Positions 1-64,000 of a stretch of 64,000 nucleotides of DNA are shown one piece after another. The notes beneath the pieces were generated by a model. It was not told where the DNA came from. It ran no database searches and was given only the letters and a program-made list of their open reading frames with translations. The translations under genes were made by a program, and so were the position numbers. This DNA is from an uncultured beta proteobacterium (GTDB taxonomy: Bacteria > Pseudomonadota > Gammaproteobacteria > Burkholderiales > SG8-41), in assembly GCA_902825845.1 (NCBI GenBank), contig CADECM010000017.1:3077-67076 (forward strand). Reading direction: 5' to 3'. Each line of letters starts with the position of its first letter. Positions within the stretch are counted from its first letter, which is position 1.

Positions 1-851
1 CGCAACTCGGAATGCGCGTCGCGATCCGTCAATGCGGCCACCAGCGCGTGCGCATCGCGGGTGTAGCAGAACACCGTTTCACCGTGTCTTTCGCAGCGTT
101 CGGCGAGTTGTTTGCCGCCGGCAGTTGCCCATGCTTCGGCGCCGTCACCGTAGACTTCAACCACTTCCGGCTCGATGTGTGCCGCGATCAGCTCGCGCGG
201 CGTGCCGACGGCGATGATGCGGCCATGGTCCATGATCGCGAGCCGGGTGCACAGACGCTCGGCTTCTTCCATGAAGTGCGTGGTGAGCAGCAGGGTCTTG
301 CCGCGCAGCATGAGCTGGCGCAGGCGTTCCCAGATCACGTGCCGCGCCTGCGGGTCGAGGCCGGTAGTGGGTTCGTCGAGGAACAGCAGGTCGGGATCGT
401 TGATCAGCGCACGCGCCAGCGTGAGACGCCGTTTCATGCCGCCCGACAGCGCCTGAATGCGCGAATCGGCGCGCGCGGTGAGGCCGGCATAGTCGAGCAG
501 GCCGGGGATGCGCTCGTCCAGTGCGGCGGGCGACAGACCGAAATACCGTCCGTAGACGCGCAGATTTTCGCGCACCGTGAAATCGGGATCGAGGTTGTCG
601 ATCTGCGGCACCACGCCGGCGCGGGCGCGCGCTTCGCGCGCATGCGTGGCCACGTTGTAATCCAGCAGCGTGATGTGACCGGCGTCGGCCCGCGTGAGGC
701 CCAGCGTGAGCCGCAGCGTGGTGGTCTTGCCCGCGCCATTGGGTCCCAGCAGGCCGAAGCATTCGCCGGGCGCCAGTTCAAAATCCAGCCCTGCGACGAC
801 CTCGCGGCCGTCGTACGACTTGCGCAGGCCCTGCACCGCCAACAACGTCAT
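1..851 (-). CDS. ABC transporter ATP-binding protein (3' end runs off window start)
   Basis: Absent from the ORF track because there is no stop in the window. Reverse translation from ATG 851-849 gives [19 protein letters not shown]...[12 protein letters not shown] (Walker A), LSGGMKRRL (ABC signature) and [12 protein letters not shown] (Walker B). ATGA start/stop overlap with the upstream hydrolase gene. Confidence 0.9.
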
Positions 852-1456
852 GCGCACCAGCGCGCGACAATTTGCGACAGCAGATTCAGGCGTCCGTGAA
901 AAAAGTGATCGCCGCCGGGCAGCACCACCAGCGGCAGGTTCTGCGGCCGTGCCCAGTCAAACACGGCGGTGAGCGGCACCACGTCATCCTGCTCGCCGTG
1001 AATCACCAGTGTGTTTTCCGGCACCGTCTCGGTGGCAAAACGGTTTACCGCCGGGCCCACCAGAATCATGCGCTCGCAGGTGATGCGTTTGGCGACGCGC
1101 GTCTGCACAAAGCTGCCGAAGGAGAATCCGGCCAGCAGCAGCGTGCGGGTGGCAAAGCGCGCCATCGCGTACTCGGCCACCGCGATCAGGTCATCGGTCT
1201 CGCCGATGCCCTTGTCGTGCGCGCCTGCCGTCGCCCCCACGCCGCGAAAATTCGGCCGCAGCGCGACATAACCCAGTCCGGACAAGGTGCGCGCCAACGT
1301 GGTGACAACCTTGTTGTCCTTGGCACCGCCCTGCAGCGGGTTGGGATGCGCGATCAGCGCGACGCCGCGCCGCGTGGCACCGGGATCCTGGATGTCGGTT
1401 TCGATGCCGCCCGCAGGGCCGGGAACAAGTACGGTTTCGACGGGGATGGGGGGCAT
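848..1456 (-). CDS. small alpha/beta-fold hydrolase
   Basis: 202-aa ORF with a nucleophile-elbow-like [15 protein letters not shown] and C-terminal GGDHFFHG, typical of COG2945-type hydrolases. Confidence 0.7.
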
Positions 1457-1469
1457 GGCAAATGACCAT

Positions 1470-1541
1470 GTGAAGGCGTGAAGGTGTAAAAGCGTGAAGG
1501 GAGTACCCCATTCACGCCTTCACTCGTTCACGCCTTCACGG
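1470..1541. repeat. octamer-array palindrome (4x GTGAAGGN / centre AGTACCCC / 4x NTTCACNC)
   Basis: Read directly: GTGAAGGC GTGAAGGT GTAAAAGC GTGAAGGG AGTACCCC ATTCACGC CTTCACTC GTTCACGC CTTCACGG. The arms are imperfect reverse complements. It lies in the gap between the ferredoxin-like and hydrolase genes. Confidence 0.85.
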
Positions 1542-1544
1542 TCG

Positions 1545-1853
1545 TCAAATCTTGAGTCGCTCCACCACCCGACCGTTCAACAGGTGTTCCTGCACGATCT
1601 CATCCACGTCTTCCTGGTCGACGTAGGTGTACCAGGTTTCCTCCGGGTACACCACCATCACCGGGCCTTCGTCGCAACGATCGAGGCAGCCTGCCATGTT
1701 GACGCGCACCTTGCCCTTGCCGCTGAGCTTGAGTTCCTTCACCTTGTCCTTGGCGTAGTCGCGTATCTTGCTCGCACCGTGGTCGTTGCAGCAGTTCTTG
1801 CCGTTGTCGCGCTGATTGCAGCAGAAGAATACGTGGCGTTCGTAGTAGCTCAC
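1545..1853 (-). CDS. thioredoxin-like [2Fe-2S] ferredoxin family protein
   Basis: ORF 1545..1916. Cys pattern FFCCNQRDNGKNCC...MAGCLDRCDEGPVMVVYP. Probable GTG start at 1853 (VSYYERHVFFCC); the upstream 21 aa look non-native. Confidence 0.7.
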   Translation of the reverse strand: MSYYERHVFFCCNQRDNGKNCCNDHGASKIRDYAKDKVKELKLSGKGKVRVNMAGCLDRCDEGPVMVVYPEETWYTYVDQEDVDEIVQEHLLNGRVVERLKI

Positions 1854-1925
1854 GGGGGACCTCGTCTGATGAAGGGTGGGCCGATCATTATAAAGCGTAA
1901 GCCCGGCGCAGGACACGCCGCGCGT

Positions 1926-3056
1926 TCACCATCGGCGCTGTCGCCACCATGCGGTGGTCAGGTAGCTGATTGCCAGCAGCGGCCATAATTCGGACAGTGC
2001 GCGAAATATCGAGGAGAAACTCAGGAAATGGCTGGTTCTGCCGTTGGTCAGCTGCGGCGGCAGGCTGAAGTAGGGATTGTCGGGCGCCAGATTGATCGCC
2101 GCCAGCGCGATCATGATGCACACCAGCGCCGCGATCAGCCGTGTGCGGTGGCCGAGCGCGAGTGCAACGCTCAACAGGACGGCGCCCAGTATCAAGCCCA
2201 CCACGGCGCCCGGCGTCAACCACGCCCATGCCCCTTGCGGCTTGCCCAGCACCGCTGAAATCAGCATTTTCAGCGCCAGTGCAGCGGCGATCACCAGGCC
2301 GATGACAATGCCGCGGCGGATTTCCGTGCGCAGCAGTGTCGACAGCAGCAGGCCGATGCCCAGCAGGTTAAGGAATACCACCGTGGCCTCGGCCGACAGC
2401 ACGCGGCTGGGCGTGTGCATGAACATCACCGGCAGGTCGAAGGTTTCGCGCAGATGTCCGGTGCCGAATACCTGAGTCCACGGATTCAGGTGGGTGGCGA
2501 TCCACAGGCCCGCCACGACAATACCCACATCGGTGAGCATGCCCGGTACGCACAAGCGGTCGCGCAGCGCGCCGATGCGCGCGCCCAGTGCGTGCGAGGG
2601 CAGAAACAGCGGCGCCGCCAGCGCGCCGATCAGGCTGCCGGCGCCGTTGGTGAGCACATCGACATTGCTGGCGATGCGCGCGGGCAGAAACATCTGCACC
2701 CCTTCCATGGCGATGCTGATGCCCACGGAGAGCAGCGTGCCCGCGATTACCGCGGCGAACGGGCGCAACCACTGGCGCAAGCCCAGCGCCAGCATGAAAC
2801 CGAGCGGCACATACGCACAGATGTTGATCAGCACATCGCTGAACGTGATATAGCGCGGCCACGGCGCGCCGAGAAAGCCGTACACATCCGCGGCGGGCAG
2901 TCGCCAATTGCGAAACGGCTGCAGGCTGGCGTAGACGATGGTGAGCAGGTAAGCTAGTGCCAGCACCAGCGACAACACATACACATGCTTGGAACCGGCG
3001 GCCGGGGCCTGTGCCGCGGTTGCCATGCCGGCCCGCGATTTAGAGTCAGACACCAT
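1926..3056 (-). CDS. VanZ-like family membrane protein
   Basis: 376-aa polytopic ORF. N-terminal LQPFRNWR...FSDVLINICAYVPLGF resembles a VanZ domain and is followed by many TM helices. The start is uncertain (M1 at 3056 or M11 at 3026). Confidence 0.6.
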   Translation of the reverse strand: MVSDSKSRAGMATAAQAPAAGSKHVYVLSLVLALAYLLTIVYASLQPFRNWRLPAADVYGFLGAPWPRYITFSDVLINICAYVPLGFMLALGLRQWLRPFAAVIAGTLLSVGISIAMEGVQMFLPARIASNVDVLTNGAGSLIGALAAPLFLPSHALGARIGALRDRLCVPGMLTDVGIVVAGLWIATHLNPWTQVFGTGHLRETFDLPVMFMHTPSRVLSAEATVVFLNLLGIGLLLSTLLRTEIRRGIVIGLVIAAALALKMLISAVLGKPQGAWAWLTPGAVVGLILGAVLLSVALALGHRTRLIAALVCIMIALAAINLAPDNPYFSLPPQLTNGRTSHFLSFSSIFRALSELWPLLAISYLTTAWWRQRRW

Positions 3057-4012
3057 TGCGCAAATACTACGACATTTTCAACGGCGATGCCGACGGCCTG
3101 TGCGCGCTGCACCAGTTGCGGCTGGAGACGCCGCGAGATGCCGCGCTGATCACCGGCGTCAAGCGCGATATCCGGCTGCTGGAGCGCGTCGACGCCGGCG
3201 CCGGTGACGCAATCACCGTGCTGGATATCTCGCTGAAATCGAATGCCGCGGCATTGGCAAAGCTGCTGGGGCGCGGGGTCAAGTGCGACTATTTCGATCA
3301 TCACGCGGCGGGCATGATCCCGCATCATGCGGGACTGACGGCGCACATCGATACCTCGTCCGAGATGTGCACCAGCCTCATCGTCGACCGCCATCTGTCG
3401 GGCCGGCACCGGCTGTGGGCGGTGGTGGCGGCGTTCGGCGACAATCTGGTCGCCGCGGCAGTTCGCGCGGCGCAACCGCTCAAGCTTGATCACACCGATC
3501 TGGCGCGCCTGCACGAACTGGGCGATTGTCTGAACTACAACGCCTATGGCGATACGCTTGATGACCTGCATTATCCGCCGGCGGATTTGTATCAGGCCAT
3601 CAAACCGTATCGTGATCCGCGCGAATTCATGATCGACGAGCCGGTGTTCGAGGTGCTGAAAAACGCGTTCCGCGAAGATCTGTTCCGCGCGGAGGAAATC
3701 AAGCCCGAGTTCGCCGGTGACAGTGCGGCGCTGTATGTGCTGCCCGAAGCGGCGTGGAGCCGCCGCGTCAATGGCCTGTTCGGCAACCGCCTTGCGCAGG
3801 CGCATCCGCGGCGCGCGCATGCGGTGCTGGTGCGCAAGGCGGATGGCTATACGGTGAGCGTGCGTGCGCCGCTGTCCGATTTGCGTGGCGCGGATGAACT
3901 GTGCGCGCAGTTTGAAAGTGGCGGTGGGCGCAAGGGCGCTGCCGGCATCAACCAGCTGCCGCAGGCACAACTGGCGGCCTTTGCCGACGCTTTTCGTCGA
4001 GCGTACTCATGA
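3056..4012 (+). CDS. DHH-family phosphoesterase-like protein
   Basis: 318 aa with N-terminal FNGDADGLCALHQL, DHH-like YFDHHAAG and DHHA1-like SGGGRKGAAG. TTG start per the ORF track. Confidence 0.6.
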   Translation: MRKYYDIFNGDADGLCALHQLRLETPRDAALITGVKRDIRLLERVDAGAGDAITVLDISLKSNAAALAKLLGRGVKCDYFDHHAAGMIPHHAGLTAHIDTSSEMCTSLIVDRHLSGRHRLWAVVAAFGDNLVAAAVRAAQPLKLDHTDLARLHELGDCLNYNAYGDTLDDLHYPPADLYQAIKPYRDPREFMIDEPVFEVLKNAFREDLFRAEEIKPEFAGDSAALYVLPEAAWSRRVNGLFGNRLAQAHPRRAHAVLVRKADGYTVSVRAPLSDLRGADELCAQFESGGGRKGAAGINQLPQAQLAAFADAFRRAYS

Positions 4013-4540
4013 TTGTAAGTTATTGTTTTTAAACAAATTTTTTTCATGGTGCAGCAGCCCCAGCTCCAGCAGCGCAAACGCGCAGAGCCACAGCGCGGCG
4101 TCCCACGCGTCCATCCAGTCGCCGCGTGCCAGCCACACCAGTGCCAGCGCGCCGAGTCCCGTGTAGAGCAGTGCTGCAGCACGTGCAAATGCCCGCGCAT
4201 GTACGGCTGCGCGCGCCGGCAGCCGCAGCTGAATCTCCAGCACTACCACCACGCCGATCCACAGCAGCAGATTGGCGGCGTCAAGCCATTCCTTTTCCTG
4301 CACATACAGCACCGCCGTGGCGGCGATGGCAAAGGTCGCCAGCGCGCGTACGGCATGCACCAGCGTCAGTGTGCCAGGCCGCCACCGGCCGCGCGTGCCC
4401 TCGAGGGCAAACAGGATCAATAGGGCATACCACGCAAGTGACTCCAGCGCCACGCTGAAGCGCCCGGCGGCCACGTAGTACACAGTGTTGCAGGCAAGCA
4501 GTCCGAGGATGATCGGGCCCGTCAGCCGCCCGCGCGCCAT
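4007..4540 (-). CDS. hypothetical integral membrane protein
   Basis: 177 aa with 5-6 hydrophobic helices. One-nt TGATG overlap with the upstream symporter suggests co-translation. The C-terminal EKNLFKNNNLQS is encoded by AT-rich motif copy S1. Confidence 0.5.
   Translation of the reverse strand: MARGRLTGPIILGLLACNTVYYVAAGRFSVALESLAWYALLILFALEGTRGRWRPGTLTLVHAVRALATFAIAATAVLYVQEKEWLDAANLLLWIGVVVVLEIQLRLPARAAVHARAFARAAALLYTGLGALALVWLARGDWMDAWDAALWLCAFALLELGLLHHEKNLFKNNNLQS
4015..4044 (-). repeat. AT-rich A-tract/IHF-core motif copy S1
   Basis: GTAAGTTATTGTTTTTAAACAAATTTTTTT. Its reverse complement AAAAAAATTTGTTTAAAAACAATAACTTAC has the core AAACAATAACTTA, one mismatch from WATCAANNNNTTR. It sits at convergent gene ends. 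Confidence 0.6.
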
Positions 4541-6060
4541 CAGCGTTCGGGAGGCCTGGCGCCGGGGTGGTGATGTCCGGTCGCCGGCACATGATGGGTG
4601 AGGCTGGAGGCATGCGCATGCGGCGCATGTGTTTCAGGATGCAGGGGCGTGGGACGGCCCACCACCTGCGGCGACAGCGATCCGGCGATCATGCCGGCGC
4701 CGGCGGCGGCGAAACCCAATAGTTGCGGCAGCCACACCTCGTTGTTGGTGCCGAAAAATTCCAGCAAGATCCAGGTGAAAAATCCCGCCGCTATGCCGGT
4801 GAGCGCGCCCTGCGTAGTGGCGCGCTTCCAATACAGGCCGAGGAACAGCGGGAAAAATGCCGACACCAGCGTGATCTTGTAGGCGTTCTCCACCATCTTG
4901 AAAATACTCGCGCTGGTGTTGAGCGCAAATAGCAGCACAATAAGGGTAAAACACACCAGCACCACGCGCATGGTGCGCAGGAACGCGCGGTCGGACATGC
5001 CGGGCCGGATATTGCGGATGATGTTCTCGGAGAATGCCACTGATGGCGCGAGCAGGGTGGCGCTAGAACAGCTCATGATGGCCGATAGCAGCGCGCCAAA
5101 GAACACCACCTGCGCCAGCAGCGGCGTGTGCTGCAGGATCAGCGTCGGCAGCACCAGCTGCGAATCCTTGTCGATCAACGCGGTAAATACCTTCGGATCC
5201 ACCAGCGTGGCGGCGTAGGCGAGAAACATCGGCACGAACGCAAAAAAGAAATAGATCGACCCGCCCAGCACGGAGCCGCGCACCGCGGTTTTCTCGTCCT
5301 TGGCCGAGGTAATGCGCTGAAACACGTCCTGCTGTGGAATCGACCCCAGCATCATGGTGATCCAGGCGCCGATGAAGGGTATCCAGGCGACCGCTTTGGC
5401 CTCCGGGAAAAAGTCCAGCTTGCCGCTGTCGGCCGCGTGCGCCACCACCACGCCCACGCCGCCGGTCATGCCGGCGATCACGTAGCCGATGTAGAGCATG
5501 CCCGCCATGACCACGGTCATCTGGATAAAGTCGAGTATGGCGATCGAAAACATGCCGCCAAAGGTGGTATAGGTGAGCACGATTGCCGCGCCCAGCACCA
5601 TGCCCAGCGGCTGGCTGACCGCGCCGCCGCTCACCACGAAAAACACCAGCCCCAGCGCCTTGATCTGCGCCGACACCCAGCCGAGGTATGACGCCACGAT
5701 CGCCAGCGAACACAGGACTTCCACGGTGCGGTTATAGCGCAGGCGGTAGTAGTCGCCGATGGTGAGCAGGTTCATGCGATACAGCTTGCGGGCAAAAAAC
5801 AACCCGGCAAGGATCAGGCACAAACTGGAACCAAACGGATCGGCGACCACGCCACGCAGCCCCTCTTTGACGAAGGTGGCCGAGATGCCGAGCACCGTTT
5901 CCGCGCCAAACCAGGTGGCGAATACCGTCGCCATCACGATCGGCAGCGGCAAGTGACGGCCGGCAACCGCAAAATCCTTGGCGTTATGTACGCGGGTGGC
6001 GGCGATCAGCCCGATGGCGAGGGAGATCAGCAGATAGGTGACGACAAACCAGATCAGCAT
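4540..6060 (-). CDS. sodium:solute symporter (SSF) family transporter
   Basis: ORF 4540..6117. Likely start at M20 (MLIWFVVTYLL). AVAGRHLPLPIVMATVFATWFGAETVLG is typical of SSF proteins; 13-14 TM helices; His-rich C-terminal tail. Confidence 0.85.
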   Translation of the reverse strand: MLIWFVVTYLLISLAIGLIAATRVHNAKDFAVAGRHLPLPIVMATVFATWFGAETVLGISATFVKEGLRGVVADPFGSSLCLILAGLFFARKLYRMNLLTIGDYYRLRYNRTVEVLCSLAIVASYLGWVSAQIKALGLVFFVVSGGAVSQPLGMVLGAAIVLTYTTFGGMFSIAILDFIQMTVVMAGMLYIGYVIAGMTGGVGVVVAHAADSGKLDFFPEAKAVAWIPFIGAWITMMLGSIPQQDVFQRITSAKDEKTAVRGSVLGGSIYFFFAFVPMFLAYAATLVDPKVFTALIDKDSQLVLPTLILQHTPLLAQVVFFGALLSAIMSCSSATLLAPSVAFSENIIRNIRPGMSDRAFLRTMRVVLVCFTLIVLLFALNTSASIFKMVENAYKITLVSAFFPLFLGLYWKRATTQGALTGIAAGFFTWILLEFFGTNNEVWLPQLLGFAAAGAGMIAGSLSPQVVGRPTPLHPETHAPHAHASSLTHHVPATGHHHPGARPPER

Positions 6061-6191
6061 GGCATGGCAGTGGGAAGAATCGGGTGAAACGTTAAACGGG
6101 TAAGGACGGAAGTGCAACGTCGCGCAGCCGTTGCGGAAGCCCGCGCGAGCGCGGCGATTTCAGGGAATTCTGGCGTTCCAGAGACCAAGGC

Positions 6192-7043
6192 TCAAAAGTC
6201 CTCGCGCACGCGCCAGTAGCTCGCGAAACGCGGCACACCGTTCTTGGTGAGGCCGCGATAGGTGTAGGTGACCTGTGCCCCGATCGGCGGCGGGGTGGCA
6301 CGCACGGCATCGGTAAAACCCGTGCCGATTTGAAATTGCTTGCCATCCGGGGTTTCAACCCGCAGTGCGCCGAGCTTGCCGGCGTATTTGCCCTTGCCTG
6401 CCACGTGGGCGATGACTTTGGCCTCCGCGTCCTCGTGCGGTTTCAGCTTGAGCAGCGCGTCGCTGCGCCCGGTAACATAGGGCGCATCGGTCCGGTGCAG
6501 CATCAGTCCTTCGCCGCCCGCCCGCACAATCTCGGCAAGCTTGCGCCGCAACGCGGCATTGTCGGCGACGTGGAACTGCTCCACGGCCACCAGGTGGGCC
6601 AGATTCGCCTGCGCCACAATGCGTTGAATCTGCTGGTGGCGTTGCGCAAACGTGCCCGGCGTATCGGGCAATTCAAACACCATATATTTGACCTGCCGCC
6701 AGTTGTCGTCCTGTGGCACAGACTTGCGCACGATACCCGACAGTTTTTCGAATTGACCGCGCGCAATCCACAACTCGCCATCCAGCGCCTGTTTCGGCAG
6801 CCCGGCGGTGAACCACCGGGGCGCGGCAATGACATTGCCGGCCCGCGTGCGCAACGTCTGGCCGTCCCACAACCCGCGCACGCCGTCGTATTTTTCACTG
6901 ATCAGGTAGGGCTTCGGATCAATGTCGGCATGGGCAACCTGGGCGAGCAGGGCGTCCGCCGCGGCAGGCGTTCGCGCGTGCGGCTGCGTCAAAAAGGCCA
7001 TGCACAGCGCGAGCGCCAGCAAGCACTCGATTACCTTGGTCAT
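6192..7043 (-). CDS. ATP-dependent DNA ligase, minimal Lig E type with signal peptide
   Basis: Adenylation motif SEKYDGVRG (KxDG), LMLHRTDAPY and LLKLKP, with an OB-fold C-terminus. The N-terminus MTKVIECLLALALCMAFLTQPHA is signal-peptide-like. The track ORF extends to 7349, but that extension overlaps ubiB and is Ala/Gly-rich shadow. Confidence 0.85.
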   Translation of the reverse strand: MTKVIECLLALALCMAFLTQPHARTPAAADALLAQVAHADIDPKPYLISEKYDGVRGLWDGQTLRTRAGNVIAAPRWFTAGLPKQALDGELWIARGQFEKLSGIVRKSVPQDDNWRQVKYMVFELPDTPGTFAQRHQQIQRIVAQANLAHLVAVEQFHVADNAALRRKLAEIVRAGGEGLMLHRTDAPYVTGRSDALLKLKPHEDAEAKVIAHVAGKGKYAGKLGALRVETPDGKQFQIGTGFTDAVRATPPPIGAQVTYTYRGLTKNGVPRFASYWRVREDF

Positions 7044-7063
7044 TGGATGTCTCCTGATTGCCG

Positions 7064-8590
7064 CTACCCCAGCCAGACCAGCATGGCCACCAGCGCCGTG
7101 CTCAGTGCGAACAACACTGCCAGCAAACCCAGCGACCGCTGCAACCGTTGTTGTTCGCCCTGCAAAAACGCCACTTGTTTTTGCAGCGGCGCCACGCGGT
7201 CCTCGCTCAGCGCACGATGGATCAACCGCGGCAGTTGCGGCAGTGTGCTGCCCCAGAACGGCGCTTCTTCCTGCACCTGCCGCAGCAGCGCGCGCCAGCC
7301 CACCTGTTCCGACATCCAGCGTTCGAGGTATGGTTTTGCGGTGGCCCACAAATCGAGGTCAGGATCAAGGTCGCGCCCAAGGCCCTCGATGTTGAGCAGG
7401 GTTTTTTGCAGCATCACCAGCTGCGGCTGCACCGCCATGTTGAAGCGGCGCGAGGTCTGAAACAGGCGCAGCAACAGCTTGCCGAACGAAATTTCCTTCA
7501 GCGGCTTGTCGAAAATCGGTTCGCACACGGCGCGGATGGCGGCTTCGAAATCCTCGACACGGGTGTCGGCGGGGATCCAGCCCGATTCGATGTGCGCCAA
7601 CGCCACGCGCCGGTAATCGCGGCGGAAAAACGCCAGGAAATTGCGCGCGAGATAGCTCTTGTCGCTGGGTGTCAGCGTGCCCATGATGCCGAAGTCCAGC
7701 GCGACGTACTGCCCGGCGGGCGTGACCAGGATGTTGCCCGGATGCATGTCAGCGTGGAAAAAGCCGTCGCGGAACACCTGCGCAAAGAAGATTTCCACAC
7801 CGGCGCGCGCGAGTTTCGGGATGTCGACACCCTGTGCGCGCAGCTCATCCACCTGCGATACCGGCGTGCCGCGCATACGCTGCATGACCATCACTTCGGT
7901 GGAGCAGTATTCCCAGAAAATCTCCGGCACCGCCAGCAGCGGCGATCCCGCGAAGTTGCGCCGCAACTGGCTGGCGTTGGCTGCTTCGCGCATCAGATCG
8001 AGTTCGTCATCGAGGTGGCGCGCGAATTCGGCCACGACCTCATGCGGTTTGAGGCGTTTCCCGTCGGACCATAGCCACTCCATGAGTGACGCCCCGGCGT
8101 CCAGCAACTGCAGGTCGCTGCGGATAACCTGCGCGATGTCGGGCCGCAGAATCTTGACCGCGGCTTCGCGACCGTCATGCAATTCCGCCACATGCACCTG
8201 GGCCACCGAGGCGCTGGCAAGCGCGTTGCGGTCAAAGCTGCGAAAAATCGCCGTCAGCGGTTTGCCCTGTTCGCGTTCGATGATCGTGGCCGCCTGATCC
8301 CCCGAAAATGGCGGCACCTGATCCTGCAGCCGGGCAAGCTCGTCGGCGATGTCTTCCGGCAGCAGGTCGCGACGCGTCGACAGGATTTGTCCGAATTTGA
8401 CGAAGATCGGCCCCAGCGCTTCCAGCGCATGGCGCAGGCGAACGGCGCGCGGCGCCGACAGGTCGCGCCAGAACAGCAGGACGCGCAATACGCGATGCAG
8501 GCCGCCTGCACGCCCGTGGCCGAGCAGGAATCCGTCGAGGCCGAAACGCAGCGCGACGGCGATGATTTTGATCAGGCGGAGCAGGCGCAT
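7064..8590 (-). CDS. ubiB: ubiquinone biosynthesis regulatory protein kinase UbiB
   Basis: 508 aa with [41 protein letters not shown], the ABC1/UbiB kinase-like core and C-terminal TM helices. Confidence 0.95.
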
Positions 8591-8599
8591 GCGGTTGAC

Positions 8600-8670
8600 G
8601 TGCGGCGCGAGGCGTGAGGCGTGAGGCGAAAACCAGTTACGCCTTGTGCCTCACGTCTCACCTCTCACGC
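8600..8670. repeat. heptamer-array palindrome (GTGAGGC units)
   Basis: GTGCGGC GCGAGGC GTGAGGC GTGAGGC gaaaaccagttac GCCTTGT GCCTCAC GTCTCAC CTCTCAC. It lies between ubiJ and ubiB, and the right arm supplies the last ubiJ codons (ELRER*). Confidence 0.8.
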
Positions 8671-9227
8671 AGTTCAATCCTTTTCTCCAGTCGCGCCAGA
8701 TCGTCGCGCAGCGCGTCGACCTCACGCACGAACTGCTCGATTTCGCCGCGGCTGGCGATCAGGGGACGCTCCTCCGTCCAGTACTCGGCAAAGGAGCGCG
8801 CCAGGTTGTCCGCGCCCTGCCGGCTCCACGTGCCGATCTTGCGCCCCGTTTCGACCATGCGGTGTGCCGCGACGTCGCCGACCATGCGGCTCAAGTCCTC
8901 CTCAATGTCCCATCGTGCGTGGCGCGCAATATGGCTGATCGCCGCCGCAAACTCCGGGTTGCCTTCGACCGGCACCTCATGCCACACCGAAGCATCGCCT
9001 GCCATCAGACGCAACATAAGCCCCGCCGAAAGGCGTACCACGACATCGGGCACGACGTCGGCAGCGGCATCGGCAATGGCGCCATCCGCGGTCACCATCA
9101 TCATCACCGAGAACGGCGCATTATCGATGCGCGCCACGCGGCCCGCATGCGGCAGCAGCCGTTCGCGCGCCCATGAATTGGCGCGCAGCAGGTGGTTGAC
9201 CGGACCGGCGAGGATCGGAATGCGCAT
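8658..9227 (-). CDS. ubiJ: ubiquinone biosynthesis accessory factor UbiJ (SCP2 domain)
   Basis: 189 aa with an SCP2-like N-terminal half and a coiled C-terminus. It sits immediately upstream of ubiB, as in the canonical ubiE-ubiJ-ubiB clusters. Confidence 0.75.
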   Translation of the reverse strand: MRIPILAGPVNHLLRANSWARERLLPHAGRVARIDNAPFSVMMMVTADGAIADAAADVVPDVVVRLSAGLMLRLMAGDASVWHEVPVEGNPEFAAAISHIARHARWDIEEDLSRMVGDVAAHRMVETGRKIGTWSRQGADNLARSFAEYWTEERPLIASRGEIEQFVREVDALRDDLARLEKRIELRER

Positions 9228-9262
9228 GATCCGATTGTATCGCGGCCGCTTCCTGCCGCGGT

Positions 9263-11479
9263 TCAGACGGCGGCCACGTCCAGATGTACGGGCGCCAGAC
9301 CGGCGTCGAAACGCCGCTGCATTTCGGTGTAGGCGACTTCAATGTGGCGCGTGCTCAGCGCGGTGTCGAACAACGGCGAGGTGGCGCGATTTGCCGCCAG
9401 TTTGTGCCGCAGTGCCGCCAGCGCGCCGGGGTCACGCGCGAGGGTCAGCGCCAGCGCCTGATAAGCGTCAAAGTCCCGTGTAACCAGCTCCTCAAGTCCC
9501 AGCGTTTGCAGCAGGCTTGCGGCCACGCGTCCCGCAAAGGTGTCGCCGAGGCAGGTCAGCACCGGCGCACCGCCCCACAAGGCGTCGCTGGTGGTGGTGT
9601 GGCCGTTAAACGGCAAGGTGTCGAGCGCCAGATCGGCCAGGGCGTAGCGGGCAAGGTGCTGTGCGTACGGCAGTGCGCCGGCGAATACCAGACGTTCCGG
9701 CGGCACGCCCCGCTTGGCGGCGGCGGCGCGCAGGTTGCGCATCCGCACCTCGTTGCCACCTGCCAGCCACAGCACGCTCCGTGGCGCGGCCGCGAGGAGT
9801 TTCATCCACACCGTGAACAGCGCGGCATTTATCTTGTGCGCGCCGTTGAAACAGCAAAACACAAAAGCGTCGTCGGGCAATCCGCAGACGGCTCTTGTCG
9901 GCGCGTTGGCAATGGAGCGCCGCGCGTCATTGACCTGAAAGCAATGCGGCAGCCACACCAGTTTTTCACTGTAGCCGCGCGTGGCGGTCTCCGGTACCAC
10001 AGTGCGGTCCGCAATAAGGTAGTCGATGAACGGCGCGCCCATGGTGCCGGGAAAGCCCAGGTAATTGACCTGGATCGGCGCCGCGCGGCGCGCGAAAATG
10101 CCAGTACGCGCGCCCTCTGTATGGCCCGCGAGGTCGACGGCGATATCCAGGCGCAGGCGTTGCGCAAGCGCGGCGACGTGCTGGTCGGACAAGTCCTGCA
10201 CGTCGTGAAAATACTCGAACGCCGACCTCACCCGCGCGTGCAGGGGGTCATCCCCGGCAACGCAGAACGAGAACGCGTGCGTCTCAAAGCGCTCGCGGTC
10301 GTGGCATTCGTAGAGGCCCGCCGTCAGAAACGACAACGGATGCGTGCGGAAATCCGGCGAGAAATAGCCCACTTTGATGCGGTTGCCGCGCGCGCGCCCG
10401 GCGGTGCGTACGACGGCAACACCTGCGGGATTGCGGTCCCGGGTGTAGATTTCCGCGCACTGCCGTTGCAGGTCTGGTGTCGCGGGAATGGCGAGCATTT
10501 CAAAGGGCGTCGCCACCCGTTGCCCGCGTTCGATTCCGGCATGCAGTGCAGCGAATGCGGTTTCGATGTCCGGCGTTGCGTCACCATCGTCGCCGGCGGA
10601 CCAGTGGCAGGTCAGCATGCGCGCGAACAGCGCGTTGCCCTGTACGTAGGGCAGTTGCGCATTCAGTGCGAGTGCTTTCGCGTAGTAGGCGAGCGCCCGC
10701 TCCGGGTATTTCAGTTCCACCAGCACGCCCGCGCCGCGCACCCAGGCTTCGGCAAACTGCGGATCGAGGGCAAGCGCCTTGTCCTGGCTCGCCAGCGCCG
10801 CCGGATAGCGTTTGAGCGCGGCAAGCGTGACGCCGTGGTTGGACCAGGCCTGCGCAGCGCGCGGATTCGCCGCGATGTCCCGTTCGTGGCTGGCCAGCGC
10901 CTCGTCGTAGCGCCCCAGGTCGTTGAGGGTGGCGCCGCGATTGCGCCAGGCCGGGCTGAATGCGGGATCGAGCGCCAGCGCCTTGTCGTAGCACTGCAGC
11001 GCCTCGTCAAAGCGACGCAGCGCGTCGAGCGCCACGCCCTTGTTGAACCACGGTTGAGCGAGGCCGGGCTGCAGGGCGATGGCCTGGTCGTAGGCGCGCA
11101 CGGCGGCTTCGGCTTTGCCGCAGCCGCTCAGTGCCACGCCCAGATCGTGCAGGCCTTCGAAAAAGTTGCCGTTGCGGCGCAACGCCTGCTGGCAGGCGGC
11201 CGCGGCGTCTTCGAACAATGCGCGTTCAAGAAAGTGCTTGCCCAGGTAGTAGAAGGCCTCGCCCGATGCTTCGGGCGCCGCGGTCGCGGTTTTCAGCAGC
11301 GCAAACGACTCATCCATGTCGCCGCGGTTTCCCGCGATGTAAGCCAGAAGTTCGTTGGCCTTGGCATTGGCCGGTGCGCGCGCGAGGGCTTCGCGCAGCA
11401 AGGGTTCGGCAACGCCGTGGTTGCCGTTGCGGAAATGTTTTTCGGCCAGCGCGAGCTGGCGCGGGAGAGTGGTGGCCAC
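9263..11479 (-). CDS. TPR-repeat protein fused to GT41 (O-GlcNAc transferase/SPINDLY-like) glycosyltransferase
   Basis: 738 aa. The N-terminal ~330 aa are tandem TPRs (AW.N.G......Y.EAL..Y..AL periodicity). The C-terminus has IKVGYFSPDFRTHP, VNYLGFPGTMGAPFIDYLIADR, FVFCCFNGAHKI and DTLPFNGHTTTSDALWGGAPVLT, hallmarks of Glyco_transf_41. Confidence 0.85.
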   Translation of the reverse strand: MATTLPRQLALAEKHFRNGNHGVAEPLLREALARAPANAKANELLAYIAGNRGDMDESFALLKTATAAPEASGEAFYYLGKHFLERALFEDAAAACQQALRRNGNFFEGLHDLGVALSGCGKAEAAVRAYDQAIALQPGLAQPWFNKGVALDALRRFDEALQCYDKALALDPAFSPAWRNRGATLNDLGRYDEALASHERDIAANPRAAQAWSNHGVTLAALKRYPAALASQDKALALDPQFAEAWVRGAGVLVELKYPERALAYYAKALALNAQLPYVQGNALFARMLTCHWSAGDDGDATPDIETAFAALHAGIERGQRVATPFEMLAIPATPDLQRQCAEIYTRDRNPAGVAVVRTAGRARGNRIKVGYFSPDFRTHPLSFLTAGLYECHDRERFETHAFSFCVAGDDPLHARVRSAFEYFHDVQDLSDQHVAALAQRLRLDIAVDLAGHTEGARTGIFARRAAPIQVNYLGFPGTMGAPFIDYLIADRTVVPETATRGYSEKLVWLPHCFQVNDARRSIANAPTRAVCGLPDDAFVFCCFNGAHKINAALFTVWMKLLAAAPRSVLWLAGGNEVRMRNLRAAAAKRGVPPERLVFAGALPYAQHLARYALADLALDTLPFNGHTTTSDALWGGAPVLTCLGDTFAGRVAASLLQTLGLEELVTRDFDAYQALALTLARDPGALAALRHKLAANRATSPLFDTALSTRHIEVAYTEMQRRFDAGLAPVHLDVAAV

Positions 11480-11523
11480 GACTGACTATACCGCCGCGCG
11501 CGCAGGGTTGGGCACGCGCCCAT

Positions 11524-11554
11524 AAAAAACGCCCGGACCGGGGGTCCGGGCGTT
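11524..11554 (-). terminator. rho-independent terminator after the Tim44-like gene
   Basis: The minus strand reads AACGCCCGGACCcccGGTCCGGGCGTT followed by TTTTTAT. Confidence 0.75.
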
Positions 11555-11571
11555 GCATGAAGCGTACGTTG

Positions 11572-12471
11572 TTACGAAGCTTGCTGTATGCCCGCCACGC
11601 GCCAGCCGCTGCTGCCGTCCACCGGCTTCTCGAGGTGCCAGATTTCATTGACGTTGGCCGGGGTGCCGTTTTCGCGGATCTCGCCGCCGAAGCGCACGCT
11701 GACCACATACAGGCTGCCCTCGGTAACCACGTCAACCACCTGCGCCCGGACATCGACCACCTCGGTCTTTTGGTGCGCGCCCCAGGCGGACTTCATTTCG
11801 CTTTCGAGTTCACGGAACAGTTCCGGCGTGAGGAAGTCGCGCAGCGTGGCGGCATCGCCGGCATCGTTGGCGGCTTGCACGCGCTCGAAGTTGAGCAATG
11901 CCTGACGCTCGAATTCGGCCGCGTCAAAATCCGCGGGCCAGCGGCTGGCCTCGGCCGTAGTCGCTGCGCCGCCCAGCGTGGCGGCGAGCGAACCCGGAGC
12001 GGCATTGCCGGAAAACGGCGCCGGTGCTGGAGTCGGTTCGACGCGCGGCGTGGCATTGCCGGCACCCGCATACTGCAACGGTGAGCGCGGCGATGTTTTA
12101 CCACGGGTGAGCAGGCGGTAGATGAGATAGGCCGCTCCTGCGAGCAGCGCGATCATCAGTACGCCGCTGATCAGGCTCGCCAGCGCGCCGCCCAGCCCCA
12201 AGTGCTGCAACAACGCGGCAATGCCAAAACCCGCAGCCAGTCCGGCCAACGGACCAAGCCAACGGCTCATGCCGGATTTCTGCGGCGTGGCGGGTGTCGG
12301 CGCGGCCTTTTGTGCGGGCGCTGCGCGTTGCGCAGGCGCCGCCTGATTGGGAGTGACATTGCTTTGGCGGCCTGCACTGCGTCCACCGCCGAAACGTGCG
12401 GCGTCGGCGAAGTCAACTGCAACCATCGTGAATCCGAACATCACTGCAATAATACTCAGCAACTTGGTCAT
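11572..12471 (-). CDS. Tim44-like domain protein
   Basis: ORF 11572..12537; likely start MTKLLSIIAV at 12471. It has a signal/TM segment, a Pro/Ala-rich linker, a second TM and a C-terminal Tim44-like domain (FDAAEFERQALLNFERVQAANDAGD...WHLEKP). This family is commonly found next to ubiE in betaproteobacteria. Confidence 0.75.
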   Translation of the reverse strand: MTKLLSIIAVMFGFTMVAVDFADAARFGGGRSAGRQSNVTPNQAAPAQRAAPAQKAAPTPATPQKSGMSRWLGPLAGLAAGFGIAALLQHLGLGGALASLISGVLMIALLAGAAYLIYRLLTRGKTSPRSPLQYAGAGNATPRVEPTPAPAPFSGNAAPGSLAATLGGAATTAEASRWPADFDAAEFERQALLNFERVQAANDAGDAATLRDFLTPELFRELESEMKSAWGAHQKTEVVDVRAQVVDVVTEGSLYVVSVRFGGEIRENGTPANVNEIWHLEKPVDGSSGWRVAGIQQAS

Positions 12472-12538
12472 GCGTGTCTCCATCCTGTAGGTGAGTGCGG
12501 CGCTATTATATAGAGTTTGAAAAGGGGTCAACGGCAAA

Positions 12539-12570
12539 TTAAAAAACTATTTAAAATCATATACTTACAT
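12539..12570 (+). repeat. AT-rich A-tract/IHF-core motif copy S2
   Basis: TTAAAAAACTATTTAAAATCATATACTTACAT, in the gap between ubiE and the Tim44-like gene. One mismatch from the IHF core. Confidence 0.6.
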
Positions 12571-12582
12571 AACTTTCGTGGG

Positions 12583-13320
12583 TTAAAGTTTGTAACCTCT
12601 GTGCAGTGCCACCACGCCGGCCGCAAGGTTGAAGAATTCGACCCGCTCAAGGCCGGCCTGTTCCATTAAGTGTTTTAATGATTCCTGATCAGGATGCATG
12701 CGGATCGACTCCGCCAGGTAGCGGTAGCTGGCCGCGTCGCGCGTAATGGCTTCACCCAGTTTCGGCAGCACATTGAACGAGTAGGCATCGTACGCCGGCT
12801 GCAGTGGCTTCCACACGCGGCTGAATTCGAGCACCAGCAGGCGTCCGCCCGGACGCAGCACGCGGAACATTTCGCCCAACGCGGCGTCCTTGTGCGTCAT
12901 GTTGCGCAGGCCGAAGGCGACACTTACACAATCGAAATAATCGGCTGCAAACGGCAGCTTTTCCGCATCGCACTGGACCGCGGGCATGAACGCGCCGTCG
13001 TCAAGCAGCCGGTCGCGGCCAATGCCGAGCATGGCGGCATTGATGTCGGTGAGAACCACGTTGCCCGCGGGACCCACTTTTTTGGCAAATGCGCGCGCAA
13101 GATCGGCGGTGCCGCCGGCCACGTCCAGCACGCGCTGGCCGGGGCGCAGCAGACTCTGCTCGACGGCGAACCGTTTCCACAGCCGGTGCAGTCCCGCCGA
13201 CATCAGGTCGTTCATCAGGTCGTAGCGCCGCGCCACCGAGGTGAACACGCCCTCGACCTTGCGCGCCTTGTCCGACTCGGGGACTTCCTGGTAGCCGAAG
13301 TGGGTGGTTTTGTCGGTCAT
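12583..13320 (-). CDS. ubiE: demethylmenaquinone/ubiquinone C-methyltransferase UbiE
   Basis: [13 protein letters not shown]..., SAM motif [12 protein letters not shown] and C-terminal [10 protein letters not shown]. The track ORF extends to 13416, but that N-terminus ([20 protein letters not shown]) is translation of the octamer repeat. Confidence 0.95.
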
Positions 13321-13330
13321 GGCGTTAGGC

Positions 13331-13466
13331 GTGAACGGGTGAACGGGTGAACGGGTGAACGGGTGAAGGGGTGAAGGGGTGAAGGGGTGAAGGGGTGAAG
13401 GGGGTACCCCTTTCACGCCTTCACTCCTTCACGCTTTCACGCTCTCACGCCCTCACCCCTTCACTT
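13331..13466. repeat. octamer-array palindrome (9 direct + 7 inverted units around GGTACC)
   Basis: 4x GTGAACGG, 5x GTGAAGGG, centre GGTACCCC, then TTTCACGC CTTCACTC CTTCACGC TTTCACGC TCTCACGC CCTCACCC CTTCACTT. It lies in the gap between the DUF971 gene and ubiE. Confidence 0.9.
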
Positions 13467-13487
13467 TTCTGCGTCGTTACACACCCT

Positions 13488-13859
13488 TCACTCCCTCGAA
13501 GCACCCGCCTGTTCGAGGCGCTGCAGGTACTGCGCCCACAACGTGTCGCGGCGCATACCGTAATCGTAGAGAATTTCCCACGAATAGATTCCGGTGTTGT
13601 GGCCGTCCGAAAAGTTCAGCTGCACGGCGTAGTTGCCTACGGGCTCCACGGCCTTGATTTCGACGTTTTTCTTGCCGGTTTGCAGGGTTTCCTGCCCCGG
13701 ACCATGGCCGCGCACCTCGGCCGAGGGCGAGTACACGCGTAGAAACTCGCAAGGCAATTGAAAGGTCTTGCCGTCGTCGAAACTGATTTCGAGCAGGCGC
13801 GACACTTGATGCAGCTTGATTTCGGTGGGTAGCGGGGAGTTCTTGCTGGTTCCGGCCAT
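13488..13859 (-). CDS. DUF971 (gamma-butyrobetaine hydroxylase-like N-terminal) family protein
   Basis: Likely start MAGTSKNSPLPTEIKLH at 13859. LEISFDDGKTFQLPCEFLRVYSPSAEVRGHG...NYAVQLNFSDGHNTGIYSW matches the DUF971 pattern. Confidence 0.75.
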   Translation of the reverse strand: MAGTSKNSPLPTEIKLHQVSRLLEISFDDGKTFQLPCEFLRVYSPSAEVRGHGPGQETLQTGKKNVEIKAVEPVGNYAVQLNFSDGHNTGIYSWEILYDYGMRRDTLWAQYLQRLEQAGASRE

Positions 13860-13932
13860 GTGGGCGGCGCGTCCGTGTACTGGGGTGGAACGGGAGTCGC
13901 ATGATAACCGAAAGCGTTGCCGCCGCGCGCGG

Positions 13933-15528
13933 CTATTCGATGGCGCAGCGGTCGTAGTCGGCGCCGCGTTCAATCAGCCGAACGAGCTTGGCGGTGCGTT
14001 TATCGTTACCCTGCAATTCCAGCAGGCGTCCGCTTTGGAACCAGCCTGCGGGCAGGATCAGCGTGGCGGCTACGGCGGGCATCGCCACCGCCGGCGTCAT
14101 GAAGGCCGCTTCGTACTCCTGACCCTTGATGTCGTTGGGGGTCACGGGACGCACTTTGACCGGTTGAGGCGTACCGGGAAACAGCCGCACGCCGCACGTG
14201 GTTTCATTGTGGCTGTTGATGCGTATCCATTGCACAGTACCCAGGCGCGGGCTATCGGTGCGCCGCACGCCCAGCAACTGATTGTGGGTCATGCGCAGAA
14301 CGCCGCCGGGATCACGCAACATATACATGAAGCCTGACGCGCTTTGATCGAGGATTTGCCACGATTCCGATTTCTTGATCGCGGCCTGGCGCGCGGTGTT
14401 CGACAGGCGCATCGAAAACCCGAGATTGTCGAGTTCCCACTTGTCGCGCGCATTGAGTTCCTGCGTGTTCGCTGCCTTGTCTACCCACCCCAGAAGTTTG
14501 TGCACATCGGCAATGCCGAAACTCACGTCCACCGGATCGGGTGTGGCGCTGCGTTCTTCCTTGCGCAAGGTGCCGGCGCGGCACCATTGCAAGTACAGCA
14601 ACAGGATCAGGTGCTCGCAGCTCGGCTGGCGGGCCTCTTCGCCCAGTCCCAGCTGCGCGGGCGGCTGGCCCTGCTTGAGCTGCGCCATCGTATGCAGCAA
14701 CGTCTTCGACAACTGCTCCAGTTCAAGGTGGCGGGTGGACGCCGAGTGGGTGATGGCCGAGGCCAGAGCGGGCACGGCCTCTCCCGCAAAGTCCACCGCA
14801 AGCGCGGGAATTTGTCCTTTCGGCAACGGCTGGCTGGACAGATTGACCAGTGCCGCCCATTTCTCCAGCCAGCGCCACAGGAAAGTCATCTGCCGCGCCG
14901 ACAGTGCGTGGGGATTGGCAAGATGGACCAGTAAGCCCTGCACATAGGCGTCCGTGCAGGTGGCGTCGGGATCCCGTTTCGCGAATACATCCTGCACGCG
15001 CACGCGCGACAGCCCTTGCTCTTCTGCATACCTGAACAACTCATGAAATGTGCGCCATGCCGCCGCTTCCGGCTCGCGGTAGATCAGGAAATGCTCGAAC
15101 ATTTCGCATGCGGTGGCGCGCAGGCAGCGCAGCGTCAGCAACGCCGCATGCGGCGCCACGGCCGGGTCGACGTTGCGGCTGGCGTCGAGGCATTGCCGGT
15201 AGTTTTGTCCCAGTATCCACCAAAGATTGACGACATCCCGCCACGTGTCGGCATCGCCCTGATCGAGCGGCAGCGGCTTGCCGCCATAACGCTTGGCCAG
15301 TTCGGTTTGCGCGTAAATCACGCGTTCCCTCATGGCTTCCAGTATTTTCAGGCGCTCCAGCGGCGCAAGCTGGACGGCCGACAACGCCACCACTTGCTCC
15401 GACAACATGTGTTGCGACAATTGCGGATTGGTTACCGGCAGCGTGGCGAGCCAGCGTACGCAGCCGGCGCTGTCCCTGAACTGCAGCGCCGCCGCGGGCG
15501 TCGCCGGTGACTGTGTCGGGATACTCAT
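13933..15528 (-). CDS. conserved hypothetical protein with a possible degenerate PilZ-like C-terminus
   Basis: Start MSIPTQ at 15528 preceded by AGGAGAA. 531 aa. The C-terminal WQILDQSASGFMYML contains a DxSxxG-like element; no other motif was recognised. Confidence 0.55.
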   Translation of the reverse strand: MSIPTQSPATPAAALQFRDSAGCVRWLATLPVTNPQLSQHMLSEQVVALSAVQLAPLERLKILEAMRERVIYAQTELAKRYGGKPLPLDQGDADTWRDVVNLWWILGQNYRQCLDASRNVDPAVAPHAALLTLRCLRATACEMFEHFLIYREPEAAAWRTFHELFRYAEEQGLSRVRVQDVFAKRDPDATCTDAYVQGLLVHLANPHALSARQMTFLWRWLEKWAALVNLSSQPLPKGQIPALAVDFAGEAVPALASAITHSASTRHLELEQLSKTLLHTMAQLKQGQPPAQLGLGEEARQPSCEHLILLLYLQWCRAGTLRKEERSATPDPVDVSFGIADVHKLLGWVDKAANTQELNARDKWELDNLGFSMRLSNTARQAAIKKSESWQILDQSASGFMYMLRDPGGVLRMTHNQLLGVRRTDSPRLGTVQWIRINSHNETTCGVRLFPGTPQPVKVRPVTPNDIKGQEYEAAFMTPAVAMPAVAATLILPAGWFQSGRLLELQGNDKRTAKLVRLIERGADYDRCAIE

Positions 15529-15715
15529 GGACCTTCTCCTTGCCGATGACCGGAATACGTTACCGCTTGCTACCGCAGCCACAAGCCGGCGCGCCAGACG
15601 TTAATACAGCTGCGCGCGCGCCCGGTGTGACGCGCGTCACACTTCACACCGGGTATCCGTGGGTATACCGCCTTAGTGTACAAGTTATCGACGAATTTGG
15701 CTAAAAATCAGCGGT

Positions 15716-16132
15716 TTAGGGTCCCATCTGGTGCACCAGACCCTGCCGCAGCTGTTGCAGCAATGCGACGCCCCGCGCCCGCGGCGCAGCAGATGCCTGC
15801 TGGCGCGTTCCCCAGATCGCCTGCGGGAAATGCGCGTCGTCGCGAAAGCGTGCAATCACGTGCCAGTGCAGATGCGGCACAAAATTGCCGAGACTCGCGA
15901 GATTGATTTTATCGGGCTTGAGCAGTGTCCTGAGCAGCGACTCGGCCGCGTATACCGCGCGCATGCAGTGGGCCCGGTCGGCATCGCCGAGGTCCGTCAT
16001 TTCCGCCACGTGTGCATTCCAGATCACCCGGCAATAACCAATGTAGTCGAGCTCGTCGACATAAACCACGCGCAGGTGATCATCCTGCCACAGCACGGTG
16101 TCAGTGCTTGCTTCGCACAAAACGCATTTCAT
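15716..16132 (-). CDS. HIT family hydrolase
   Basis: 138 aa with the histidine triad HLHWHVIARF. Confidence 0.85.
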   Translation of the reverse strand: MKCVLCEASTDTVLWQDDHLRVVYVDELDYIGYCRVIWNAHVAEMTDLGDADRAHCMRAVYAAESLLRTLLKPDKINLASLGNFVPHLHWHVIARFRDDAHFPQAIWGTRQQASAAPRARGVALLQQLRQGLVHQMGP

Positions 16133-16136
16133 GAAT

Positions 16137-16165
16137 ATTCAATAAAATCAATAAGTTATATAATT
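16137..16165 (+). repeat. AT-rich A-tract/IHF-core motif copy S3
   Basis: ATTCAATAAAATCAATAAGTTATATAATT. AATCAATAAGTTA is an exact WATCAANNNNTTR match. It lies in the gap between the HIT and YqaA-like genes. Confidence 0.65.
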
Positions 16166-16169
16166 ATGA

Positions 16170-16565
16170 TTATACGGCGAAGTCGGCCACCACCCAGTAG
16201 CGCGCAAACTTGCCAAGCGCAATCGACAGTGCCGACCACCAGGGATTCAGGCGCAGCCAGCCGGCGGCGACGCACAGCGGATCTCCCACGATGGGCACCC
16301 ACGCCAACAGCAGCACGGGTGCGCCATAGCGTTGTACTGCAGCCAGACCCTTCAGGGCCTGCCGTTGCGGGATGAGGCGCCCGATGAGGTATGACGACAT
16401 TCCGCCGAGGGTATTGCCCAGTGTTGCCACCGCCAGCGCCGCCCCAAGCTGTCCCGGGTGCAGCTTCAGCACGCCGAACAACACCGCCTCCGATCCCCCC
16501 GGCAGCAGCGTCGCGGCCAGAAAGCTGCTGGCAAAAAGCGCCCACAGACCGGCAGATTCGCTCAT
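16170..16565 (-). CDS. YqaA/DedA-related small membrane protein
   Basis: Likely start MSESAGLWALF at 16565. FLAATLLPGGSEAVL...VPIVGDPLCVAAGWLR is typical of the YqaA family. Confidence 0.65.
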   Translation of the reverse strand: MSESAGLWALFASSFLAATLLPGGSEAVLFGVLKLHPGQLGAALAVATLGNTLGGMSSYLIGRLIPQRQALKGLAAVQRYGAPVLLLAWVPIVGDPLCVAAGWLRLNPWWSALSIALGKFARYWVVADFAV

Positions 16566-16591
16566 GACGCCACACCGCGCACCAGCGCGAA

Positions 16592-17311
16592 TCAGCCCGG
16601 CGCAAGCAGCGACACCGACTCGTGCATCGCGACTTTGCTGTCCGGCCCCTTGAAATGGGCGATGCATACACCTTCGGGCGCCGCGCGCGCTTCCTCGAAC
16701 TCCCAGCGCGAGCGTACCGAGCGGTTATAGATATCAATGTCGAAATGGCGCACCGTGAAGCGTCCCGGCGCTTCCAGTTCGCTTTTCAGCGTCACCTGGT
16801 CGCCGTACCAGCGGTGAAAACGCTTGGGCAGCCGGCGCAGCGCGTTTAACTGCCGCAAAAACACGATCGTCGAACGCACATAGACGAAGGAAAAGATATA
16901 CGGCATCACCTGCGCCGAGTCCTTCTCCGTGAACTCCGGAAATTCCGCCCAGTCGCGTTCGGGAATGCGGTAGGTATCGCGCTCGCCGCGCCGGGTCACG
17001 CCGACCTCGTTCTCGGCCAGCGGCGGCAGATCGAACGCGCGCAACAACAGCATGTCCGCATCCAGAAACAGCGTCGGTTCGCTCACGCTCAGCGCGGCGT
17101 ACGCTTCCAGCCGCGCCACCATGATGTGGCGCGACAGCTTCAGCTTCTTGTGGGTGGTGACGCCGTCGACCATCGGCGTGTCGCGGTCCGACAGTTGATG
17201 CACGTTGAAATCCGCGCCATGGGCCGCGCGGATCGAGCGCACCAGCATCGACGGAATGGTGGTGTCCTGGCCGATCCAGAAAAAGGCGATGTGCTTGAGG
17301 TTTTGATTCAT
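16592..17311 (-). CDS. putative DXD-type nucleotide-sugar glycosyltransferase
   Basis: 239 aa with IAFFWIGQD...LFLDADMLLL (DXD). Fold assignment is by resemblance only. Confidence 0.4.
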   Translation of the reverse strand: MNQNLKHIAFFWIGQDTTIPSMLVRSIRAAHGADFNVHQLSDRDTPMVDGVTTHKKLKLSRHIMVARLEAYAALSVSEPTLFLDADMLLLRAFDLPPLAENEVGVTRRGERDTYRIPERDWAEFPEFTEKDSAQVMPYIFSFVYVRSTIVFLRQLNALRRLPKRFHRWYGDQVTLKSELEAPGRFTVRHFDIDIYNRSVRSRWEFEEARAAPEGVCIAHFKGPDSKVAMHESVSLLAPG

Positions 17312-17321
17312 GAGCCCGGGG

Positions 17322-19226
17322 TCATTCGGTGCTGCGCGCGCGGCCGAACAGCAGGGTGATGTTGATGCGGCGGTTTTCGTAACCCGGCTTGAAATGCAGT
17401 TCGTCGGTCACATGGATCAGACTGGAATCGAACATCACGCAGCGGTTTTCGCGGTACGGCACGCGCTGCGCCCTGGCGTCGTGCACTTTCAGGTAGGCCT
17501 GGAGTTTTTCCGGATTGCTGTTGTAGTCGGCGAAGGTCCAGCTTTTCGGAACCGGGTGATTGTAAATCACCATGCCGCCGGTGGCGGGATCCGCGCAGGA
17601 TGCATCGGGCGTGACCCAGAAATTCACATTGACCCTGGCAAAATCGGCGTGCATGGTGATGCCGCGCATGCGCTGATCGTATTTGAAGCCCCACGCCTGC
17701 AGCAGCGCAAAGTCCTGAATCACCCGCGGCATCTTCTGACGCAGTTGGTCGGCGATCGCCAGCAACACCCGCGGCGCGAAACCTTTCACCAGCAGCGCGC
17801 CGGCATAGCCGCCGGGGTTGTACATCTTCCACACCGTGGCTTCTTCGCTGAAACGGCGCAATTCCGCGAGCGCGTCCGCGCTCAGAAACTGGTCGATTAC
17901 CACCAGTTTCTCCGCGGCGTAGCGTTCCTCGAGCGCGGCGTAATCGTTGTTGCCGAGCGCGGCGCCCGCAAACGGCGTGTCGGGACAATAATGCACGTCG
18001 CACAGTGCCTGGCGCAATGCGCCGGCGGCTGGTTCTTCCGGCGCAAAGGTCTGCGTGGTGTCGCGCGACTGCGCGTAATACGGCTTTAACACCTGCAGCG
18101 CCTGCCGGCCGCCGGTATCCAGCTTGCCGCGCCGTTGCAGCAGTTCGAGCTGCTCGTAGTCATGGCGAATGCGCGGTTCCGGGACGGGCCACGGCAGGTG
18201 GCCATAGGCATCACGGTGTTGCACATTCAGATCGAGGCACTGGCGCAGCCGCCGCGCGGCATCGTCCACCTGGCCGCGCCGCAACTGTTCCAGTCCGCGC
18301 AGCAAAATGCAATCGATGTCGGTTGCCATGGCGGCGGCATGCTGAGCGCAAAAAGCCGCCAGCGCCCCGGCGTCCCCGCCGTCAATATACAGTTTCAGCA
18401 ACGCCCGAATCGCCGCCAGTGGCGGCGGCGTCGCGGCAAGCGCGCGCTGATAGGCCGCCATCGCCTGCGCCGCACAGTCCAGCCCGGCATAAGCCAGGCC
18501 GAGCTCGATGTGCAGCTCATGCGGGACCAGGTCCGCCGCCGTCATTGCATCGAAGGCGGCGATGGCCGCGTAGTGGTCCCCCAGCATGTTCTGGCAGCGC
18601 ATGATCTGCAGGGTGGTCGGCGGCGAGCCTTTGTTGATCTGGTTCGCGCACAGCGCGTTGCCCAGCGACTCGTGATAATTCTTGAAGGTGAAATTCGCGT
18701 TGCTCAGTACCATCAGGGCGCGGTAGTTGGCACCGTCCGTCGCCAGCACGGCGCACGCCAGCTGGTAGGCGCGCATCCAGTCGCCGGCCGCCGCCGACAC
18801 TTCGGCCATCACCACAAGCAGAAAGGACTCGCCCACCGGTGGTAGCGGCTGTCTGCACACATGGGCATACGCTTCGTCGATGTGCCCGTTCGTCTGCAGT
18901 ATCATCAGAAAAAACGCTTCGCCGTCCGGACAGATGGCGGGATCGGCAATCGCCCTGCGTCCCAGGCCCAACGCGTCCTGCGCACGGCCTTCGGCCAGCA
19001 GCTTCACCAATGCCGCGCTGCTATCGCGTGCCCACGGCAATGTCCACGCGCGGCTCTGGCAGACAAACACGGCATTATCGATTTCGCCGGCGACGAACAG
19101 GCACACCACCGCTTCAAACGCGTCTTCATCCGAGAGCGGCGGCTGGGGTTTCAGCAATTCGAGCGCGGCCGCTGTCTGGCCCGAGGAACGCAGGCGGTTG
19201 ATTTCGGAATAAACGGTGGAGAGCAT
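17322..19226 (-). CDS. TPR-like helical repeat protein fused to a 2OG-Fe(II) oxygenase-like domain
   Basis: 634 aa. The C-terminal ~200 aa carry ITMHADFARVNVNFWVTPD (HxD) and DSSLIHVTDE...RRINITLLF (distal His, Arg), consistent with the prolyl-hydroxylase-type double-stranded beta-helix. Confidence 0.6.
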   Translation of the reverse strand: MLSTVYSEINRLRSSGQTAAALELLKPQPPLSDEDAFEAVVCLFVAGEIDNAVFVCQSRAWTLPWARDSSAALVKLLAEGRAQDALGLGRRAIADPAICPDGEAFFLMILQTNGHIDEAYAHVCRQPLPPVGESFLLVVMAEVSAAAGDWMRAYQLACAVLATDGANYRALMVLSNANFTFKNYHESLGNALCANQINKGSPPTTLQIMRCQNMLGDHYAAIAAFDAMTAADLVPHELHIELGLAYAGLDCAAQAMAAYQRALAATPPPLAAIRALLKLYIDGGDAGALAAFCAQHAAAMATDIDCILLRGLEQLRRGQVDDAARRLRQCLDLNVQHRDAYGHLPWPVPEPRIRHDYEQLELLQRRGKLDTGGRQALQVLKPYYAQSRDTTQTFAPEEPAAGALRQALCDVHYCPDTPFAGAALGNNDYAALEERYAAEKLVVIDQFLSADALAELRRFSEEATVWKMYNPGGYAGALLVKGFAPRVLLAIADQLRQKMPRVIQDFALLQAWGFKYDQRMRGITMHADFARVNVNFWVTPDASCADPATGGMVIYNHPVPKSWTFADYNSNPEKLQAYLKVHDARAQRVPYRENRCVMFDSSLIHVTDELHFKPGYENRRINITLLFGRARSTE

Positions 19227-19418
19227 GTGTTAGGGCGTCACGACATGGGCGTTTCAACGCAGGCGTCTATCGCGTCGAATGGGCGAGCGGTGTCGCGTAG
19301 CGCGTTGTTACAAGGAAGCATCGCAATCTGTCATGCGCCGGTTGCGCTGAATCAAGCTGGCCGGCTACGAATTATGATAGGGTACGCAGAAATACTTATT
19401 GCTGATTGATCTTCGGAA

Positions 19419-19452
19419 TTAAAAAATTATTTAAAATCAATAAGTTATGTAC
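19419..19452 (+). repeat. AT-rich A-tract/IHF-core motif copy S4 (best copy)
   Basis: TTAAAAAATTATTTAAAATCAATAAGTTATGTAC: an A6 tract, a ~9-nt spacer and an exact AATCAATAAGTTA. Confidence 0.7.
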
Positions 19453-19697
19453 TTCAGGCCATGACGGTCGGAAATTGGTCTTGACCGTTGCGCCCGTCCA
19501 GGCCGTGTGCAGTGCGGATAGTAGCAGCCGCGGGTGGCAGCGGCACATCGGGCGTTGGCCGCGGCAGGGCAGTGTGAGTGCGGGTGAATGAAACGCGATC
19601 GCCGGCGGATTGTCGCTGGAACGCAACGCAGGCACGGGCGTAAGGCGCAGGCTCGTGCGGGCTGCAGGAATATTGCGCTGGCTTATGGAGAGTCATT

Positions 19698-19832
19698 ATG
19701 AAACGCTTGATCATCAGAACCCTGGCCGCGGCCCTGTTCGCCGTTGCACTGGCAGGCTGCGGCAGCATCAAGCAGGAATCCGCGATGGAATGGCTGGAAA
19801 GCCAGCCGTGGACCAGCGACGACACCGTCTGA
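19698..19832 (+). CDS. small putative lipoprotein (44 aa, below ORF-track cutoff)
   Basis: GGAGAG RBS 6 nt upstream. MKRLIIRTLAAALFAVALAGCGSIKQ... carries the lipobox LAGC. Confidence 0.5.
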   Translation: MKRLIIRTLAAALFAVALAGCGSIKQESAMEWLESQPWTSDDTV

Positions 19833-19863
19833 CGCACGACACCGCCGCCGGCAGCCGCGATTG

Positions 19864-20661
19864 CTACCGGGTGCGCGTCATATTGAAGCGGCCGCTGCCG
19901 TCGGTGGTGAACTGGATGTGCACCGCGTTCTGCGGGTGCTGCGCGACGTAGTCGTCGGCGAAGATTGCCGTGATCCCGTAGCCGAGATGGCGCAGGAAGG
20001 CGAACAGTTTTTCCTTCTCCGCCGTGTACCAATCCGCGTTCCAGGCTTCGAACAATAGCGGCGGGAAATGGCCGGCCTCCAGCAGGTTGACCCCGCCTTG
20101 CAGCACCTTCAGGTCGTAGCCCTCGACATCGATCTTCCACAGACAGGGTGGTTTGGGAAACGGGATGCTGTCGAGCCGGGCCAGCGGCGTTTCCAGCGGC
20201 GGCTTGTCACTCTGCAGGATCACGCAACCGGTTTTTTCGCGGATGTCCTCGTCCAGTGAAAACCCGCCGACGTTGCTGCTCTTGCTGAAATCCAGCGCGG
20301 GTATGCCGATCGTTCCGTCGCTATCGCCGAGTGCCATGCAGTGAGCGAACACATTGTCCACGCTGTTCAGGAAAATATTGCCGCATAGCTGATAGTAGAC
20401 AATGCGCTGTGGCTCGTAGGCGTAGATGGTTCCCTTCACGCCGTCGAGCGCGCGTGCCAACGGCACGGCGTATGCGCCCAGGTTGGCGCCGATATCGAGA
20501 ATCAGCGGTTCCGCGATGCCGTGAACGAACATGCGACTGATGGCCACCAGATGCGGCTCCCAGGTGCCGCGGCGACGCAGATGCAGGCCAATCGCGTCAT
20601 CCGTTGACAGCAACAGGTAGTCGGCATCCTGGCATCGCACCAGATCAATTTTTGGCAGCAC
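19864..20661 (-). CDS. FkbM-family SAM-dependent methyltransferase
   Basis: 265 aa with ILDIGANLGAYAVPLA...IYAYEPQ...LWKIDVEGYDLKVLQG, typical of Methyltransf_21/FkbM. Confidence 0.8.
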   Translation of the reverse strand: MLPKIDLVRCQDADYLLLSTDDAIGLHLRRRGTWEPHLVAISRMFVHGIAEPLILDIGANLGAYAVPLARALDGVKGTIYAYEPQRIVYYQLCGNIFLNSVDNVFAHCMALGDSDGTIGIPALDFSKSSNVGGFSLDEDIREKTGCVILQSDKPPLETPLARLDSIPFPKPPCLWKIDVEGYDLKVLQGGVNLLEAGHFPPLLFEAWNADWYTAEKEKLFAFLRHLGYGITAIFADDYVAQHPQNAVHIQFTTDGSGRFNMTRTR

Positions 20662-20804
20662 GCCCGCATCTCCGTACGAAAAAGCGACGGCGCCGATTAT
20701 AAGAGCGAACCCGTCTGCGCAGATTGACCATGGCGCGTGGAATCCCGGATAATCCCACGTTTCGTCCGCTGCATTCCGGCTCGCGAGCAGCGCCTCCCCA
20801 TCCC

Positions 20805-20832
20805 ATAAAGTAAAGTAAAATCAATGACTTAC
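20805..20832 (+). repeat. AT-rich A-tract/IHF-core motif copy S5
   Basis: ATAAAGTAAAGTAAAATCAATGACTTAC with an exact core AATCAATGACTTA. The ATG inside it is the FAH-family start codon (20824). Confidence 0.55.
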
Positions 20833-21513
20833 GCCATAGACTTTCCAGGTATCACGACCCTGCCGGTCGCCGAAAGCCATCAGGCTTTTCCGGTCGGACG
20901 CATTTATTGCGTGGGTCGCAACTATGCCGAGCATGCGCGCGAAATGGGCCACGACCCGGATCGCGAGCCGCCATTTTTCTTCATGAAGCCGCCCGATGCG
21001 ATCGTGATGAGCGGCGCCACCCTGCCGTATCCCACCATCACCCAGGATCTGCATCACGAGATCGAAATGATTGTCGCGATCGGCAAGGGCGGCAGGGATA
21101 TTCCCGTTGAAAAAGCACTGGACCACGTGTTCGGTTACGGCGTCGGACTCGACATGACGCGCCGCGACGTGCAGGGCGAAGCCAAGAAAATGGGCCGGCC
21201 GTGGGAAATGGGCAAGGCGTTCGATGAATCCGCGCCTTGCACCGCGCTCAAGACCGTCGCCATGGTCGGCCATCCCGCCAAGGGCGCGATCACGCTCAAG
21301 GTCAACGGCGTGGTGAAGCAAAAAGGCGATTTGTCCGAAATGATCTGGAACGTGCCGGAAACCATCGCCTATCTGTCGAAGATGATCACGCTGCGTCCCG
21401 GCGACCTCATCATGTCGGGCACGCCGTCCGGCGTCGGTCCGGTGCAGCGCGGCGACAAACTCGAAGGGCACGTGGACGGCGTCGGCGATCTGACCATCAG
21501 CTACGCCCGATAA
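20824..21513 (+). CDS. fumarylacetoacetate hydrolase (FAH) family protein
   Basis: 229 aa with IYCVGRNYAEHAREMG...FFFMKP...HHEIEMIVAIGK...PWEMGKAFD...GTPSGVG. Confidence 0.9.
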   Translation: MTYAIDFPGITTLPVAESHQAFPVGRIYCVGRNYAEHAREMGHDPDREPPFFFMKPPDAIVMSGATLPYPTITQDLHHEIEMIVAIGKGGRDIPVEKALDHVFGYGVGLDMTRRDVQGEAKKMGRPWEMGKAFDESAPCTALKTVAMVGHPAKGAITLKVNGVVKQKGDLSEMIWNVPETIAYLSKMITLRPGDLIMSGTPSGVGPVQRGDKLEGHVDGVGDLTISYAR

Positions 21514-21530
21514 GCGAAAGCCGCACGCGC

Positions 21531-22745
21531 GTGAGGGACGCCGCGCCGCTGCGCGCGTTGGCCGCCGCCAAGCTGGCCGAGGGCCGGGTGGCAGCCGCGA
21601 TCCGCCACGCGCGTGACTACCTGCACGCCACGGGCGCGCCGGCGCCGGTGGTGGCGTATGCCTTGCGCCAGCCGGCGCAGGCTGCCGACGGCAAAGGGGT
21701 GCGCGAGATTCGCGTGCTGGAGGACGCGGCCATTGCCTCCACCGCGCGCCTGACCAACGGACTGCAGCAACACGTGCATTGGTCCGAACCCTGGCGGCCG
21801 CCGGCGTTGCGTGTGCTGGCACTGAGCGATGCAGCGGCGCTGGCGCCGAACCTGATCCTCGACGCGGGCGGGGTGCTGCTCGACGACAACATCGGCTTCA
21901 ATAACAGCGAATTGTGCGATCACCTGCCGCCGGACTACAACGGTATTGTGGCCGCCGGTGGCCGCCTGCTGCTGGCGGTGCGCCATCGCACGGTCGCGCG
22001 CGTGGCCGAGCCGGCGCTGTATCTGCCCGCGCCGGGCAACTATGCGGCGTGGCTGTTTGGCAGCCTGCCGCGGCTGGCGGCGTACGCCTCCTGCGCGGGC
22101 TTCGGGCAACTGCCGATCGTGGTGCATGGCGACGTGGCGAACCACCACCTCGACGCGTTGCGCGCGATGGGCATAGCCCACGAACGTCTGCGCATTCACG
22201 GCGCGCGGGTGCGCCTCGAATGCAAGGAACTCTACTACTGCACCACCAGCTATTTTCATCATGCGCCCAGCGCTTCCGGCGTGCGCCATGTGCGCGAGCG
22301 CGTGTTGGCCGCTGTTGGCGCGGGCGCGGATGAGCCAGCGGCACCGCGCGTGTATCTCGCGCGCCGCCATGCAAAGGACCGGCCGCTGCTGAATGAACCC
22401 GAGGTCGTGGCGCTGTTCGAGCGCCACGGCTTCGTCGCCATCGATCCCGAGCAGCACAGCTTCGAGGCGCAAGTCCGATTCGTCACCGGCGCGCGGGTGC
22501 TGGCCGGCCCCTATGGCGCCAATCTGGCCAACATGGTGTTTGCGCGGCAGGCCGACAAGTTATTGATTCTGGCGACCAAGCACCAGCCGGAATTCGCGCG
22601 GCTGGCGAGCGCCTTGGGCATCGCCTGCTGGCACACCGTGCCGCAGGGCATTGAATTGCGTGAAGGGCGCACGCTGAGCGAGTCCTTCGGCTACCGCGCG
22701 AATCTGGATGAACTGGAACGGGTGTTGCAGGCTTGCCTCGCATGA
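21531..22745 (+). CDS. GT61/DUF563-family glycosyltransferase
   Basis: In frame with track ORF 21237..22745, whose 5' part overlaps the FAH gene. Putative GTG start at 21531. RVYLARRHAKDRPLLNEPEVVALFERHGFVAIDPEQHSFEAQVRFVTGARVLAGPYGANLANMVF matches the conserved GT61 C-terminal block. Confidence 0.6.
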   Translation: MRDAAPLRALAAAKLAEGRVAAAIRHARDYLHATGAPAPVVAYALRQPAQAADGKGVREIRVLEDAAIASTARLTNGLQQHVHWSEPWRPPALRVLALSDAAALAPNLILDAGGVLLDDNIGFNNSELCDHLPPDYNGIVAAGGRLLLAVRHRTVARVAEPALYLPAPGNYAAWLFGSLPRLAAYASCAGFGQLPIVVHGDVANHHLDALRAMGIAHERLRIHGARVRLECKELYYCTTSYFHHAPSASGVRHVRERVLAAVGAGADEPAAPRVYLARRHAKDRPLLNEPEVVALFERHGFVAIDPEQHSFEAQVRFVTGARVLAGPYGANLANMVFARQADKLLILATKHQPEFARLASALGIACWHTVPQGIELREGRTLSESFGYRANLDELERVLQACLA

Positions 22746-22750
22746 GGATG

Positions 22751-22776
22751 GGGGGCGCAATCCCATTGCGCCGCGG
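22751..22776. repeat. REP hairpin upstream of the RAYT gene
   Basis: GGGGGCGCAATCCCATTGCGCCGCGG (stem GGCGCAAT / ATTGCGCC). Confidence 0.75.
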
Positions 22777-22789
22777 CCAAACGTAAACC

Positions 22790-23323
22790 ATGCCCAACTA
22801 CCGTCGAGCAAAAGTAGCCGGCGCAACTTATTTCTTTACGGTGAACCTGCTGGATCGGCGCGCGCGATTGTTGGCCGCGCATATCGATGCATGGCACGAA
22901 GCTGTCGAGTGGGTGCGCATTCAACATCCTGTACACATCGACGCGTGGGTGGTCATGCCGGAGCATTTGCATGCCGTGTGGACGTTGCCGCCAGGCGACA
23001 GCAACTACGCGCTACGCCGGTCTTCCATCAAACGCCGATTCTCCCGGGCACTGCCAGTTACTGAAGCGCGCAGCGCGGTGCGTGTGGCAAGGGGTGAGCG
23101 CGGCATTTGGCAGCGCCGATACTGGGAGCACTTAATACGCGACGACGACGACTACGCCCGGCACATCGATTACCTTCATTACAATCCCGTCAAGCATGGC
23201 TACGCCGGGCGAGTAGCCGACTGGCCGCATTCATCGTTTGCGCAGTATGTCGATGCGGGAATTTATCCTGCGGATTGGGGCGGCTGTTCGGCGGCGAAGT
23301 TTGCCGCCGGCGAGCGGGAATGA
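22790..23323 (+). mobile_element. REP-associated tyrosine transposase (RAYT, IS200/IS605 Y1 family)
   Basis: 177 aa with YFFTVNLLDRR, the HUH-like motif MPEHLHAVW, GIWQRRYWEHLIRDDDDY..HIDYLHYNPVKHG and WPHSSF. Confidence 0.85.
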
Positions 23324-23329
23324 TTGCAT

Positions 23330-23401
23330 GCGGCGCAATGGGATTGCGCCCTACGGCCGGCGACTTTTGCACACTGTAGGGCGCAATCCCATTTCGCCGC
23401 C
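23330..23401. repeat. inverted REP pair downstream of the RAYT gene
   Basis: GCGGCGCAATGGGATTGCGCCCTAC (23330-23354) and GTAGGGCGCAATCCCATTTCGCCGCC (23376-23401) share the 22751 unit in opposite orientations. Confidence 0.8.
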
Positions 23402-23409
23402 AAAGCGTG

Positions 23410-25098
23410 CTACAGCGCGAACCGGTCGCGCAATGCCGCGGCAACGCGGCGAATCACATCGGACCATTCGGCAATGGCGGTCTGCCGGAACAGTCGCGCA
23501 CTCGGGTACCACAGACAGTCATCGCGATCCGCCATCCAGCGCCAATCGGGATTGAAGGGCAGCATCACCCACAGCGGTTTGCCCATGGCGCCGGCCAGAT
23601 GCGCGACGCTGGTGTCGATGGAGATGACCAGGTCCACGGCCTCCGTCAGCGCGGCGGTGTCGGCGAAATCGTGTAACGCGTCGCCGAAGTGGCGAACATC
23701 CGGGCGCGACGCGAGCAGCGGCGCGTCGGTCTCGCGCACTTCCTTTTGCAGGCTGATGAGTTCGATGCCGTCGCTTGCCAGCGCCAGCGCCTCGGCCAGT
23801 GCCATGCTGCGGTTCGGGTCCGGCAGCAGGTTGCCGCTCCAGGCGATGCCCACGCGCGGGCGGGTTTTCCCGCCCAGCCGCTGCTGCCATTGTGTACTGC
23901 GCACGGCATCGGCGGCGAGATACGGCACGTCGCGCGGCAGGGTGTCGGCGTTGGCGTGAAAGGCCAGCGGCAGGCTGGTGACCGGGCAATGGATGTCGAA
24001 GGGCGGGAGCGCGGCGCCCTGCGCGATGACTTGCGTCACGCCGCCGAGAGTGGACAACAGGGATTGCAACGCGGGCGGCGCTTCCAGAATCACCGTCGCG
24101 CCCAGCGCCGCAACGCGGCTCGCGTAGCGGCAAAACTGCAGCATGTCGCCCAGCCCCTGCTCGGCATACAACAGGATGGTCCTGCCGGCGAGAGATTGCT
24201 CGCCGCGCCACAGCGGTTGCGGGTAATCGCGCCGGAAGCGCGCAACCTGATCCTGCTTCCAGCGCCACTCGTAGCCCGCCCAGCCGCGCTCGAAATCGCC
24301 CAGCAACAGGCGGCACAGGGCGAGGTTCCACTGTGCATCGGCATGTTCCGCGTCAATGGCGATCGCCTGCTCGTAGGCGGCGATGGCTTCGCCGTAGCGC
24401 CGCAGATCGGCGAGCGCTGCGCCAAGATTGCTGTAGGCATCGGCGAACTGTGGCTCCAGCGCGATCGCGTGCCGGTAGCACGCGATGGCTTCCTCGTGCG
24501 CGTTGCGCTCGGCCAGCGCCACGCCCAGATTGCACAGCGCATCCACAAAATTGCCGTCGAGGGCAAGCGCGCGGCGATAGCTGGCAATGGCTGCGTCGTG
24601 GCGGCGCAATGCGGCCTGCGAATTGCCGAGGTTGTACCAGGCCTCGGCGTAGCCGGCGTTCGCCGCGATGGCGCGTTCGAAGCTGACGATGGCTTCCTCG
24701 TGCCGCTGCAGGTCGGCCAGCGTGCCGCCGCGATTGTTGTGGGTTATCGCGTGACCGGGCCGTAATGCAATGGCGCGGTCAAAGCATTGCAGCGCTTCGT
24801 CGTGGCGCCTCAGGTTGCGCAGGGTAATGCCCAAATGGCCGTGCACCGCGGGGTCGCCAGGTGCCGTGCGCAGCGCACGTGTGAACAAATCCACCGCCTG
24901 TTGCGGACGGCCGGACTGTGCCGCGGCCAGTCCCAGCAGCGCGAGGGTGTCCGGATGATCCGGCAACTGCTGCAATACCCGCTGTCCCAGCCGCTCGCAT
25001 TCGGCAAAGTTGCCGGACTGATACGCAGCAAACGCCTGCTGCAGGATAGCGACGGGTTGGGGCACGCGCGTGAGTGTTTCGACGTAGGTTAACCGCAA
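23410..25098 (-). CDS. TPR-repeat protein fused to a GT9-like (heptosyltransferase-fold) domain
   Basis: 562 aa with ~8 N-terminal TPRs. The C-terminus has ILLYAEQGLGDMLQFCRY, RVGIAWSGN and DTAALTEAVDLVISIDTSVAHLAGAMGKPLWVMLPFNPDWRWM...WYPSARLFRQ. Confidence 0.8.
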   Translation of the reverse strand: MRLTYVETLTRVPQPVAILQQAFAAYQSGNFAECERLGQRVLQQLPDHPDTLALLGLAAAQSGRPQQAVDLFTRALRTAPGDPAVHGHLGITLRNLRRHDEALQCFDRAIALRPGHAITHNNRGGTLADLQRHEEAIVSFERAIAANAGYAEAWYNLGNSQAALRRHDAAIASYRRALALDGNFVDALCNLGVALAERNAHEEAIACYRHAIALEPQFADAYSNLGAALADLRRYGEAIAAYEQAIAIDAEHADAQWNLALCRLLLGDFERGWAGYEWRWKQDQVARFRRDYPQPLWRGEQSLAGRTILLYAEQGLGDMLQFCRYASRVAALGATVILEAPPALQSLLSTLGGVTQVIAQGAALPPFDIHCPVTSLPLAFHANADTLPRDVPYLAADAVRSTQWQQRLGGKTRPRVGIAWSGNLLPDPNRSMALAEALALASDGIELISLQKEVRETDAPLLASRPDVRHFGDALHDFADTAALTEAVDLVISIDTSVAHLAGAMGKPLWVMLPFNPDWRWMADRDDCLWYPSARLFRQTAIAEWSDVIRRVAAALRDRFAL

Positions 25099-25176
25099 GT
25101 GAGCGCGTCATTTTAAGCCAGAGCCGCGCCGGGGATACAATGCTCGGTTCAAACCGCAAACGAGGAGAAGGAAATC

Positions 25177-26166
25177 ATGCGCAAAATCAAACTCGGCAGC
25201 AACGGCCCGCAAGCGTCTGCCATGGGACTGGGCTGCATGGGCATGTCCATTTCCTATGGCAAGCCCAATGACGAGGAATCCGTCGCGACCATTCATCGCG
25301 CGCTGGACCTCGGTGTCAATCTGATCGTCACCTCAGATGCCTATGGCGCCGGCGTCAACGAAGCACTGGTGGGCCGCGCGCTCAAGGGACGCCGCGGCGA
25401 AGCGCTGATCGCCACCAAGTTCGGCAACCTCGCGCTGGGCGGTGGCGGCGCCAACGCGCTCACCGGCGGACATCCCGACTACGTGCCGCAGGCCTGCGAA
25501 AAAAGTCTGAAGATGCTGGGCGTGGATGTGATCGACATCTACGGCCTGCACCGCGTCGATGCCACGGTGCCGATCGAGGATACGGTGGGCGCAATGAAGC
25601 GGCTGGTGGAACAGGGCAAGGTGCGCTACCTGCAATTGTCCGAAGCGGGTCCGGACACCCTGCGCCGCGCGTGCAAGGTGCATCCCATTGCCGCTCTGGA
25701 AACCGAGTATTCACTGTGGAGCCGCGATGTCGAACACGATATCCTGCCCGCGTGCCGCGAACTGGGTATTGCCTTCATGGCGTATGCGCCGCTGGGGCGT
25801 GGCTTTCTCACCGCCACCATGAAAACGCTGGACGCTCTGCTGCCCACCGACCGGCGCCGTGACCACCCGCGCTTTGGTGTAGAAAATATCAATAAAAACA
25901 AAGACTTAATTGCGCCGATTGAGGCGATAGCTGCCGCCAAAGGATGTGCGCCGGCGCAGGTCGCACTGGCGTGGCTGCTGGCGCAGGGCAAGGACGTGGT
26001 GCCGATTCCAGGCACCAAGCAGCGCAAGTGGCTGGAGCAGAATTGCGCGGCGCTGGAAGTGCAGCTCGACGCAGCGGACCTGGCGAAGTTGAATGCCGCG
26101 TTCCCGCTAAACGCGGCGGCCGGCACGCGCTATCCCGAAAAGCAGTTGAAGGCGCTGGGCATTTGA
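25177..26166 (+). CDS. aldo/keto reductase
   Basis: 329 aa with LGCMGMS, DTSDAYG-like TSDAYGAG, IDIYGLHRVD and LAWLLAQGKDVVPIPGTKQRKWLEQN. Confidence 0.9.
   Translation: MRKIKLGSNGPQASAMGLGCMGMSISYGKPNDEESVATIHRALDLGVNLIVTSDAYGAGVNEALVGRALKGRRGEALIATKFGNLALGGGGANALTGGHPDYVPQACEKSLKMLGVDVIDIYGLHRVDATVPIEDTVGAMKRLVEQGKVRYLQLSEAGPDTLRRACKVHPIAALETEYSLWSRDVEHDILPACRELGIAFMAYAPLGRGFLTATMKTLDALLPTDRRRDHPRFGVENINKNKDLIAPIEAIAAAKGCAPAQVALAWLLAQGKDVVPIPGTKQRKWLEQNCAALEVQLDAADLAKLNAAFPLNAAAGTRYPEKQLKALGI
25881..25911 (+). repeat. AT-rich motif copy S6 embedded in-frame in the aldo/keto reductase CDS
   Basis: AGAAAATATCAATAAAAACAAAGACTTAATT encodes ENINKNKDLI with A/T-ending codons. Confidence 0.5.
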
Positions 26167-26170
26167 GGCT

Positions 26171-26776
26171 ATGGACGGTGACCGACACATGAAGCTCAAT
26201 CTGGGTTGCGGCGACAAGATTCTCGAGGGCTACGTCAACGTGGACGTTGCCGAAAGCCGCGCCGGCAAGCGGCCGGATGTGTTGTGCGATCTGCACCAGT
26301 TGAAGCCGTTCGATGCCAATGTGGCGGACGAGATTCTGTCGGTGCATGTGGTCGAACACTTCTGGCGCTGGGAAGTGGTGGCGGTGCTCAAGGAATGGGT
26401 GCGGGTGCTGAAACCGGGCGGGCGCATGATTCTGGAATGCCCGAATCTCAAGTCGGCGTGCGAAGCCTTTTTGGCCAACCCGGAATTGCACGCCGGTCCC
26501 GGTCAGGAAGGGCAGCGCACCATGTGGGTTTTCTACGGCGATCCGTCGTGGACCGATCCGCTAATGGTGCACCGCTGGGGCTATACGCCGCAGAGCCTGG
26601 CGGCGATCATGCGGGAAGCCGGACTCACGGCCATTCGCCAGGAGCCCGCGCAGTTCAAATTGCGCGAGCCGCGCGACATGCGCATCGTGGGCACCAAACC
26701 CGATGCCGCGCAGCCCGCACAGGGTACGGCGCAAACGCGCATCGGTGTGTCGTGGAGCACGTCCTACAAGCTGTAA
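26171..26776 (+). CDS. class I SAM-dependent methyltransferase
   Basis: MKLNLGCGDKILEGYVNVD...SVHVVEHF...VLKPGGRMILECP. The start may be 26189. Confidence 0.75.
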   Translation: MDGDRHMKLNLGCGDKILEGYVNVDVAESRAGKRPDVLCDLHQLKPFDANVADEILSVHVVEHFWRWEVVAVLKEWVRVLKPGGRMILECPNLKSACEAFLANPELHAGPGQEGQRTMWVFYGDPSWTDPLMVHRWGYTPQSLAAIMREAGLTAIRQEPAQFKLREPRDMRIVGTKPDAAQPAQGTAQTRIGVSWSTSYKL

Positions 26777-26791
26777 TGCGTTGAGGCGCAC

Positions 26792-27856
26792 ATGACAATC
26801 GCAGGGAATCCTGTTCGTGCGGACATCCTGTGGCTGGTGACGCCGGTGGTAACACCCTACCTGCACGCGGCACGGGTGGAGCAGGCGTTGCTGTCTTGCG
26901 ACCTTGCCAGCGCGCGCCTGCGCATGGGGGTTGCCGCCAGCGCCTGGCGCGCGGCGGGAGGAACGAACCGCTTTATCGAAGCGACGCAGCACCAGCAGGC
27001 TGGTGATTTATCAGCCGCGGGCATCTGCGTGGTTCCCAAATTCGCCGGCGATCTGCCGTTGGCGCCGTGGCTGGACGCCGTGCAGGCGGTGAAGCGGGCG
27101 GGTGCGCGGCTGGTGATCGATATCTGCGACTACCCGTTTCGCACCGACAAGGGCGCTGTGCCCGCGTTTTATCGCGAAGCGCTCAAGCTCGCCGATGCCG
27201 TCGTGGTCAACGCACAGCGCATGGCTGAACAGATGACGCCACATTGCCGCCAGCCGGTGACGGTGATCGAAGATGCCGTGCTGGATGAAGCCGCCACGCC
27301 GCGCTTCGCGCCCGCGGGCCGGCTGAATCTGCTGTGGTTCGGGCATCCGTCAAACCTGCGATTCCTCGAACCGTGGATTAACGTACTGATCGAACAAGGG
27401 CCGAAGCCGTGCCGTCTCACCGTGGTGAGCGAGGATGGATTCGGCGTGAAAGAGGCGGCTGCCAGCCTTAACGCACAACTGGCGCCATCGTTCGAAATGG
27501 CATTCGTGGATTGGTCGCTCGCAGCCACCCGGCGCGAACTGGAACGCTGCGACATTGCCATTCTGCCCAGCGATCCGGCGGACGCGCGCAAAAGCGGCGC
27601 TTCCGCCAATCGCCTGGCGGAAGTGTTGCAGGCCGGGCGCTTTGCGGTGGCGAGTCCGCTGCACAGCTACCTCGTATTCTCGGAGATGGCGTGGGTCGGC
27701 GAGAATCTGCTGCAGGGTCTGCAGTGGTCGCTGGCGAATCCCGAGGGGGTCATCGCACGCATCCACAAGGGGCAGGCGCTGGTGCGCGAGCACTATGCGA
27801 TGGATGCGATCGGACGGCAGTGGCGGGCATTTTTCGCCGCGCTGCCAGCGGGCTGA
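26792..27856 (+). CDS. putative glycosyltransferase (GT-B-like)
   Basis: 354 aa. Called from context and weak resemblance (C-terminal ILPSDP...SANRLAEVLQAGRFAVASP like the GT1/GT4 nucleotide-sugar-binding half). Confidence 0.4.
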   Translation: MTIAGNPVRADILWLVTPVVTPYLHAARVEQALLSCDLASARLRMGVAASAWRAAGGTNRFIEATQHQQAGDLSAAGICVVPKFAGDLPLAPWLDAVQAVKRAGARLVIDICDYPFRTDKGAVPAFYREALKLADAVVVNAQRMAEQMTPHCRQPVTVIEDAVLDEAATPRFAPAGRLNLLWFGHPSNLRFLEPWINVLIEQGPKPCRLTVVSEDGFGVKEAAASLNAQLAPSFEMAFVDWSLAATRRELERCDIAILPSDPADARKSGASANRLAEVLQAGRFAVASPLHSYLVFSEMAWVGENLLQGLQWSLANPEGVIARIHKGQALVREHYAMDAIGRQWRAFFAALPAG

Positions 27857-27859
27857 CGC

Positions 27860-29851
27860 TTACGGCTTGGCACCGTCAGCGTCAGACAAGTCGTGCGCCA
27901 GTACCGCCAGCGCCTCGCGCCAGTCGCCATCGCTTGACTGACGGTACACCGGAAACCCCGGGAACCACGGTGAAAACCGCCCTGCGGCCATCCAGCGCCA
28001 TTCTGGGGGCGCGGGCACCAGCACGCGCGCGGTTCTGCCGGCGCACGCGCGCAAATGCGTGTTGGTATTGCTGACGCCCACGTATTCGTCGATCACCTCC
28101 AGCAGCGCCAGCATGCCTTCGAGGTCTTCGTTCAGATCCGACACATCGTGCACGCGCGCGCCGGCGGCCTGTTCCAAGGCGGCGATTTCGCCGGGTAGGG
28201 GCTTGCGCTGCAGGGCGAGCAAGGTGCCGGGAAACCCCTTCAGCGCCGTGCCCAACGGCGTGATGTCGAGCGTCTTGTAGAGCAGCCACGAGCCGGCGCC
28301 CTGTTCGCTGGGCGGCGTGCCGCCGCGCCAGGTTATGCCCAGATACGGCGGCGGACCCAGCGCGGCAAGCCGGGATCGAATGCTAGCTAATTGATTTTCC
28401 AGTGATTTTATTCGAGTGCTCGGCACGGGCAGTGGCGAATACAGCGGCTGTGTCCAGGGGAAGGCCCAGCGCGCGTTGGCGCTTTCCGCGGCGCTCAGTG
28501 ACAGCGGCGCGGCGGTTTCGGTATCGCCGTTGCTTGCCGCCAGTGCATGGGGCAAGTCGCCCACCAGAATGACCGCGTCGCCCGCGGGGGGCGGCGCTTC
28601 CGCGTCGATGACGGCGGCAAGCTCGGGCAGGCGTCGCAGCAGTGACGCGATTTTGTCGCTTGCGCGGTAGGTGATGCGCGCGCCGCGCGCCACCAGTTGC
28701 CGCGCGTAGCGCAGGAAAAACAATTCATCGCCCAGGCCCTGTTCGCGCAGCACACAGATGTGCATGCCCTTGAGGCTGGACGGCAGCGTGCGCGTGAGCG
28801 TGATGCCGGGCAACTTGTTCTGGAATACGGCGAACGCCGGCCGTTGCCGGTACTGCGCCCAACCCTCGGCAAGAAAACCATACTGCAGAAACAGGGTGCC
28901 CATCAGTTGTTGCAGCGCCGGCAGTTGCGGCGTGGCAGCCGCCTGCTGCGCGATGATCCGCAGCGCGTCGTCGAACGCGCCGGTCTCGCACAGCTTGGCG
29001 GCGTAGCTCAGGGCGAATTCGGGTTGGTCGGGCGCCAGCCGTGCCGCCACACCGTAATGCCGCGCGGCCTCGTGCATGCGGCCGCGTGCATTATAGGTAT
29101 CCGCGAGCAGCGCCTGCGCCTGCGGTTCGTCTGGCGCCAGCTCGATGAGTTGTTTGCAGGCCGCTTCGGCGTGGTCGAAACGGCCCTGATCGATCAGCAC
29201 GGAAACGAGATTCATGCGCGCAGCGAGAAACTGCGGCGCCTCGCGTATGCAGTGTTCATAGGCTTGCGCCGCGTCGTCAAAGCGCTGCGCCGCGTGCAGC
29301 GTGCGGCCAAGCCCGTTGCGCGCGTCCAGAAACGCCGGTTCCAGCACCAGCGCCTTGTTGAATGCGTCAATCGCCGGCGTGAACGCGCCGCTTTCGCGCA
29401 GGACGTTGCCGAGGTTGTACCAGGCCAAAGTATGTTGGGGAAAGCGCGCCACCACCCGTTCCAGCAGCGGCCGCGCTTGCGCGAAATTTCCCTGCATCGC
29501 CAGCGCATTGGCGGCGCCCAGCATGAACGCCGGTTGCGCCGGCTCAAGCCGCTGCGCCTGGCGGAACGCGGCGCCCGACTCTTCATAGCGGCCAAGATCG
29601 AACAGCGCTTGCGCCAACGCGCCGGTCAAGCCGGCATTGCGCCGGGACTTTGCCACGGCCTGCTGCAAGTGCGGCAGTGCCTGTGCCGCGTCGCCCCCCT
29701 CCAGCAGCGCGGCGCCCAGCATCGCCAGCAACTGCGGATCAGCGGGCGCGAGTGTCAGGGCTTGCCGGTAAGCATCCGCCGCGGCAGCGAAATCGCCGGC
29801 CTGACGCGCGCGCATGCCCATATCCACGTATCGGTCAAGGATGGAAGCCAT
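27860..29851 (-). CDS. TPR-repeat protein fused to a GT9-like domain (second paralogue type)
   Basis: 663 aa with ~9 TPRs. The C-terminus has CVLREQGLGDELFFLRYA, LGITWRGG and DEYVGVSNTNTHLRACAGRTARVLVPAPPEWRWM...FPVYRQ. Confidence 0.75.
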   Translation of the reverse strand: MASILDRYVDMGMRARQAGDFAAAADAYRQALTLAPADPQLLAMLGAALLEGGDAAQALPHLQQAVAKSRRNAGLTGALAQALFDLGRYEESGAAFRQAQRLEPAQPAFMLGAANALAMQGNFAQARPLLERVVARFPQHTLAWYNLGNVLRESGAFTPAIDAFNKALVLEPAFLDARNGLGRTLHAAQRFDDAAQAYEHCIREAPQFLAARMNLVSVLIDQGRFDHAEAACKQLIELAPDEPQAQALLADTYNARGRMHEAARHYGVAARLAPDQPEFALSYAAKLCETGAFDDALRIIAQQAAATPQLPALQQLMGTLFLQYGFLAEGWAQYRQRPAFAVFQNKLPGITLTRTLPSSLKGMHICVLREQGLGDELFFLRYARQLVARGARITYRASDKIASLLRRLPELAAVIDAEAPPPAGDAVILVGDLPHALAASNGDTETAAPLSLSAAESANARWAFPWTQPLYSPLPVPSTRIKSLENQLASIRSRLAALGPPPYLGITWRGGTPPSEQGAGSWLLYKTLDITPLGTALKGFPGTLLALQRKPLPGEIAALEQAAGARVHDVSDLNEDLEGMLALLEVIDEYVGVSNTNTHLRACAGRTARVLVPAPPEWRWMAAGRFSPWFPGFPVYRQSSDGDWREALAVLAHDLSDADGAKP
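28383..28413 (-). repeat. AT-rich motif copy S7 embedded in the TPR-GT9 CDS
   Basis: CTAGCTAATTGATTTTCCAGTGATTTTATTC; the coding strand reads cga ata aaa tca ctg gaa aat caa tta gct agc = RIKSLENQLAS. Confidence 0.45.
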
Positions 29852-29860
29852 AGATCATAT

Positions 29861-29888
29861 ATAAATATTTGATAATAAGAACTTTTTT
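29861..29888 (-). repeat. AT-rich A-tract/IHF-core motif copy S8
   Basis: ATAAATATTTGATAATAAGAACTTTTTT. Its reverse complement contains an exact TATCAAATATTTA. It lies 10 nt upstream of the TPR-GT9 start codon. Confidence 0.5.
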
Positions 29889-30397
29889 ACTTAACCGCGC
29901 ATGCTGGCAGGGCGTCGGGACAGCGCACGATTGGCGCATGTTAATGGAAATTGTTCTGCATATTAGCAGTCGCATGGCGCGATTCTGCAGGCGCGTCTAC
30001 GCATGGGTGTGCGCGCTCGGGAAGTCTTGGTGCTGTGCCGGCGGAGCGCGACCGCACCAATTTTTCCGCGCGTTGCAGGGATGCGGTGCTGAAAATATGC
30101 GCATTTCATACGCGCGCCGTGTCAGCACAACGTTGAGTCGCGCGCCCTGCGCAAACAGCATCGCCCCTGTGCCAAGGTCCACACCACCACCCTTTGTCCG
30201 GCGAAAACGCCTCCGTGCGCGCGGGGGCGCGTGCCGGCTGGCGGCTGCTGCACAGACCGGCCGGCCGGCACCATTTCACACAACACTTACGAGAATTTAT
30301 GCCTAAGCGTAGTGCGCAAATGGCTGGAGTCGATCTACCGCTGATACGTAGTAACGACTTCGATTTACATCAAGTGAGTGATCGCATGCTAGTTGCT

Positions 30398-30428
30398 TAA
30401 CCTATTGAAAATAAATTAATTTTTAACT
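30398..30428 (-). repeat. AT-rich motif copy S9 (porin-1 upstream, distal)
   Basis: TAACCTATTGAAAATAAATTAATTTTTAACT. Confidence 0.5.
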
Positions 30429-30484
30429 ATTGCCGCTCAATAATTGGCCAGAAATTCGCGTCAAACGGCCACTACGTGATTGGA

Positions 30485-30515
30485 TAAAACTTTATCTTAT
30501 TAATCAACTACTTAC
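30485..30515 (+). repeat. AT-rich motif copy S10 (porin-1 upstream, proximal)
   Basis: TAAAACTTTATCTTATTAATCAACTACTTAC with an exact AATCAACTACTTA. Confidence 0.6.
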
Positions 30516-30634
30516 AAAATAATACGAAATACCATAATACGTAATATGTGTTGCGTATATAACACTAGAATGAAAAATATGTTGTTTTTAAACCACTTTT
30601 TCGCATGAAAATGGGTAAATAATATGAATTAATG

Positions 30635-30759
30635 TTGTTATTTGGATTTCGAAATTTCATACTTGATTCGTCCTTTACGCAAAAGTAAGGCGAAGCGCTC
30701 GCGAGGATGGTCGGGTCGGACCACTCGGGGGCAGACATAAAATGACAGAGGAGTATGAA
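30635..30759 (+). promoter_or_regulatory. predicted sigma70 promoter plus conserved ~90-nt 5'UTR of porin 1
   Basis: TTGTTA (30635-40), a 17-nt spacer and CATACT (30658-63). The leader TTCGTCCTTTACgcaaaaGTAAGGCGAAGCGCTCGCGAGGATGGTCGGGTCGGACCACTCGGGGGCAG...GAGGAG is nearly identical in copy 2. Confidence 0.55.
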
Positions 30760-31974
30760 ATGCAGAAAAAGCTAATTGCAGTGGCCGTCGGCAGTGCGCT
30801 GTCCGCATTCGGTGCCGTCCCGGCGCTGGCGCAAAACGCAACCGTCAACATCTACGGAACGTTCTATGGTGAGTATTCCAGGATTAACAATGGTGCCGCA
30901 TCGGCCACAGAGCCCTATCAGAACTACGACCATTTCCAGAATCCCGGTTCGCGGATTGGTCTACGTGGCGAAGAAAAGCTAGGCGGGGGCCTGTCGGTGT
31001 GGTTCCAGTGCGAAAGTTCCATCGACTATCGCGGCAATAACAACAAGCCCGATGACAATGCTGTGGCCAATAATCACTGGTGCTCGCGTGACAGTGCGCT
31101 GGGCCTGAAGGGTCGTTTCGGTAACGTGTTCTATGGCCAATGGGGCACCCCATGGAAGAATGTCAACAGCAGGGGCAACGTCGGCGCGAACGATACCGGT
31201 GTGTTCGGCACTGCGCATCTTATCGCCGGCAGTTCATCCACTTTCGGCATTTCGGCACCAAACGGCCCTGGCGTCAGCACCACCAACCGCGTTTCGCCGG
31301 GTATTTTCCGCCGCCGCCAAAGCAACCTGTTCAGCTACGAAACGCCGAGCTTCGCCGGCTTCAAGGTCATGGGCGCGGTTACCACCCGCAATCACGCATC
31401 ACGGGCAACCAGTGCGCAACTCAAAACCCGTCTGTGGTCAGTCGGTGCACAGTACGCCAATGGCCCGATCTATGTCGGCGCCGCATACGAGAAGCACAAC
31501 GATTTCTGGAATCTCGGCACAGCTGCAGCGCCGATCGGTGGCGACGATAAAGGGTGGACGGTTGCGGCAAGCTACACCCTGCCCATCCGCCTGAAAATTG
31601 GCGGCAGCATCCAGCAAATGAAAGAGGAACAAGCGCTGGGCCGTGAGACCAAGATCACCACCTACCACATCGGTATTGACTGGATGATTTCAGGTCCGCA
31701 TGGCGTGCGTGCGGCTTATACCCGCGCGGGGGATGTCAAAGGGCCTTCCGGTCAGGCGCACAACGCGCGCCCCGCTGCGAATCCGGATAGCAAAGCGGAC
31801 ATGTGGCAGATTCGTTACGTGTATGCGTTGTCCAAGCGCACCGAGTTCACGGCGGGCTACTCACGAACCAACAACCGGGCCAATGCCACGTACGAAACCG
31901 GCGGCTCTGATTCGACGCAGTTTAGGGGATCGGATTCCAGCGCATTTGCTATTGCCATACGGCATAGCTTCTAG
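30760..31974 (+). CDS. Gram-negative trimeric-type porin, paralogue 1
   Basis: MQKKLIAVAVGSALSAFGAVPALA/QNATVNIYGTFYGEY (signal peptide plus the typical betaproteobacterial porin N-terminus), alternating beta-strand pattern and a C-terminal ...AIAIRHSF (terminal Phe). The ATG at 30760 has GAGGAG 7 nt upstream. Confidence 0.9.
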   Translation: MQKKLIAVAVGSALSAFGAVPALAQNATVNIYGTFYGEYSRINNGAASATEPYQNYDHFQNPGSRIGLRGEEKLGGGLSVWFQCESSIDYRGNNNKPDDNAVANNHWCSRDSALGLKGRFGNVFYGQWGTPWKNVNSRGNVGANDTGVFGTAHLIAGSSSTFGISAPNGPGVSTTNRVSPGIFRRRQSNLFSYETPSFAGFKVMGAVTTRNHASRATSAQLKTRLWSVGAQYANGPIYVGAAYEKHNDFWNLGTAAAPIGGDDKGWTVAASYTLPIRLKIGGSIQQMKEEQALGRETKITTYHIGIDWMISGPHGVRAAYTRAGDVKGPSGQAHNARPAANPDSKADMWQIRYVYALSKRTEFTAGYSRTNNRANATYETGGSDSTQFRGSDSSAFAIAIRHSF

Positions 31975-32149
31975 AGCCCGTTATGAACTTCCGTGAAATC
32001 GAAAATCGTCTCCCTCATCCCAACTCTTGTCCCGAAGGGAGAAGGGCTCTTCACCCCTCGCCCTCCGGGAGATGGGCAGGGGTGAGGGAAAACGAATCGC
32101 CATAAACGGTTGATGTTGAATAATATTTCTGAAGTTCATTACAGGCTCT
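31973..32149. mobile_element. MITE-like 177-bp insertion with 19-bp terminal inverted repeats
   Basis: AGAGCCCGTTATGAACTTC (31973-91) versus the reverse complement of GAAGTTCATTACAGGCTCT (32131-49), 17/19 matches. It is absent from the equivalent position after porins 2 and 3, and its interior holds REP-like GC hairpins (TCACCCCTCGCCCTCCGGGAGATGGGCAGGGGTGA). Confidence 0.65.
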
Positions 32150-32540
32150 CGTAACAGCGCCATCACAGCGTGTTTGAACGGGCGCTCCGGTGCCCGCTCT
32201 TCGCGCGAATTTCCGGGCGGCTGGAAATCGGTGCCCCGGCGGAAGCCTGGGTTTGAACGAAATTGCCAAGGCCAATCTCGATCGCGTCCCGCGAAAAGAG
32301 CATTGCGGCTATGCCAGGAGTGCAAACCACCGCTCTGTGTTTGGTGCAAACGTGACCGCGCAGGCAGGGTCAAGCGCCGGCTGGCAGTGGCCGCGCAGTG
32401 CGGGCGTCAGGTGCAGCTTCACGAATTACTTACGAGGACTTGTGCTTAAGCATAGTGCGCAAATCACTGGAGTCGTTTCTCTGTCGATACGTAGTAACGC
32501 CCCCGTTTTGCGTCAGGCCGCTGATCGCACGTTATTTTTA

Positions 32541-32571
32541 TAAGATATTGAATAACATGAAGTTTTTATAG
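32541..32571 (-). repeat. AT-rich motif copy S11 (porin-2 upstream, distal)
   Basis: TAAGATATTGAATAACATGAAGTTTTTATAG. Confidence 0.45.
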
Positions 32572-32626
32572 AAATTCCCTCAACGCTGAGAGCGATATTC
32601 GCGTCGAATGGCCACTACGTTATCGA

Positions 32627-32657
32627 CTAAAATTTTTACCTATAAATCAATTACTTA
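32627..32657 (+). repeat. AT-rich motif copy S12 (porin-2 upstream, proximal)
   Basis: CTAAAATTTTTACCTATAAATCAATTACTTA with an exact AATCAATTACTTA. Confidence 0.6.
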
Positions 32658-32777
32658 AAAATTTATACGATAAACCACAATACGTAATATATGTTGCGTA
32701 TATAATACAAACTACTAAAATATGTTGTGTTTTTACAACTTAACCTCATAAAAATTGGCTAAAAATATGAATTAAAG

Positions 32778-32900
32778 TTGTTATTAGGCGGTGGCGCTTT
32801 CATACTCAATTCGTCCTTTACGTAAGTAAGGCGAAGCGCTCGCGAGGATGGTCGGGTCGGACCACTCGGGGGCAGACATAAAATGACAGAGGAGTATGAA
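32778..32900 (+). promoter_or_regulatory. predicted sigma70 promoter plus conserved 5'UTR of porin 2
   Basis: TTGTTA (32778-83), a 17-nt spacer and CATACT (32801-06). The leader is almost identical to copy 1. Confidence 0.55.
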
Positions 32901-34112
32901 ATGCAGAAAAAGCTAATTGCAGTGGCCGTTGGTAGTGCGCTGTCCGCATTCGGTGCCACCCCGGCGCTGGCGCAAAATGCAACCGTCAACATTTACGGGA
33001 CGTTCTATGGTGAGTATTCCCGCATTAACAATGGTGCCAAATCGGCCACCGAGCCCTATCAGAACTATGACCATTTCCAGGCACCCGGCTCGTCCATCGG
33101 CTTCCGCGGCGAAGAAAAGCTGGGCGGCGGCCTGTCGGCGTGGTTCCAGTGCGAAAGTTCGACGGATTACCGCGGCGCCAACAACTCGTCGACCAACAGT
33201 CAGACCGGCAGCTACTGGTGCTCGCGCAATAGCGCGCTGGGCCTGAAGGGCGGTTTTGGTAACGTCTACTACGGCAACTGGCAGACGCCGTTTACCCGTA
33301 TTAACTCTGCGGCTAACACCGGTTCGAACGACACTGGCGTGTTCGGTAACGCCCATCTGATGACAGGCACGTCATCCACCTTCAGCGTAGGTGCCCCCAC
33401 CACCGGCAACGTCGCCACGGCCCAACGCGTGTCGCCCGGCGTATTCCGCCGCCGCCAGAGCAACTCATTCAACTATGAGACGCCGAGCTTTGGCGGTTTC
33501 AAGGTGATGGCCGCAGTCACCACCCGCAACTACGCATCGTCGGCAACCAGTGCGCAACAAAAGGCCCGCCTGTGGTCCATCGGCGCGCAGTATGCCAATG
33601 GTCCGATCTTCGTCGGTGCGGCGTATGAGAAGCACGACAACTTCTGGAACATCGGCACCGCTGCGGCGCCGATCGATGGCGATGACAAAGGGTGGACGGT
33701 AGCAGCAACCTACACCCTGCCCATCCGCCTGAAAATCGGTGGCAGCCTCCAGCAAATGAAAGAGACTCAAGCGCTGGGCCGCGAGACCAAGATCACCACC
33801 TATCACATCGGCATAGACTGGATGATTGCAGGTCCGCACGGGGTGCGTGCGGCGTATACCCGTGCGGGGGATGTCAAAGGGCCTTCCGGTCAGGCGCACA
33901 ACGCGCGCCCTGCCGCCAATCCGAATACCAAAGCGGACATGTGGCAGATTCGCTATGTTTACGCGCTGTCCAAGCGTACTGAAGTCACGGCGGGCTACTC
34001 GCGCACCAACAACCGCGCCAATGCGACGTACGAAACCGGCGGCTCCAACTCGACGCAGTTTGCAGGGGCGGATTCCAGCGCATTCGCGGTGGCGTTCCGT
34101 CACAGATTCTAA
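32901..34112 (+). CDS. Gram-negative trimeric-type porin, paralogue 2
   Basis: Same signal peptide and N-terminus as paralogue 1, ending AVAFRHRF. Differences cluster in predicted loops (e.g. ANNSSTNSQTGSYW versus NNNKPDDNAVANNHW). Confidence 0.9.
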   Translation: MQKKLIAVAVGSALSAFGATPALAQNATVNIYGTFYGEYSRINNGAKSATEPYQNYDHFQAPGSSIGFRGEEKLGGGLSAWFQCESSTDYRGANNSSTNSQTGSYWCSRNSALGLKGGFGNVYYGNWQTPFTRINSAANTGSNDTGVFGNAHLMTGTSSTFSVGAPTTGNVATAQRVSPGVFRRRQSNSFNYETPSFGGFKVMAAVTTRNYASSATSAQQKARLWSIGAQYANGPIFVGAAYEKHDNFWNIGTAAAPIDGDDKGWTVAATYTLPIRLKIGGSLQQMKETQALGRETKITTYHIGIDWMIAGPHGVRAAYTRAGDVKGPSGQAHNARPAANPNTKADMWQIRYVYALSKRTEVTAGYSRTNNRANATYETGGSNSTQFAGADSSAFAVAFRHRF

Positions 34113-34137
34113 TAAAACAGTAATCCCGCAGCATATT

Positions 34138-34167
34138 CAAACGGGCGCTTCGGCGCCCGTTTTTTTG
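34138..34167 (+). terminator. rho-independent terminator of porin 2
   Basis: AAACGGGCGCttcgGCGCCCGTTTTTTT. Confidence 0.85.
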
Positions 34168-34610
34168 TGCGCGAATTTCCGGCACCCGGAAATCGGCAAC
34201 CGGCCGACAGCCAGGTTGTGATCGAATTCGCCCAGGTCAATCACAACCGCATCCGACGCAAACGTGTGTGCGCGACGCAAGCCTGGCATCTCGCGCTGTC
34301 AATCCTCACGACGTAGTTTCGTCCAGGCGTTGTGCCGCGCGGGTCGCATGTGATCCACCATAGCCTATGCCGCCTTGACCATCCATGTCGTATCCTCGCC
34401 TGGCTCACGACTGCGCTTGCAGGACCGGCGGCGCGTGTATGAGGCCGCTGTTTTCCGCCAATACCGCGCCCGCCATACGAGTCGCTGCGAGCTTGGATGC
34501 CAACGCACGGGCTTGTCCGTATGTCTTTTCCGCCACCTCGGAAGCATCTGGCGCGCTGAAATGTAGTCCTTGGTTCACCTGATGACTGGGCCAGAGCGCA
34601 CAATTCATTA

Positions 34611-34640
34611 TAACCTATTGATTTTAAATATATTTTAAGA
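34611..34640 (-). repeat. AT-rich motif copy S13 (porin-3 upstream, distal)
   Basis: TAACCTATTGATTTTAAATATATTTTAAGA. Its reverse complement has an exact AATCAATAGGTTA. Confidence 0.6.
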
Positions 34641-34672
34641 AAACCAGGTCGTGATGCCTGTATTCGCACTAC

Positions 34673-34706
34673 TATTTTTTAATTCTTTTTATATCAATAA
34701 CTTACG
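34673..34706 (+). repeat. AT-rich motif copy S14 (porin-3 upstream, proximal)
   Basis: TATTTTTTAATTCTTTTTATATCAATAACTTACG with an exact TATCAATAACTTA. Confidence 0.6.
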
Positions 34707-34818
34707 ATAATAATAAGTCGAAATACGTACATAGTGTTGCGTATCTCCAACGAAATGGCCTTTTTGTTGCTTTTTGGCAACACGTATCTTTCTCTACGAT
34801 GTTTCTCGCACCTAAACA

Positions 34819-34944
34819 TTGAGCTTGGTTTTTCGCGCTTGCATACTGCATTCGTCCTTTACCAATGAGTAAGGCGAACCGCTCGCGAGGAGAAGTCAGG
34901 CTGGACTACTTGGGGGCAAAGTTGAACACACAAAGGAGAATTAC
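34819..34944 (+). promoter_or_regulatory. predicted sigma70 promoter plus conserved 5'UTR of porin 3
   Basis: TTGAGC (34819-24), a 17-nt spacer and CATACT (34842-47). The leader keeps TTCGTCCTTTAC..GTAAGGCGAA.CGCTCGCGAGGA and a hairpin with a compensatory change (AGTC..GACT versus GGTC..GACC). Confidence 0.5.
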
Positions 34945-36150
34945 ATGCAGAAGAAGCTAATTGCAGTGGCCGTCGGCGGTGCGCTCGCCGCGATCGGCGC
35001 CGCTCCGGCGCTGGCGCAGAACGCGACCGTGAACGTGTACGGAACATTCTACGGCGAGTACTCTCGCCTTAATAATGGCGCCCAGACGGGTACTGGCAGT
35101 CAGTATCAGACCTACGACCACTTCCAGAACCCCGGTTCGGAAATCGGTTTCCGCGGCGAAGAAAAACTGGGTGGCGGATTGTCGGCGTGGTTCCAGTGCG
35201 CAAGCTCGCTCGACTATCGCGGTGGCGGTAACACCTCGTCCACCAACAATCAGGCTGGCAGCTACTGGTGCTCGCGTAACAGCGCGCTGGGTCTGAAGGG
35301 CGGCTTCGGTAATGTCTTCTACGGCAACTGGCAGACCCCGTGGACCCGTATTAATTCCGCGGGCAATGTCGGCTCCAACGACACCGGTGTGTTTGGTAAC
35401 GCCCACCTGATTGCCGGCACGTCGTCGACCTTCGGCATCGCGGCACCGGGACAGAACATCAATACGCTGTCTCCCGCCGTATATCGCCGCCGTCAGAATA
35501 ACCTGTTCACCTACGAGACGCCCACCTTCGGCGGCTTCAAGGCGATGGGTGCGGTCACCACGCGCAACTACGCTTCCGCGGCGACCAGCGCGCAACTCAA
35601 GGCCCGCCTGTGGTCCATCGGCGCGCAGTTTGCCAATGGCCCGATCTTCGTCGGCGCAGCTTATGAGAAGCACGACAACTTCTACAACCGCGGCACCGCC
35701 GCCCTGCCGAATGCCGGCGACGACAAATCGTGGACCGTGGCAGCCGCCTATACTCTGCCTATCCGGCTGAAACTCGGCGGCAGTGTGCAGCAGATCAAAT
35801 CGGACGCCGTGCTGAATGCGCAGACCAAGGTAACGACGTTCCACTTTGGTATTGACTGGATGATTGCGGGTCCGCATGGCGTGCGTGCAGGCTATTCGCG
35901 TGCCGGCGATGTCAAGGGTCCGGTGGGTACTGCGATGAACGCCCGTCCGGCCGCCAACGCCAACACCAAGGCGGACATGTGGCAGATTCGCTATGTTTAC
36001 GCGCTGTCCAAGCGTACCGAAGTCACGGCGGGTTACTCGCGCACCAACAACCGCGCCAACGCGACGTACGAAACCGGTGGATCCAACTCGACGCAGTTCC
36101 CGGGCACGGATTCCAGCGCCATCGCTGTTGCTCTAAGGCATTCGTTCTAA
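34945..36150 (+). CDS. Gram-negative trimeric-type porin, paralogue 3
   Basis: MQKKLIAVAVGGALAAIGAAPALA/QNATVNVYGTFYGEY..., ending AVALRHSF. Confidence 0.9.
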   Translation: MQKKLIAVAVGGALAAIGAAPALAQNATVNVYGTFYGEYSRLNNGAQTGTGSQYQTYDHFQNPGSEIGFRGEEKLGGGLSAWFQCASSLDYRGGGNTSSTNNQAGSYWCSRNSALGLKGGFGNVFYGNWQTPWTRINSAGNVGSNDTGVFGNAHLIAGTSSTFGIAAPGQNINTLSPAVYRRRQNNLFTYETPTFGGFKAMGAVTTRNYASAATSAQLKARLWSIGAQFANGPIFVGAAYEKHDNFYNRGTAALPNAGDDKSWTVAAAYTLPIRLKLGGSVQQIKSDAVLNAQTKVTTFHFGIDWMIAGPHGVRAGYSRAGDVKGPVGTAMNARPAANANTKADMWQIRYVYALSKRTEVTAGYSRTNNRANATYETGGSNSTQFPGTDSSAIAVALRHSF

Positions 36151-36176
36151 GAAGACTGCCAAATCGTTGTACCTTC

Positions 36177-36204
36177 AAACGGGCGCTTCGGCGCCCGTTT
36201 TTTA
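36177..36204 (+). terminator. rho-independent terminator of porin 3
   Basis: AAACGGGCGCttcgGCGCCCGTTTTTT, identical to the porin-2 terminator. Confidence 0.85.
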
Positions 36205-36242
36205 TGGGGGTGTCACGGGGCGGCGCTACGCCCGCCTGTCCG

Positions 36243-38699
36243 CTACTCGCCCAGCATTTCCCGGTACAAGGCCTCCAGGTTACGCGCAAACGCGGGGGTG
36301 TCAAACAGCGGCGCGCTGTCGCGGGCCAGTGCGAGGCGGTCACGGAAGGCCTGCAGCACCGCGGGTTCGAGCGCAAGCCGCAGCGCCAGCGCTTCATAGT
36401 CGTGCAGGTTGGTGGTGATCAGGTCCGCGAGATTGGCGGCGGTCAGCACGCTGCCGCTCACGCGCGCGGCGAAGGTGTCGGCGCACAGTCCCACCGCAAG
36501 GCAGCCGCACCACAGGCCGTCGCTCAGCGTGGTGTGCGAGGTATACGGCCAGGTGTCGAGCGCCAGATCGGCCACGCGGTAACGCGCGAGGTGCAGCGCG
36601 TACGGCATGCGTGGTGCAAATACCAGCCGCTCCGCCGCGATGCCTTGCGCGCGCGCGGCTGCGGCGAGGTTCTGTTTCGCCGGTGCGTTGCTTTCCACCA
36701 GCCACAGCACGCTGCCCGGCACCTTGTCGAGCAGGCGCATCCAGACTTCGAACACATCCGGCGTGATCTTGTAGGTCTGGTTAAAGCAGCAAAAAACGAA
36801 TCCCTGCGCCGGCAAGCCGTAAGCCTCGCGCGACAGCGGCTCCGCGATCTCGCGCTTGCGGTCATTGGGCTGATAACAGTGCGGCATGCGTAACACGCGT
36901 TCGGCACAACTGCTTTCTTCGCCGTCGCGGATGATATAGGGATCGGCGATCAGGTAATCCACGAAGGGCGCGCCGGTGGTGCCGGGATAACCGAGCCAGG
37001 TCACCTGTATGTCGCACGGCCGATGCGCCATGATGGTCAGCCGGTCGCCCACGGTGTACCCCTTGATCTCGATCAATATGTCGATTCCGTCGCGCCGAAT
37101 GCGTTCGGCGGCGATGTCGTCCGGATCCCACGCGATGTCGACGAAGTGCTCCACCGCGCGCATGATGCGCAGCCGCATGGGGCTTGCGTCCTGCGGCCCA
37201 TAGGAATACGCGAATATCTCGTATTGCCCGCGGTCGTGCTGTTCCAGCAGATCCGCCACCAGGTACGCCGCCGCGTGTTCCTGAAAATCGGCTGATAGAT
37301 AGCCGATGCGCAGGCGCCGGCCGGCGTATTGGGCTGAACCGGCACCGTGCCTGCGGGGCGGGGTTGCGATCGCCCCATAGCGGGCCGCGGCCCAGCGCGT
37401 GGTGTACTGCAATTGCTGCCGCGGCGTGATGGGTTCGCACAACAGCCAGAACGGACTGCCCAGCATGGCGTCGCTGTCGAGCAAGGGCGTCATGCGGGCC
37501 CACGCCTCGCGCCAGCGCGGCCAATCGCAAATCTGGCGGTACTGGTTCGTCAACTGGCCCAGTATTTCGCCGTCACGCGTGCGCTCATAGCTGCGTTCGA
37601 GCAGGGAAATCGCCTCATCGAATCGCTGGCGGTAGAGCAGGAGGTTGGCGATCAGCGTGCAGGCGGCGGTCGAATCGGGCGCGCGCTCGATCCAGCGCTG
37701 TCCAACCGTTTGTGCTTCGTCCAGCTGCCCGACTTCGAACAGGGCGTTGGCCAACGCCTGCAGCGCCGCGACGTTGTCCGGTTCCGCGTCCGCGACAAAG
37801 CGCATATGCGGCAACGCTTCACTGGTGCGGCCCAGCGCGAGACAGCTCAGGTAGAGGCCCTCGCGCGTGCCCACATCGTCCGGCGCCGCGCGCAGCGCCG
37901 CAAGAAACTGCTCGCGCGCCTCGCTGTGCCGGCCGAGCACGGACAGGGACCTGCCGGCGCCGCAGGCGGCCGCCGGCATGCCGGGCGCGGCGGCAAGGGC
38001 ACGGTGGTGGCACGCCAATGCCGCTTCGAAATTCTGCTCCCGCTCGCGCACCACGCCCAGGTTCACCCAGGCTTCGGCATGCTGCGGCTGCGCGCGCGCG
38101 GCGCGTTCAAACCAGGCAGCCGCGGCGGCCAGATCGCCCTGTTCAAGGTCGATGACGCCGAGGTTAAACAGGGCATCGGGGTGATTTGAAAATTGCTGGA
38201 CGATCAGCTCGAACTCCGCGCGCGCGCCGGCGGTGTCGCCGGCGCGGTAGCGTGCCTGGCCAAGGTTGACCCGGATATCCGGTTCCCGCGGCGCCAACTG
38301 TGTCGCGCGCTGCAACTCGGCAACCGCTTCCGGCACGCTGCCCAGATTCAGCAACGCCATGCCGAGGCGCATGAACACGATGGCGGGCGCGCGCGGTATC
38401 GCCGCGGCACGGCGCAGTACGCCGGCGGCGTCGGCGAAACGTCCCAGCATCAGATAGGCAAGCCCGAGTCCGTCCAGCACCATGCCGTTGCGCGGATCGG
38501 GGAGCAGCGCGCGCTCGAGCGGTTCAACCGCCGTTGCCGCATCGCCGGCGGCCATGTGCGCCATACCTTTGATCCACAGCGCCTGCGGATGTGCGGGTGT
38601 GCGGCGCAGTATGGATTCGACAATGGCGAGGGCGCCATCAATGTCGCCATTCTGCAAACAGGCCTGCGCTTTATCGAACTGTGCGTCCTGCCGGGGCAT
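36243..38699 (-). CDS. TPR-repeat protein fused to GT41 (O-GlcNAc transferase-like), second paralogue
   Basis: 818 aa with ~11 TPRs. The C-terminus has LRIGYLSADFQEHA, VTWLGYPGTTGAPFVDYLIADP, FVFCCFNQTYKI and DTWPYTSHTTLSDGLWCG. Confidence 0.85.
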   Translation of the reverse strand: MPRQDAQFDKAQACLQNGDIDGALAIVESILRRTPAHPQALWIKGMAHMAAGDAATAVEPLERALLPDPRNGMVLDGLGLAYLMLGRFADAAGVLRRAAAIPRAPAIVFMRLGMALLNLGSVPEAVAELQRATQLAPREPDIRVNLGQARYRAGDTAGARAEFELIVQQFSNHPDALFNLGVIDLEQGDLAAAAAWFERAARAQPQHAEAWVNLGVVREREQNFEAALACHHRALAAAPGMPAAACGAGRSLSVLGRHSEAREQFLAALRAAPDDVGTREGLYLSCLALGRTSEALPHMRFVADAEPDNVAALQALANALFEVGQLDEAQTVGQRWIERAPDSTAACTLIANLLLYRQRFDEAISLLERSYERTRDGEILGQLTNQYRQICDWPRWREAWARMTPLLDSDAMLGSPFWLLCEPITPRQQLQYTTRWAAARYGAIATPPRRHGAGSAQYAGRRLRIGYLSADFQEHAAAYLVADLLEQHDRGQYEIFAYSYGPQDASPMRLRIMRAVEHFVDIAWDPDDIAAERIRRDGIDILIEIKGYTVGDRLTIMAHRPCDIQVTWLGYPGTTGAPFVDYLIADPYIIRDGEESSCAERVLRMPHCYQPNDRKREIAEPLSREAYGLPAQGFVFCCFNQTYKITPDVFEVWMRLLDKVPGSVLWLVESNAPAKQNLAAAARAQGIAAERLVFAPRMPYALHLARYRVADLALDTWPYTSHTTLSDGLWCGCLAVGLCADTFAARVSGSVLTAANLADLITTNLHDYEALALRLALEPAVLQAFRDRLALARDSAPLFDTPAFARNLEALYREMLGE

Positions 38700-38797
38700 G
38701 CATGGCCTGCGTGGGATTCGTGTGCATTACGCCGCTATTATAAGTCCGACCGAAACGGCGATGTGGTACAGTTGCCGCAGCGATTTATTTTTCCGAC

Positions 38798-39688
38798 TTG
38801 ATTGCAGCCACTTCCTCCATGCGCATCGCCGTGGTGACGGCATCCAACGATGCCTACTTTGACAGCCTTGATTTGCTGCTTCAATCGCTTGCGGGGTTTG
38901 AGCGCTACGGCGACATTGGGACGCATGTGCTGGATGTCGGCTTGAACGAAACACAGGTGCGCACGCTGCAGGCCGCGGGGCATGTCATCGTGCGTCCCGG
39001 CTGGGATGTCGATGTGTCGCCCTGGAAAGGCGTGCCGGCGTGGTTCAGGGCAATGACCGCGCGCCCTTTTCTGCCCAAACATATTGCCGGCGCCGATTTG
39101 TTGTTGTGGCTCGATGCGGACATCTGGGTGCAGGACCAGGACATGTTGTATGACTACGTGCGTGTGGCGCAGGGGGGCAGTCTGGCCGTGTGCCTGGAAA
39201 TGGACCGCAGTTACGACAATGTGTTCATGCGCAATGCGAGCAGGGAAATCTACCACGACAATCTGCTGAAGTATTATGGCCAGGAGGCGGCCAACCGGCT
39301 GATCCACCTGCCCATGATGAACTGCGGCGCATTCGCCATGCGGCGCGATCATCCCTTGTGGACCTTGTGGCAGACCACCATGCAGGGCGCGGTGAAGAAG
39401 CACTGCTCCAACTTCCTGGAGCAGACTGCGCTCAATATGGCGGTGTTCAGCGGTAACATTGCGCCGCATTTTCTGCCGGCGCGCCATAACTGGATGGCCT
39501 GTCACGCGGTGCCGATGCTGGATGAGGTCAGCGGCCAGTTTGTGGAACCCGCCGTGCCGCACGACAGGCTGGGGCTGGTGCATCTGGCGTGCGGTCTGTG
39601 GAAACGCGATGATGTCGATTTCCGCAGCACCGCCGGCAAGCTGTTAAAGGGACCGCTGCGTACACGCGCAGCGGCAAAGGCGGGCTAA
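38798..39688 (+). CDS. GT8-like glycosyltransferase
   Basis: RIAVVTASNDAYFDSL, LLWLDADIWVQD (DXD) and LEQTALNMAVF. The start may be the ATG at 38819. Confidence 0.55.
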   Translation: MIAATSSMRIAVVTASNDAYFDSLDLLLQSLAGFERYGDIGTHVLDVGLNETQVRTLQAAGHVIVRPGWDVDVSPWKGVPAWFRAMTARPFLPKHIAGADLLLWLDADIWVQDQDMLYDYVRVAQGGSLAVCLEMDRSYDNVFMRNASREIYHDNLLKYYGQEAANRLIHLPMMNCGAFAMRRDHPLWTLWQTTMQGAVKKHCSNFLEQTALNMAVFSGNIAPHFLPARHNWMACHAVPMLDEVSGQFVEPAVPHDRLGLVHLACGLWKRDDVDFRSTAGKLLKGPLRTRAAAKAG

Positions 39689-39726
39689 GTGCGCCTTGCG
39701 CTCACGGTTTCCGGCGGGCGGACGCC

Positions 39727-40410
39727 ATGATTAACATCTGTATCGGCTACGACCCGCGCGAGGCGGTGGCCTTCAGCGTGCTCGCGTACAGTATCCATGC
39801 CCGCGCCACGCAGCCGGTGTCCATCGCGCCGCTGATGCTGTCGCAACTGGGCGGAGTGTTGACGCGCGAGCGCCATCCCCTGCAAAGCACGGATTTTTCC
39901 TTTTCGCGGTTTCTCACGCCGTATCTGTCGGGCTTTGCGGGTTGGTCCCTGTTCATGGATTGCGACATGCTGGTGCAGGAGGACGTTGCAAAGCTGTGGG
40001 CATTGCGCGACGACAGGTTTGCCGTGATGGTGGTCAAGCACGAGCACGTTCCGAGGGAGACCACCAAGTTCCTCGGCGAGCCGCAGACGAAATACGAAAA
40101 GAAAAACTGGTCCAGCGTGATACTGTTCAATAACGCGAAATGCCGGGCACTCACGCCGGGCTATGTGAACACGGCATCGGGACTCGATCTGCACCAGTTC
40201 AAGTGGCTGAACGACGACGCGCTGATCGGCGAGCTGCCCGACCGCTGGAATCATCTGGTGGGGTACAACCCGCCGCGCGCCGATGCGGCGTTGGTGCATT
40301 ACACGCTGGGCGGACCGTATTTCGCGGAGTACGCCGGCTGCGAATACAGCGCGCAGTGGCGCCGCGAACGCGACGCCATGCTGAGCATCAGCGCCGCCAA
40401 AAAAACTTAG
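39727..40410 (+). CDS. GT8-like/DXD glycosyltransferase
   Basis: 227 aa with INICIGYDPREAVAFSVLAYSI, SLFMDCDMLV (DXD) and HYTLGGPYF. Confidence 0.5.
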   Translation: MINICIGYDPREAVAFSVLAYSIHARATQPVSIAPLMLSQLGGVLTRERHPLQSTDFSFSRFLTPYLSGFAGWSLFMDCDMLVQEDVAKLWALRDDRFAVMVVKHEHVPRETTKFLGEPQTKYEKKNWSSVILFNNAKCRALTPGYVNTASGLDLHQFKWLNDDALIGELPDRWNHLVGYNPPRADAALVHYTLGGPYFAEYAGCEYSAQWRRERDAMLSISAAKKT

Positions 40411-40481
40411 ACAGCGCAGGCCGTAAACCCTAGAATCGGCCACGCCATGCACGCCGGGCGCAGCCCCGCGCGAGGGCGTGC

Positions 40482-41957
40482 GTGCATCAATCCGCCATGG
40501 ACCCGGCCCGCCATTCCGTTACCGCCAGCACCGACGTGCACGACGCGCTTGAACGCGCCTCGGAATTGTTGCGCGTCCACGATGATCTGCTCGCGCGCGC
40601 CGCGCTGGCCGCGGAACAGCCGGATGCCGATCCGGCGGAGGTCGAGCAGGACATTCGGCGGCAGGTCGAGAACCTCGAACAGATAAGGGCCCTGCTCGAT
40701 CCGCTGCATCCGGCGGACGTGGCTTATATCCTCGAAGCGCTGCCGCTCACGCAGCGGCTGGTGGTGTGGGATCTGGTCAAGGCCGATCGCGACGGCGACA
40801 TACTGCTGGAGGTGTCCGACGCGGTTCGCGTCACCCTGATCGAATATATGGACGATCAGGAGCTGGTCGCCGCCACCGGCCAGCTCGATACCGACGAAAT
40901 CGCCGACCTTGCGCCCGATCTTCCGCGCGAGGTTATCGAGGATGTGTTCAAGCTGCTGCCGCCCGAAGAGCGCGAGCAATTGCGCTCGGCGATGTCGTAT
41001 CCGGAAGATACCGCGGGCGCCTTGATGGACTTTGACATGGTGCAGATCCGCGAAGACGTCACGCTGGAGGTTGTGCTGCGCTATCTGCGCCGTCTTGATG
41101 AACTGCCCGATCATACCGATCAGTTGTTCGTGGTGGATCGCGCGGGGCAGCTGAAGGGGCTGGTGCCGGTGAATCTGCTGCTGGTGACGGACGTGGAGGT
41201 GGTGGTCGGCGATGTCATGAAGAAGGAATTTTCGCGCTTCAACGGCAATGACGATGCGGGCGAGGTGGCGGCCGCATTCGAGCGCTACGACCTGATCTCC
41301 GCGCCGGTGGTGGACGACGGTGGCAGACTGATGGGGCGGGTTTCGGTCGACGCCGTGGTGGACTACATGCACGCAAAGACCGACAGCGAGAAGCTGAGCG
41401 CCGGCGGTCTGCGCGAGGACGAGGATATTTTTGCCTCAGTGTGGAAAAGCGTGCAAAACCGCTGGACCTGGCTGGCGCTGAATTTGATCACGGCGTTCAT
41501 TGCCTCGCGGGTGATCGGCCTGTTCGAAGGGTCCATCGGTAAACTGGTGGCGCTGGCGGCATTGATGCCGATCATCGCGGGTATCGGCGGCAATTCCGGC
41601 AACCAGACCATTACCATGATCGTACGTGCGCTGGCACTGGGACAGATTACGCGGCAGAATGCGCGCAAGTTGTTCGCCAAGGAACTCTCCGTCAGCGCCC
41701 TGAATGGCCTGATCTGGGGCGGCCTGGTGGGGCTTTTCGCGTTTTTGATCTACCATAATTGGCAATTGGGGCTGGTCATGATGCTGGCGATGGTGCTGAA
41801 TCTGCTGCTGGCCGCGTTCATGGGCGTATTGATTCCCATGGCCATGGACAAGCTGGGGCGGGACCCCGCGGTAGGTTCCAGCGTGATGATTACCGCCATT
41901 ACCGACAGCGGCGGGTTTTTCATTTTCCTCGGGCTGGCGACCTTGTTCCTCCTATGA
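40482..41957 (+). CDS. mgtE: magnesium transporter MgtE
   Basis: An N-domain, two CBS-like segments and a C-terminal TM domain with PIIAGIGGNSGNQT and VMITAITDSGGFFIFLGLA. The exact start is uncertain. Confidence 0.9.
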   Translation: MHQSAMDPARHSVTASTDVHDALERASELLRVHDDLLARAALAAEQPDADPAEVEQDIRRQVENLEQIRALLDPLHPADVAYILEALPLTQRLVVWDLVKADRDGDILLEVSDAVRVTLIEYMDDQELVAATGQLDTDEIADLAPDLPREVIEDVFKLLPPEEREQLRSAMSYPEDTAGALMDFDMVQIREDVTLEVVLRYLRRLDELPDHTDQLFVVDRAGQLKGLVPVNLLLVTDVEVVVGDVMKKEFSRFNGNDDAGEVAAAFERYDLISAPVVDDGGRLMGRVSVDAVVDYMHAKTDSEKLSAGGLREDEDIFASVWKSVQNRWTWLALNLITAFIASRVIGLFEGSIGKLVALAALMPIIAGIGGNSGNQTITMIVRALALGQITRQNARKLFAKELSVSALNGLIWGGLVGLFAFLIYHNWQLGLVMMLAMVLNLLLAAFMGVLIPMAMDKLGRDPAVGSSVMITAITDSGGFFIFLGLATLFLL

Positions 41958-42110
41958 CGCCTGCAATGGATCGGAATAATTGGCTTCAGTCACTGTTAGC
42001 CGGCGTGAAGCATTGCAATTCCGCGGGTTTCGGCGCCACGATGACGGGGCGGCGGACGCGGGCACAATGTTCGTTGACATTCCTGACCCGGCACGGCCTG
42101 CCCGGATTCC

Positions 42111-42632
42111 ATGCGCGCTGACTTGGACGAATTCGGTGCACATGCCGCGAGCGTTATTCCGCGTTTAAGGCGCTATGCGCGGGCGTTGACCGGCGACACC
42201 CTGCTGGCCGACGATCTGGTTCAGGATACGCTGGAACGCGCGCTTATCAAGCGTCACCTGTGGCGTGAGGGCAGCGATCTGCGCGCCTGGATGTTTACCA
42301 TCATGCACAACGTTTACGTCAATCAATTGCGATCCCGCCCGGCCGAGGCGCCGGTTACCCTGGATGCGGAGGCGTACAACGTCGCTTCGCGTGCCAGTCC
42401 CGTCGACATGCTCGAGGTGGGCGACATCGACGCGGCAATACGGCGCTTGCCGGCAGAGCAGCGCGAGGTGTTGCTGCTGGTGGCGCTGGAGCAGCTGAGT
42501 TATGCCGAGACCGCGCAGGCCTTGGGTATTCCGCTGGGTACGGTGATGTCCCGGCTGTACCGCGCGCGCGAGCGTGTGCGGGGATTGCTCGACGGCAGTG
42601 CGCCGCAGGGCATCCTGAAGGTGGTGAAATGA
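42111..42632 (+). CDS. ECF-type RNA polymerase sigma factor
   Basis: Region 2 DLVQDTLERA...WMFTIMHNVYVNQLR and region 4 LSYAETAQALGIPLGTVMSRLYRARERV. Confidence 0.9.
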   Translation: MRADLDEFGAHAASVIPRLRRYARALTGDTLLADDLVQDTLERALIKRHLWREGSDLRAWMFTIMHNVYVNQLRSRPAEAPVTLDAEAYNVASRASPVDMLEVGDIDAAIRRLPAEQREVLLLVALEQLSYAETAQALGIPLGTVMSRLYRARERVRGLLDGSAPQGILKVVK

Positions 42633-43414
42633 GCAAACGCGAGATCACCGAAGCGGACCTGCAAGCGTGGGTGGATGGGCGCCTGCCCGGAGACGAACGC
42701 GCGCAGGTGGAGGCATGGCTTGCCGATCATCCGAAGGACGCCGAACGCCTCGAACAGTACCGCCGTCTGAACGAGGCTTTGCATGGGGCCTATGACTCAG
42801 TGCTCGACGAACCCGTTCCAGGCCACTTCAGCGCACTGGTGCGGCGAACGCACCGTCCGCGGGCGATGCGCCATGCGGCGGTCGTGGCGTGGTGCGCGCT
42901 CGCCGGCGTATTGGGTGCCGTCGGCGGCTGGCAATCGCGCGACTGGTATGCGCGCAGGGATGTCATGCCCTCGGCTCAAATGTTCGCGCGCCAGGCCGCG
43001 GTGGCACATGCGGTATACAGCCGGGAAGTGCGCCATCCGGTCGAGGTCGGTGCCGATCAGGAAAAGCACCTGGTGTCGTGGTTGTCCAAACGCATCGGTT
43101 CGCAATTGCGCGTGCCGCATCTGGGCGAACAGGGCTATGGCCTCGTTGGCGGACGCCTGTTGCCGGGAACGCCCGATGAGCGATCGCCGATTGCGCTGTT
43201 CATGTATCAGGACAGCAAGGGCCAGCGCCTGACGCTGTATGTGCGTACCGACGCCGCGGAATCAAGTGAGACGGCGTTTCGCTTTGCGCAGGAGAAATCC
43301 GTCGGCGTGTTTTACTGGGTGGATCAGAAACTTGGTTATGCCTTGTCCGGCGAAGTCGAAAAAGACGAACTGCTGCGCATCGCCAACGCGGTCTACAAGC
43401 AGTTGAATCCCTGA
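42629..43414 (+). CDS. anti-sigma factor (single-pass membrane)
   Basis: ATGA overlap with the sigma gene, an N-terminal anti-sigma helix pattern (LQAWVDGRL...VEAWLADHP) and the TM segment AAVVAWCALAGVLGAVGGW. Confidence 0.75.
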   Translation: MSKREITEADLQAWVDGRLPGDERAQVEAWLADHPKDAERLEQYRRLNEALHGAYDSVLDEPVPGHFSALVRRTHRPRAMRHAAVVAWCALAGVLGAVGGWQSRDWYARRDVMPSAQMFARQAAVAHAVYSREVRHPVEVGADQEKHLVSWLSKRIGSQLRVPHLGEQGYGLVGGRLLPGTPDERSPIALFMYQDSKGQRLTLYVRTDAAESSETAFRFAQEKSVGVFYWVDQKLGYALSGEVEKDELLRIANAVYKQLNP

Positions 43415-43480
43415 TTCGCCACACGCGGCACTCGCTGTCAGGCGCCGTATGGCGATGCGGCGCTGCGTTATTACTTTATT

Positions 43481-43511
43481 GTAAGTATATGTTTTTATTT
43501 AGTTTTTATAG
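43481..43511 (-). repeat. AT-rich motif copy S15
   Basis: GTAAGTATATGTTTTTATTTAGTTTTTATAG. Confidence 0.55.
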
Positions 43512-43594
43512 ATGGCTTGGGCGGCCAACGAGGCAAGTTCAGCCGCTCGCCACCCGTGCGGCGGTGAACAAGGCACTAAACCGGACCGCCGTAC

Positions 43595-43629
43595 ATAAAA
43601 CAACGGAGACCAAACTTCGGTCTCCGTTG
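43595..43629 (-). terminator. rho-independent terminator of the micro-ORF
   Basis: The minus strand reads CAACGGAGACCgaagtttGGTCTCCGTTG followed by TTTTAT. Confidence 0.75.
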
Positions 43630-43646
43630 AGCTAAAGCGACTGCTA

Positions 43647-43709
43647 TTACTTCTTAGCTGCTTTTTTCTTAGCTACTTTTTTCTTTGCTGCTTTTTTCTT
43701 CGCTGCCAT
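43647..43709 (-). CDS. 20-aa Lys/Ala-rich basic micro-peptide (below ORF-track cutoff)
   Basis: Minus strand: AAAGGAGAC RBS, 5 nt, then atg gca gcg aag aaa aaa gca gca aag aaa aaa gta gct aag aaa aaa gca gct aag aag taa = MAAKKKAAKKKVAKKKAAKK. A terminator lies 18 nt downstream. Confidence 0.55.
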   Translation of the reverse strand: MAAKKKAAKKKVAKKKAAKK

Positions 43710-43907
43710 TTGAGTCTCCTTTAAAGTTAACTTTGGCATCGTTTGCTACGGATATTTTTCCGCAGCCCCATTCATAATTCGAAGAACTCTGCGCAAGTTG
43801 CCGCATCATTCTGCCGGCTGCCGCGCACTTCACACGAACTACTTTGCATGAAGCGCGCGATTCACCAGCGAAACCATGCATGGTGCGGCAATTCTATTCC
43901 ACCGCAT

Positions 43908-43941
43908 AAAAAAAAAGCAACACTTTTGTTGACTTTTTTTT
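43908..43941. terminator. possible weak bidirectional terminator
   Basis: AAAAAAAAAGCAACActttTGTTGACTTTTTTTT. The stem is short (5-6 bp), so this is a low-confidence call. Confidence 0.3.
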
Positions 43942-44052
43942 CGGATGGTGCTGGCGTTTGTACCATTCGTACAACACGAATGCACAGTTCGTTCACGCGC
44001 GATGCAATGATAGTGTTGCATGCGTACAACGTTACTGCGCGTGCATGGCGCA

Positions 44053-45315
44053 TCATGCCGGTATCGTTTCATTCGCAAACAGCTCGGCAACATGTTCGCG
44101 TTTGCGAATGACATGCACGTTGGCGCCGTCGATCATCACCTCGGCGGCGCGTGGGCGGGTGTTGTAGTTTGAACTCATGCTCATGCCGTATGCGCCGGCG
44201 GAACGTATCGCCAACACATCACCTTCCTGCAGCGCCAGACGGCGATCGCGCCCGATGAAATCGCCGCTTTCGCAGACCGGGCCGACGATCTCCCAGGATT
44301 CCAGCGTGCCCGCATGCTCGTGCAGCGGAACGATGTCGTGCCAGGCGTCGTAGAGCGCGGGACGCATGAGGTCGTTCATCGCGGCGTCCACCACGGCAAA
44401 GTTGCGCTCGCCGCCGCGCTTCAGGTACTCCACGCGCGTCAGCAGCACGCCGGCGTTGCCGGTGAGGTAACGCCCGGGTTCAAACAAGAACGTTTCGCGG
44501 CGGTTCGCGCTGCCGTTCAGAATGGCAGCGGCGTACTCCGCGATGCCGTCGGCGCGTTCTTCGGCGCGATAGGGAATGCCGAGACCGCCTCCGACATCGA
44601 TGTGCGACAAGGTAATGCCTTCCGCGTTGAGCGCTTCCACCAAGGCAATCACCCGCTCCACTGCCGCTGCAAACGGCGCCACGTCGGTCAGTTGCGAACC
44701 GATATGGCAGTCGATGCCCTCGATCCTGAGGTTTTTCAGTTCGCGCGCACGCCGGTACCAGGCGAGCGCATCGCCATAAGCGACACCGAATTTGTTGTCC
44801 TTGAGTCCAGTGGCGATATACGGATGCGTTTTGGCGTCCACATCGGGATTCACGCGCAGGCTGACCGGCGCGATCCGGCCCAGTTCACCCGCGATGCGGT
44901 CTATGCGCAGCAGTTCGGCGACGGATTCGACGTTAAAACACAGGATTTCAGCCGTCAGGGCCTCGCGAATTTCCGCAACGGTCTTGCCCACGCCCGAAAA
45001 CACCACCTTGCGGGGATCGCCGCCCGCGGCAATCACGCGCGCGAGTTCGCCGCCGGAGACGATGTCGAAGCCGGCGCCCAGACGCGCGAATACGTTGAGA
45101 ATCGCCAGATTGGGGTTGGCCTTGACGGCGTAACAGATTAAATGGCGGCGCGACGCAAACGCGGCTGCAAAGCCGCGGTAGGCGGCTGTCAGTGCCGCCT
45201 TCGAGTACACATAACAGGGCGTGCCGCAGCGCGCGGCGACGCTGGCCAGCGCCACATCTTCGGCGTGCAGCGCGCCGTCGCGATACGCGAATCCCGTGCC
45301 TGCGCCGGCGCTCAT
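44053..45315 (-). CDS. lysA: diaminopimelate decarboxylase
   Basis: Start MSAGAGTGFAYRDGALHAEDV at 45315. YAVKANPNLAILN (PLP Lys), GGGLGIPY, CESGDF and SAGAYGMSMSSNYN. Confidence 0.95.
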   Translation of the reverse strand: MSAGAGTGFAYRDGALHAEDVALASVAARCGTPCYVYSKAALTAAYRGFAAAFASRRHLICYAVKANPNLAILNVFARLGAGFDIVSGGELARVIAAGGDPRKVVFSGVGKTVAEIREALTAEILCFNVESVAELLRIDRIAGELGRIAPVSLRVNPDVDAKTHPYIATGLKDNKFGVAYGDALAWYRRARELKNLRIEGIDCHIGSQLTDVAPFAAAVERVIALVEALNAEGITLSHIDVGGGLGIPYRAEERADGIAEYAAAILNGSANRRETFLFEPGRYLTGNAGVLLTRVEYLKRGGERNFAVVDAAMNDLMRPALYDAWHDIVPLHEHAGTLESWEIVGPVCESGDFIGRDRRLALQEGDVLAIRSAGAYGMSMSSNYNTRPRAAEVMIDGANVHVIRKREHVAELFANETIPA

Positions 45316-45449
45316 GGCTTGTTGTCCGGGACGGTCGCGGGTGCTGTCGCGGGCGGCTTGCCCTGCGGTTTGGGCAGGGTGAGCGGCGTGCGATAGCCGC
45401 ACGCGGCGAGCAGTGCAGAAACAATCAATAACGCAAGCAAAGCGCGCAT
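45312..45449 (-). CDS. small lipoprotein, LptM/YifL-like (45 aa, below ORF-track cutoff)
   Basis: MRALLALLIVSALLAACGYRTPLTLPKPQGKPPATAPATVPDNKP with the lipobox LAAC. ATGA overlap with the lysA start; a small lipoprotein upstream of lysA is a common arrangement. Confidence 0.6.
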   Translation of the reverse strand: MRALLALLIVSALLAACGYRTPLTLPKPQGKPPATAPATVPDNKP

Positions 45450-45513
45450 AAATGCGGGGGCCGGCAATGAAAAAGGGGCGCAAAGTCTACCATGCGCCCA
45501 TGCACGGCCGCGA

Positions 45514-46287
45514 TCAATCCACGAGGTAGCGGTGCGACTCGCGGCGGATTTCGCGGCGCCGCGCCGCGTAGTCGGGAATGACGCCGCCGACCACGGCCCA
45601 GAATCGCGGCGAGTGATTCATTTCGCGCAGATGCGCCAGCTCATGCACCAGCACGTAATCGATCAGATGCTGCGGCATGTGGATCAGCCGCCAGTTCAGC
45701 GAGATGCGTCCGCTGGCGTGGCAGCTGCCCCAGCGCGACCGCGCATTGGATAGTCTGATGGCAATCGGATCCAGCGTTACGCGCGTGCGAAATTGTTCAA
45801 TCCGCTGGTGAAAGTGATCCAGCGCCTGGCCGCGCAACCAGTGTACCGCCAGCGCCGCGACGGCGGGCGCCGACGTGTCCGGCGCGCGGACGCGCAACTG
45901 GCCCGGCGTGCGGTCGACGCTCCTGGGGCCGCGCGCGACGTCCAGCGTCAGCGGCAACCCCAGATAGGTCAGCGTTTCGCCGCTCTCCCAACGCCGCGCG
46001 GGCGCGCGCCGTTCGCGCCAGTCGGCCAGTTTGCGGATTACCCAGCGCGCGTGATCGTGCAGCACCGATTCGATTTCGCGCAGTGACGCGCGCAACGGCG
46101 CCCCCACGCGCAGTCCGCGCTCGTCGACCGACAGCGAGATGCGGCGGCGGCCATGGCTGCGGTGCAGCAGGTAATCGACCGGCTGACCGTCGAGTACGGC
46201 GCGCGTGGTTACCACCGGGTTCGCCGTCAGCGGCGCGAAGGGCAGTTCGAGTTGCGCGCCGATCGGCGGATTATGCGGGATCGGCAT
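45514..46287 (-). CDS. M48-family/YgjP-like (DUF45) metallopeptidase
   Basis: HEXXH in VLVHELAHLREMNHS. Confidence 0.8.
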   Translation of the reverse strand: MPIPHNPPIGAQLELPFAPLTANPVVTTRAVLDGQPVDYLLHRSHGRRRISLSVDERGLRVGAPLRASLREIESVLHDHARWVIRKLADWRERRAPARRWESGETLTYLGLPLTLDVARGPRSVDRTPGQLRVRAPDTSAPAVAALAVHWLRGQALDHFHQRIEQFRTRVTLDPIAIRLSNARSRWGSCHASGRISLNWRLIHMPQHLIDYVLVHELAHLREMNHSPRFWAVVGGVIPDYAARRREIRRESHRYLVD

Positions 46288-46999
46288 GGGCCGTGAGATT
46301 GGGCATTTCGGACTCGATCCAGTCTTCCACTCGTTTGTTCAATTCCGCCGCCGACAACCCGGCCGGTGAAATCGGCTTGCCGATACTCACCGTGATCAGT
46401 CCCGGCCGCTTGATGAAACCGTTCTTGCGCCAGCACTCGCCTGCGTTATGCGCCACCGGCAGCGCCAGCGCGCCGGTCTTGGCGGCGAGCCATGCGCCTC
46501 CCGGATGGTACGTGCCCCGCTGTCCCGGCGCAACGCGCGTGCCTTCCGGGAAGATGACAATATAAAAGCCCGCGTCGAGGCGCTCGCGGCCCTGTTCCGC
46601 CATCTGGCGAAGCGCCTTGCCGCCGGACCCGCGGTTGATCGCGATCGGCGACAGCATCGCCAGGCCCCAGCCGAAAAACGGGATCCACAGCAACTCGCGT
46701 TTCATCACCCATACCTGCGGCGGAAAAATGGTCTGCCAGGCCAGCGTTTCCCATGCCGACTGATGCTTGGATAGAATGACGCAGGGCCGGCGCGGGATGT
46801 TCTCCGCGCCGATGACGCGGTAACGCACGCCGCATATGGCGGCTGCCGCGCCGGTGATCAGCCGCGACCAGGTGGTGATGATGCTATAGCGCCTGTGCCG
46901 CGATAACGGGAAGGAGAACAGCGCGGCCGCAGTGAAAAAAGGCGTAATGACGATCTGGATCAGGGCCAGCAGACAGGAACGAAATAAAGCCTGCGCCAT
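46271..46999 (-). CDS. plsC: 1-acyl-sn-glycerol-3-phosphate acyltransferase
   Basis: ILSKHQSAWETL (HX4D/E block) and VIFPEGTR. Confidence 0.85.
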   Translation of the reverse strand: MAQALFRSCLLALIQIVITPFFTAAALFSFPLSRHRRYSIITTWSRLITGAAAAICGVRYRVIGAENIPRRPCVILSKHQSAWETLAWQTIFPPQVWVMKRELLWIPFFGWGLAMLSPIAINRGSGGKALRQMAEQGRERLDAGFYIVIFPEGTRVAPGQRGTYHPGGAWLAAKTGALALPVAHNAGECWRKNGFIKRPGLITVSIGKPISPAGLSAAELNKRVEDWIESEMPNLTAHADPA

Positions 47000-47011
47000 C
47001 GGATCGCTGGT

Positions 47012-47545
47012 TCACTCGGCCAGCGCGTCCACTGCCGCGGCAAGATCGGCAAACACACGGGTCCCCGGCGGCAGGCCGCCATCACGCTGTGTCTTCTTGC
47101 CGTTGCCGGTCAACACCAGCACGGGCTGCGCGCCCACGGCGGCGGCCGCCTGTAAATCGCGCAGACCGTCGCCCACCACCGGCACTGCCGCCATCGGAGT
47201 ATTCAGGCGGTGCGCGATGTCTTCCAGCATGCCGGGTTTGGGCTTGCGGCAGTGGCAATTGTCGGCCGCCGCGTGCGGACAAAAATAGACGGCATCAATA
47301 CGCCCGCCCGCCTGTGCCAGCGCCTTGTGCATCTTGTCGTGGATGGCGTTGAGCGTGGTCATGTCGAAAAAACCGCGGCCAATGCCGGATTGATTGGTGG
47401 CCACAATGACATGAAAGCCCGCCTGATTGAGCCGCGCGATCGCGTTCAGACTGCCGGTGATCGGCCGCCATTCAGCGGGACTCTTGATAAAGGCGTCGCT
47501 GTCATGGTTGATCACGCCATCGCGGTCGAGCACGATCAGTTTCAT
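47012..47545 (-). CDS. gmhB: D-glycero-beta-D-manno-heptose-1,7-bisphosphate 7-phosphatase
   Basis: [18 protein letters not shown], the Zn-site [19 protein letters not shown] and VGDGLRD. Confidence 0.9.
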
Positions 47546-50500
47546 GTGGCGAGTTTCGAGATGTTGACCACCTGATGGGTGAGACTGCCCACTTCATGCA
47601 GCAGTGCAAAACGATTTTCGCGAAGGGCCTGGTCTTCGACGTTGACCATCACTTTGTCGAAGAACTGCGTGACCGGCTGATGCAGTTGCGCGGTACGCAG
47701 CAGGGCCTCGCTGAACTGGCCCTGCGGCAACAGCGCATCGACTTCGGCACGCAGTGCGCGGGCTACGTTAAGTAATTGTTTTTCTTCGATTTCCATGAGG
47801 CGTGCCGTATCGGCCCTGACCACTGTGGCCGCGGTACCCGCCGCGCCGGATTTACTCAGGATATTGCGGATGCGCTTGTCAGCTTCGGCCAGACCTGCCG
47901 ACTCCGGCAGCGCCAGAAATTTGCGCGCGGCGTCGAGACGGCTGACGTACTCAAGTGGCCTGGGTGAAAGATCAAGCACCGACTCCACTTCCAGCGCGGT
48001 GTAGCCCAGCTCGCGCAAATAGCTGCGCGCGCGCTCAGTGACAAACGCTCCGGCTTCAACGGCGTTGGGCACCGCAATACCCTTGCGGTCGTGGCTGTCG
48101 AGCACCGTGCCTTTGGGGAAGGTCCCGTGGGCGAGCTCGAGCAGTTCGCCAAAATGCAGCGGCAATTGGCGTTCCGCCAGTATGCGTATCACCCCCAGCG
48201 CGTGCCGCCGCAATGCAAACGGATCCTTGTCGCCGGTGGGTATGGCGCCGGTGCCGAATATGCCGATGATCGTGTCGAGTTTGTCGGCCAGCGCCACGCA
48301 GCAGGCTTCCTGGCTCTGCGGCAGGCGGTCGCCGGCGAAGCGCGGCAGATAGTGTTCCGCGATGGCATCGGCCACCACTTCCGGCTCGCCATCGTGCCGC
48401 GCGTAGTAGCGGCCCATGATGCCCTGCAGTTCGGGGAACTCGCCGACCATGCCGGTTTGCAAATCGGCTTTGGCGAGCCACGCCGCGCGCTGCGTGTGTT
48501 CAACCCGCAGCGGCTCGGCGCCGATCCGCCGCGCGATCCTGCCGGCAAGCAACTGGATGCGCTCGACGCGCTCCAACTGGCTGCCGAGCTTGTTGTGATA
48601 GACGACTTTGCTCAGGGCCGGCACGCGCGTCTCCAGCCGCGCCTTGCGGTCCTGATCGTAAAAAAACCGCGCATCGGCCAGCCGCGGCCGCACCACGCGC
48701 TGATTGCCTTCGATGATGTTCCTGGGATCGGCCACCTGCATATTGCTGACCACCAGAAACTTTTCCGTGAGCTTGCCGCCGCTGTCAAACAGCGGGAAAT
48801 ACTTCTGGTTGGTGCGCATGGTGAGGATCAGGCACTCCTGCGGCACCGACAGGAATTCCTTTTCGAATCCGGCGGCATAGACCACCGGCCATTCCACCAG
48901 GGCGGTGACTTCGTCGAGCAGGGCCTCGTATTCACCAAGCGTGCAGCCCAGCGCAGAGGCCTTTTCCTTTAGCTGCGCTTCAATTACCGCGCGGCGAGTT
49001 CCAAAGTTGGCGATGACCTTGCCGTCGTCCTTCAGACGCGTCTCGTATTCGCCCGCGTCTTTCAATTCGATATCGCGCGCGCCGAGGAAGCGATGGCCGT
49101 GCGTCCCGCGTCCCGCGGCAAGTCCCAATGCCTGTACGTCGACCACGTCTGCGCCATGCAACGCGACCAGGCCATGCGCGGGGCGCACGAACTTGACCGT
49201 CTCGACGCTGCCGGGCAATTGGTAGCTCATGACTTTGGGTATCGGCAGTCGCGCGATGGCTTTTTCCAGCGCGGCAGACAACGCCGCCTGCAAGGACAGC
49301 CCTGCGGCAAGCTGCGGCAGGAACAACATCACCAGTTTGCCGTCGCTGGCTTTTTTGATCGAGGCTAGCGCCGATTCATCGCGGCCCAGCGCGGCGAGTT
49401 TTTTCAACAACGCCGCGGTCGGTTTGCCCGCGGCGTCGAGGCCGACTTTTTCCGGCAGCAGCCGTTCGTCAATTTGGCGGTCCGGCGCTCTGCCCGGCAC
49501 GCTCGAAAAACGCGCTGCCAGGCGCCGTGGTGTGGCAAACACCTCCAGCCCGCAATCCGCTGCCAGCAAGCCGCTCGCGGTCAGTTCGTCGCGTAAGCCG
49601 TGCGCAAAGGCTTCACCCAGACGCTGCAGCGCCTTGGGCGGCAGTTCTTCGGTAAACAATTCGACCAACAGCGGGGCAACGGTGTCGACGCCTGCCGGCG
49701 CTGCGGCGGCCTCTGGTGTGGGCGCTGGCTTGGCTGCGAGCGCGCGCGGCAGACCTTTGCGTGCCGCCAGTACTTCGTCAATTTCTTCTTTTGAAACAAA
49801 GGCTTGTATTGCCTCCTCTGAGGCGCGCTCAAAGCCGCGCTGCTTGCGAGACTGGTAGTACGACTGCGCCGCCGCGCGCGCCAGCGCCCGCACGCGGCCG
49901 ATGTAGGCAGCGCGCTCGGTTACCGAAATCGCGCCGCGTGCATCCAGCAGATTGAAGCTGTGCGAGCATTTCATCACCATCTCGTAACCGGGCAATGCGA
50001 GGCCGGCTTCAAACAATCGCTTTGCTTCGCCTTCAAACTGGCCGAACTGCAGCAGCAGCATGTCGACGTTGGCCTGCTCGAAGTTGTACGTCGATTGCTC
50101 AACCTCATTCTGGTGATACACATCGCGGTAGGTGACGCCCGGCGCCCACACCAGATCGAAAATGCTTTCCTTTTGCTGCAGGTACATGGCCAGGCGCTCG
50201 ATGCCGTAGGTGATCTCGCCCATCACCGGCCTGCACGGGATGCCGCCGACCTCCTGAAAATAAGTGAACTGCGTGACCTCCATGCCGTTCAACCACACTT
50301 CCCAGCCCAGGCCCCACGCGCCGAGCGTGGGCGATTCCCAGTCGTCCTCGACAAAGCGGATGTCGTGTTCGAGCGGATCGATGCCGATTTCCTTGAGCGA
50401 GCCCAGATACAAATCCAGAATGTTCGCGGGGGAGGGCTTCAGTACCACCTGATACTGGTAATAGTGCTGCAGACGATTCGGATTTTCACCATAGCGGCCG

Positions 50501-50691
50501 TCTTTGGGGCGGCGCGACGGCTGCACGTACGCGGCATTCCACGGCTCCGGGCCGATCGCGCGCAGGAAGGTGGCGGTGTGGAAGGTGCCCGCGCCGACCT
50601 CCATGTCGTATGGCTGCAGCAACGCACAGTGATTGCGGTCCCAATAGTGATTGAGCGCGAGGATCAGTTGCTGAAAGGTTTGCATTGACAA
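47542..50691 (-). CDS. glyQS: glycine--tRNA ligase, alpha and beta subunits fused in one 1049-aa ORF
   Basis: Residues 1-~295 are GlyQ ([39 protein letters not shown]...). A ~50-aa Ala/Pro/Glu linker follows, then the GlyS N-terminus [15 protein letters not shown] through to the end. There is no stop or frameshift between them. ATGA overlap with gmhB. Confidence 0.9.
47768..47794 (-). repeat. AT-rich motif copy S16 embedded in glyS coding sequence
   Basis: TTAAGTAATTGTTTTTCTTCGATTTCC; the coding strand reads gaa atc gaa gaa aaa caa tta ctt aac = EIEEKQLLN. Confidence 0.45.
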
Positions 50692-50758
50692 TTCGCGAAT
50701 AAACCACGAATTTTACAGGCAATTTCCCGACGCCGGGCATATCGCCGCGGTTAAAAAC

Positions 50759-51745
50759 TCAGGGCTGACGCGCCTTGGTGCTGGCGAGCTCGCGCTCCAG
50801 TTGCTCGATGCGCCGCTGCATGACCGACAAGCGCGTATTCAGCGCACCGACGTTGAAGAAGGTTTCGTTGTTCGCGGGCGCGTTGAGCACGGCGGCATAA
50901 CCCAGCCACGAGGGCTCGTATACCTTGACGTTTTTGAAGCCGAGCTTCGACAGTACCACGGCCGTTTCCGAGGCGCGCGTGCCGCTCTGGCAATACACGA
51001 TGGTTTCTTTTTCGGGGTCGAGCGCGGCGTAAAGTTTTTTCAGTTCCTGTCCGGATTTCAATGACATGCCGCTGTTGTCCGCCACCTGTTTGCGCGCGAG
51101 CTTCAACGCGGTGTCGGGGTCCGCCCAGTTCTGCTCATAAGGAATGTTGATTGCACCGGGAATGTGCCCGCCGCGAATGGCGCGGATGTCGTTGCCGCTG
51201 AATTCCGCCACGGTGCGCGCGTCGATGATCTGCACGCCCCGTTTTTGTGCGGCGAGCATTTGCGAGGTATCGATGCCGAGCGACGGATCGGGTGTCAGTT
51301 TCAGCGTCACCGGCGGCAGTCTGGGCGCGTTGGTACTGATGGTCAGCCCGGCACCACGCCAGCCGTCGATGCCGTCGTGATACACATGGCCCTGCGTGCC
51401 GCCGAAATAGCGCAGGCTGTAGAGGCCGAGGTAGGCGCTGGCGTCGCCGCGTGTCGAATACACGATGATTTCTTTCGACGGATCAATGCCCGCCGCGCCC
51501 AGTGCTTTTTCAATCTGCGCAGTCGGCAGGAAGTCTTCAGTGTTCGGATTGCGCAGTGCCCGCGCGATGGCTCCCACACTGACGGCGCCGGGAATGTGGC
51601 CTTTCTGGTAGGCCTCGGCGGCACGCACGTCCCAGATGATCACGCCGCGTTTTTGCGCTTCCAGCACGAACGCGGTATCGACGATGTTGCCCATCGCCCA
51701 TACGGGTAGGCATAAAAAATTTAATAAAAACAGATAGTTACGCAT
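50759..51745 (-). CDS. secreted tandem-rhodanese sulfurtransferase
   Basis: Start MRNYLFLLNFLCLPVWA at 51745 (the track ORF extends to 51847). Two rhodanese domains, active-site loop VYCQSGTRAS and a C-terminal coiled tail. Confidence 0.8.
   Translation of the reverse strand: MRNYLFLLNFLCLPVWAMGNIVDTAFVLEAQKRGVIIWDVRAAEAYQKGHIPGAVSVGAIARALRNPNTEDFLPTAQIEKALGAAGIDPSKEIIVYSTRGDASAYLGLYSLRYFGGTQGHVYHDGIDGWRGAGLTISTNAPRLPPVTLKLTPDPSLGIDTSQMLAAQKRGVQIIDARTVAEFSGNDIRAIRGGHIPGAINIPYEQNWADPDTALKLARKQVADNSGMSLKSGQELKKLYAALDPEKETIVYCQSGTRASETAVVLSKLGFKNVKVYEPSWLGYAAVLNAPANNETFFNVGALNTRLSVMQRRIEQLERELASTKARQP
51713..51741 (+). repeat. AT-rich motif copy S17 overlapping the rhodanese start/signal peptide
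   Basis: TAAAAAATTTAATAAAAACAGATAGTTAC; the coding strand reads cgt aac tat ctg ttt tta tta aat ttt tta. Confidence 0.55.
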
Positions 51746-51767
51746 ATTTCTCCCATTGGGGTTCCTG

Positions 51768-53249
51768 TCAGCGGCGGCGTCGCGAGAGCGCCAACGCCAG
51801 CATTGCCGCAACAATCGCCAGCACCGCGTGGTTGCCCCAGCGCACATACGGCGTGATGCCCTGATAGCCGGGCACGTTGTGCTCTACCGAGGCGGTGGTG
51901 AATTGCGGCGCGGCCTTCACCACGCGTCCACGCTGATCGATCACGGCCGTCATGCCGGTGTTGGTGGCGCGCAGCATGTAGCGGCCGGTCTCGAGCGCGC
52001 GTGCCTGCGAAATTTGCAGATGCTGTTCCGGCGCGATGGAGCGGCCGAACCACGCGACATTGCTGATATTCACCAGTAATGTCGCCTGTGGCAACTGGCG
52101 GATGATTTCCTCGCCGAACACGTCTTCGTAGCAGATATTCACCGCCACGCGCTGCCCGGCAATGTCGAGCGGCTGCTGGCCGGGGGCGCCGCGCGAAAAA
52201 TCCTGCATGGGTATGGCGAGAATGTTGACGATCCACGCCAGCACGGGACGCAGCGGGATGAACTCGCCAAACGGCACCAGATGTGATTTGCGGTAGCGTT
52301 GCGACGGCGAACTGCCAAGGGAAATCGCCGCGTTGTAATAACTGCCGTCGGGTTCACGCTCGACCACGCCAAACAGCAAATCGCCCGTGCGGCTGCGGGC
52401 GTGCCCGGCCAGCAAATCCAGATAATCGGGCGGCACCTGATGCAAAAACATCGGTAATGCGGTTTCCGGCAGCACGATCAGTTGTGCGTTGCTTGCGCGC
52501 GCGAGATCGGCATACGACTTGAGCGTGGCGATCATTTGATCTTCGCGCCATTTCATGTCTTGCGACACATTGCCCTGCAGCAGGCTCACCGTCGTCGATG
52601 TGCCGCTGGGGGCGGTCCATTCCATCTGCTTTAACGCAAATCCGCCGGCGGCATAGCAAAGCAAGCTTGCGGATGCTGCCGTAAGTGCGGCCCTGGTTCT
52701 TTGCCGCCGCGCGGCAGCAGCGATGCAGCCGGCGATCAACGTCACGGCCAGACTCACACCGTAAATGCCAAACAGCGGGGCAAATCCGGCCAGGGGACTT
52801 GAGGGAATTTGCGAGTAACCGACGCTGTTCCACGGGAACCCGGTAAAAATCCAGTTGCGCACCCACTCGGCCAGCACCCAACAGGCAGGTGCAATCACCA
52901 TGGATTTCACGACGGGCGCGCGCCCGCTACGTGCCACCGCATAACCCGCCGCCGCCGGAAACAGGGCGAGAAACGCACAGAACAGCAGCGTGGCGGCGGC
53001 CGCCAGCGGCAGCGGCATGGCGCCGAAGGTGTGCAGGCTGACGTAAATCCACGATACGCCGGCGAGAAAAAAGCCCACCCCGAACGCCCATCCGGTCTTG
53101 AAGGCGTGCCCAGGCGTGGCGGCATGCGCCCATTGCCAGAACAACAATGCCAGCGTGAAAAACGGCAGGGGTGCGGCATGGAACGGCGCGAACCCTGCAA
53201 CCGTCAACACGCCTGCAAGAAACGCAATCAGGAAAAACCTGTCGCGCAT
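51768..53249 (-). CDS. lnt: apolipoprotein N-acyltransferase
   Basis: 493 aa with an N-terminal polytopic domain and a CN-hydrolase domain (LIVLPETA, ICYEDVFG, NISNVAWFG). Confidence 0.95.
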   Translation of the reverse strand: MRDRFFLIAFLAGVLTVAGFAPFHAAPLPFFTLALLFWQWAHAATPGHAFKTGWAFGVGFFLAGVSWIYVSLHTFGAMPLPLAAAATLLFCAFLALFPAAAGYAVARSGRAPVVKSMVIAPACWVLAEWVRNWIFTGFPWNSVGYSQIPSSPLAGFAPLFGIYGVSLAVTLIAGCIAAAARRQRTRAALTAASASLLCYAAGGFALKQMEWTAPSGTSTTVSLLQGNVSQDMKWREDQMIATLKSYADLARASNAQLIVLPETALPMFLHQVPPDYLDLLAGHARSRTGDLLFGVVEREPDGSYYNAAISLGSSPSQRYRKSHLVPFGEFIPLRPVLAWIVNILAIPMQDFSRGAPGQQPLDIAGQRVAVNICYEDVFGEEIIRQLPQATLLVNISNVAWFGRSIAPEQHLQISQARALETGRYMLRATNTGMTAVIDQRGRVVKAAPQFTTASVEHNVPGYQGITPYVRWGNHAVLAIVAAMLALALSRRRR

Positions 53250-53294
53250 GTTTCAAGCCGCCTTGTGTCTATTCGGAAGGAGAAAACGTTATTG

Positions 53295-53427
53295 GCCACA
53301 GATAAACACGGATAAACACAGATGCAAACCGCGGCTGCGGATGAACGCAAAATATCCCGGGGCCAATCTGCGTCGACGGTTTCGACGTTCAGGATCTGAT
53401 CTGTGTTTATCCGTGTGCATCTGTGGC
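53295..53427. repeat. 133-bp element bounded by 29-bp inverted repeats
   Basis: GCCACAGATAAACACGGATAAACACAGAT (53295-53323) versus the reverse complement of ATCTGTGTTTATCCGTGTGCATCTGTGGC (53399-53427), 27/29 matches. The arms contain GATAAACAC direct sub-repeats. It lies in the lnt-corC gap. Confidence 0.8.
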
Positions 53428-53467
53428 TGAATATTCTTGGTTCTTGGGTGTAACCCGGCCTGATTGG

Positions 53468-54298
53468 TCAGGCCGTCTTTTTCCTGACCACTTGCAGCAA
53501 ATGCATGCGCCGGCTGTCGGCGCGCAGCACCTTGAACGACAGGTTGTCGAAGCTGATCTGCTCGCCGCGCTTGGGAATGCGGCCAAAGCGCTTGAGCACC
53601 AGGCCGCCGATGGTGTCGAATTCGGCGTCGTCGTAGTTTGTTCCAAAAAATTCATTAAAATCAGATACTTCCGTGAGGGCCTTGACGCGGTACTGGCCGC
53701 CGCGTTCTTCGACGATTTTTTCGTCGATGTCATCGGTGTCGTGCTCATCCTCGATGTCGCCGACGATTTGTTCGAGCACGTCCTCGATCGTCACCAGTCC
53801 GGCCACGCCGCCGTATTCGTCGACCACGATGGCGATGTGATTGCGGTTGACGCGAAATTCCTTGAGCAACACATTCAGCGGTTTGGATTCGGGAATGAAC
53901 ACCGCGGGCCGCAGCATCTCGCGCACATTGAATTCTTCCTCGCCCGCGTAGTAACGCAGCAGATCCTTGGCGAGCAGGATGCCGATCACGTTGTCCTTGT
54001 TGTCGCCGATCACCGGAAAGCGCGAGTGCGCGGTCTGGATCACCCACGGGATAAACTGTGTCGGTGATTCGCCGATGTCGATCACGTCCATTTGCGAGCG
54101 CGGGATCATGATGTCGCGCGCCTGCATTTCCGATACCTGCAGCACGCCTTCGATCATCGCCAGCGCGTCCGCATCGAGCAGGCTGCGCTCGTACGCCGAG
54201 TGCAGCAGCTGCAGCAACTGCTCCCGGTCCTCCGGCTCGCGCATGAGAAATGCGGAGATGCGGTCAAGTACCGAGGGCTTATCGTTGGCGGTGGACAT
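53468..54298 (-). CDS. corC: CBS-pair/CorC_HlyC domain magnesium-cobalt efflux protein
   Basis: 276 aa with a CBS pair (ARDIMIPRSQM...) and a C-terminal transporter-associated domain (FDTIGGLVLKRFGRIPKRGE). Confidence 0.9.
   Translation of the reverse strand: MSTANDKPSVLDRISAFLMREPEDREQLLQLLHSAYERSLLDADALAMIEGVLQVSEMQARDIMIPRSQMDVIDIGESPTQFIPWVIQTAHSRFPVIGDNKDNVIGILLAKDLLRYYAGEEEFNVREMLRPAVFIPESKPLNVLLKEFRVNRNHIAIVVDEYGGVAGLVTIEDVLEQIVGDIEDEHDTDDIDEKIVEERGGQYRVKALTEVSDFNEFFGTNYDDAEFDTIGGLVLKRFGRIPKRGEQISFDNLSFKVLRADSRRMHLLQVVRKKTA
53645..53672 (+). repeat. AT-rich motif copy S18 embedded in-frame in corC
   Basis: AAAAAATTCATTAAAATCAGATACTTCC; the coding strand reads gaa gta tct gat ttt aat gaa ttt ttt gga = EVSDFNEFFG. 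Confidence 0.6.
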
Positions 54299-54333
54299 AG
54301 GGTTTGACGCGCAGGGCGGCAGCCGAAAGCAGC

Positions 54334-54807
54334 TTACCGGCCGGGCCGGTTGCCGGCCCCCCGTCCTGCAACATAGGGATCAGCATACCCCATTTTCGCC
54401 AGAATCTGCGTTTCGCGCTGCTCCATGACTTTCGCGTCCGCGCGCAATTCGTGGTCGTAACCCTGCAAATGCAAAGTGCCATGCACCGTCAGGTGCGCGT
54501 AGTGCGCCGCGAGCGTTTTGTGCCGCGCGCGTGCTTCGCGCGCAACGACCGGTGCGCACAAGGCAAGATCGCCTTCGAACGGCGCCTGCCCGCTGAATAC
54601 AAACGTCAGCACGTTGGTGGCGTAATCCTTTTGGCGATAAGTGCGGTTCAGCACGCGCCCCTCACCGAGGCCAACGAGACGTATCGTGACCGCTGCATCG
54701 TGTTCCAGCGCCGCGCGCACCCATTTCCTGAATTGTGCCCGCGATGGCAAGCCGCGGGCCGACACGGCATACTGTACCGCGAGGCTCAGCCGGACCGCGG
54801 CCGTCAT
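54334..54807 (-). CDS. ybeY: rRNA maturation endoribonuclease YbeY
   Basis: HGTLHLQGYDH zinc motif. Confidence 0.95.
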   Translation of the reverse strand: MTAAVRLSLAVQYAVSARGLPSRAQFRKWVRAALEHDAAVTIRLVGLGEGRVLNRTYRQKDYATNVLTFVFSGQAPFEGDLALCAPVVAREARARHKTLAAHYAHLTVHGTLHLQGYDHELRADAKVMEQRETQILAKMGYADPYVAGRGAGNRPGR

Positions 54808-55796
54808 TGCCGCGGTTCATGTTCTGGTGTCGTGGCTTCGGCGCTTTTGCGCGGCTTGCGGCCTTCATAGGCGTTGACAATGCGCTGCACCAGCGGATGG
54901 CGCACCACGTCTTCAGCGCCAAAGTAGGTGAATGCGATGCCGCGCACGGTTTTCAGAATCTCGTGCGCGTCGATGAGCCCGCTTTTTTGCCCGCGTGCGA
55001 GATCGATCTGCGTCACGTCGCCGGTCACCACCACGCGGCTGCCGAAGCCGATGCGCGTCAAAAACATTTTCATCTGTTCGGGCGTGGTGTTCTGCGCTTC
55101 ATCGAGGATCACAAACGCATGGTTCAGCGTGCGCCCGCGCATGAAGGCCAGCGGCGCGACCTCGATCGCGCCGCGCTCGAACATTTTGGCAACGCGGTCG
55201 TAGCCCATCAGATCGTACAGCGCGTCGTACAGCGGGCGCAGGTACGGATCGACCTTTTGCGCCATATCGCCCGGCAAAAAGCCCAGGCGTTCGCCGGCTT
55301 CCACTGCCGGCCGCACCAGCACCAGACGCTTCACTGCATCGCGCTCGAAAGCGTCCACGGCGCAGGCCACCGCGAGATACGTCTTGCCGGTGCCGGCGGG
55401 TCCGATGCCGAAGGTGATGTCGTGGGTCTGGATTTTCTTCAGGTACTCGACCTGATGCGGCGTGCGGCCCTGCAGATCGGCGCGGCGCGTGATCAGCACC
55501 GGTTCGCCGGTTGCGCTGTGCGTGCCGGGCATGTGCGCCGCCTGCACCAGACCCAGCTGCAGGTCCTCGGGATTGAGCGCGTGCGTCGCCTTGCCGTAAA
55601 ACGATTCCAGCACACGCGCGGCGACCCTGGTTTTGTCGGCCGCGCCGGTCACCGTGAAATGTTCGCCGCGGCGCGTGATCGCGACTTCGCAGGCGCTTTC
55701 GATCTGGCGCAGATTCTGGTCGAGTGCGCCGCACAGATTGGCCAGCCGCTGATTGTTGACTGGCGTAAAGCTTATATCCACATTATTGTTTTTCAA
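54804..55796 (-). CDS. phoH: PhoH-family ATPase (YbeZ)
   Basis: Walker [13 protein letters not shown] and [11 protein letters not shown]. It overlaps ybeY by 4 nt. Confidence 0.9.
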
Positions 55797-55802
55797 GTAT
55801 TT

Positions 55803-57152
55803 TCAGCCAACAGCCTGGTTGCTCCCGGTGAGTACACCGCGCAATGAATAGTGCAGCGCTTCGGTAATTGTAACCTCGGTGAAGCGATTGATCAGCGATT
55901 CGTGCCCGTCAAAATTGACCACGCGGTTGTTGTCGGTGCGGCCGGCGAGTTGCTTGTTGCCGTTGCCGGCCCGCCGCGCATGGCCCGTCACCAGCACGCG
56001 TTGACGCGTGCCGACCATCGCGCGGCTGTACCCCTGCGATTGCCCGTCGATGGTGGCCTGCAGGCGCTGCAAGCGCGCGGATTTCTCTGCCTGAGGCAGG
56101 TCATCGGGCAGATTGGCCGCCGGCGTGCCCGGGCGGCGGCTGTAGATAAAACTGAACGCGCCATCGAATTTGATGTCCTCGATCAGGCGCATTGTCGCCT
56201 CGAAATCGTCGGCGGTTTCGCCCGGAAAGCCGACAATGAAGTCGGACGAGATCGAAATTTGCGGGCGCACCGCGCGCAAACGGCGCACGATGGATTTGAA
56301 CTCCAGCGCGGTGTAGCCCCGTTTCATCGCCGCCAGCACGCGATCCGACCCCGCCTGCACCGGCAGATGCACTTGATCGACCAGCGATGGAATTTTGGCG
56401 TAGGCGTCGATCAGCCGCTGTGTGAATTCCTTCGGATGCGAGGTGGTGTAGCGGATGCGTTCGATCCCCGGAATTTCCGCGACATACTCCAGCAGCAGCG
56501 CGAAATCCGCGTCGTCCCCGTCTTCCGTCCGCGCACGGTAGGCGTTGACGTTTTGTCCCAGTAGCGTGATCTCCTGGACGCCCTGCAACGCGAGTTCGGC
56601 CACTTCACCGAGCACGCTGTCGAACGAACGCGACACCTCCTCGCCGCGCGTGTACGGCACCACGCAGAACGCGCAGTATTTGCTGCAACCCTCCATGATC
56701 GACACGAACGCGGCCGCGCCTTCGACACGCGCGGGCGGCAGGTGGTCGAATTTCTCAACTTCCGGAAACGCGATGTCCACCTGCGGCTTGCCGCTCGCGC
56801 GCCGCGCCTCGATCAACTGCGGCAGGCGGTGCAGGGTTTGCGGACCGAAAACCATGTCCACGTACGGCGCGCGCGCGATGATCGCCGCGCCTTCCTGGCT
56901 CGCGACACAGCCGCCGACGCCGATCAGTACATGAGGATTGTCGCGTTTGAATTGGCGCACGCGCCCCAGATCATGAAACACCTTTTCCTGGGCTTTTTCG
57001 CGCACCGAGCAGGTGTTAAACAGAATGACCGCGGCGTCAGCAGGGTTCCCGGTCGGCTCCAGCCCGTGCGCTGCGCGCAGCACGTCCGCCATCTTGTCCG
57101 AGTCATACTCGTTCATCTGGCAGCCGAAGGTCTTGATATAGACTTTCGCCAA
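55803..57152 (-). CDS. miaB: tRNA-i6A37 methylthiotransferase MiaB
   Basis: [16 protein letters not shown], the radical-SAM motif [11 protein letters not shown] and a TRAM C-terminus. The track ORF runs to 57263, but it would overlap the upstream gene; TTG at 57152 ([11 protein letters not shown]) is the probable start. Confidence 0.9.
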
Positions 57153-57186
57153 GCAACCGCTCTTAGTTTGCCGGGGTTGACACGAG

Positions 57187-57531
57187 TCAGTACTTGCCCT
57201 GATCGAGGCGCGTTTGTTCTTCCGGTCGCAGGACGTAAATGCGCTGTACTTCGCCGCCGGCATTCAACTGGTACCAAATATCGGCACCCGCCGGAAGGCT
57301 GCCATGGAGAATGGTCCGGTTGTTGGCGTCGAAAATCAGCCCGCCGGGCGCAAGTCGCAGGGTTTCGCGATTGATGGTGATCAGTGGCAGCGGCTGATTC
57401 GCGCCCGTGGTGCCGCGTTTGCCGGCGGCCGGCAGGAAGCGAATCTGCTGCGCGCCGGCGGGTTGCGACGGCAGCAAGGTCGCGCCTGCGCCGAAAATGG
57501 ATAAGGTGAGCAAAAGCAATAGTTTAGACAT
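57187..57531 (-). CDS. hypothetical secreted protein
   Basis: 114 aa with the signal peptide [27 protein letters not shown]. No family was recognised. Confidence 0.5.
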
Positions 57532-57676
57532 GCTTCACCATAGCATAGACCGGATCGAAGGCGCAAACCGCGGTGCGGTTGCCGCCAAGGCACCAGGCCC
57601 GGAAAATAGCTACGTACGATTACCTAAAATCGCGCAATATTGTGTCGCCACGCTGGGGCTGTGGGACAATTTCCGT

Positions 57677-59305
57677 ATGGAAAAGGCGATTTCACGGTTC
57701 GAGGTGCCGAAGGCCACGGTCGCGCTCGCCGACTCCAAGCGCATGATCGTAGCAGTCGTATTCTGTGCCCTTTACGTTGCGCTGGATTGGTTGACCTACG
57801 TATTTCCAGCGCGATTCGGTGTTACACCGTTCAACCCGGAGTCGGCCGTTGCCATCGCCGTGTTGATGTTTTGTGGCATCCGTTTTGTGCCGCTGGTGTT
57901 CCTGGCCGTGGTGATCGGTGAGTATGCGTTGCCGGCGACGACACGGCCGCCGCTGCTGATTGTGATCAACAGCGGTGTGGTTACCCTGGGCTACGTGGCC
58001 GTCGCGCAGATCCTGTCGCGCTATTTCCGCATGCGCGTCGAGTTTGAAAATCGTCAAGATGTGTTGCAGCTGATGGGTGTCACGCTTGCGTGCATGCTGG
58101 TTTGCGGCATTATCTATGTCGGCGTGCTGATTGCCTTCGGTATCGGGCCGGCGGACCGCTACTATCAGGGCGCGCGCCGCTTTTTCATCGGCTACAGCGC
58201 CAGCACGCTGGTGGCGGCGCCGTTGCTGTTCATGCTGTTTTCGCAGAAGCGGCGCGTGCAGTTCGCCGACTATCTGCGCTCGCCCGAGGCATGGATGCAG
58301 GTCGCGACGGTGGCTGCCTGCATCTGGTGGGTTTATTGGCAGGAACAGCGTGACCATGTGCGCTATTTCTACGTGCAGTTTTTGCCGCTGATCTGGGCGG
58401 CAACGCGCTTTGGCATGGTGGGCGCGACGAGCGTGCTGGCGTTGATCCAGACCGGCATGTTTCTCGTGCTGTTCTTCGGCGGCTACAAGCCGTTGTCGGT
58501 ATTCGAACTGCAGTTGTTGTTGATCGCGCTGGCGATAACCGGCCTGCTGCTCGGCGTATCGGTTGACGAACAACGGCGCTCGGCGTCGGAATTACGCGAG
58601 ACGCTGAAGCTCGCGGCCGCCGGAGAAATGGCCGCCGCCATAACCCATGAAATCAACCAGCCGCTGACCGCGCTGAGCGGCTACGCCACGGCGGGTCTGT
58701 TGATCGCGGCTTCGCCCAGTCCCGACCACGGCCAGCTGAGCGACACCATGCGCAAGCTGATCGAGGAGTCCAAGCGCGCCTCGGCGGTGGTGCGCCGGCT
58801 GCGCGATTTCTTTACGTCGGGGGTGACGCAACTGGAGCGAATCGACCTGAAAGCGCGCGTGTCGCAGGTGATGGACGGGCTGCGCGCGAAGGCCGATGCG
58901 GCGAATGTCACGCTGGCATTGCGCGCTTTCGGTGACGCGCCGGTGCTCGCCGACGTGCTGCAGATTGAAGTGGTGTTGCGCAACCTGCTGATGAATGCCA
59001 TTGAAAGCGCGGCCAGCGGCAGGAGCAGCGGCGGCTGCGTGACGGTGGAAATCGAGACCAATGCGGCCGGCGAAGTGGTGTTGGCCGTGCGTGACAACGG
59101 CGCCGGAATAGGCGAGGCGGATCTGCATCGCGTGTTCGATTCGTTCGTGACGACCAAGTCCACCGGCATGGGGATGGGGCTTGCCATCAGCCGGGCCATA
59201 GTCGATGCGCATGGCGGGCGCATCTGGGCGGTGCCCGGCACATCGGGGTTATTTTGTTTTGCGCTGCCGCTCGAACCGCCATCGGGCGCGGCACGTTTGG
59301 ACTAA
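57677..59305 (+). CDS. sensor histidine kinase with MASE1-like membrane domain
   Basis: Start MEKAISRF. Membrane domain YVALDWLTYVFPARFGVTPFNPESAVAIA, H-box ITHEINQPLTAL, N-box LLMNAIES and G-boxes DNGAGI, GMGMGLAIS. Confidence 0.85.
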   Translation: MEKAISRFEVPKATVALADSKRMIVAVVFCALYVALDWLTYVFPARFGVTPFNPESAVAIAVLMFCGIRFVPLVFLAVVIGEYALPATTRPPLLIVINSGVVTLGYVAVAQILSRYFRMRVEFENRQDVLQLMGVTLACMLVCGIIYVGVLIAFGIGPADRYYQGARRFFIGYSASTLVAAPLLFMLFSQKRRVQFADYLRSPEAWMQVATVAACIWWVYWQEQRDHVRYFYVQFLPLIWAATRFGMVGATSVLALIQTGMFLVLFFGGYKPLSVFELQLLLIALAITGLLLGVSVDEQRRSASELRETLKLAAAGEMAAAITHEINQPLTALSGYATAGLLIAASPSPDHGQLSDTMRKLIEESKRASAVVRRLRDFFTSGVTQLERIDLKARVSQVMDGLRAKADAANVTLALRAFGDAPVLADVLQIEVVLRNLLMNAIESAASGRSSGGCVTVEIETNAAGEVVLAVRDNGAGIGEADLHRVFDSFVTTKSTGMGMGLAISRAIVDAHGGRIWAVPGTSGLFCFALPLEPPSGAARLD

Positions 59306-59318
59306 CGAGGAGGAAATC

Positions 59319-59948
59319 ATGCAAAATTACAAGGAAAATCAGCGTGCGCAACTGACGGTGTACGTGGTCGATGACGATCCGGCGATACGCGATTCGCTAT
59401 CGCTGGCGTTAAGTTTGCGCGGTTATCACATCGCGCAGTTTGCCAGCGCGGAGGATTTCCTCAACGCCTATGATGCGGCGTGGGCCGGCTGCGTGGTCGC
59501 GGACATACGCATGCCGGGCATGAGCGGACTGCAGATGCAGGCCGCGCTCTCCGACCTGGGATCGAAGTTGCCGGTGGTCATTATCACCGGCCATGGTGAT
59601 GTGGGCTCCGCGCGCGCCGCGTTTCGCGGGCGCGCGATCGACTTTCTTGAAAAACCGTTTGATGATGAGAGTCTGGTCAGCGCCATCGAAACCGCGTTCG
59701 AACATGAACTCGGGCGCATTAATGACCAAGCCGGCATGGCGCGCCAGGAGGCCATGCTGTCGTCGCTATCGCCGCGCGAGCGCGAAGTGATGAAATTTCT
59801 GCTTCGCGGGATGCACGCGCGGGAGATCGGCGAAGCGCTGGGCATCAGCCACCGTACGGTGGAGGTGCATAAGGCGCATATCATGGAGAAAATGGGCGTG
59901 CGCAGTGTGGTGGAGATCGTGCGCCTGACCGCCGGCATGCCGCAATAG
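59319..59948 (+). CDS. FixJ/NarL (LuxR-type HTH) response regulator
   Basis: GAGGAGG RBS. VYVVDDDPAIRDSL...VADIRMPGMSG and C-terminal LSPREREVMKFLLRGMHAREIGEALGISHRTVEVHKAHIMEKMG. Confidence 0.9.
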   Translation: MQNYKENQRAQLTVYVVDDDPAIRDSLSLALSLRGYHIAQFASAEDFLNAYDAAWAGCVVADIRMPGMSGLQMQAALSDLGSKLPVVIITGHGDVGSARAAFRGRAIDFLEKPFDDESLVSAIETAFEHELGRINDQAGMARQEAMLSSLSPREREVMKFLLRGMHAREIGEALGISHRTVEVHKAHIMEKMGVRSVVEIVRLTAGMPQ

Positions 59949-59993
59949 CCGCCGGCTGCGGACGCGTCGTCGCTGAACCATGCCGGCAGCGAC

Positions 59994-60359
59994 GTGTTGC
60001 GGACCATGGGCCGCGCGGCGGCGGCGCTACGCCTGGAATCGCTGCCACCCACCATGTTGCAGACTGCGCGCCAGCGCATGCGCATTACGCAAGACGAGGA
60101 TTACGAGGCGCAATATCTTGCGCGCAATCTCGCGCGCGTGACCGTAGAACTGCGCAACGGCACTGCCTGCAGCCGCGAAGTCGGCCTCAGCGGGATCAGG
60201 CGCCATCTGACACCGTCGGACGCCGATATCGAACCAAGATTCCGCATGATCGCCACGCCGGTGCCGGGGCGGACAAAGACCGAAGCGGCGACCGCTTTGG
60301 CGTGGCGTTTGGAAACGTTGCGCGATTTGAGCGAGCTGCTGCAGGGGCTGCAGCCGTGA
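59994..60359 (+). pseudogene. possible remnant: C-terminal fragment of an MmgE/PrpD-family protein
   Basis: 121-aa ORF. VTVELRNGTACSREVGLSGIRRHLTPSDADIEPRFRMIATPVPGRTKTEAATALAWRLETLRDLSELL resembles the last ~90 aa of ~450-aa PrpD-family proteins. No N-terminal part is present upstream. Confidence 0.35.
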
Positions 60360-60390
60360 GGTTGCCGCGCTAGGTCCCCGCGGAGGTTGT

Positions 60391-60422
60391 GTAATTTATT
60401 GATTTTAAACAATTGTTTTATG
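60391..60422 (-). repeat. AT-rich motif copy S19
   Basis: GTAATTTATTGATTTTAAACAATTGTTTTATG. Its reverse complement has an exact AATCAATAAATTA. It lies ~60 nt upstream of the tRNA. Confidence 0.65.
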
Positions 60423-60481
60423 ATGGCGCCGTTTCCCCAATTGACAAGCTACCGCCAAATCCGGACAATCCCGCGCTCTTC

Positions 60482-60558
60482 GGTGATATAGCTCAGGTGG
60501 TTAGAGCGCAGCACTCATAACGCTGAGGTCGGTGGTTCAAATCCACCTATCACCACCA
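60482..60558 (+). tRNA. tRNA-Met (anticodon CAT); tRNA-Ile2(k2C) not excluded
   Basis: Manual cloverleaf: GGTGATA/TATCACC acceptor, GCTC/GAGC D stem, CAGCA-CTCATAA-CGCTG anticodon arm (one A.C mismatch), GGTGG-TTCAAAT-CCACC T arm and an encoded CCA. It is not an initiator (G1-C72, no GGG/CCC stem). Confidence 0.9.
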
Positions 60559-60580
60559 CTTAATTTTCTGGCAGAAACTG

Positions 60581-60608
60581 AAAAACCAGCGCATGCTGGT
60601 TTTTTTTC
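60581..60608 (+). terminator. rho-independent terminator after the tRNA
   Basis: AAAAACCAGCgcatGCTGGTTTTTTTT. Confidence 0.85.
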
Positions 60609-60626
60609 GTGAAGCATCGCCCACCG

Positions 60627-61793
60627 ATGATGGAATCGTGCGACGTCGTAATTGCCGGTGCGGGCCTGGTCGGCGCAACCCTCGCGCTGGCGCTGGGCGA
60701 TGCCGGACTCAGTGTCACGCTGATCGAGCCGCGCGCGCCAGCGGTGTATGACGACCGCTGGGATCGCCGCATCTACGCTGTCAGCCCGGGTTCGGCGGCG
60801 TTGCTGGCGCAAGTGGGTGCGTGGCAGGGCATGGCCGCAGAGCGTGTGGCGCGGGTGGAAACCATGCGCATTTTCGGCGACGCGCCCGGCGCGAGCCTGG
60901 CATTCAGCGCCTATGACGCAGGTCTGGGCGAACTCGCGTTTATTGCGGAAAGCGGCCGCATGCAGGCCGCGCTGTGGCAGTGCCTCGCGCGCGCGCCGCA
61001 TGTGCGGATACTGTGTCCGGCGCAATGCGTGGCGTTGCGTCTGCACGAGGCTTGCGCGGAAATGGAGTTCGACAGCGGCACGATACTGCGCGCGCAACTG
61101 GTGGTGGGCGCTGACGGCGCACAGTCCTGGGTGCGCGAGCAGGCCGGCATTCGCGTGGCCGAGTATGACTACGGGCAGTGCGGCGTGGTGGCGAATTTTT
61201 CGTGCGCGCTGCCGCATCGGGATACCGCGCATCAGTGGTTCCGCGCCGATGGCGTGCTGGCGCTCCTGCCGCTGCCCGGCAATCGTGTTTCGATGGTGTG
61301 GTCGACCGCCGAGGCGCATGCGCGGGAATTGCTTGCCCTCGATGCCGCCGCGCTGGCGTCGCGCGTCGGCGACGCCGGCAATGGCGTGGTGGGCGCACTG
61401 CAGGTGATTACGCCGCCTGCATCGTTCCCGCTGAAAATGCAGCGGGTTGCGCAATTTGTCGCGCCGCGCCTTGCGCTGGTGGGCGACGCTGCACATAATG
61501 TGCACCCGCTTGCGGGGCAGGGCGTCAATCTGGGCTTCCGCGATGCGCGCGAATTGGCGGCGGTATTGCGCCGGCGCGGTGCGCAGCATGATTGCGGCGA
61601 TTTGGCCCTGTTGCGGCGTTACGAGCGGGCGCGCAGGGAAGATGTATTGAGCATGCAGCTGGCGACTGACGGATTGCAGAAACTATTCGCTTCGCGTGCG
61701 GTCTGGTTGTCACAGGCGCGCAATCTGGGGATGCGAATTATACAAAGCCGCCACAGGCTCAAAAATTTGCTGGTGAAACACGCGGTGGCCTGA
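60627..61793 (+). CDS. UbiH/UbiF/VisC-family FAD-dependent ubiquinone hydroxylase
   Basis: MMESCDVVIAGAGLVGATLALAL (GxGxxG), LVVGADGAQSWVR and LVGDAAHNVHPLAGQGVNLGFRD. The track start at 60609 sits inside the terminator T-tract, so ATG 60627 is preferred. Confidence 0.85.
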   Translation: MMESCDVVIAGAGLVGATLALALGDAGLSVTLIEPRAPAVYDDRWDRRIYAVSPGSAALLAQVGAWQGMAAERVARVETMRIFGDAPGASLAFSAYDAGLGELAFIAESGRMQAALWQCLARAPHVRILCPAQCVALRLHEACAEMEFDSGTILRAQLVVGADGAQSWVREQAGIRVAEYDYGQCGVVANFSCALPHRDTAHQWFRADGVLALLPLPGNRVSMVWSTAEAHARELLALDAAALASRVGDAGNGVVGALQVITPPASFPLKMQRVAQFVAPRLALVGDAAHNVHPLAGQGVNLGFRDARELAAVLRRRGAQHDCGDLALLRRYERARREDVLSMQLATDGLQKLFASRAVWLSQARNLGMRIIQSRHRLKNLLVKHAVA

Positions 61794-61853
61794 TGCTCGC
61801 AACGTGTGCCGTGCCGCGATGACGCGAACGGACTACTGTTTAAGGGAATGTTT

Positions 61854-62570
61854 ATGATCAAGCGATGGGTTCTGGTGCTGGCGGCCATGCTGGCGCTGGT
61901 TTCAAGCGGCGCGCGCGCGCAGGGTGCGGAAGACGCCCAGTTGCGCAAGGTGCTGCAGGGCAAATTCCCGCAGATGACGGTGGATTCGATCACCCGCATG
62001 CCATTCGGCGGGTTGTTCGAAGTGATTCTCAGCGGCGAAATCGTTTATACCGATGCCAAGGCGGAATATCTGCTGGGCGGCACCCTCTACGATTTGCGCG
62101 CGGAGCAGCCGCGCAACGTGACGCAGGAGACACAACAAAAGATTGCGGCCAGGACGCTCACCTCGTCACACGAGAATGCCATCAAGATGGTTCGCGGCAA
62201 TGGCAAGCGCGTGCTCTACACGTTTGAGGATCCGAACTGCGGCTATTGCCGCAAGCTCTACCAGGAGCTGGCCAAGATGAACAACATTACGGTCTATACC
62301 TATCTGGTTCCGATTCTCTCGCCGGATTCCGCGGACAAATCGCGCGCGATCTGGTGCGCGAAGGACCGTGCCAAGGCGTGGGATCAGATGATGGTCAAGG
62401 GTGCGGTGGCGGAAAAATCCAAGCCCTGCGATGCCCCTCTGGAAAAAAACGCATTGGCGGCGAAACGGCTGAACATCACCGGCACGCCGGCCGTCTATCT
62501 CGCCAACGGCCAGCAGTTGGGCGGCTATCTGCCGGCGGACAAGATCGAACAGGCGTTTGCCAGGAAATAG
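61854..62570 (+). CDS. periplasmic thiol:disulfide interchange protein (DsbC/DsbG family)
   Basis: Signal peptide MIKRWVLVLAAMLALVSSGARA, active site FEDPNCGYCRKL and NITGTPAVYL. Confidence 0.85.
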   Translation: MIKRWVLVLAAMLALVSSGARAQGAEDAQLRKVLQGKFPQMTVDSITRMPFGGLFEVILSGEIVYTDAKAEYLLGGTLYDLRAEQPRNVTQETQQKIAARTLTSSHENAIKMVRGNGKRVLYTFEDPNCGYCRKLYQELAKMNNITVYTYLVPILSPDSADKSRAIWCAKDRAKAWDQMMVKGAVAEKSKPCDAPLEKNALAAKRLNITGTPAVYLANGQQLGGYLPADKIEQAFARK

Positions 62571-62591
62571 CCGTCACGGTGTGAGACGCGC

Positions 62592-63233
62592 GTGCTCGAT
62601 AGCGCACAACGAAGGCTGTTGCCGGCGCTAACGGCTTCGGCGTTGCTGCATGTCTGGCTGGTGCAGACTGGTGACAGCGGCGCCGCGCGGCGCGTAACCC
62701 CCGCGGTCAGCGCGACGATGTCCGCCACGCTGCGTGTGGCGCATTCCGATTTTGGAGAGGCGCATGCGCAAGCGCGGCCCCACGAAGGTCCGCACGAAGC
62801 GCCACAGCCGCGGGAAATAACCGGCGGCGTTGCGGTCGCCGCGCATAGCGCCGCGGTCCGCGCGCGGTTACCGGGGCTTGCGCCTGCGCCGGTGGCAAAA
62901 AGTGCGACCGCCGAGAGCAGTGCCATGCCGGCCGCAGTCAGCGACCCCACCTACTATCCCGCGCTCAGCCTGGATGTGTACCCTCGCGCCCTCACGGCGC
63001 TGGATTTGGGCAGCCGGGCGCAAGCGGGCACGGTGCGCGCAACCGTGCTCATCGACGAAGCCGGCACGGTAAACGATGTGCGGGCGATCGAGGCGGGCGC
63101 CACCGAGGTCGAGAATGCAGCGCGCGAATTGCTGCTGCGCGCGCGCTTTACACCGGCCGCCAAGGATGGCCGCGCGGTCAAGGCACAGTTGCTGGTCAGT
63201 CTGGAGTATCGCGCAGGCGGCGGGCAGAACTAA
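62592..63233 (+). CDS. TonB C-terminal-domain protein
   Basis: GTG start and an N-terminal TM segment. The C-terminus YPRALTALDLGSRAQAGTVRATVLIDEAGTVNDVRAIE...ARFTPAAKDGRAVKAQLLVSLEY has a TonB_C-like fold pattern. Confidence 0.6.
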   Translation: MLDSAQRRLLPALTASALLHVWLVQTGDSGAARRVTPAVSATMSATLRVAHSDFGEAHAQARPHEGPHEAPQPREITGGVAVAAHSAAVRARLPGLAPAPVAKSATAESSAMPAAVSDPTYYPALSLDVYPRALTALDLGSRAQAGTVRATVLIDEAGTVNDVRAIEAGATEVENAARELLLRARFTPAAKDGRAVKAQLLVSLEYRAGGGQN

Positions 63234-63235
63234 TT

Positions 63236-63264
63236 TAAGTATCTGTTTTTAAACAACTTTTTAT
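63236..63264 (-). repeat. AT-rich motif copy S20
   Basis: TAAGTATCTGTTTTTAAACAACTTTTTAT, between the convergent TonB-like and mltA ends. The mltA stop codon lies inside it. Confidence 0.6.
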
Positions 63265-64000
63265 GGGTGGGCCGTTGGCGGCGCCATGCTGCCGGGCAAC
63301 AGTACCCACATCTGCAGCGCCTGCTGCATGCGCCCGGCTTCGCGCGCCGCCGATTCGCCCGCGCCCCAGAAAAAATCCGCGCGCACGGTACCGCGGATGG
63401 CGCCGCCGATATCCTGTGCCAACATCAGCCGTTGCAGCGGCTTGTCGGTATTCGGCCAGGTGGTGGCAATGTGTACCGGTACCCCCAGCGGCACGTAACG
63501 TGGATCGACGGCGATACTGCGCCGTGGCGTCAGCGGCACACCCAGCGCGCCGGGCGGCGCGTTGTCCGGCCCCGTCAATTCGCGAAAAAACACATAGCGC
63601 GGATTCTGGTTGAGCAGTTCGGTCAGCTTGTCCGGATTGGCCTGCGCCCACGCCTTGATTCCCGGCATCGACGCGCGATCCCGGCTCAGGTCGCCGCGTT
63701 CGATCAACACGCGGCCGATCGAACGGTACGGCAGGCCGTTGTGTCCGGCAAAGCCGATGCGCATGACGCCGCCTTCCTCGAGCGCGATGCGGCCGGAGCC
63801 CTGCACTTGCAGAAAGAACAGATCCAGTTGATTGTCCACCCACGCGATTTCCCTGCCGCGCAGCGGCGTGTCGCTGCCTTCGATGGTCGCGCGGGCATGG
63901 TACGGCACCACGCGCCTGCCATCGACGCGCACGCGCAAGGCGGACGAATTCACCTCCGGCACAACGTCGCCCAGATCCAGCGTGAGCAAATCGTCGGGCA
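63261..64000 (-). CDS. mltA: membrane-bound lytic murein transglycosylase A (5' end off window)
   Basis: LFFLQVQGSGRI, GHNGLPYRSIGR, SIAVDPRYVPLGVPV and DIGGAIRG...DFFWG (MltA plus 3D domain). The reading frame is open to the window end. Confidence 0.9.
   Translation of the reverse strand, partial: PDDLLTLDLGDVVPEVNSSALRVRVDGRRVVPYHARATIEGSDTPLRGREIAWVDNQLDLFFLQVQGSGRIALEEGGVMRIGFAGHNGLPYRSIGRVLIERGDLSRDRASMPGIKAWAQANPDKLTELLNQNPRYVFFRELTGPDNAPPGALGVPLTPRRSIAVDPRYVPLGVPVHIATTWPNTDKPLQRLMLAQDIGGAIRGTVRADFFWGAGESAAREAGRMQQALQMWVLLPGSMAPPTAHP

Follow-up and report, generated by a model that had tools for sequence, protein, structure and literature searches.

Dispersed 27-bp AT-rich motif with the layout of a high-affinity IHF site, abundant in one betaproteobacterial clade and conserved at orthologous positions

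IHF, a heterodimer of the DNABII family that is near-universal in Proteobacteria, regulates ompF and ompC in E. coli, and its site is also contained within dispersed repeats, i.e., RIP elements (REP pairs enclosing an IHF site) and the Correia elements of Neisseria. Another short sequence over-represented in a single lineage is HIP1 (GCGATCGC) of cyanobacteria, an 8-bp GC-rich palindrome linked to methylation, which is kept in genes by codon choice and whose function is debated. Four recognition elements have been defined for IHF, and sites with the full set are preferred ~2,500-fold (PMC1874591); roughly 1,040 IHF-bound regions have been reported in E. coli (PMC3333857). BIMEs have been proposed as topological-domain barriers (PMC6907758), and the hallmarks of uptake sequences such as USS and DUS, of which 35-65% are located in coding sequences, have been described (PMC2817400).

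The window analyzed here, a 64-kb stretch of GC-rich DNA, carries a dispersed double-strand DNA site with a unit length of 27 bp that is asymmetric, non-palindromic and AT-rich. The conserved positions are A1-6, T8, T11-12, A13-16, W17, C18, A19, A20, A23, S24, T25, T26 and A27. In a logo built from 42 copies, the edges are sharp and the flanks random, with C18, A19, T25, T26 and the A-tracts near-invariant; as the PWM was trained on the same copies that it then scored, the information content of this logo is partly circular. The earlier note on this DNA had described an IHF-type core preceded by an A-tract one helical turn upstream, in the layout of lambda H', and both the logo and an alignment with H' agree with this description. 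Specifically, an A-tract of 5-6 bp occupies motif positions 1-6, a TpT step is located within positions 10-12 (where the conserved TTT coincides with the second proline-kink step of the canonical IHF site), WATCAA occupies positions 15-20 with its CAA step 9 bp from the TpT step, and TTR occupies positions 25-27. Register and spacing are identical, base for base, to those of lambda H' (A6-N8-TATCAA-N4-TTG), which scores 18.6 with the window PWM and thus ranks among the top 0.1% of window positions. At position 17, A is as frequent as T, and strong conservation extends even to A23 and S24, which lie within the "NNNN" of the E. coli IHF consensus.

Consensus quality is unusually uniform across copies, and degeneracy is found at the expected protein-contact positions rather than as uniform decay. 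No hairpin was found at motif copies (fold z-scores of -1.6 to +1.3), and terminal inverted repeats, palindromes and stable folds are absent from the copies; neither the logo nor inspection revealed the dyad or direct-repeat half-sites typical of regulators, and the logo showed no conserved flank or larger repeat unit around the copies. The individual copies in the window are as follows.

4013..4042, minus strand: strong copy AAAAATTTGTTTAAAAACAATAACTTACAA (PWM 39.0), at the junction of two poorly resolved ORFs (3056..4012, plus; 4007..4540, minus)
12541..12570, plus strand: strong copy (PWM 38.3) filling most of the spacer between ubiE (stop at 12583) and a Tim44-like gene (true ATG near 12470), with a promoter-like pair TTGACC...TATAAT 9 nt from the A-tract end
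16132..16161, plus strand: copy (PWM 31.4; exact WATCAANNNNTTR core 16146-16158) adjoining the start codon of a HIT-family gene (15716..16132, minus strand)
19421..19450, plus strand: strong intergenic copy (PWM 39.6; exact core 19435-19447), ~195 bp upstream of a gene for a 634-aa TPR-like protein (17322..19226, minus strand)
20805..20834, plus strand: copy in a divergent intergenic region (PWM 26.5; exact core 20819-20831), overlapping the ATG (20824) of an FAA-hydrolase gene
22556..22568, minus strand: weak core-only candidate (AATCAATAACTTG) without A-tract, within a GT61 glycosyltransferase coding sequence
25882..25911, plus strand: copy within an aldo/keto reductase coding sequence (PWM 29.8), in frame E-N-I-N-K-N-K-D-L-I (Pfam domain span; frame derived from coordinates)
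28381..28410, minus strand: weaker copy (PWM 21.4) within a TPR-protein coding sequence (27860..29851, minus strand)
29859..29888, minus strand: copy (PWM 32.0; exact core 29862-29874) in sense orientation, 8 bp upstream of the TPR-protein start codon
30395..30424, minus strand: copy upstream of porin 1 (PWM 28.2)
30488..30517, plus strand: copy upstream of porin 1 (core AATCAACTACTTA, 30502-30514), ~230 bp before the ATG and kept in all three paralogous porin leaders
30572..30601, minus strand: moderate copy upstream of porin 1 (PWM 25.1)
32538..32567, minus strand: moderate copy upstream of porin 2 (PWM 27.5), with C18, A19, A20 and TTA present and positions 13-16 not AAAA
32631..32660, plus strand: copy upstream of porin 2 (core 32645-32657), paralogous to the core at 30502
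34608..34637, minus strand: strong copy upstream of porin 3 (PWM 36.4; exact core 34611-34623)
34678..34707, plus strand: copy upstream of porin 3 (core 34692-34704), paralogous to those at 30502 and 32645
43479..43508, minus strand: strong copy (PWM 36.7) between the end of an anti-sigma gene (43414) and a small Lys-rich ORF beside an Orn/DAP decarboxylase gene
47766..47795, minus strand: copy within glyS (GAA GAA AAA CAA TTA CTT = EEKQLL)
51714..51743, plus strand: copy at the lnt/rhodanese junction (PWM 33.4), overlapping the apparent N-terminal codons (MRNYLFLLNFL...) of the rhodanese-domain gene, whose start codon was assigned by eye
53645..53674, plus strand: copy within corC, antisense (GAA GTA TCT GAT TTT AAT GAA TTT TTT)
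55776..55805, minus strand: degenerate copy between the miaB stop and the phoH start, with TTA missing in the window
60389..60418, minus strand: strong copy, located 22 nt before a tRNA-Met promoter (TTGACA-N17-GACAAT; tRNA-Met at 60482-60558)
63233..63262, minus strand: strong copy (PWM 36.8) exactly filling the gap between the convergent stops of a TonB-C gene (ends 63233) and mltA (ends 63261)

Exact WATCAANNNNTTR matches numbered 10 in the window as compared to 0.65 +/- 0.86 in dinucleotide shuffles, and 0 of 100 shuffles reached 10. Block shuffles of 30, 60 or 200 bp, which keep local AT content, gave 0.5-0.7 matches to WATCAANNNNTTR (10 observed), 0.3-0.45 to AAAWCANNNNNTTA (15 observed) and 0.0-0.03 to the longer form AAAAWCANNNASTTA (10 observed). 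The earlier claims of at least 10 exact IHF-core copies, and of a frequency far above chance, are therefore borne out, the latter by both types of shuffle, and all eight of the strong copies listed previously were recovered at the coordinates given. The proposal that nearly every AT-rich spike represents the motif also held, as approximately 19 of the 22 stretches that reach 80% A+T over 30 bp contain a copy or partial copy (by inspection against the PWM scan). Overall, the window contains approximately 15 strong copies and approximately 8 weaker or core-only ones, with 13 copies scoring above 28 bits with the PWM; the figure of at least 20 copies thus stands if weak copies are counted, but not for strong copies alone. 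Among the weak candidates, the one near 30578 is a moderate copy, those at 15694 and 22555 match the core but have no A-tract, and no copy was found at 12664.

Neither the plus strand nor the direction of transcription is favored (approximately 10 plus and 11 minus copies, both sense and antisense). The suggested preference for gene boundaries is real, as illustrated by the 27-bp gap between convergent stops (63233), the start codons at 16132, 20805 and 29859 and the ubiE/Tim44-like spacer (12541); the three porin leaders represent clusters of two or three copies each. Four to eight copies are located inside or overlap coding sequences, and about a fifth of copies fall within them. Copies occur once per ~3-4 kb, a density similar to that of IHF-bound regions in E. 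coli; as the evidence comes from 64 kb and five loci of one syntenic region, any genome-wide figure is an extrapolation.

For comparison, we used five loci of relatives in synteny with the window (CorC identity, 86-91%) and a GC-rich outgroup set of 61 loci (945 kb). PWM hits above 28 occurred at 2-6 per 20 kb in the five related lineages, and none were found in the 61 outgroup loci. The strict consensus occurred 15.6 times per 100 kb in the window, 10.7 times in the clade and 0.6 times in the GC-rich outgroups, which places its density approximately 25-fold above that of the other sampled GC-rich betaproteobacterial loci; in a 50-kb sample of E. coli, the strict consensus was at chance level. 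The extended form AAWCAANNASTTA was observed 13 times in the clade (0.15 expected) and 8 times in the window (0.05 expected), and was not enriched in the outgroups. Lone matching sites were found in the distant betaproteobacteria L088, L091 and L093, at the position of the 12541 copy and in the same orientation. The motif is clade-specific in abundance.

Conservation at orthologous positions, which the earlier note had proposed as a check, was found in all five syntenic loci. Orthologous copies are located within the corC and glyS genes, between miaB and phoH, upstream of tRNA-Met and next to the decarboxylase gene, and the intergenic ones sit amid flanks that can not be aligned. The 43479 copy has a counterpart in L081, L082, L085 and L087; the glyS and corC copies are both kept in L081, L082-84 and L086; the miaB/phoH site, degenerate in the window, is a proper copy in L086, L087 and L082; and the arrangement of copy and tRNA-Met promoter at 60389 is the same in L085 and L086. 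The corC and glyS copies are built from rare codons and amino acid replacements, without indels (the corC codon table was compared with 40 outgroups), and codon-by-codon alignment with the outgroups, free of insertions, indicates that the intragenic copies arose by substitution. Given the amino acids, the probability of the codons used is 6e-6 for the corC copy and 3e-5 for the glyS copy, which contains TTA, a codon that makes up 1.8% of Leu codons. As these rare codons and replacements are kept across species, the data indicate that selection acts on the DNA itself, even inside genes. The description of the motif as a genome-specific signal is thus supported, and gains weight, as regards a specific signal, given the orthologous positions and codon-level selection, but its abundance is common to five related lineages rather than to one genome.

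IHF-type sites are also common in low-GC viral contigs (at least 120 contig stretches), where positions left free by the search pattern carry the IHF consensus bases (T17 in 75%, A20 in 94%) and where strong sigma-70-like promoters within 45 nt mostly face away from the site. This occurrence points to a factor that would be widely conserved among hosts. Of the three interpretations left open previously, presence in distant betaproteobacteria and in viral contigs speaks for a conserved host factor, for example IHF, and against an uptake sequence; the choice is narrowed only. We consider it probable (roughly 0.6) that the copies are bound with high affinity by IHF or a DNABII relative and serve as fixed bending points, where the identity of the protein, the bending and an architectural or regulatory role are inferred from the sequence. 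Each site would be bound by the organism's own IHF or a close DNABII relative, which would insert a proline tip at each of the two kink steps and clamp the A-tract through its narrow minor groove, bending the DNA into a U-turn of ~160 degrees. As sites recur every 3-4 kb, they may organize the nucleoid as fixed points of bending or anchoring, and promoter-adjacent copies (in the porin leaders, at tRNA-Met and at an internal ubi-operon promoter) may also shape promoter architecture. Selection for such an architectural role would hold these AT-rich sites against the GC-rich background, even in coding sequence.

A doubtful but still serious alternative is that the copies are sites for a different sequence-specific protein (a nucleoid protein peculiar to the clade, an additional DNABII paralogue or a global regulator), with partial resemblance to IHF sites. 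IHF alone does not explain the perfect sites of this clade, as enrichment is absent from both the E. coli sample and the GC-rich sister lineages despite near-universal IHF; moreover, the motif deviates from WATCAANNNNTTR in its A23, its S24 and its acceptance of A at position 17, and AAWCAANNASTTA is enriched in the clade only, which suggests a binder with a specificity somewhat unlike that of E. coli IHF, or another protein. No ihfA, ihfB or hup gene was found in the window or compared loci. Against a different protein, none of the four IHF elements is missing or out of register, viral contigs of other hosts carry the IHF bases at search-free positions, and the motif lacks the half-sites of a regulator.

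It is quite improbable that the copies are transcription signals, i.e., UP-like promoter elements or AT-rich remains of promoters or terminators. Several copies abut start codons, a -35-like hexamer is located 9 nt (12541) and 22 nt (60389) from the A-tract end, and strong sigma-70-like promoters within 45 nt in viral contigs mostly face away from the motif (16/121 and 18/121 on either side, versus 3 and 3 toward it). However, no flank position is conserved in the logo, so that a -35 or -10 at constant distance is lacking; a good promoter lies within 45 nt of no more than 2 of 39 clade copies on any of four side/direction tests, and an association with sigma-54 is absent (34 matches versus 47 expected). 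Copies between convergent stops and within corC and glyS, in either orientation, and the lack of hairpins also argue against this explanation, and the invariant C18, A19, T25 and T26 are not known as features of the UP-element consensus.

A DNA uptake sequence, a self-DNA tag for the competence machinery that accumulates by biased uptake and recombination, appears very improbable. It would be consistent with a high density in both orientations, with intergenic as well as intragenic copies formed through codon and amino acid changes, with conservation in close relatives only, and with the phased A/T tracts that also flank the Haemophilus USS core. The motif, though, is degenerate (W, S and N positions suggestive of shape readout) without a near-invariant 9-12-mer core, and matches the site of a known intracellular protein base for base. 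Its clusters in regulatory regions (porin leaders), its constant position ahead of the tRNA-Met promoter in three lineages and its presence in low-GC viral contigs and distant betaproteobacteria, hence no private dialect, likewise disagree. The coding share of about one fifth, as compared to 35-65% for USS and DUS, counts only weakly against an uptake sequence, as AT-rich sites are less easily accommodated in GC-rich genes. Spread of a miniature mobile repeat (REP, MITE or Correia type) by insertion would account for short, dispersed, mainly intergenic and lineage-specific copies but is hardly credible given the lack of terminal inverted repeats, palindrome, stable fold, conserved flanks or a larger unit, the indel-free codon alignments of intragenic copies with outgroups, and degeneracy at the expected protein-contact positions instead of uniform decay.

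Among known systems, canonical IHF sites (lambda attP H', as in the IHF-DNA crystal structure; WATCAANNNNTTR with an upstream A-tract) share with the motif four elements in register, asymmetry, absence of secondary structure, use in either orientation and a sometimes promoter-proximal location. The motif differs in being approximately 25 times denser than in GC-rich sister lineages, with the strict consensus unenriched in the E. coli sample, in its conserved A23 and S24, A or T at position 17 and uniform quality, and in copies created and kept within coding sequence. E. coli BIMEs of the RIP/RIB type and Neisseria Correia elements are likewise dispersed and mostly extragenic, at gene ends or between convergent genes, with a proposed role in nucleoid or topological-domain organization, whereas the motif stands alone, without REP palindromes, inverted repeats or a mobile-element body, and is also intragenic. 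The USS of Pasteurellaceae and DUS of Neisseriaceae resemble it in being lineage-restricted, over-represented on both strands, admitted into coding regions via codon and amino acid choice, and conserved among relatives (PMC2817400). Unlike them, the motif has a degenerate core matching the site of an intracellular protein, forms regulatory clusters and also occurs in unrelated low-GC viral contigs. HIP1 is comparable as a short sequence over-represented in one lineage and maintained within genes through codon choice; as compared to this 8-bp GC-rich palindrome, the motif is a 27-bp, asymmetric, AT-rich and putatively protein-bent site.

All copies of the dispersed AT-rich motif listed in the earlier note were found at the positions reported, and the counts in the window are far above those expected by chance. 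The core WATCAANNNNTTR showed 10 exact matches as compared to 0.65 expected. As AT-rich islands could inflate motif counts, the window was also reshuffled within 30-, 60- and 200-bp blocks, which keeps local composition; in this AT-matched control, of a kind that the earlier note had proposed for the whole genome, AAAAWCANNNASTTA was observed 10 times as compared to 0.0-0.03 expected, and AAAWCANNNNNTTA 15 times as compared to 0.3-0.45 expected. In 22 stretches of the window, A+T reaches at least 80% over 30 bp, and approx. 19 of these carry a full or partial copy (judged by eye against a scan with a matrix trained on motif copies, the PWM), in agreement with the initial impression that the AT-rich spikes are mostly the motif. 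A search of the literature with literal motif strings matched no papers. The surrounding DNA has a GC content of 62-63% and carries core chromosomal genes of betaproteobacterial type, i.e.:

ubiB-ubiJ-(Tim44-like)-ubiE
TPR, glycosyltransferase and methyltransferase genes, a gene block
three tandem Porin_4 genes, in a stretch of 54% GC
mgtE and an ECF sigma/anti-sigma pair
a decarboxylase gene
glyQS, a rhodanese-domain gene, lnt, corC, ybeY, phoH and miaB
a histidine kinase gene and a gene for a LuxR-type regulator
a ubiH-like gene, dsbC, a tonB-like gene and mltA

NCBIfam searches with ORFs at approx. 3-4.5 kb and 16-20 kb of the window were uninformative.

Alignment of 42 copies, drawn from both the window and the five loci of relatives, defined a 27-bp unit (A1-6, T8, T11-12, A13-16, W17, C18, A19, A20, A23, S24, T25, T26, A27), with A in 76-90% of the copies at positions 1-5 and in 67% at position 6; this logo is partly circular, as the PWM used to pick the copies was trained on them, but the sharp edges of the motif and the invariant C18, A19, T25 and T26 are independent of AT-richness. 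Outside the 27 bp, information content drops at once to background, and the motif is thus not part of a larger repeat unit. Within it, informative positions are broken up by W, S and N positions (7, 9, 10, 17, 21, 22 and 24), and the 42-copy logo shows no contiguous invariant core. Six copies folded with 10-nt flanks showed no hairpin, stem-loop or terminal inverted repeats (-0.8 to -2.3 kcal/mol; z-scores from -1.6 to +1.3). Approximately 10 copies in the window lie on the plus and 11 on the minus strand, with cumulative GC skew climbing almost throughout, and roughly equal numbers of copies are sense and antisense to local genes. The absence of folding and the occurrence on both strands and in both orientations indicate that the motif is read on double-stranded DNA, rather than as RNA or as a replication-oriented signal. 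Signals of the Chi and KOPS/FtsK type show a strong strand bias with replication direction, and this class was ruled out by the absence of such a bias. The only Rfam match in the window was a tRNA. Likenesses of the reverse-complemented motif to Tus Ter sites and to the OmpR box, both noted by eye, were dropped, as copy number, occurrence in both orientations and a poor alignment spoke against them.

The canonical site for integration host factor (IHF) has four elements, i.e., WATCAA, TTR, two ApA/TpT proline-intercalation steps and an A-tract of 4-6 bp in the 5' half, and sites with all four are preferred approx. 2,500-fold (PMC1874591). Conservation of TTTAAAA, which the earlier note had placed beyond the IHF core, was borne out, but this segment is not additional to the IHF site, as it represents its fourth element. 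When the motif is compared to the lambda H' site, which we take to be AAAAAAGCATTGCTTATCAATTTGTTG as in the 1IHF duplex, the two coincide in the A-tract, the TpT step, C18-A19-A20 and T25-T26-R27, and the spacing between A-tract and WATCAA (approx. 8 bp) is identical. By sequence register, T11-12 (often with T10) and C18-A19-A20 would fall on the H' kink positions, approx. 9 bp apart. Scored with the PWM from the window, lambda H' reached 18.6, within the top 0.1% of window positions. Most copies without an exact WATCAANNNNTTR deviate only by A instead of T at position 17; compared to the E. coli IHF consensus, the motif has A as often as T at this position, and it also shows strong conservation of A23 and S24. 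Searches (tblastn) with E. coli IhfA, IhfB and HupA found nothing in the 64-kb window or the fetched loci.

Consistent with a proposed preference for gene boundaries, the intergenic spacers that hold most copies are very short. At 63233, a copy takes up exactly the space that separates two convergent stop codons, and the copies at 16132, 20805 and 29859 directly adjoin start codons. In each of the three paralogous porin leaders, a core is kept approx. 230 bp before the ATG, together with additional copies. At 12541, the motif has ubiE on one side and an internal promoter-like TTGACC...TATAAT on the other. A metagenome scan with the Tim44-like protein yielded nine loci, including one close relative that was too short to use; in three distant betaproteobacterial contigs (approx. 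50% GC; Tim44-like protein 36-47% identical), the spacer between ubiE and the Tim44-like gene carries a matching IHF-type site oriented like the copy at 12541, with a TATAAT-like box after each site (L088:426-455, L091:1119-1148 and L093:4131-4160). This shared placement suggests that the ubiE/Tim44-like site may be ancient. At 60389, a copy precedes the promoter of a tRNA gene by 22 nt, and arrangement and distance are conserved in two syntenic clade relatives, L085 and L086:

window 60482-60558, plus strand; L085:6561-6637; L086:2676-2752: tRNA-Met gene with a TTGACA-N17-GACAAT promoter

A second ARAGORN call, inside mgtE (window 41717-41815, with a 4-base anticodon), probably represents a false positive.

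Several further features were observed in this region. The porin leaders (30440-30745, 32585-32886 and 34640-34948) share a near-palindromic box, ATACGTAATATGTGTTGCGTAT, and a 5' UTR that looks structured and is highly conserved (CCTTTAC...GTAAGGCGAAGCGCTCGCGAGGA...), which suggests common transcriptional and post-transcriptional control. A 20-codon ORF on the minus strand (window 43647-43709), beside the motif copy at 43479, encodes MAAKKKAAKKKVAKKKAAKK; its ribosome-binding site (AAGGAG) is strong, a terminator-like hairpin follows downstream (43603-43632), small ORFs were called at its place in the clade relatives L084, L085 and L086, and its product may be a tiny basic, perhaps nucleic-acid-binding, peptide. 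The glyQ and glyS domains form a single 1049-aa ORF (window 47542-50691, minus strand) where relatives have two overlapping genes (314 and approx. 705 aa), representing either a gene fusion or an assembly frame error. In the relative L081 (GCA_043743335.1), a restriction-modification pair (167-3081; MvaI/BcnI-type endonuclease and C5 methylase) is inserted beside the conserved HK/RR-miaB block, with a motif copy (1773) at the 5' end of a small gene between the two.

Conservation in relatives, raised as a check in the earlier note, was found at orthologous places in corC and glyS, at the miaB/phoH junction, upstream of tRNA-Met and next to the decarboxylase gene. At intergenic places the motif persists between flanks that can not be aligned, in sequences that had been extracted anchored on the motif. 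The two copies within coding sequence allow a comparison of codons between the clade and outgroups:

corC copy, motif antisense, clade codons: GAA GTA TCT GAT TTT AAT GAA TTT TTT (TEVSDFNEFF)
corC, usual codons in the 40 outgroups compared: GAG ATC GCC GAC TTC AAC GAG GCC TTC
glyS copy, motif on the sense strand, clade codons: GAA GAA AAA CAA TTA CTT (EEKQLL)
glyS, usual outgroup codons: GCC GAG AAG GCG CTG CAC

The probabilities of these codons given the amino acids are 6e-6 for corC and 3e-5 for glyS; TTA represents only 1.8% of Leu, GTA 6.7% of Val and TCT 2.3% of Ser codons here. No indels were found at either copy in codon-for-codon alignments with 30-40 outgroups. Rare codons and replacements without indels indicate that these copies were made by substitution, amino acid replacements included, and a mobile-insertion origin was ruled out by the indel-free alignments. 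As judged from these codons, the corC and glyS copies are kept by selection on DNA, rather than by mobile-repeat insertion or a translational effect. Both copies are absent from the relatives L085 and L087, which indicates turnover of the motif.

Among betaproteobacterial genomes, the best of 80 fetched PhoH-centred loci was 77% identical; a CorC search yielded many metagenome relatives at 85-96% identity, from which five syntenic 20-kb lineages (L081, L082-84, L085, L086 and L087) were taken as the clade set, so that the clade evidence covers the 64-kb window and one syntenic region. PWM hits above 28 numbered 13 in the window, 2-6 per 20-kb locus in clade relatives and 0 in the GC-rich outgroup set (61 loci, 945 kb). 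The strict consensus occurred 15.6, 10.7 and 0.6 times per 100 kb, respectively, the last figure representing 6 observed as compared to 3.65 expected. Middle- and low-GC outgroups showed only approx. 2-fold enrichment, and the extended form AAWCAANNASTTA was enriched in the window and clade only. In a 50-kb sample of E. coli MG1655, which served as a density control only because the record was without annotated RIP/IHF features, the strict consensus was at chance (1 observed, 1.15 expected). Across the window and 103 kb of relatives, the motif occurs approx. once per 3-4 kb on both strands. Overall, the type of site is generic, and its abundance and perfection are clade-specific.

A scan of IMG/VR with AAAAANNNNTTTAAAAWCANNNASTTA matched at least 120 stretches. 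Among the matches listed, viral contigs were mostly of 30-45% GC, 13 of 14 multi-copy loci had every copy on one strand, and the 123 unique copies showed, at positions that the pattern left free, A20 in 94%, T17 in 75%, C24 in 89% and C8 in 74%; of these, A20 and T17 correspond exactly to the IHF consensus. The viral form AAAAAnCCTTTAAAATCAAnrACTTA was observed, also among the matches listed, in L097-L216 (e.g. L172:4688-7468, L109:938-3340, L132:1891-2978, L130 and L140). Several copies on one strand are often present. In two of these viral loci, L172 and L109, a GC-rich hairpin lies on one side of the site and a TTGACA-N17-TAnnnT promoter on the other; among the matches listed, strong promoters within 45 nt on either side point away from 16 and 18 of 121 copies and toward 3 and 3. 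Among the viral loci as a whole, the site is sometimes accompanied by a GC-rich hairpin with a partial inverted copy, and the TTGACA-N17-TAnnnT promoter then follows. This arrangement looks like a reusable terminator/IHF-site/promoter cassette. BLAST of the motif-rich locus L172 against cultured phages gave no match.

We consider it probable (approx. 0.6) that the copies represent sites to which IHF, or a close DNABII relative, would bind with high affinity; as fixed bending points, they would be kept by the clade at approx. one per 3-4 kb, with some recruited into promoter architecture. That a different DNA-binding protein reads the motif is unlikely: the viral sequences show that phages whose hosts are quite different and lower in GC use this IHF-type site, which speaks for a broadly conserved host factor rather than a receptor or regulator private to the clade. 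It is improbable that the motif represents a clade-wide "self" or architecture code, i.e., near-perfect bending sites every few kb, including in coding sequence, rather than an ordinary regulatory IHF site. Such a code could represent a third family of DNA uptake or self-recognition sequences, which would have evolved independently on the basis of a bendable IHF-like site; more modestly, it would amount to a scaffold of fixed DNABII anchor points, maintained by selection, that sets chromosome folding in this lineage.

Another reading would be UP-like elements or promoter relics, and some copies do lie close to promoters. The 42-copy logo showed no conserved flank position marking a fixed promoter, good sigma-70-like promoters within 45 nt accompanied at most 2 of 39 clade copies in any of four side/direction tests, and sigma-54 promoters were not linked to the motif (34 matches, 47 expected). 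There is no general copy-promoter rule in the clade, and this reading is quite improbable. Slightly less credible still is a DNA uptake sequence, although the motif resembles one in its genomic behaviour. Known uptake sequences (USS/DUS) occur in hundreds to thousands of copies genome-wide, approx. one per 1-2 kb on both strands, are lineage-private and bias DNA uptake by competent cells. USS/DUS have a near-invariant core of 9-12 bp where the motif has a degenerate one, and its copies cluster in regulatory regions and occur also in distant betaproteobacteria and low-GC viral contigs. A mobile mini-repeat (REP/BIME or MITE type) is hardly conceivable, given the lack of a palindrome or terminal inverted repeats and of insertions at the corC and glyS copies.

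If IHF binds the motif, the clade represents a natural experiment on sequence-encoded nucleoid architecture and provides a clean set of sites for testing the effects of fixed bending points; if it does not, the motif marks an unknown genome-wide DNA-recognition system. In practical terms, contigs of this uncultured clade can be recognized by the motif, which provides a sharp sequence signature.

IHF-bound regions in E. coli mostly contain degenerate motifs. Their number (approx. 1,040; PMC3333857) corresponds to a density similar to that of the motif, but the strict consensus is not enriched in the E. coli sample. With degenerate motifs and no such enrichment, architectural and regulatory roles of IHF are hard to separate. 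The lineage studied here, by comparison, appears to have near-perfect sites written into its chromosome at regular density and kept across species, at a cost of rare codons and amino acid changes.

Follow-up and report, generated by a model that had tools for sequence, protein, structure and literature searches.

[quoted passage not shown] FlmG joins TPR to a GT-B domain; its TPR domain binds flagellin, and the donor is set by the GT-B domain (PMC7591256; bioRxiv 10.1101/2022.03.25.485807). The PilA link of Ogt and the flagellin binding of FlmG serve as precedents for the 64,000-nt stretch of DNA analysed here (the window). Our best reading of the window, to which we give about an even chance, is a cytoplasmic, TPR-guided glycosylation of exported surface proteins as putative acceptors.

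Gene content of the window

The window is a Burkholderiales-type chromosomal stretch in which soluble enzymes that add sugar, methyl and hydroxyl groups, fused to TPR arrays of the protein-binding kind, really are unusually concentrated. Five TPR-enzyme fusions lie inside 30 kb and zero in the remaining 34 kb, a density that looks well above chance expectation. The interval from 16.6 to 40.4 kb holds four TPR-fused enzymes, namely one 2OG/Fe oxygenase, two GT9-fold proteins and one OGT-type GT41; together with FkbM, class-I methyltransferase, GT61, three small GT-A-like genes and one weak GT-B-like gene, they stand around three tandem porins:

9263..11479, minus: TPR + GT41 (OGT-type) 'a'; PF13844 E 1e-81 plus TPR families; outside 16.6-40.4 kb
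16592..17311, minus: 239-aa GT-A-like protein, LDAD motif; 10 bp downstream of the TPR-2OG gene
17322..19226, minus: TPR-like N-terminal region + 2OG/Fe(II) oxygenase, hydroxylase type (H-x-D...H...R), 634 aa
19864..20661, minus: FkbM-family SAM methyltransferase; PF05050 E 5e-10, TIGR01444 E 1e-19
20824-21513: FAH hydrolase, an interleaved housekeeping gene
21531..22745, plus: GT61-family glycosyltransferase; PF04577 E 4e-22; 17 bp after the FAH gene
23410..25098, minus: TPR + GT9-fold 'a'; strong TPR matches and sub-threshold PF01075
25177..26166, plus: aldo-keto reductase, a backbone gene; PF00248 E 1e-69
26171..26776, plus: class-I SAM methyltransferase (MT11); PF08241 E 3e-10
26792..27856, plus: 354-aa protein, possibly GT-B-like; weak GT4 N-terminal matches, E 0.02-0.08
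27860..29851, minus: TPR + predicted GT9-fold 'b'; TPR families; divergent from porin 1
30742-31974, 32883-34112, 34945-36150, plus: three tandem Porin_4 genes; PF13609 E 1e-39 to 5e-45
36243..38699, minus: TPR + GT41 (OGT-type) 'b'; PF13844 E 2e-85; convergent with porin 3
38798..39688, plus: 296-aa GT-A-like protein, LDAD motif; PF00535 E 0.002, below cut-off
39727..40410, plus: 227-aa GT8-like glycosyltransferase (GT8s); PF01501 22.3 bits vs cut-off 24.3

The enzyme genes of the original prediction are all present, as ORFs and translations, at or near the positions given, and scores above curated cut-offs or strong homology confirmed FkbM, GT61, the class-I methyltransferase, TPR-GT41 and the three Porin_4 genes. 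It was likewise correct that the interval's four TPR fusions share the minus strand and flank the porins on both sides. No signal peptide or transmembrane segment was found in any enzyme of the set. Family searches of 16.6-40.4 kb detected no Wzx/Wzy/Wzz, ABC exporter, initiating transferase or nucleotide-sugar genes, and the 64,000-nt window contains no pilin, flagellin or adhesin genes.

Housekeeping genes (HIT, DedA-like, FAH and aldo-keto reductase) are interspersed among the enzyme genes, and the idea of a single dedicated contiguous locus had to be given up on account of these and of two genes, GT61 and the 296-aa gene, that have no counterparts in related loci. The region is best explained as a plastic chromosomal island among housekeeping genes, coding for soluble cytoplasmic modifying enzymes. 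The aldo-keto reductase is syntenic and 56-75% identical across lineage-A loci; it probably shares a transcript with the two genes that follow (intergenic distances of 4 and 15 bp), and its membership of the system is uncertain. The HIT, DedA-like, FAH and aldo-keto reductase genes had been passed over earlier, as had the fifth TPR fusion, the TPR-GT41 at 9263-11479 (minus).

TPR-fused enzymes

The window GT41 pair is bona fide OGT-type. In a comparison with the PDB, TPR-GT41 'b' matches XcOGT (4e-76) and human OGT (2e-75), and in the alignment the positions of XcOGT H218 and K388, which we take to be active-site residues, are occupied by H and K. Orthologues with 47-59% identity are present in L001, L008 and L062/63.

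The folds that had been proposed for the TPR-2OG oxygenase and TPR-GT9 'b' are borne out by AF2 models. For the 634-aa protein, TPR matches in the family search are weak, and its assignment as a 2OG/Fe(II) oxygenase is confirmed by predicted structure only: the C-terminal domain was modelled with a pLDDT of 93.9, and Foldseek places the oxygenase domain with BesD/Hal, PHD2, P. putida P4H and Ofd1 at E of about 1e-8 to 1e-7. The residues H186, D188, H265 and R279/R280 are invariant across 45 homologues; 527 homologues were found in all, and most full-length ones have the TPR fusion.

The C-terminal domain of TPR-GT9 'b' has no Pfam match, and its GT9 fold is similarly confirmed only by the model (pLDDT 89.1), for which the best Foldseek matches are the GT9 protein 3tov, WaaF, WaaC and TibC. 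Syntenic orthologues (43-52% identity) occur in L001, L008, L055, L056, L060 and L064. TPR-GT9 'a' reaches 18 bits against PF01075 (cut-off 22) and aligns with the GT9-like domain of 27860..29851; its homologues, with 30-43% identity, are present in most related islands.

Glycosyltransferases and methyltransferases without TPR arrays

Apart from GT61, the remaining glycosyltransferase assignments are weak. Of the two genes described as GT8-like, the one at 39727 is a near-threshold PF01501 match and the one at 38798 shows only a weak GT2 match. The putative GT-B at 26792 goes no further than the GT4 N-terminal matches listed above, and the supposed DXD glycosyltransferase at 16592 has its LDAD motif and homologues at 28% identity within related islands (L064, L002), with no Pfam or NCBIfam match. 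The full GT61 ORF spans 21237-22745 (plus), and translation could plausibly begin near 21531, since this position follows the FAH stop at 21513; no GT61 homologue was found among about 100 fetched loci. The 296-aa protein is limited to the window's own assemblies (L089, L090) and shows no co-conservation.

Related islands repeatedly carry FkbM genes. MT11 has homologues with 72-76% identity that stand immediately upstream of the GT8-like gene in two loci (L024, L029) and share its island in a third (L034). Homologues of the 354-aa protein (31-47% identity) are found within a few kb of the GT8-like gene in L024, L029, L034, L055 and L064, directly upstream of MT11 in the first two.

Co-conservation in related loci

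The module was anchored on GT8s. This gene has at least 8000 homologues, of which the best 120 are all at least 79% identical, and in 80 metagenome loci it is 71-82% identical. Of the 40 loci whose flanks were long enough, 28 have a TPR-GT (TPR-GT9 or TPR-GT41) at most 5 kb from GT8s; such loci often also hold MT11, the 354-aa protein, FkbM and TPR-2OG. The combination of GT8s and TPR-GT was seen on at least four distinct chromosomal backbones (porin/AKR/FAH; PilB/HD-GYP/pilin/Sox; COQ7/trp; others). The check for co-conservation thus came out in favour of the core genes, which recur jointly in dozens of loci.

We consider it rather improbable that there is no single system, that is, that the window samples a large, scattered multigene family of TPR enzymes with separate targets, possibly in regulatory O-GlcNAc-like modification of cytoplasmic proteins, whose local clustering would stem from tandem duplication and a hot spot for insertions rather than from a pathway. 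TPR-enzyme genes in these bacteria also occur one at a time amid housekeeping genes and therefore need not form one pathway. TPR-GT41 'a' itself is inserted in the ubiE...ubiB operon, with a Tim44-like gene on one side and ubiJ on the other; TPR-2OG homologues sit between gph and trpE/trpD in one relative, four TPR-GT genes adjoin trp genes in L007, solitary copies occur in Burkholderia sp. RPE67, and tandem paralogue arrays in a Gemmataceae genome and B. arboris. The GT9-like family alone comprises about 16,500 representative clusters (E <= 1e-30), some of its proteins having 2-10 domain copies, and the interspersed housekeeping genes and the two genes without co-conservation point the same way. 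However, GT8s, MT11, the 354-aa protein, FkbM and TPR-GTs co-occur repeatedly on different backbones, and comparable FkbM + TPR-GT sets are found in Azospirillum and Salipiger; both observations argue that at least the core is functionally coupled.

Lipid-linked glycans

GT8 and GT9 are classical LPS-core families, and LPS-core transferases require no Wzx/Wzy. The main rival to protein glycosylation, unlikely in our judgement, is that GT8s, the GT9-fold and small GT-A proteins and the methyltransferases act at the inner face of the membrane, where they add and methylate sugars on lipid A-core or on a lipid-linked glycan that contains Kdo; the product would then leave through the general MsbA/Lpt or Kps machinery, whose genes lie elsewhere. 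It owes this rank to a Sinorhizobium orthologue of GT8s that sits in a poly-Kdo capsule region. This S. meliloti pSymB gene (60% identical) has a GT39 gene on one side and a cluster of a transferase, a membrane-anchored protein and kdsB on the other, with kpsF nearby; kdsB2, smb20804 and smb20805 affect the poly-Kdo capsule (PMC5539429). The best Foldseek matches of the GT9-like domain include the LPS heptosyltransferases, and JGI names GT8s 'lipopolysaccharide biosynthesis glycosyltransferase'. The absence of nucleotide-sugar genes, true of the interval, is not general: in one relative the same slot holds genes of dTDP-amino-sugar type (aminotransferase, formyltransferase, dTDP-sugar isomerase and dehydratase), and L077 and L083 have a gene that by eye reads as cytidylyltransferase-like. 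These points weaken the original proposal of a system "rather than an LPS or capsule locus". On the other hand, we know of no TPR arrays on characterised LPS-core enzymes, and to our knowledge every characterised GT41 member modifies proteins. In roughly 100 loci, waaA, waaL, kinase and other core genes were missing throughout, and distant homologues form operon-like units with autotransporters or have pilins, adhesins and flagellar genes nearby. For an LPS-core enzyme, the 70-80% identity of GT8s between genomes that range from 46 to 69% GC is unusually high.

Porins and other exported proteins

The three porins are 75-82% identical to each other, carry signal peptides and have a GC content of 54-57%; copies 2 and 3 have one S/T/N-rich variable loop. 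They are neighbours and candidate substrates. That the island glycosylates or hydroxylates their surface loops before export is a long shot in our estimation. The order TPR-GT9b, porin(s), TPR-GT41b is shared by the window, L001 and L008; TPR-GT9b adjoins a porin also in L055, L060 and L064 (with two genes between in L056), and TPR-GT41b in L062 and L063. TPR-protein identity among these loci is only 43-59%, their GC contents run from 47 to 67%, and the site holds one to three porin copies; the GT9-like family is also found beside other beta-barrel proteins, the autotransporters. But the porin-linked loci all share the AKR, FAH, MgtE, ODC backbone, so the adjacency can be inherited synteny; the porin neighbourhood is restricted to the window's own lineage, and on other backbones the module has no adjoining porin, which leaves the earlier proposal of a porin substrate resting on one syntenic lineage. 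Both flanking TPR genes, moreover, are on the strand opposite to the porins. Burkholderiales carry numerous Porin_4 genes and S/T/N-rich loops are ordinary in porins, which further weakens the idea, and for a general porin no case of glycosylation in the cytoplasm is known to us.

Elsewhere the module accompanies other exported proteins. In a sister lineage its neighbours are a PilB-like ATPase gene on one side and type IV pilin genes on the other, and pilin genes (PF00114 + N_methyl) lie within the island on the same strand in 14-18 loci. Pilin-linked loci belong to one backbone and porin-linked loci to another, so each association may be a single ancestral arrangement.

For the preferred reading, cytoplasmic glycosylation of exported surface proteins, the recurring core consists of two TPR-GT9-fold proteins, the TPR-2OG hydroxylase and the OGT-type TPR-GT41 (another copy lies 25 kb away), joined by the 227-aa GT8-like protein, the class-I methyltransferase, the 354-aa GT-B-like protein and FkbM. 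Each TPR array would bind an acceptor protein in the cytoplasm; the fused GT-B domain would then move sugar from a nucleotide-sugar straight to Ser/Thr, or the fused oxygenase hydroxylate a side chain, without lipid carrier or oligosaccharyltransferase. The small GT-A/GT-B enzymes and methyltransferases may extend and methylate the glycan before the modified acceptors, for which the adjacent porins and a type IV pilin encoded elsewhere are the candidates here, are exported to the envelope or cell surface. Counted against this is the Sec dependence of pilins and porins, which raises the question of how one already glycosylated in the cytoplasm would get out, although HMW1 and AIDA-I are known to be glycosylated ahead of export. 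A further point against it is that GT8s stands alone, with no TPR genes, in several backbone-B loci and on a Paracoccus plasmid. What stands of the proposed protein-modification system is a set of soluble cytoplasmic enzymes, several with TPR arrays, the GT41 pair, and homologues of the GT9-like domain beside exported-protein genes in unrelated bacteria; that these enzymes recur jointly across many related genomes fits an uncharacterised surface-protein decoration system.

Among these homologues, Enterobacter pENTE01 has the order TPR-sulfotransferase, GT9-like gene, autotransporter, and in Thalassospira an autotransporter is grouped with a GT9-like gene and a TPR-sulfotransferase. A B. glumae plasmid carries a TPR-GT9-like gene and GT41 alongside YadA-like adhesins, while on an Azospirillum plasmid five TPR/TPR-GT genes and FkbM adjoin a protein of >6600 aa with Ig-like domains. 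A flagellar cluster of Salipiger contains FkbM and a TPR-GT9-like gene. The smallest pilin-linked island consists of HD-GYP, GT8s and pilin.

Organization of the modifying-enzyme region

The original prediction placed a cluster of modifying enzymes around a porin array and read it as a system for protein (perhaps envelope-protein) glycosylation, hydroxylation and methylation. Using a gene map built from ORF lists, codon-position GC and Pfam and NCBIfam scans, we confirmed the cluster, with corrections to single enzyme calls. The window (GC content of about 63%) is an ordinary Burkholderiales-type chromosomal segment in which the modifying enzymes are interspersed among housekeeping genes: ubiE, a Tim44-like gene, ubiJ, ubiB, HIT, an FAH-family hydrolase, an aldo-keto reductase (AKR), mgtE, an ECF sigma/anti-sigma pair (42087-43414), an Orn/DAP decarboxylase (ODC), glyQS, lnt, corC, phoH, miaB, dsbC and mltA.

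Modifying-enzyme and porin genes of the window
9263-11479, minus: TPR-GT41 fusion (first copy), outside the predicted interval
16592-17311, minus: 239-aa gene with a "DXD" call
17322-19226, minus: TPR-2OG fusion
19864-20661, minus: FkbM methyltransferase
21531-22745, plus: GT61
23410-25098, minus: TPR-GT9-like fusion (562 aa)
26171-26776, plus: class-I methyltransferase
26792-27856, plus: 354-aa protein
27860-29851, minus: TPR-GT9-like fusion (663 aa)
30742-36150, plus: three tandem Porin_4 genes, mutual identity 75-82%
36243-38699, minus: TPR-GT41 fusion (second copy)
38798-39688, plus: 296-aa gene
39727-40410, plus: 227-aa GT8-like gene

The four TPR fusions of the interval are all on the minus strand, as had been described, and lie around the three porins, the last two (27860-29851 and 36243-38699) bracketing them. 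The fifth fusion, at 9263-11479, interrupts an otherwise conserved ubiquinone operon on the same strand (7064-13416, minus) in the order ubiE, Tim44-like, TPR-GT41, ubiJ, ubiB. Several island genes are separated from their neighbours by very short gaps, namely AKR, the class-I methyltransferase and the 354-aa gene (25177-27856, plus; 4 and 15 bp), TPR-2OG and the 239-aa gene (16592-19226, minus; 10 bp), and the FAH hydrolase and GT61 (20824-22745, plus; 17 bp), which suggests operons that mix island and housekeeping genes. A foreign origin of the island was considered and appears unlikely: the enzyme genes share both GC content (62-66%) and GC3 pattern with the housekeeping genes. The tandem porins have a GC content of 54-57%, compared to 62-66% nearby, with spacers of about 0.85-0.9 kb; at the same site relatives carry one to three copies.

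The reported absence of the usual polysaccharide machinery was borne out: the interval lacks genes for Wzx/Wzy/Wzz, for an ABC exporter or an initiating transferase and for nucleotide-sugar synthesis. Across the scanned ORFs from 13.9 to 42 kb, which comprise every gene called there, we found no flippase, polymerase, chain-length regulator, ABC exporter or initiating phosphoglycosyltransferase. None of the island enzymes carries a signal peptide or a transmembrane or hydrophobic segment.

Two OGT-type TPR-GT41 enzymes

Both TPR-GT41 proteins score well above the curated threshold of PF13844 (287.5 bits for 36243-38699 and 275.2 bits for 9263-11479, against a cut-off of 25), and their N-terminal arrays match many TPR families with E-values of 1e-20 to 1e-37. 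In a phmmer search of the PDB, the GT41 domain of 36243-38699 matched Xanthomonas XcOGT (4e-76) and human OGT (2e-75). The HMMER alignment places a histidine and a lysine of this protein opposite H218 and K388 of XcOGT (2jlb), the active-site histidine and lysine of that enzyme. All sequence-level features that we tested agree, and both genes are assigned to the OGT family.

The TPR array N-terminal to the GT41 domain is shared with XcOGT (PDB-codes: 2jlb, 2vsn), Synechococcus elongatus Ogt, Nostoc OgtA and Listeria GmaR, and like the bacterial OGT-type GT41 enzymes the two proteins are cytoplasmic and have no signal peptide. Synechococcus Ogt and Nostoc OgtA act on pilin, and GmaR on flagellin. 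Related betaproteobacterial loci carry TPR-GT41 genes flanking type IV pilin genes, as does cyanobacterial ogt, which adjoins pilin genes in 38% of cyanobacterial genomes (PMC9306852). Unlike the bacterial OGT systems, the window has two GT41 copies amid other TPR-fused enzymes and no pilin.

GT9-fold TPR enzymes

The two TPR-GT9-like calls stood at the level of structure and not at that of the sequence profile. With PF01075, 23410-25098 scored 18 bits (cut-off 22) and 27860-29851 had no match, and TIGR02193 matched with an E-value of 0.0015, far under its cut-off. This match and that of the FkbM protein to TIGR01444 apart, the NCBIfam scan returned generic TPR look-alikes. In an AlphaFold model (pLDDT 89.1), the last 329 residues of 27860-29851 form a GT-B fold nearest to GT9. 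With Foldseek, this domain matched 3tov with an E-value of 2.7e-7 (TM 0.57) and 1psw with 1.5e-6; 3tov, WaaF and WaaC were its best matches, and the protein heptosyltransferase TibC was also matched, WaaC and TibC more weakly. Searched by sequence, the PDB yielded no useful match to the domain or to the GT9 profile.

The family to which this domain belongs is very large. A profile of the domain retrieved 40,936 representative proteins from the whole protein library at E ≤ 1e-3; tightening the threshold to E ≤ 1e-30 left 16,489. The top matches are very large proteins, 1.3-3.1 kaa long, in which the domain occurs 2-10 times. The family has no Pfam model, and we found no characterised TPR-GT9 member in the literature.

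By profile the GT9-fold enzymes are placed outside GT9, and by sequence outside the BAHT enzymes; in mode of action they would most resemble FlmG, OGT or BAHT enzymes. FlmG of Caulobacter and Brevundimonas has the same TPR plus GT-B plan and a similar size (596 aa compared to 562 and 663 aa). FlmG is a flagellin O-glycosyltransferase whose acceptor is bound by the TPR domain and whose donor is set by the GT-B domain (PMC7591256; bioRxiv 10.1101/2022.03.25.485807). A Salipiger homologue of the GT9-like domain lies with an FkbM gene inside a flagellar cluster, a FlmG-like context; the window itself has no flagellar or nonulosonic-acid genes. The BAHT enzymes Aah and TibC modify a protein in the cytoplasm that is afterwards exported via Sec, and the mode proposed here would be alike. 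TibC shares the GT9-like GT-B fold (chains 4rb4 and 4rap, E-value of 5e-4 or weaker, TM about 0.5), and homologues of the GT9-like domain lie directly upstream of or adjoining autotransporter genes, as is the case for Aah and TibC. On the other hand, no sequence likeness to TibC or Aah was detected by phmmer or profile search of the PDB with the domain, its profile or an Enterobacter homologue. The BAHT enzymes, unlike the GT9-fold enzymes, have no TPR array, and the TibC structure is an iron-containing dodecamer (according to the title of 4rap/4rb4). The window contains no autotransporter gene, and the adjacency is seen only for distant homologues (Enterobacter, Thalassospira).

Of the heptose pathway, the window contains a single candidate gene, at 47012-47593; it is probably a GmhB-like HAD phosphatase, judged from its HAD matches, and we take it to be a housekeeping gene.

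A TPR-linked 2OG oxygenase and the small enzymes

The oxygenase domain of TPR-2OG has no Pfam profile match, and the call made originally is upheld by its fold, an H-x-D...H triad and a basic 2OG-binding residue. In an alignment of 45 homologues, H186, D188, H265 and R279/R280 are invariant. In Foldseek, the AlphaFold model of the domain (pLDDT 93.9) had over 500 matching PDB chains with E ≤ 1e-3, and the top matches are all 2OG/Fe(II) oxygenases: BesD/Hal amino-acid hydroxylases/halogenases, PHD2, P. putida P4H and Ofd1. The presence of H-x-D rather than H-x-G/A points to a hydroxylase type. PDB sequence searches with the 2OG domain gave nothing useful, the search with its profile was dominated by TPR matches, and the literature yielded no characterised TPR-2OG family member.

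The animal hydroxylases AspH and collagen prolyl hydroxylases carry TPR domains. A TPR-type binding region combined with a 2OG/Fe(II) double-stranded beta-helix bearing H-x-D...H is shared with AspH, the collagen prolyl 4-/3-hydroxylases and the bacterial P4H that acts on EF-Tu. To the animal enzymes this is a likeness of architecture alone, with no detectable sequence relationship, and the nearest structures of TPR-2OG, BesD/Hal, are free-amino-acid hydroxylases/halogenases, unlike the protein hydroxylases AspH and P4H.

The FkbM call exceeds its curated cut-offs (PF05050, 40.1 bits compared to 22.7; TIGR01444, 71.2 compared to 37.7), as do GT61 (PF04577, 79.5 bits compared to 27) and the class-I methyltransferase. 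For the remaining four genes, called "GT8-like" (two), "GT-B" and "DXD", the genes are present and the family assignments are weak. The 227-aa GT8-like protein has a DCD motif and scores 22.3 bits with PF01501 (cut-off 24.3), although some close homologues have a precomputed PF01501 match; it has no sequence relative in the PDB. The 296-aa gene has a sub-threshold GT2 match, the 354-aa gene shows hints of a GT4 N-terminal domain (E-values of 0.02-0.08), and the 239-aa "DXD" gene has no Pfam family match.

Could these enzymes decorate LPS or a capsule-type glycolipid instead of a protein? The GT8 and GT9 families are the classical ones of the LPS core, whose enzymes are soluble and work without Wzx/Wzy. 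The GT9-like domain has WaaF, WaaC and 3tov as its nearest structures, and the 227-aa protein has its borderline GT8 match. The latter also has an orthologue on S. meliloti pSymB (L092, 11986-12675) with 60% identity, an unusually high conservation between classes for a glycosyltransferase. The orthologue is located between a GT39 gene and a group encoding a transferase, a membrane-anchored protein and kdsB, with kpsF near. In S. meliloti, kdsB2, smb20804 and smb20805 affect the poly-Kdo capsule (PMC5539429). Against a kinship with WaaC, WaaF, WaaJ or the S. meliloti capsule region are the TPR fusions present here, the Pfam GT9 and GT8 scores below the gathering thresholds and the lack of further core or capsule genes nearby. 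The GT8-like protein, at 227 aa, is also much shorter than WaaJ-type enzymes, which have 330-340 aa. We consider decoration of a glycolipid unlikely; if LPS were the target, TPR-fused core transferases would themselves be new.

Co-conservation on several chromosomal backbones

The original prediction depended on the genes being conserved together. This was found for the core genes, which recur together on several backbones in the related loci that we fetched. It was not found for GT61 and the 296-aa gene, which have no counterpart in any fetched locus and therefore probably lie outside any conserved system. In our literature searches we found no betaproteobacterial module of this kind. The genome of the window is absent from the representative genomes, where the best relative shows 45% identity, and the 663-aa protein had no exact match; by its GT8-like protein the window was traced solely to Logan assemblies of ERR3089229 and ERR3089233.

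Chromosomal backbones carrying the island
Backbone A: lineage of the window, containing a porin, AKR and FAH; 47-67% GC, nine loci
Backbone B: a PilB-like ATPase and HD-GYP before the island, SoxB/X/A, MoaC and BepA after it; 52-69% GC, about 25 loci
Backbone C: COQ7 and trp genes; L002 and L007
Other backbones: L082; L085/L004

According to tblastn with the window proteins, a related Burkholderiales MAG (L001) shares the backbone of the window, with the order ODC, anti-sigma, ECF, MgtE, a homologue of the second TPR-GT41 (50%), one porin, a homologue of the 663-aa TPR-GT9-like protein (45%), AKR and FAH, with HIT and TPR-2OG farther along. Homologues of the 227-aa GT8-like protein number at least 8000, and each of the best 120 shows at least 79% identity; in a metagenome scan, 80 loci with 71-82% identity were retained. 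Flanks of 4 kb or more were available in 40 loci, and in 28 of these a gene for a TPR-GT9 or TPR-GT41 enzyme is no farther than 5 kb from the GT8-like gene. Its neighbourhood often also contains the class-I methyltransferase (72-76% identity), the 354-aa protein and FkbM, and in two loci (L060 and L064) TPR-2OG is directly downstream.

Between the conserved genes the content varies. In a backbone A locus (L008), the slot between the 663-aa TPR-GT9-like gene and AKR is occupied by a DegT aminotransferase, a formyltransferase, a dTDP-sugar isomerase, a dehydratase and FkbM. Genes read from sequence as a putative cytidylyltransferase, TylF-type and CmcI-type methyltransferases, GT25 and an IS630 transposase occur in other islands. 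The locus acts like a hypervariable glycosylation island with conserved anchors. In a further locus (L091, ENA contig_30285, 9375-15427), two TPR-2OG homologues are placed among gph, trpE and trpD, and porin genes come next; the locus shares PhoH, MiaB, UbiH-like, DsbC and MltA genes with the right end of the window. This arrangement implies that TPR-enzyme insertions extend past the window.

The same loci bear on the possibility that these are unrelated paralogues without a common pathway. The GT8-like gene occurs without any TPR gene, in the order IspG, GT8-like, SoxB in some backbone B loci and alone on a Paracoccus plasmid. Lone TPR-enzyme genes sit amid housekeeping genes, such as TPR-GT41 in the ubi operon and the TPR-2OG copies of L091, and Burkholderia sp. 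RPE67 has a solitary TPR-enzyme copy. The GT9-like family is also huge, with proteins of 2-10 domain copies among its 40,936 members. The recurrence of the core genes together makes this explanation rather unlikely. Nevertheless, the LPS-family kinship, the capsule-region orthologue, the lone GT8-like genes, the scattered TPR genes and the size of the family mean that a single pathway stays a proposal.

Candidate protein targets

No pilin, flagellin or adhesin gene is present in the window; a motif scan for type IV pilin N-termini found none there, and tblastn of the pilin, PilB, HD-GYP, MT216, C11 and C15 clusters gave no match to it. The proposal that the porins are the targets gains from a conserved porin neighbourhood, but the conservation extends over backbone A only, and the adjacency may therefore be inherited synteny. 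That the adjacent porins specifically are the substrate appears improbable to us.

Pilins emerged from clustering of the neighbours of the GT8-like gene. Type IV pilin genes (PF00114 plus N_methyl) are found in 14-18 loci, one or two per locus, inside the island and on the same strand. They are flanked by both GT9-type and GT41-type TPR genes, and the island border is formed by a GAF-MshEN-T2SSE (PilB-like) ATPase. The minimal order is HD-GYP, GT8-like, pilin. Pilin-linked loci include L017, L021, L034, L043, L045, L046, L065, L076, L078, L081 and L086, adjoining soxB/X/A. The module of this sister lineage, placed between the PilB-like ATPase/HD-GYP pair and the pilins, looks like a pilin-glycosylation island. 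The pilin-linked loci are all on backbone B and so may represent few independent events.

Flagellin, which the original prediction had named beside pilin as a partner to look for, was found in none of about 100 loci, as probed with an approximate N-terminal sequence of E. coli FliC, and was rejected as local partner. A flagellar context is seen for one distant homologue, in Salipiger abyssi, where FkbM and a TPR-GT9-like gene lie within the flagellar cluster.

Other distant homologues of the GT9-like domain lie beside further surface proteins. On plasmid pENTE01 of Enterobacter sp. 638 (L098, 6596-12809), a TPR-sulfotransferase, a GT9-like gene (27% identity, E-value of 2e-20) and an autotransporter follow each other on one strand, and a Thalassospira marina plasmid (L100, 8626-14657) has a GT9-like gene, a TPR-sulfotransferase and an autotransporter. 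Both arrangements resemble Aah/AIDA-I, with a different transferase family and an added sulfotransferase. On a Burkholderia glumae plasmid, a TPR-GT9-like gene and a GT41 gene accompany two genes for YadA-like adhesins, and on an Azospirillum plasmid five TPR/TPR-GT genes, GT2, GT4 and FkbM adjoin the gene of an Ig-like domain protein that exceeds 6600 aa. In these independent contexts the recurring partners are exported surface proteins. Aah/AIDA-I, TibC/TibA and HMW1C/HMW1 are known pairs of a transferase and its exported target, and the pattern is as in these and in FlmG/flagellin. In the literature on betaproteobacterial TPR-GT and pilin systems and on glycosylated porins we found no direct precedent.

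Proposed mechanism and implications

Domain identities, cytoplasmic location, co-conservation and neighbourhoods form the basis of the mechanism that we propose. The most likely mechanism, which we hold with about as much doubt as confidence, is the TPR-guided modification in the cytoplasm of proteins that are exported later. The TPR array would pick the protein acceptor in the cytoplasm, and the fused GT-B domain (GT41 or GT9-fold) would move a sugar straight from the nucleotide-sugar to it. A fused 2OG domain would hydroxylate a residue of the acceptor; the GT8-like protein, the 354-aa protein, the class-I methyltransferase and FkbM may extend and methylate the glycan, and the modified protein would be exported afterwards. 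The leading candidates for the acceptor in this organism are a pilin encoded elsewhere and the adjacent porins. On this reading the module would belong with the systems of cytoplasmic TPR-guided protein modification.

In a bolder form of this proposal, which we regard as improbable, these Burkholderiales would use an OGT-like "decoration code" for envelope proteins. Paralogous TPR adaptors would, in the cytoplasm, each pick another protein destined for export, namely the porins in this genome, type IV pilins in the sister lineages and autotransporters/adhesins elsewhere, and a heptose- or GlcNAc-type sugar or a hydroxyl would be added before export; the GT8-like protein, the class-I methyltransferase, the 354-aa protein and FkbM would then extend and methylate the glycan. 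General porins would, in that case, be glycoproteins.

To our knowledge, only a handful of cytoplasmic TPR-guided protein glycosyltransferases have been described (OGT/pilin in cyanobacteria, FlmG/flagellin and GmaR). Judging from the literature that we searched, the very large GT9-fold TPR family has no characterised member, and the same holds for the TPR-2OG fusion and for the ultra-conserved GT8-like partner of 227 aa. If pilins, porins or adhesins are modified, this would be a widespread, oligosaccharyltransferase-independent route to glycosylated bacterial surface proteins. It would also give names to tens of thousands of proteins labelled merely "tetratricopeptide repeat protein" and have a bearing on phage and predator recognition of environmental Betaproteobacteria.

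Other features of the window

Glycyl-tRNA synthetase alpha and beta are usually encoded by two genes in Proteobacteria. In the window a fused glyQS (47542-50712, minus) forms one ORF of 1056 aa with both the alpha (PF02091) and the beta (PF02092) subunit. A tRNA gene at 60482-60555 (plus) is the sole Rfam match across the whole window.

Follow-up and report, generated by a model that had tools for sequence, protein, structure and literature searches.

A putative IHF-type site in the reading frame of an aldo/keto reductase gene from a GC-rich betaproteobacterial genome

An AT-rich patch of 31 nucleotides in an aldo/keto reductase (AKR) gene of an uncultured betaproteobacterium is a real copy, better than chance, of a motif that fills most of the AT-rich intergenic islands of the surrounding DNA. 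The stretch of DNA analyzed, 64,000 nucleotides long, is referred to here as the window. The patch is probably an IHF-type architectural site that lies in the AKR frame and is kept by selection on the DNA; this reading is drawn from sequence comparisons, in which related bacteria have long retained it by way of atypical codons and residues. The features that bear on it are listed in Table 1.

Table 1. Positions of the AKR gene, its AT-rich patch and the other motif copies in the window
Feature	Position	Strand	Basis or score
Host gene, aldo/keto reductase (AKR), 329 aa	25177..26166	+	Pfam PF00248 Aldo_ket_red
Putative IHF-type motif copy, 31 nt, in the AKR CDS	25881..25911	+	PWM, 30.6 bits
AAAA A-tract, in register with the A-tracts of the intergenic consensus and lambda H'	25883..25886	+	Alignment of copies; element defined in PMC1874591
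Core AAACAA-AGAC-TTA, one mismatch to WATCAR-N4-TTR (A for T, position 3)	25896..25908	+	Alignment
Motif copy at a convergent gene junction, overlapping the last codons of ORF 4007-4540(-)	4013..4043	-	PWM, 52 bits
Intergenic motif copy	12540..12570	+	PWM, 49.7 bits
Intergenic motif copy	16131..16161	+	PWM, 42.7 bits
Intergenic motif copy	19420..19450	+	PWM, 51.9 bits
Intergenic motif copy, closest strong one upstream of the AKR copy (5.1 kb off)	20804..20834	+	PWM, 33.8 bits
Intergenic motif copy, closest strong one downstream of the AKR copy (4.0 kb off)	29859..29889	-	PWM, 40.5 bits
Intergenic motif copy, convergent gap	43479..43509	-	PWM, 44.5 bits
Weaker coding-embedded copy in glyS; stronger and conserved in L164-L166	47766..47796	-	PWM, 17 bits
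Intergenic motif copy	51713..51743	+	PWM, 42.8 bits
Coding-embedded copy, antisense in corC (53468-54298, -)	53644..53674	+	PWM, 38 bits; conserved in L164-L166
Weak copy at the miaB stop / phoH start	55776..55806	-	PWM, 16 bits; conserved in L164-L167 at 24-33 bits
Intergenic motif copy, rplT / tRNA gene interval	60389..60419	-	PWM, 46.2 bits
Motif copy filling the 27-nt gap of convergent genes	63233..63263	-	PWM, 45.5 bits

The patch reads AGAAAATATCAATAAAAACAAAGACTTAATT and contains 5 G or C among its 31 bases (16%), against 62.4% G+C in the window and 63% in the AKR gene (GC3 0.76). The first-pass annotation, which was made from the letters alone, had described a patch of about 20% G+C in a gene of about 65%; the contrast holds, while the exact figures needed correction. 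Blocks as AT-rich as the patch number approximately 25 in the 64 kb and are nearly all intergenic. The patch comprises the third base of Val235 followed by codons 236-245 (GTA GAA AAT ATC AAT AAA AAC AAA GAC TTA ATT), which encode ENINKNKDLI, and both codons and peptide are as previously given. Seven of the ten patch codons end in A or T, and the TTA codon accounts for 1.6% of the leucine codons here. A programmed -1 frameshift at T AAA AAC was rejected on inspection, since this is not a perfect heptamer and the -1 frame runs for just 9 codons before a stop.

The AKR contains a full-length, uninterrupted PF00248 domain (residues 16-307, E=1e-69). The closest solved structure is perakine reductase (AKR13D1; PDB 3UYI, E=2e-91); it aligns ungapped across the patch and has ENLEKNKQI at the same place. 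In a codon-level alignment of 158 orthologues, ENINKNKDLI shows neither insertion nor deletion, and the segment (E/D)N(I/F/L)xKNxxL(L/V), which is found family-wide, aligns with it without gaps. Protein length is thus preserved, as the first-pass annotation had proposed. An insertion of foreign DNA, which had been raised there as an alternative, is ruled out by this gap-free alignment, and the patch is native sequence. The description of the patch as recoded native sequence applies in part: it is native, but more than synonymous recoding is involved because residues 239 and 242 have also been replaced. Downstream, a methyltransferase gene starts at 26171, 5 nt past the AKR stop and approximately 275 nt past the patch. 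The genome of the window is absent from the GTDB representatives, where the best identity was 84%, and was matched only in the Logan metagenome assemblies ERR3089229-32.

The motif is about 31 nt long. Fourteen intergenic copies align as an A-tract, 8 nt and then WAWCAR-N4-TTA(C); the spacer in the motif at large is about 9 nt. The motif is specific by position: the C is invariant, and the TTA lies at a fixed spacing. AAAWCANNNNNTTA occurs 15 times in the window (0.2 expected) and WATCARNNNNTTR 11 times (1.5 expected). The AKR copy resembles the copy at 4013-4043(-), as previously noted at 4015, with 14 of 17 positions identical (TAAAAACAAAGACTTAA and TAAAAACAATAACTTAC); the gap introduced in the earlier alignment is not needed. 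Gaps of all three kinds (convergent, co-directional and divergent) contain copies, in either orientation, and putative sites occur at a density of roughly one every 3-4 kb. The inter-site gaps within the window are irregular, ranging from 0.6 to 8.8 kb, and thus give no support to a strict spacing rule. We also considered a MITE or REP element, which was rejected because the seven copies examined had no consistent flanking inverted repeats.

A PWM was trained on the 14 intergenic copies of the window, which had been picked with a pattern; the AKR copy was left out. The AKR copy ranked 17th in the window, and its score is bracketed by those of the intergenic copies under leave-one-out scoring (23.6-49.6 bits). 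Of 200,000 shuffled versions of this 31-mer, 51 scored at least 30.6 bits, as did 197 out of 200,000 AT-rich 31-mers drawn at random (about 1e-3), such that the AKR copy outperforms random AT-rich sequence, the comparison suggested in the first-pass annotation. The peptide of the AKR copy has 27,648 possible synonymous encodings; the native one ranked 14th, with a codon-usage-weighted P of 4.8e-6. Against an AT-rich background, the AKR copy reached no more than 7.7 bits, which is among the lower values of the training copies (3.8-23.6).

IHF sites consist of an A-tract, WATCAR, N4 and TTR (PMC1874591). In the AKR copy, the AAAA tract lies 9 nt before the hexamer, against 8 nt in the intergenic consensus and lambda H'. 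The hexamer AAACAA (25896-25901) matches WATCAR at five of six positions, and TTA (25906-25908) follows exactly four bases past it. The mismatch, A for T at position 3, is shared with 6 of the 14 intergenic copies; the other 8 are of the AATCAA/TATCAA type. Two AA steps, at 25891-25892 and 25900-25901, are nine bp apart. We infer that they may be the counterparts of the IHF proline intercalation points, positions assigned by analogy with lambda H' (TT 27759-60, AA 27768-69).

When the window PWM was run on phage lambda, the top 3 of 3142 positions were 27603-27633, 27681-27711 and 27749-27779. These scored 8.0-9.9 bits, while the next best position scored 1.2 (mean -35, sd 11). They correspond to the attP IHF sites H1, H2 and H'; H' was confirmed by sequence, and H1 and H2 were placed relative to the annotated Int sites. 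The putative sites have the same element order and spacing as canonical IHF sites (lambda attP H', H1 and H2; consensus WATCAANNNNTTR with a 5' A-tract). They differ at hexamer position 3, where the AKR copy and approximately 40% of the copies in this genome have A, and in that the putative AKR site lies inside protein-coding sequence and is kept there across genera. To our knowledge, IHF is near-universal in Proteobacteria.

Among the 158 orthologues, the presence of the motif was all-or-none. Thirteen scored from +19.6 to +35.0 bits, 145 from -61 to -9 bits, and none was intermediate. The 13 carriers are other species-level orthologues, beyond the gene of the window itself, and the patch is therefore not peculiar to the window genome. 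In the gene tree, they belong to two clades that are not sister groups. Across these two clades, codon identity was 0.86 in the patch, the highest sliding window in the gene, and 0.53 in the gene. Of the 15 A/T-ending codons that are conserved, five are concentrated in residues 236-244. The Leu244 codon is TTA in 12 of 13 carriers and TTG in the remaining one, never CTN, while TTA is used for none of the 141 non-carrier leucine codons. Asn237 is AAT in every carrier, Ile238 is ATC where the motif needs C, and Asn241 is AAC in 12 of 13, supplying the invariant C of the core. The codon of residue 242 starts with AR in all carriers; this residue is N, S or K in site-bearing genes and L, A or V in 138 of the 145 others. 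Carriers differ from one another where WATCAR-N4-TTR is degenerate, at R, N4 and R. The patch peptide varies naturally at positions 239, 242, 243 and 245, which shows, at the level of orthologue sequences, that the segment is tolerant. This pattern of conservation points to constraint on the DNA. The gene next to AKR on the 3' side differs among the carrier genomes.

By eye, an AT island adjoins AKR in approximately 2 of 14 carriers and approximately 13 of 29 non-carriers having any AT island. Compensation, i.e. an AT island beside AKR where the site is absent, is a weak tendency seen by eye only and was not relied on.

The most probable explanation is that the patch belongs to a dense set of putative IHF-type sites, which otherwise occupy AT-rich islands between the genes of this GC-rich betaproteobacterium. 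The conserved AKR peptide E-N-I-x-K-N-x-x-L can encode the IHF elements (GAA AAT ATC ... AAA AAC AR. ... TTA). Selection appears to act on the DNA rather than on the protein, to hold minor A/T-ending codons, including the TTA leucine codon, and to have forced N, S or K at residue 242. IHF or a close functional equivalent would bind the patch and bend the DNA sharply. The benefit may be architectural or topological, for example in local nucleoid or supercoil organization or in the promoter geometry of neighbors, and would be unconnected with AKR enzymology or with any single downstream gene.

Other explanations differ in how well they account for these results. The motif may be selected as DNA and yet be bound by another AT-preferring protein, such as an H-NS-like silencer, HU or a lineage-specific factor. 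Two points are in its favor: A occurs as often as T at hexamer position 3, and every copy forms an AT-rich island within a GC-rich genome, which is what H-NS-like proteins usually target. However, the invariant C, the TTA and the fixed spacing make the motif more than AT-rich, and the PWM singled out exactly the three attP IHF sites of lambda; we regard binding by such a protein as unlikely. H-NS and HU are not known to have an asymmetric 13-nt core comparable to that of the motif. It is less probable still that the patch acts in the AKR mRNA, as an A-rich single-stranded (AAN)n tract recognized by Hfq, by RNase E or by an sRNA that controls this mRNA. AAU AAA AAC AAA amounts to four ARN triplets in a patch for which mRNA folding predicts no pairing, and the AKR gene itself is the only partner conserved across carriers. 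However, the motif occurs in both orientations to transcription, including antisense in corC and in convergent gaps, and variation among orthologues tracks the degeneracy of WATCAR-N4-TTR, not a contiguous pairing tract. Rfam covariance models matched the window only at a tRNA (60482-60555) and not at the patch, and the patch region folded no better than shuffles (z = 0.66); a structured or known RNA was rejected on these grounds.

We consider it very unlikely that the patch is a rare-codon cluster that slows translation, for example for co-translational folding before the next helix. The A/T-ending codons, the scarce TTA and the conservation of the cluster agree with such a role; however, the A/T-ending content by itself is only mildly unusual (P = 0.03), and the C-ending codons at Ile238 and Asn241, of which AAC is common, are kept where the motif needs C, beside an invariable AAT at Asn237. 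Moreover, pausing requires neither the change from L/A/V to N/S/K at residue 242 nor a match to intergenic copies. An internal promoter, or an element of promoter architecture for the gene downstream of AKR, would suit the closely spaced methyltransferase gene, and the corC and glyS copies have a similar location. It is nevertheless highly improbable. No sigma-70 -35/-10 hexamer pair with a 16-18 nt spacer matched at the patch, and no sigma-54 -24/-12 element was seen by eye downstream of it. In four carriers (L002, L003, L027 and L032), the AKR gene is followed by a convergent one, which leaves no co-directional target there. The genome L008 shares the downstream genes of the window but does not have the site. 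Since copies occur in all gap types and both orientations, sigma-70 hexamers are absent and the downstream gene varies, the motif is not a promoter. Chance or composition may also be invoked, with a Lys/Asn-rich peptide resembling an AT-rich motif or a short piece of foreign low-GC DNA. E, N, K, I, D and L do have A/T-rich codons, and ENxxKN is found family-wide. This explanation is hardly credible and is already contradicted by the tests performed: the alignment has no indel at the patch, none of the 145 orthologues whose peptide frame is essentially the same exceeds -9 bits, both the synonymous and the random AT-rich null models are rarely matched, and the patch is kept in 13 species over two clades.

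IHF binds thousands of sites, many of which are inside genes, and the E. coli genome comprises 4.6 Mb. The importance of intragenic IHF sites is usually unclear because AT-neutral genomes hide them in the background. In E. coli, the regions that ChIP-seq showed to be bound by IHF contain approximately 3000 motifs (Prieto et al. 2012, PMC3333857), a density comparable to that of the window copies. Less than 10% of the E. coli motifs are upstream of operons (PMC3333857), and most are therefore elsewhere, including inside genes. In contrast to those motifs, the putative sites in this 62% GC genome are isolated AT islands, and comparative evidence here directly indicates that selection maintains an intragenic copy even though codon and amino-acid choice suffer from it. 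The RIP/RIB (BIME-1) elements of E. coli are extragenic IHF sites flanked by REP palindromes. Similarly, the window copies are dispersed, repeated and located between genes, including the 3' ends of transcription units and convergent gaps; however, REP-like palindromes are absent around the seven copies examined, and some copies are intragenic.

Protein-binding DNA that overlaps coding sequence has precedents. Intragenic sigma-54 binding is described as conserved in E. coli (PMC4591121), and transcription-factor sites occur in coding regions (PMC9600179). The putative AKR site is of the same kind, but involves another motif and another protein, is AT-rich in a GC-rich gene and appears to alter amino acids. 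Uptake sequences (USS/DUS) are genome-wide motifs that also occur in genes, prefer tolerant spots in proteins and bias peptides. Their core is long and exact and their copies are far more numerous, whereas the window motif has a degenerate center and IHF architecture. Since the putative site is a sharp AT island here, with a clean present/absent pattern, conserved minor codons and an apparently forced amino-acid change, we regard the pattern as direct evidence that an intragenic, putative architectural-protein site is selected and shapes the protein. The case also indicates that overlapping codes of this kind are readable from sequence alone. The present loci, together with the cultivable genus Polaromonas, offer concrete material for studies on the role of dispersed IHF sites in chromosome structure or local transcription.

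A broader interpretation is possible, but doubtful: a GC-rich Burkholderiales-type lineage may maintain a dense, position-conserved network of putative IHF-type sites, written into coding sequence (AKR, corC, glyS and phoH) where intergenic DNA is lacking, tending towards the last 180-270 nt of the gene and overriding codon bias and even amino-acid preference. The AKR site seems to have arisen, or to have persisted, at identical codons in each of the two clades that are not sister groups, which would imply a locus-specific chromosomal function. If so, this function may be the management of supercoils or gyrase at the ends of transcription units, or domain organization, and it would measurably constrain protein evolution. 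The corC and glyS copies lie 180-270 nt before the end of the host gene. In the corC copy, the codons for TEVSDFNEFFGT all end in A or T. The corC, glyS and phoH-start copies are kept in syntenic relatives, and the one relative without them has GC-ending codons instead.

The first-pass annotation had read an AT-rich stretch within an aldo/keto reductase (AKR) gene as a coding-embedded motif copy. This reading was supported overall and the finding is real: the AKR gene contains a DNA element, which is under DNA-level selection within coding sequence. The patch (25881-25911, AGAAAATATCAATAAAAACAAAGACTTAATT) has a G+C content of 5/31 (16%) versus 62.4% for the window; its host gene has a GC content of 63% and a GC3 of 0.76. 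Approximately 25 blocks in the 64 kb are as AT-rich, nearly all of them intergenic. The codons previously assigned to the patch were correct, with Leu encoded by TTA, which accounts for 1.6% of the Leu codons in the window. The closest solved structure to AKR is perakine reductase 3UYI (E=2e-91). The surroundings of the gene (19864-29851 and 36243-38699) encode TPR-domain and glycosyltransferase-like proteins, and portions of this neighbourhood, porins included, reappear around AKR orthologues in related genomes.

Motif copies and neighbouring genes in the window
Feature	Position	Strand	Remarks
Motif copy in convergent gap	4013-4043
Motif copy in convergent gap	43479-43509
Motif copy in convergent gap	63233-63263		fills a 27-nt gap
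Aldo/keto reductase (AKR) gene	25177-26166	+	329 aa, full-length, PF00248 E=1e-69
GT61 gene near AKR	21237-22745
TPR protein genes near AKR	23410-25098; 27860-29851
TPR-GT41 gene near AKR	36243-38699
Methyltransferase genes near AKR	19864-20661; 26171-26776
Motif copy in corC (ORF 53468-54298, -)	53644-53674		antisense; 38 bits, stronger than AKR copy
Motif copy in glyS	47766-47796		weak in window, 16-17 bits
Motif copy at miaB stop / phoH start	55776-55806		weak in window, 16-17 bits
Three tandem porin paralogues	30742-31974; 32883-34112; 34945-36150		first paralogue has a confirmed Porin_4 domain
AT-rich regions before the porins	30380-30745; 32515-32885; 34590-34950		~200-350 nt each

The AT-rich islands of the window have one motif in common. 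The pattern AAAWCANNNNNTTA occurs 15 times (0.2 expected), including the AKR copy at 25895-25908, and there are 11 matches to the textbook IHF consensus WATCARNNNNTTR (1.5 expected). Alignment of 14 intergenic copies revealed approximately 31 informative positions (tAAAAAAttatTTAA-AAWCAAtaAcTTAc), in the order A-tract, 8 bases, WATCAR-like hexamer, 4 less constrained bases, and TTA. As a cross-check, the attP region of phage lambda (NC_001416 27000-28600) was scanned with a matrix built from the intergenic copies of the window only. The best 3 of 3142 positions were 27681-27711 (9.9 bits), 27603-27633 (8.5 bits), and 27749-27779 (8.0 bits); the fourth scored 1.2 bits, in a distribution with a mean of -35 and an sd of 11. 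The hit at 27749-27779 is the H' site, the sequence of which (AAAAAAGCATTGCTTATCAATTTGTTG) is located at 27750. Judging from the Int sites annotated in the lambda record, we take the other two to be H1 (between P1 and P2) and H2 (adjoining the core). The canonical IHF site comprises WATCAAnnnnTTR, AA steps 9 bp apart, and a 4-6-A tract in the 5' half, and the window motif has the architecture of its four recognition elements (PMC1874591). Since the architecture matches and the matrix picks out the lambda attP sites, the element is of the IHF type by these sequence measures. Another AT-binding protein may own the motif, which we consider unlikely.

A promoter identity was rejected for the copies because convergent, co-directional, and divergent gaps are all occupied, in both orientations, and a RIP/BIME-like identity because REP-like palindromes are absent from the flanks. 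At the first copy in the table, ORF 4007-4540(-) ends in HHEKNLFKNNNLQS before its stop; its last ~13 codons run through the copy and share bases with the stop codon of 3056-4012(+), a convergent gene. The lack of a stop in that frame of the motif may be the only reason for this C-terminal tail.

The AKR copy was excluded from matrix training. Its score of 30.6 bits places it 17th in the window and among the training copies, which span 23.6-49.6 bits when each is left out in turn. Against an AT-rich background it scored 7.7 bits, at the low end of their range (3.8-23.6). Its resemblance to the intergenic copy with which it had been compared was confirmed without gaps (TAAAAACAAAGACTTAA versus TAAAAACAATAACTTAC, 14/17 identical). 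It also scored better than random AT-rich sequence: 197 of 200,000 random 31-mers with training-site composition scored at least as high, and when the patch itself was shuffled 200,000 times, 51 of the shuffles did so. VENINKNKDLI has 27,648 possible encodings, with scores up to 32.5 bits; the one in the gene stands 14th among them, and the probability of such a score under the codon usage of the window is 4.8e-6. The A/T-ending codon content by itself is no more than mildly unusual (P = 0.03); what carries the signal is the choice of bases, including TTA for Leu.

We collected orthologues of AKR from species-representative genomes (80 loci) and metagenomes (80 loci). In a codon-level alignment, protein length was kept, with an indel in none of the loci. 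ENINKNKDLI aligns with a segment found throughout the family, (E/D)-N-(I/F/L)-x-(K/R)-N-x-x-L-(L/V), which reads ENLEKNKQI in the plant enzyme 3UYI. Scores of the homologous 31-mers were bimodal: 13 orthologues (carriers) at +19.6 to +35.0 bits, 145 (non-carriers) at -61 to -9, and no score between these ranges. The site also occurs on three conspecific metagenome contigs, L081-L083. Carriers, with genes of 59-65% GC, share GAA AAT AT(C/A/T) AAT AAA AAC A.. ... TTA. Where two carrier clades have the same amino acid, codon identity is 0.86 in the patch versus 0.53 in the whole gene, and the patch is the top sliding window of the gene. One A/T-ending codon is used by at least 8 of 10 carriers in 15 columns, 5 of which lie within residues 236-244.

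The codon details track the DNA motif, not the protein. Asn237 is AAT in every carrier, while Asn241, the source of the invariant C of the core, is AAC in 12/13. Leu244, which supplies the TTR of the motif, is TTA in 12 carriers and TTG in one; among 141 Leu codons of non-carriers, TTA is absent and CTG (86), CTC (25), TTG (20), and others are used. The motif requires AR after CA, and this is supplied by residue 242, which is N, S, or K in carriers (AAT, AGT, AAA, AAC; the codon always begins AR) and L, A, or V in 138/145 non-carriers. Carriers differ from one another at the R, at N4, and at the last R of WATCAR-N4-TTR. As judged from its codons, the family K-N-x-x-L (AAR AAY NNN NNN YTN) is a pre-adapted host for AAAAC-AR-NNNN-TTR, which explains how the protein can accommodate the site here. 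A non-carrier AKR, L085 (78% identical), keeps GAA AAT ATC at codons 236-238; the remainder of its patch is GC-rich (-30 bits). Upstream of this gene, at a distance of 0.6-1.5 kb, are two strong copies (33-35 bits) in intergenic DNA. This patch may be a remnant of a site or a precursor state.

An origin of the AKR patch by chance or from foreign DNA is contradicted by the null models, the gap-free alignment, and the conservation among orthologues. Action of the conserved element in mRNA is disfavoured, since the motif is found in both orientations and its variation follows the IHF degeneracy pattern. The patch was unmatched in Rfam, is predicted to be unpaired in mRNA, and is surrounded by no mRNA structure signal (z = 0.66). 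A translational pause at rare codons is likewise disfavoured, since the common codon AAC is kept where the motif needs C and the amino acid changes at residue 242. A promoter for the downstream gene is disfavoured because the neighbours of AKR are not conserved. In the window, AKR is followed by a methyltransferase gene in the same direction, and in L005 by a GT41 gene, likewise co-directional. The gene after AKR in L002 and L003 is a TPR-glycosyltransferase running convergently. L018 has a homologue of window ORF 26792-27856 at this place, and L027 and L032 have one of window ORF 39727-40410, again convergent. L008 has the same downstream genes as the window, yet lacks the site. A sigma-70-like promoter was sought at the patch and not found.

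The AKR patch is best filed as a putative IHF-type site, a known kind of element. IHF probably binds and bends the DNA at the patch, and the benefit would be architectural or topological rather than the control of one fixed target gene. ChIP-seq in Escherichia coli identified approximately 3000 motif occurrences in IHF-bound regions, with under 10% lying upstream of operons (PMC3333857); therefore, intragenic IHF sites at such density have precedent. The clear evolutionary footprint is what stands out in the present case. The site is an unusual variant in being embedded in, and constraining, protein-coding sequence across genera and in being one of many such sites that are densely spread over the genome of a GC-rich lineage.

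In a bootstrapped neighbour-joining tree with patch columns masked, carriers formed one clade with the window, L001, L002, L003, and L005 (81% support) and another with L018, L020, L026 (Polaromonas), L027, L032, L100, L111, L112, and L121 (96%). The two were grouped together in 0 of 100 replicates. The window AKR shares 76-83% identity with many non-carriers but just 70-74% with the second clade. Three histories would each fit: independent gain of the site twice at the same codons, a single gain with patch transfer, or at least five losses of an old site. Genomes of carrier loci tend to have AT-rich intergenic islands, whereas most non-carrier loci have none.

Other genes also contain copies. 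The corC codons (TEVSDFNEFFGT: ACG GAA GTA TCT GAT TTT AAT GAA TTT TTT GGA ACA) were reported as A/T-ending in 12/12, although the first listed reads ACG. Four relatives (L164-L167), obtained via CorC homologues (86-91% identical), share miaB-phoH-ybeY-corC-lnt-glyQ-glyS synteny at 59-60% GC and hold strong intergenic copies (39-44 bits). The corC and glyS copies are kept in L164-L166 (corC at 10628, 10628, and 10625, respectively), with variation again at N4. L167 lacks both and uses TTC, AAC, GAG, and CTT at the equivalent residues, with GC-ending codons in corC. The phoH-start copy is present in 4/4; this copy and that in glyS are stronger in the relatives (21-33 bits), with position kept. 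The AKR, corC, and glyS copies each lie 180-270 nt upstream of the host stop codon, an observation (n=3) rather than a rule.

Each upstream region of the porins has two oppositely oriented copies separated by 69-92 nt. Immediately 5' of each start codon there is also a GC-rich leader that is conserved (TTCGTCCTTTAC...GTAAGGCGAA.CGCTCGCGAGGA...) and may be a shared 5'-UTR structure. A tiny putative ORF at ~43640-43705(-) would encode 20 aa with Lys/Ala repeats (MAAKKKAAKKKVAKKKAAKK) beside a motif copy in an otherwise non-coding 640-nt gap.
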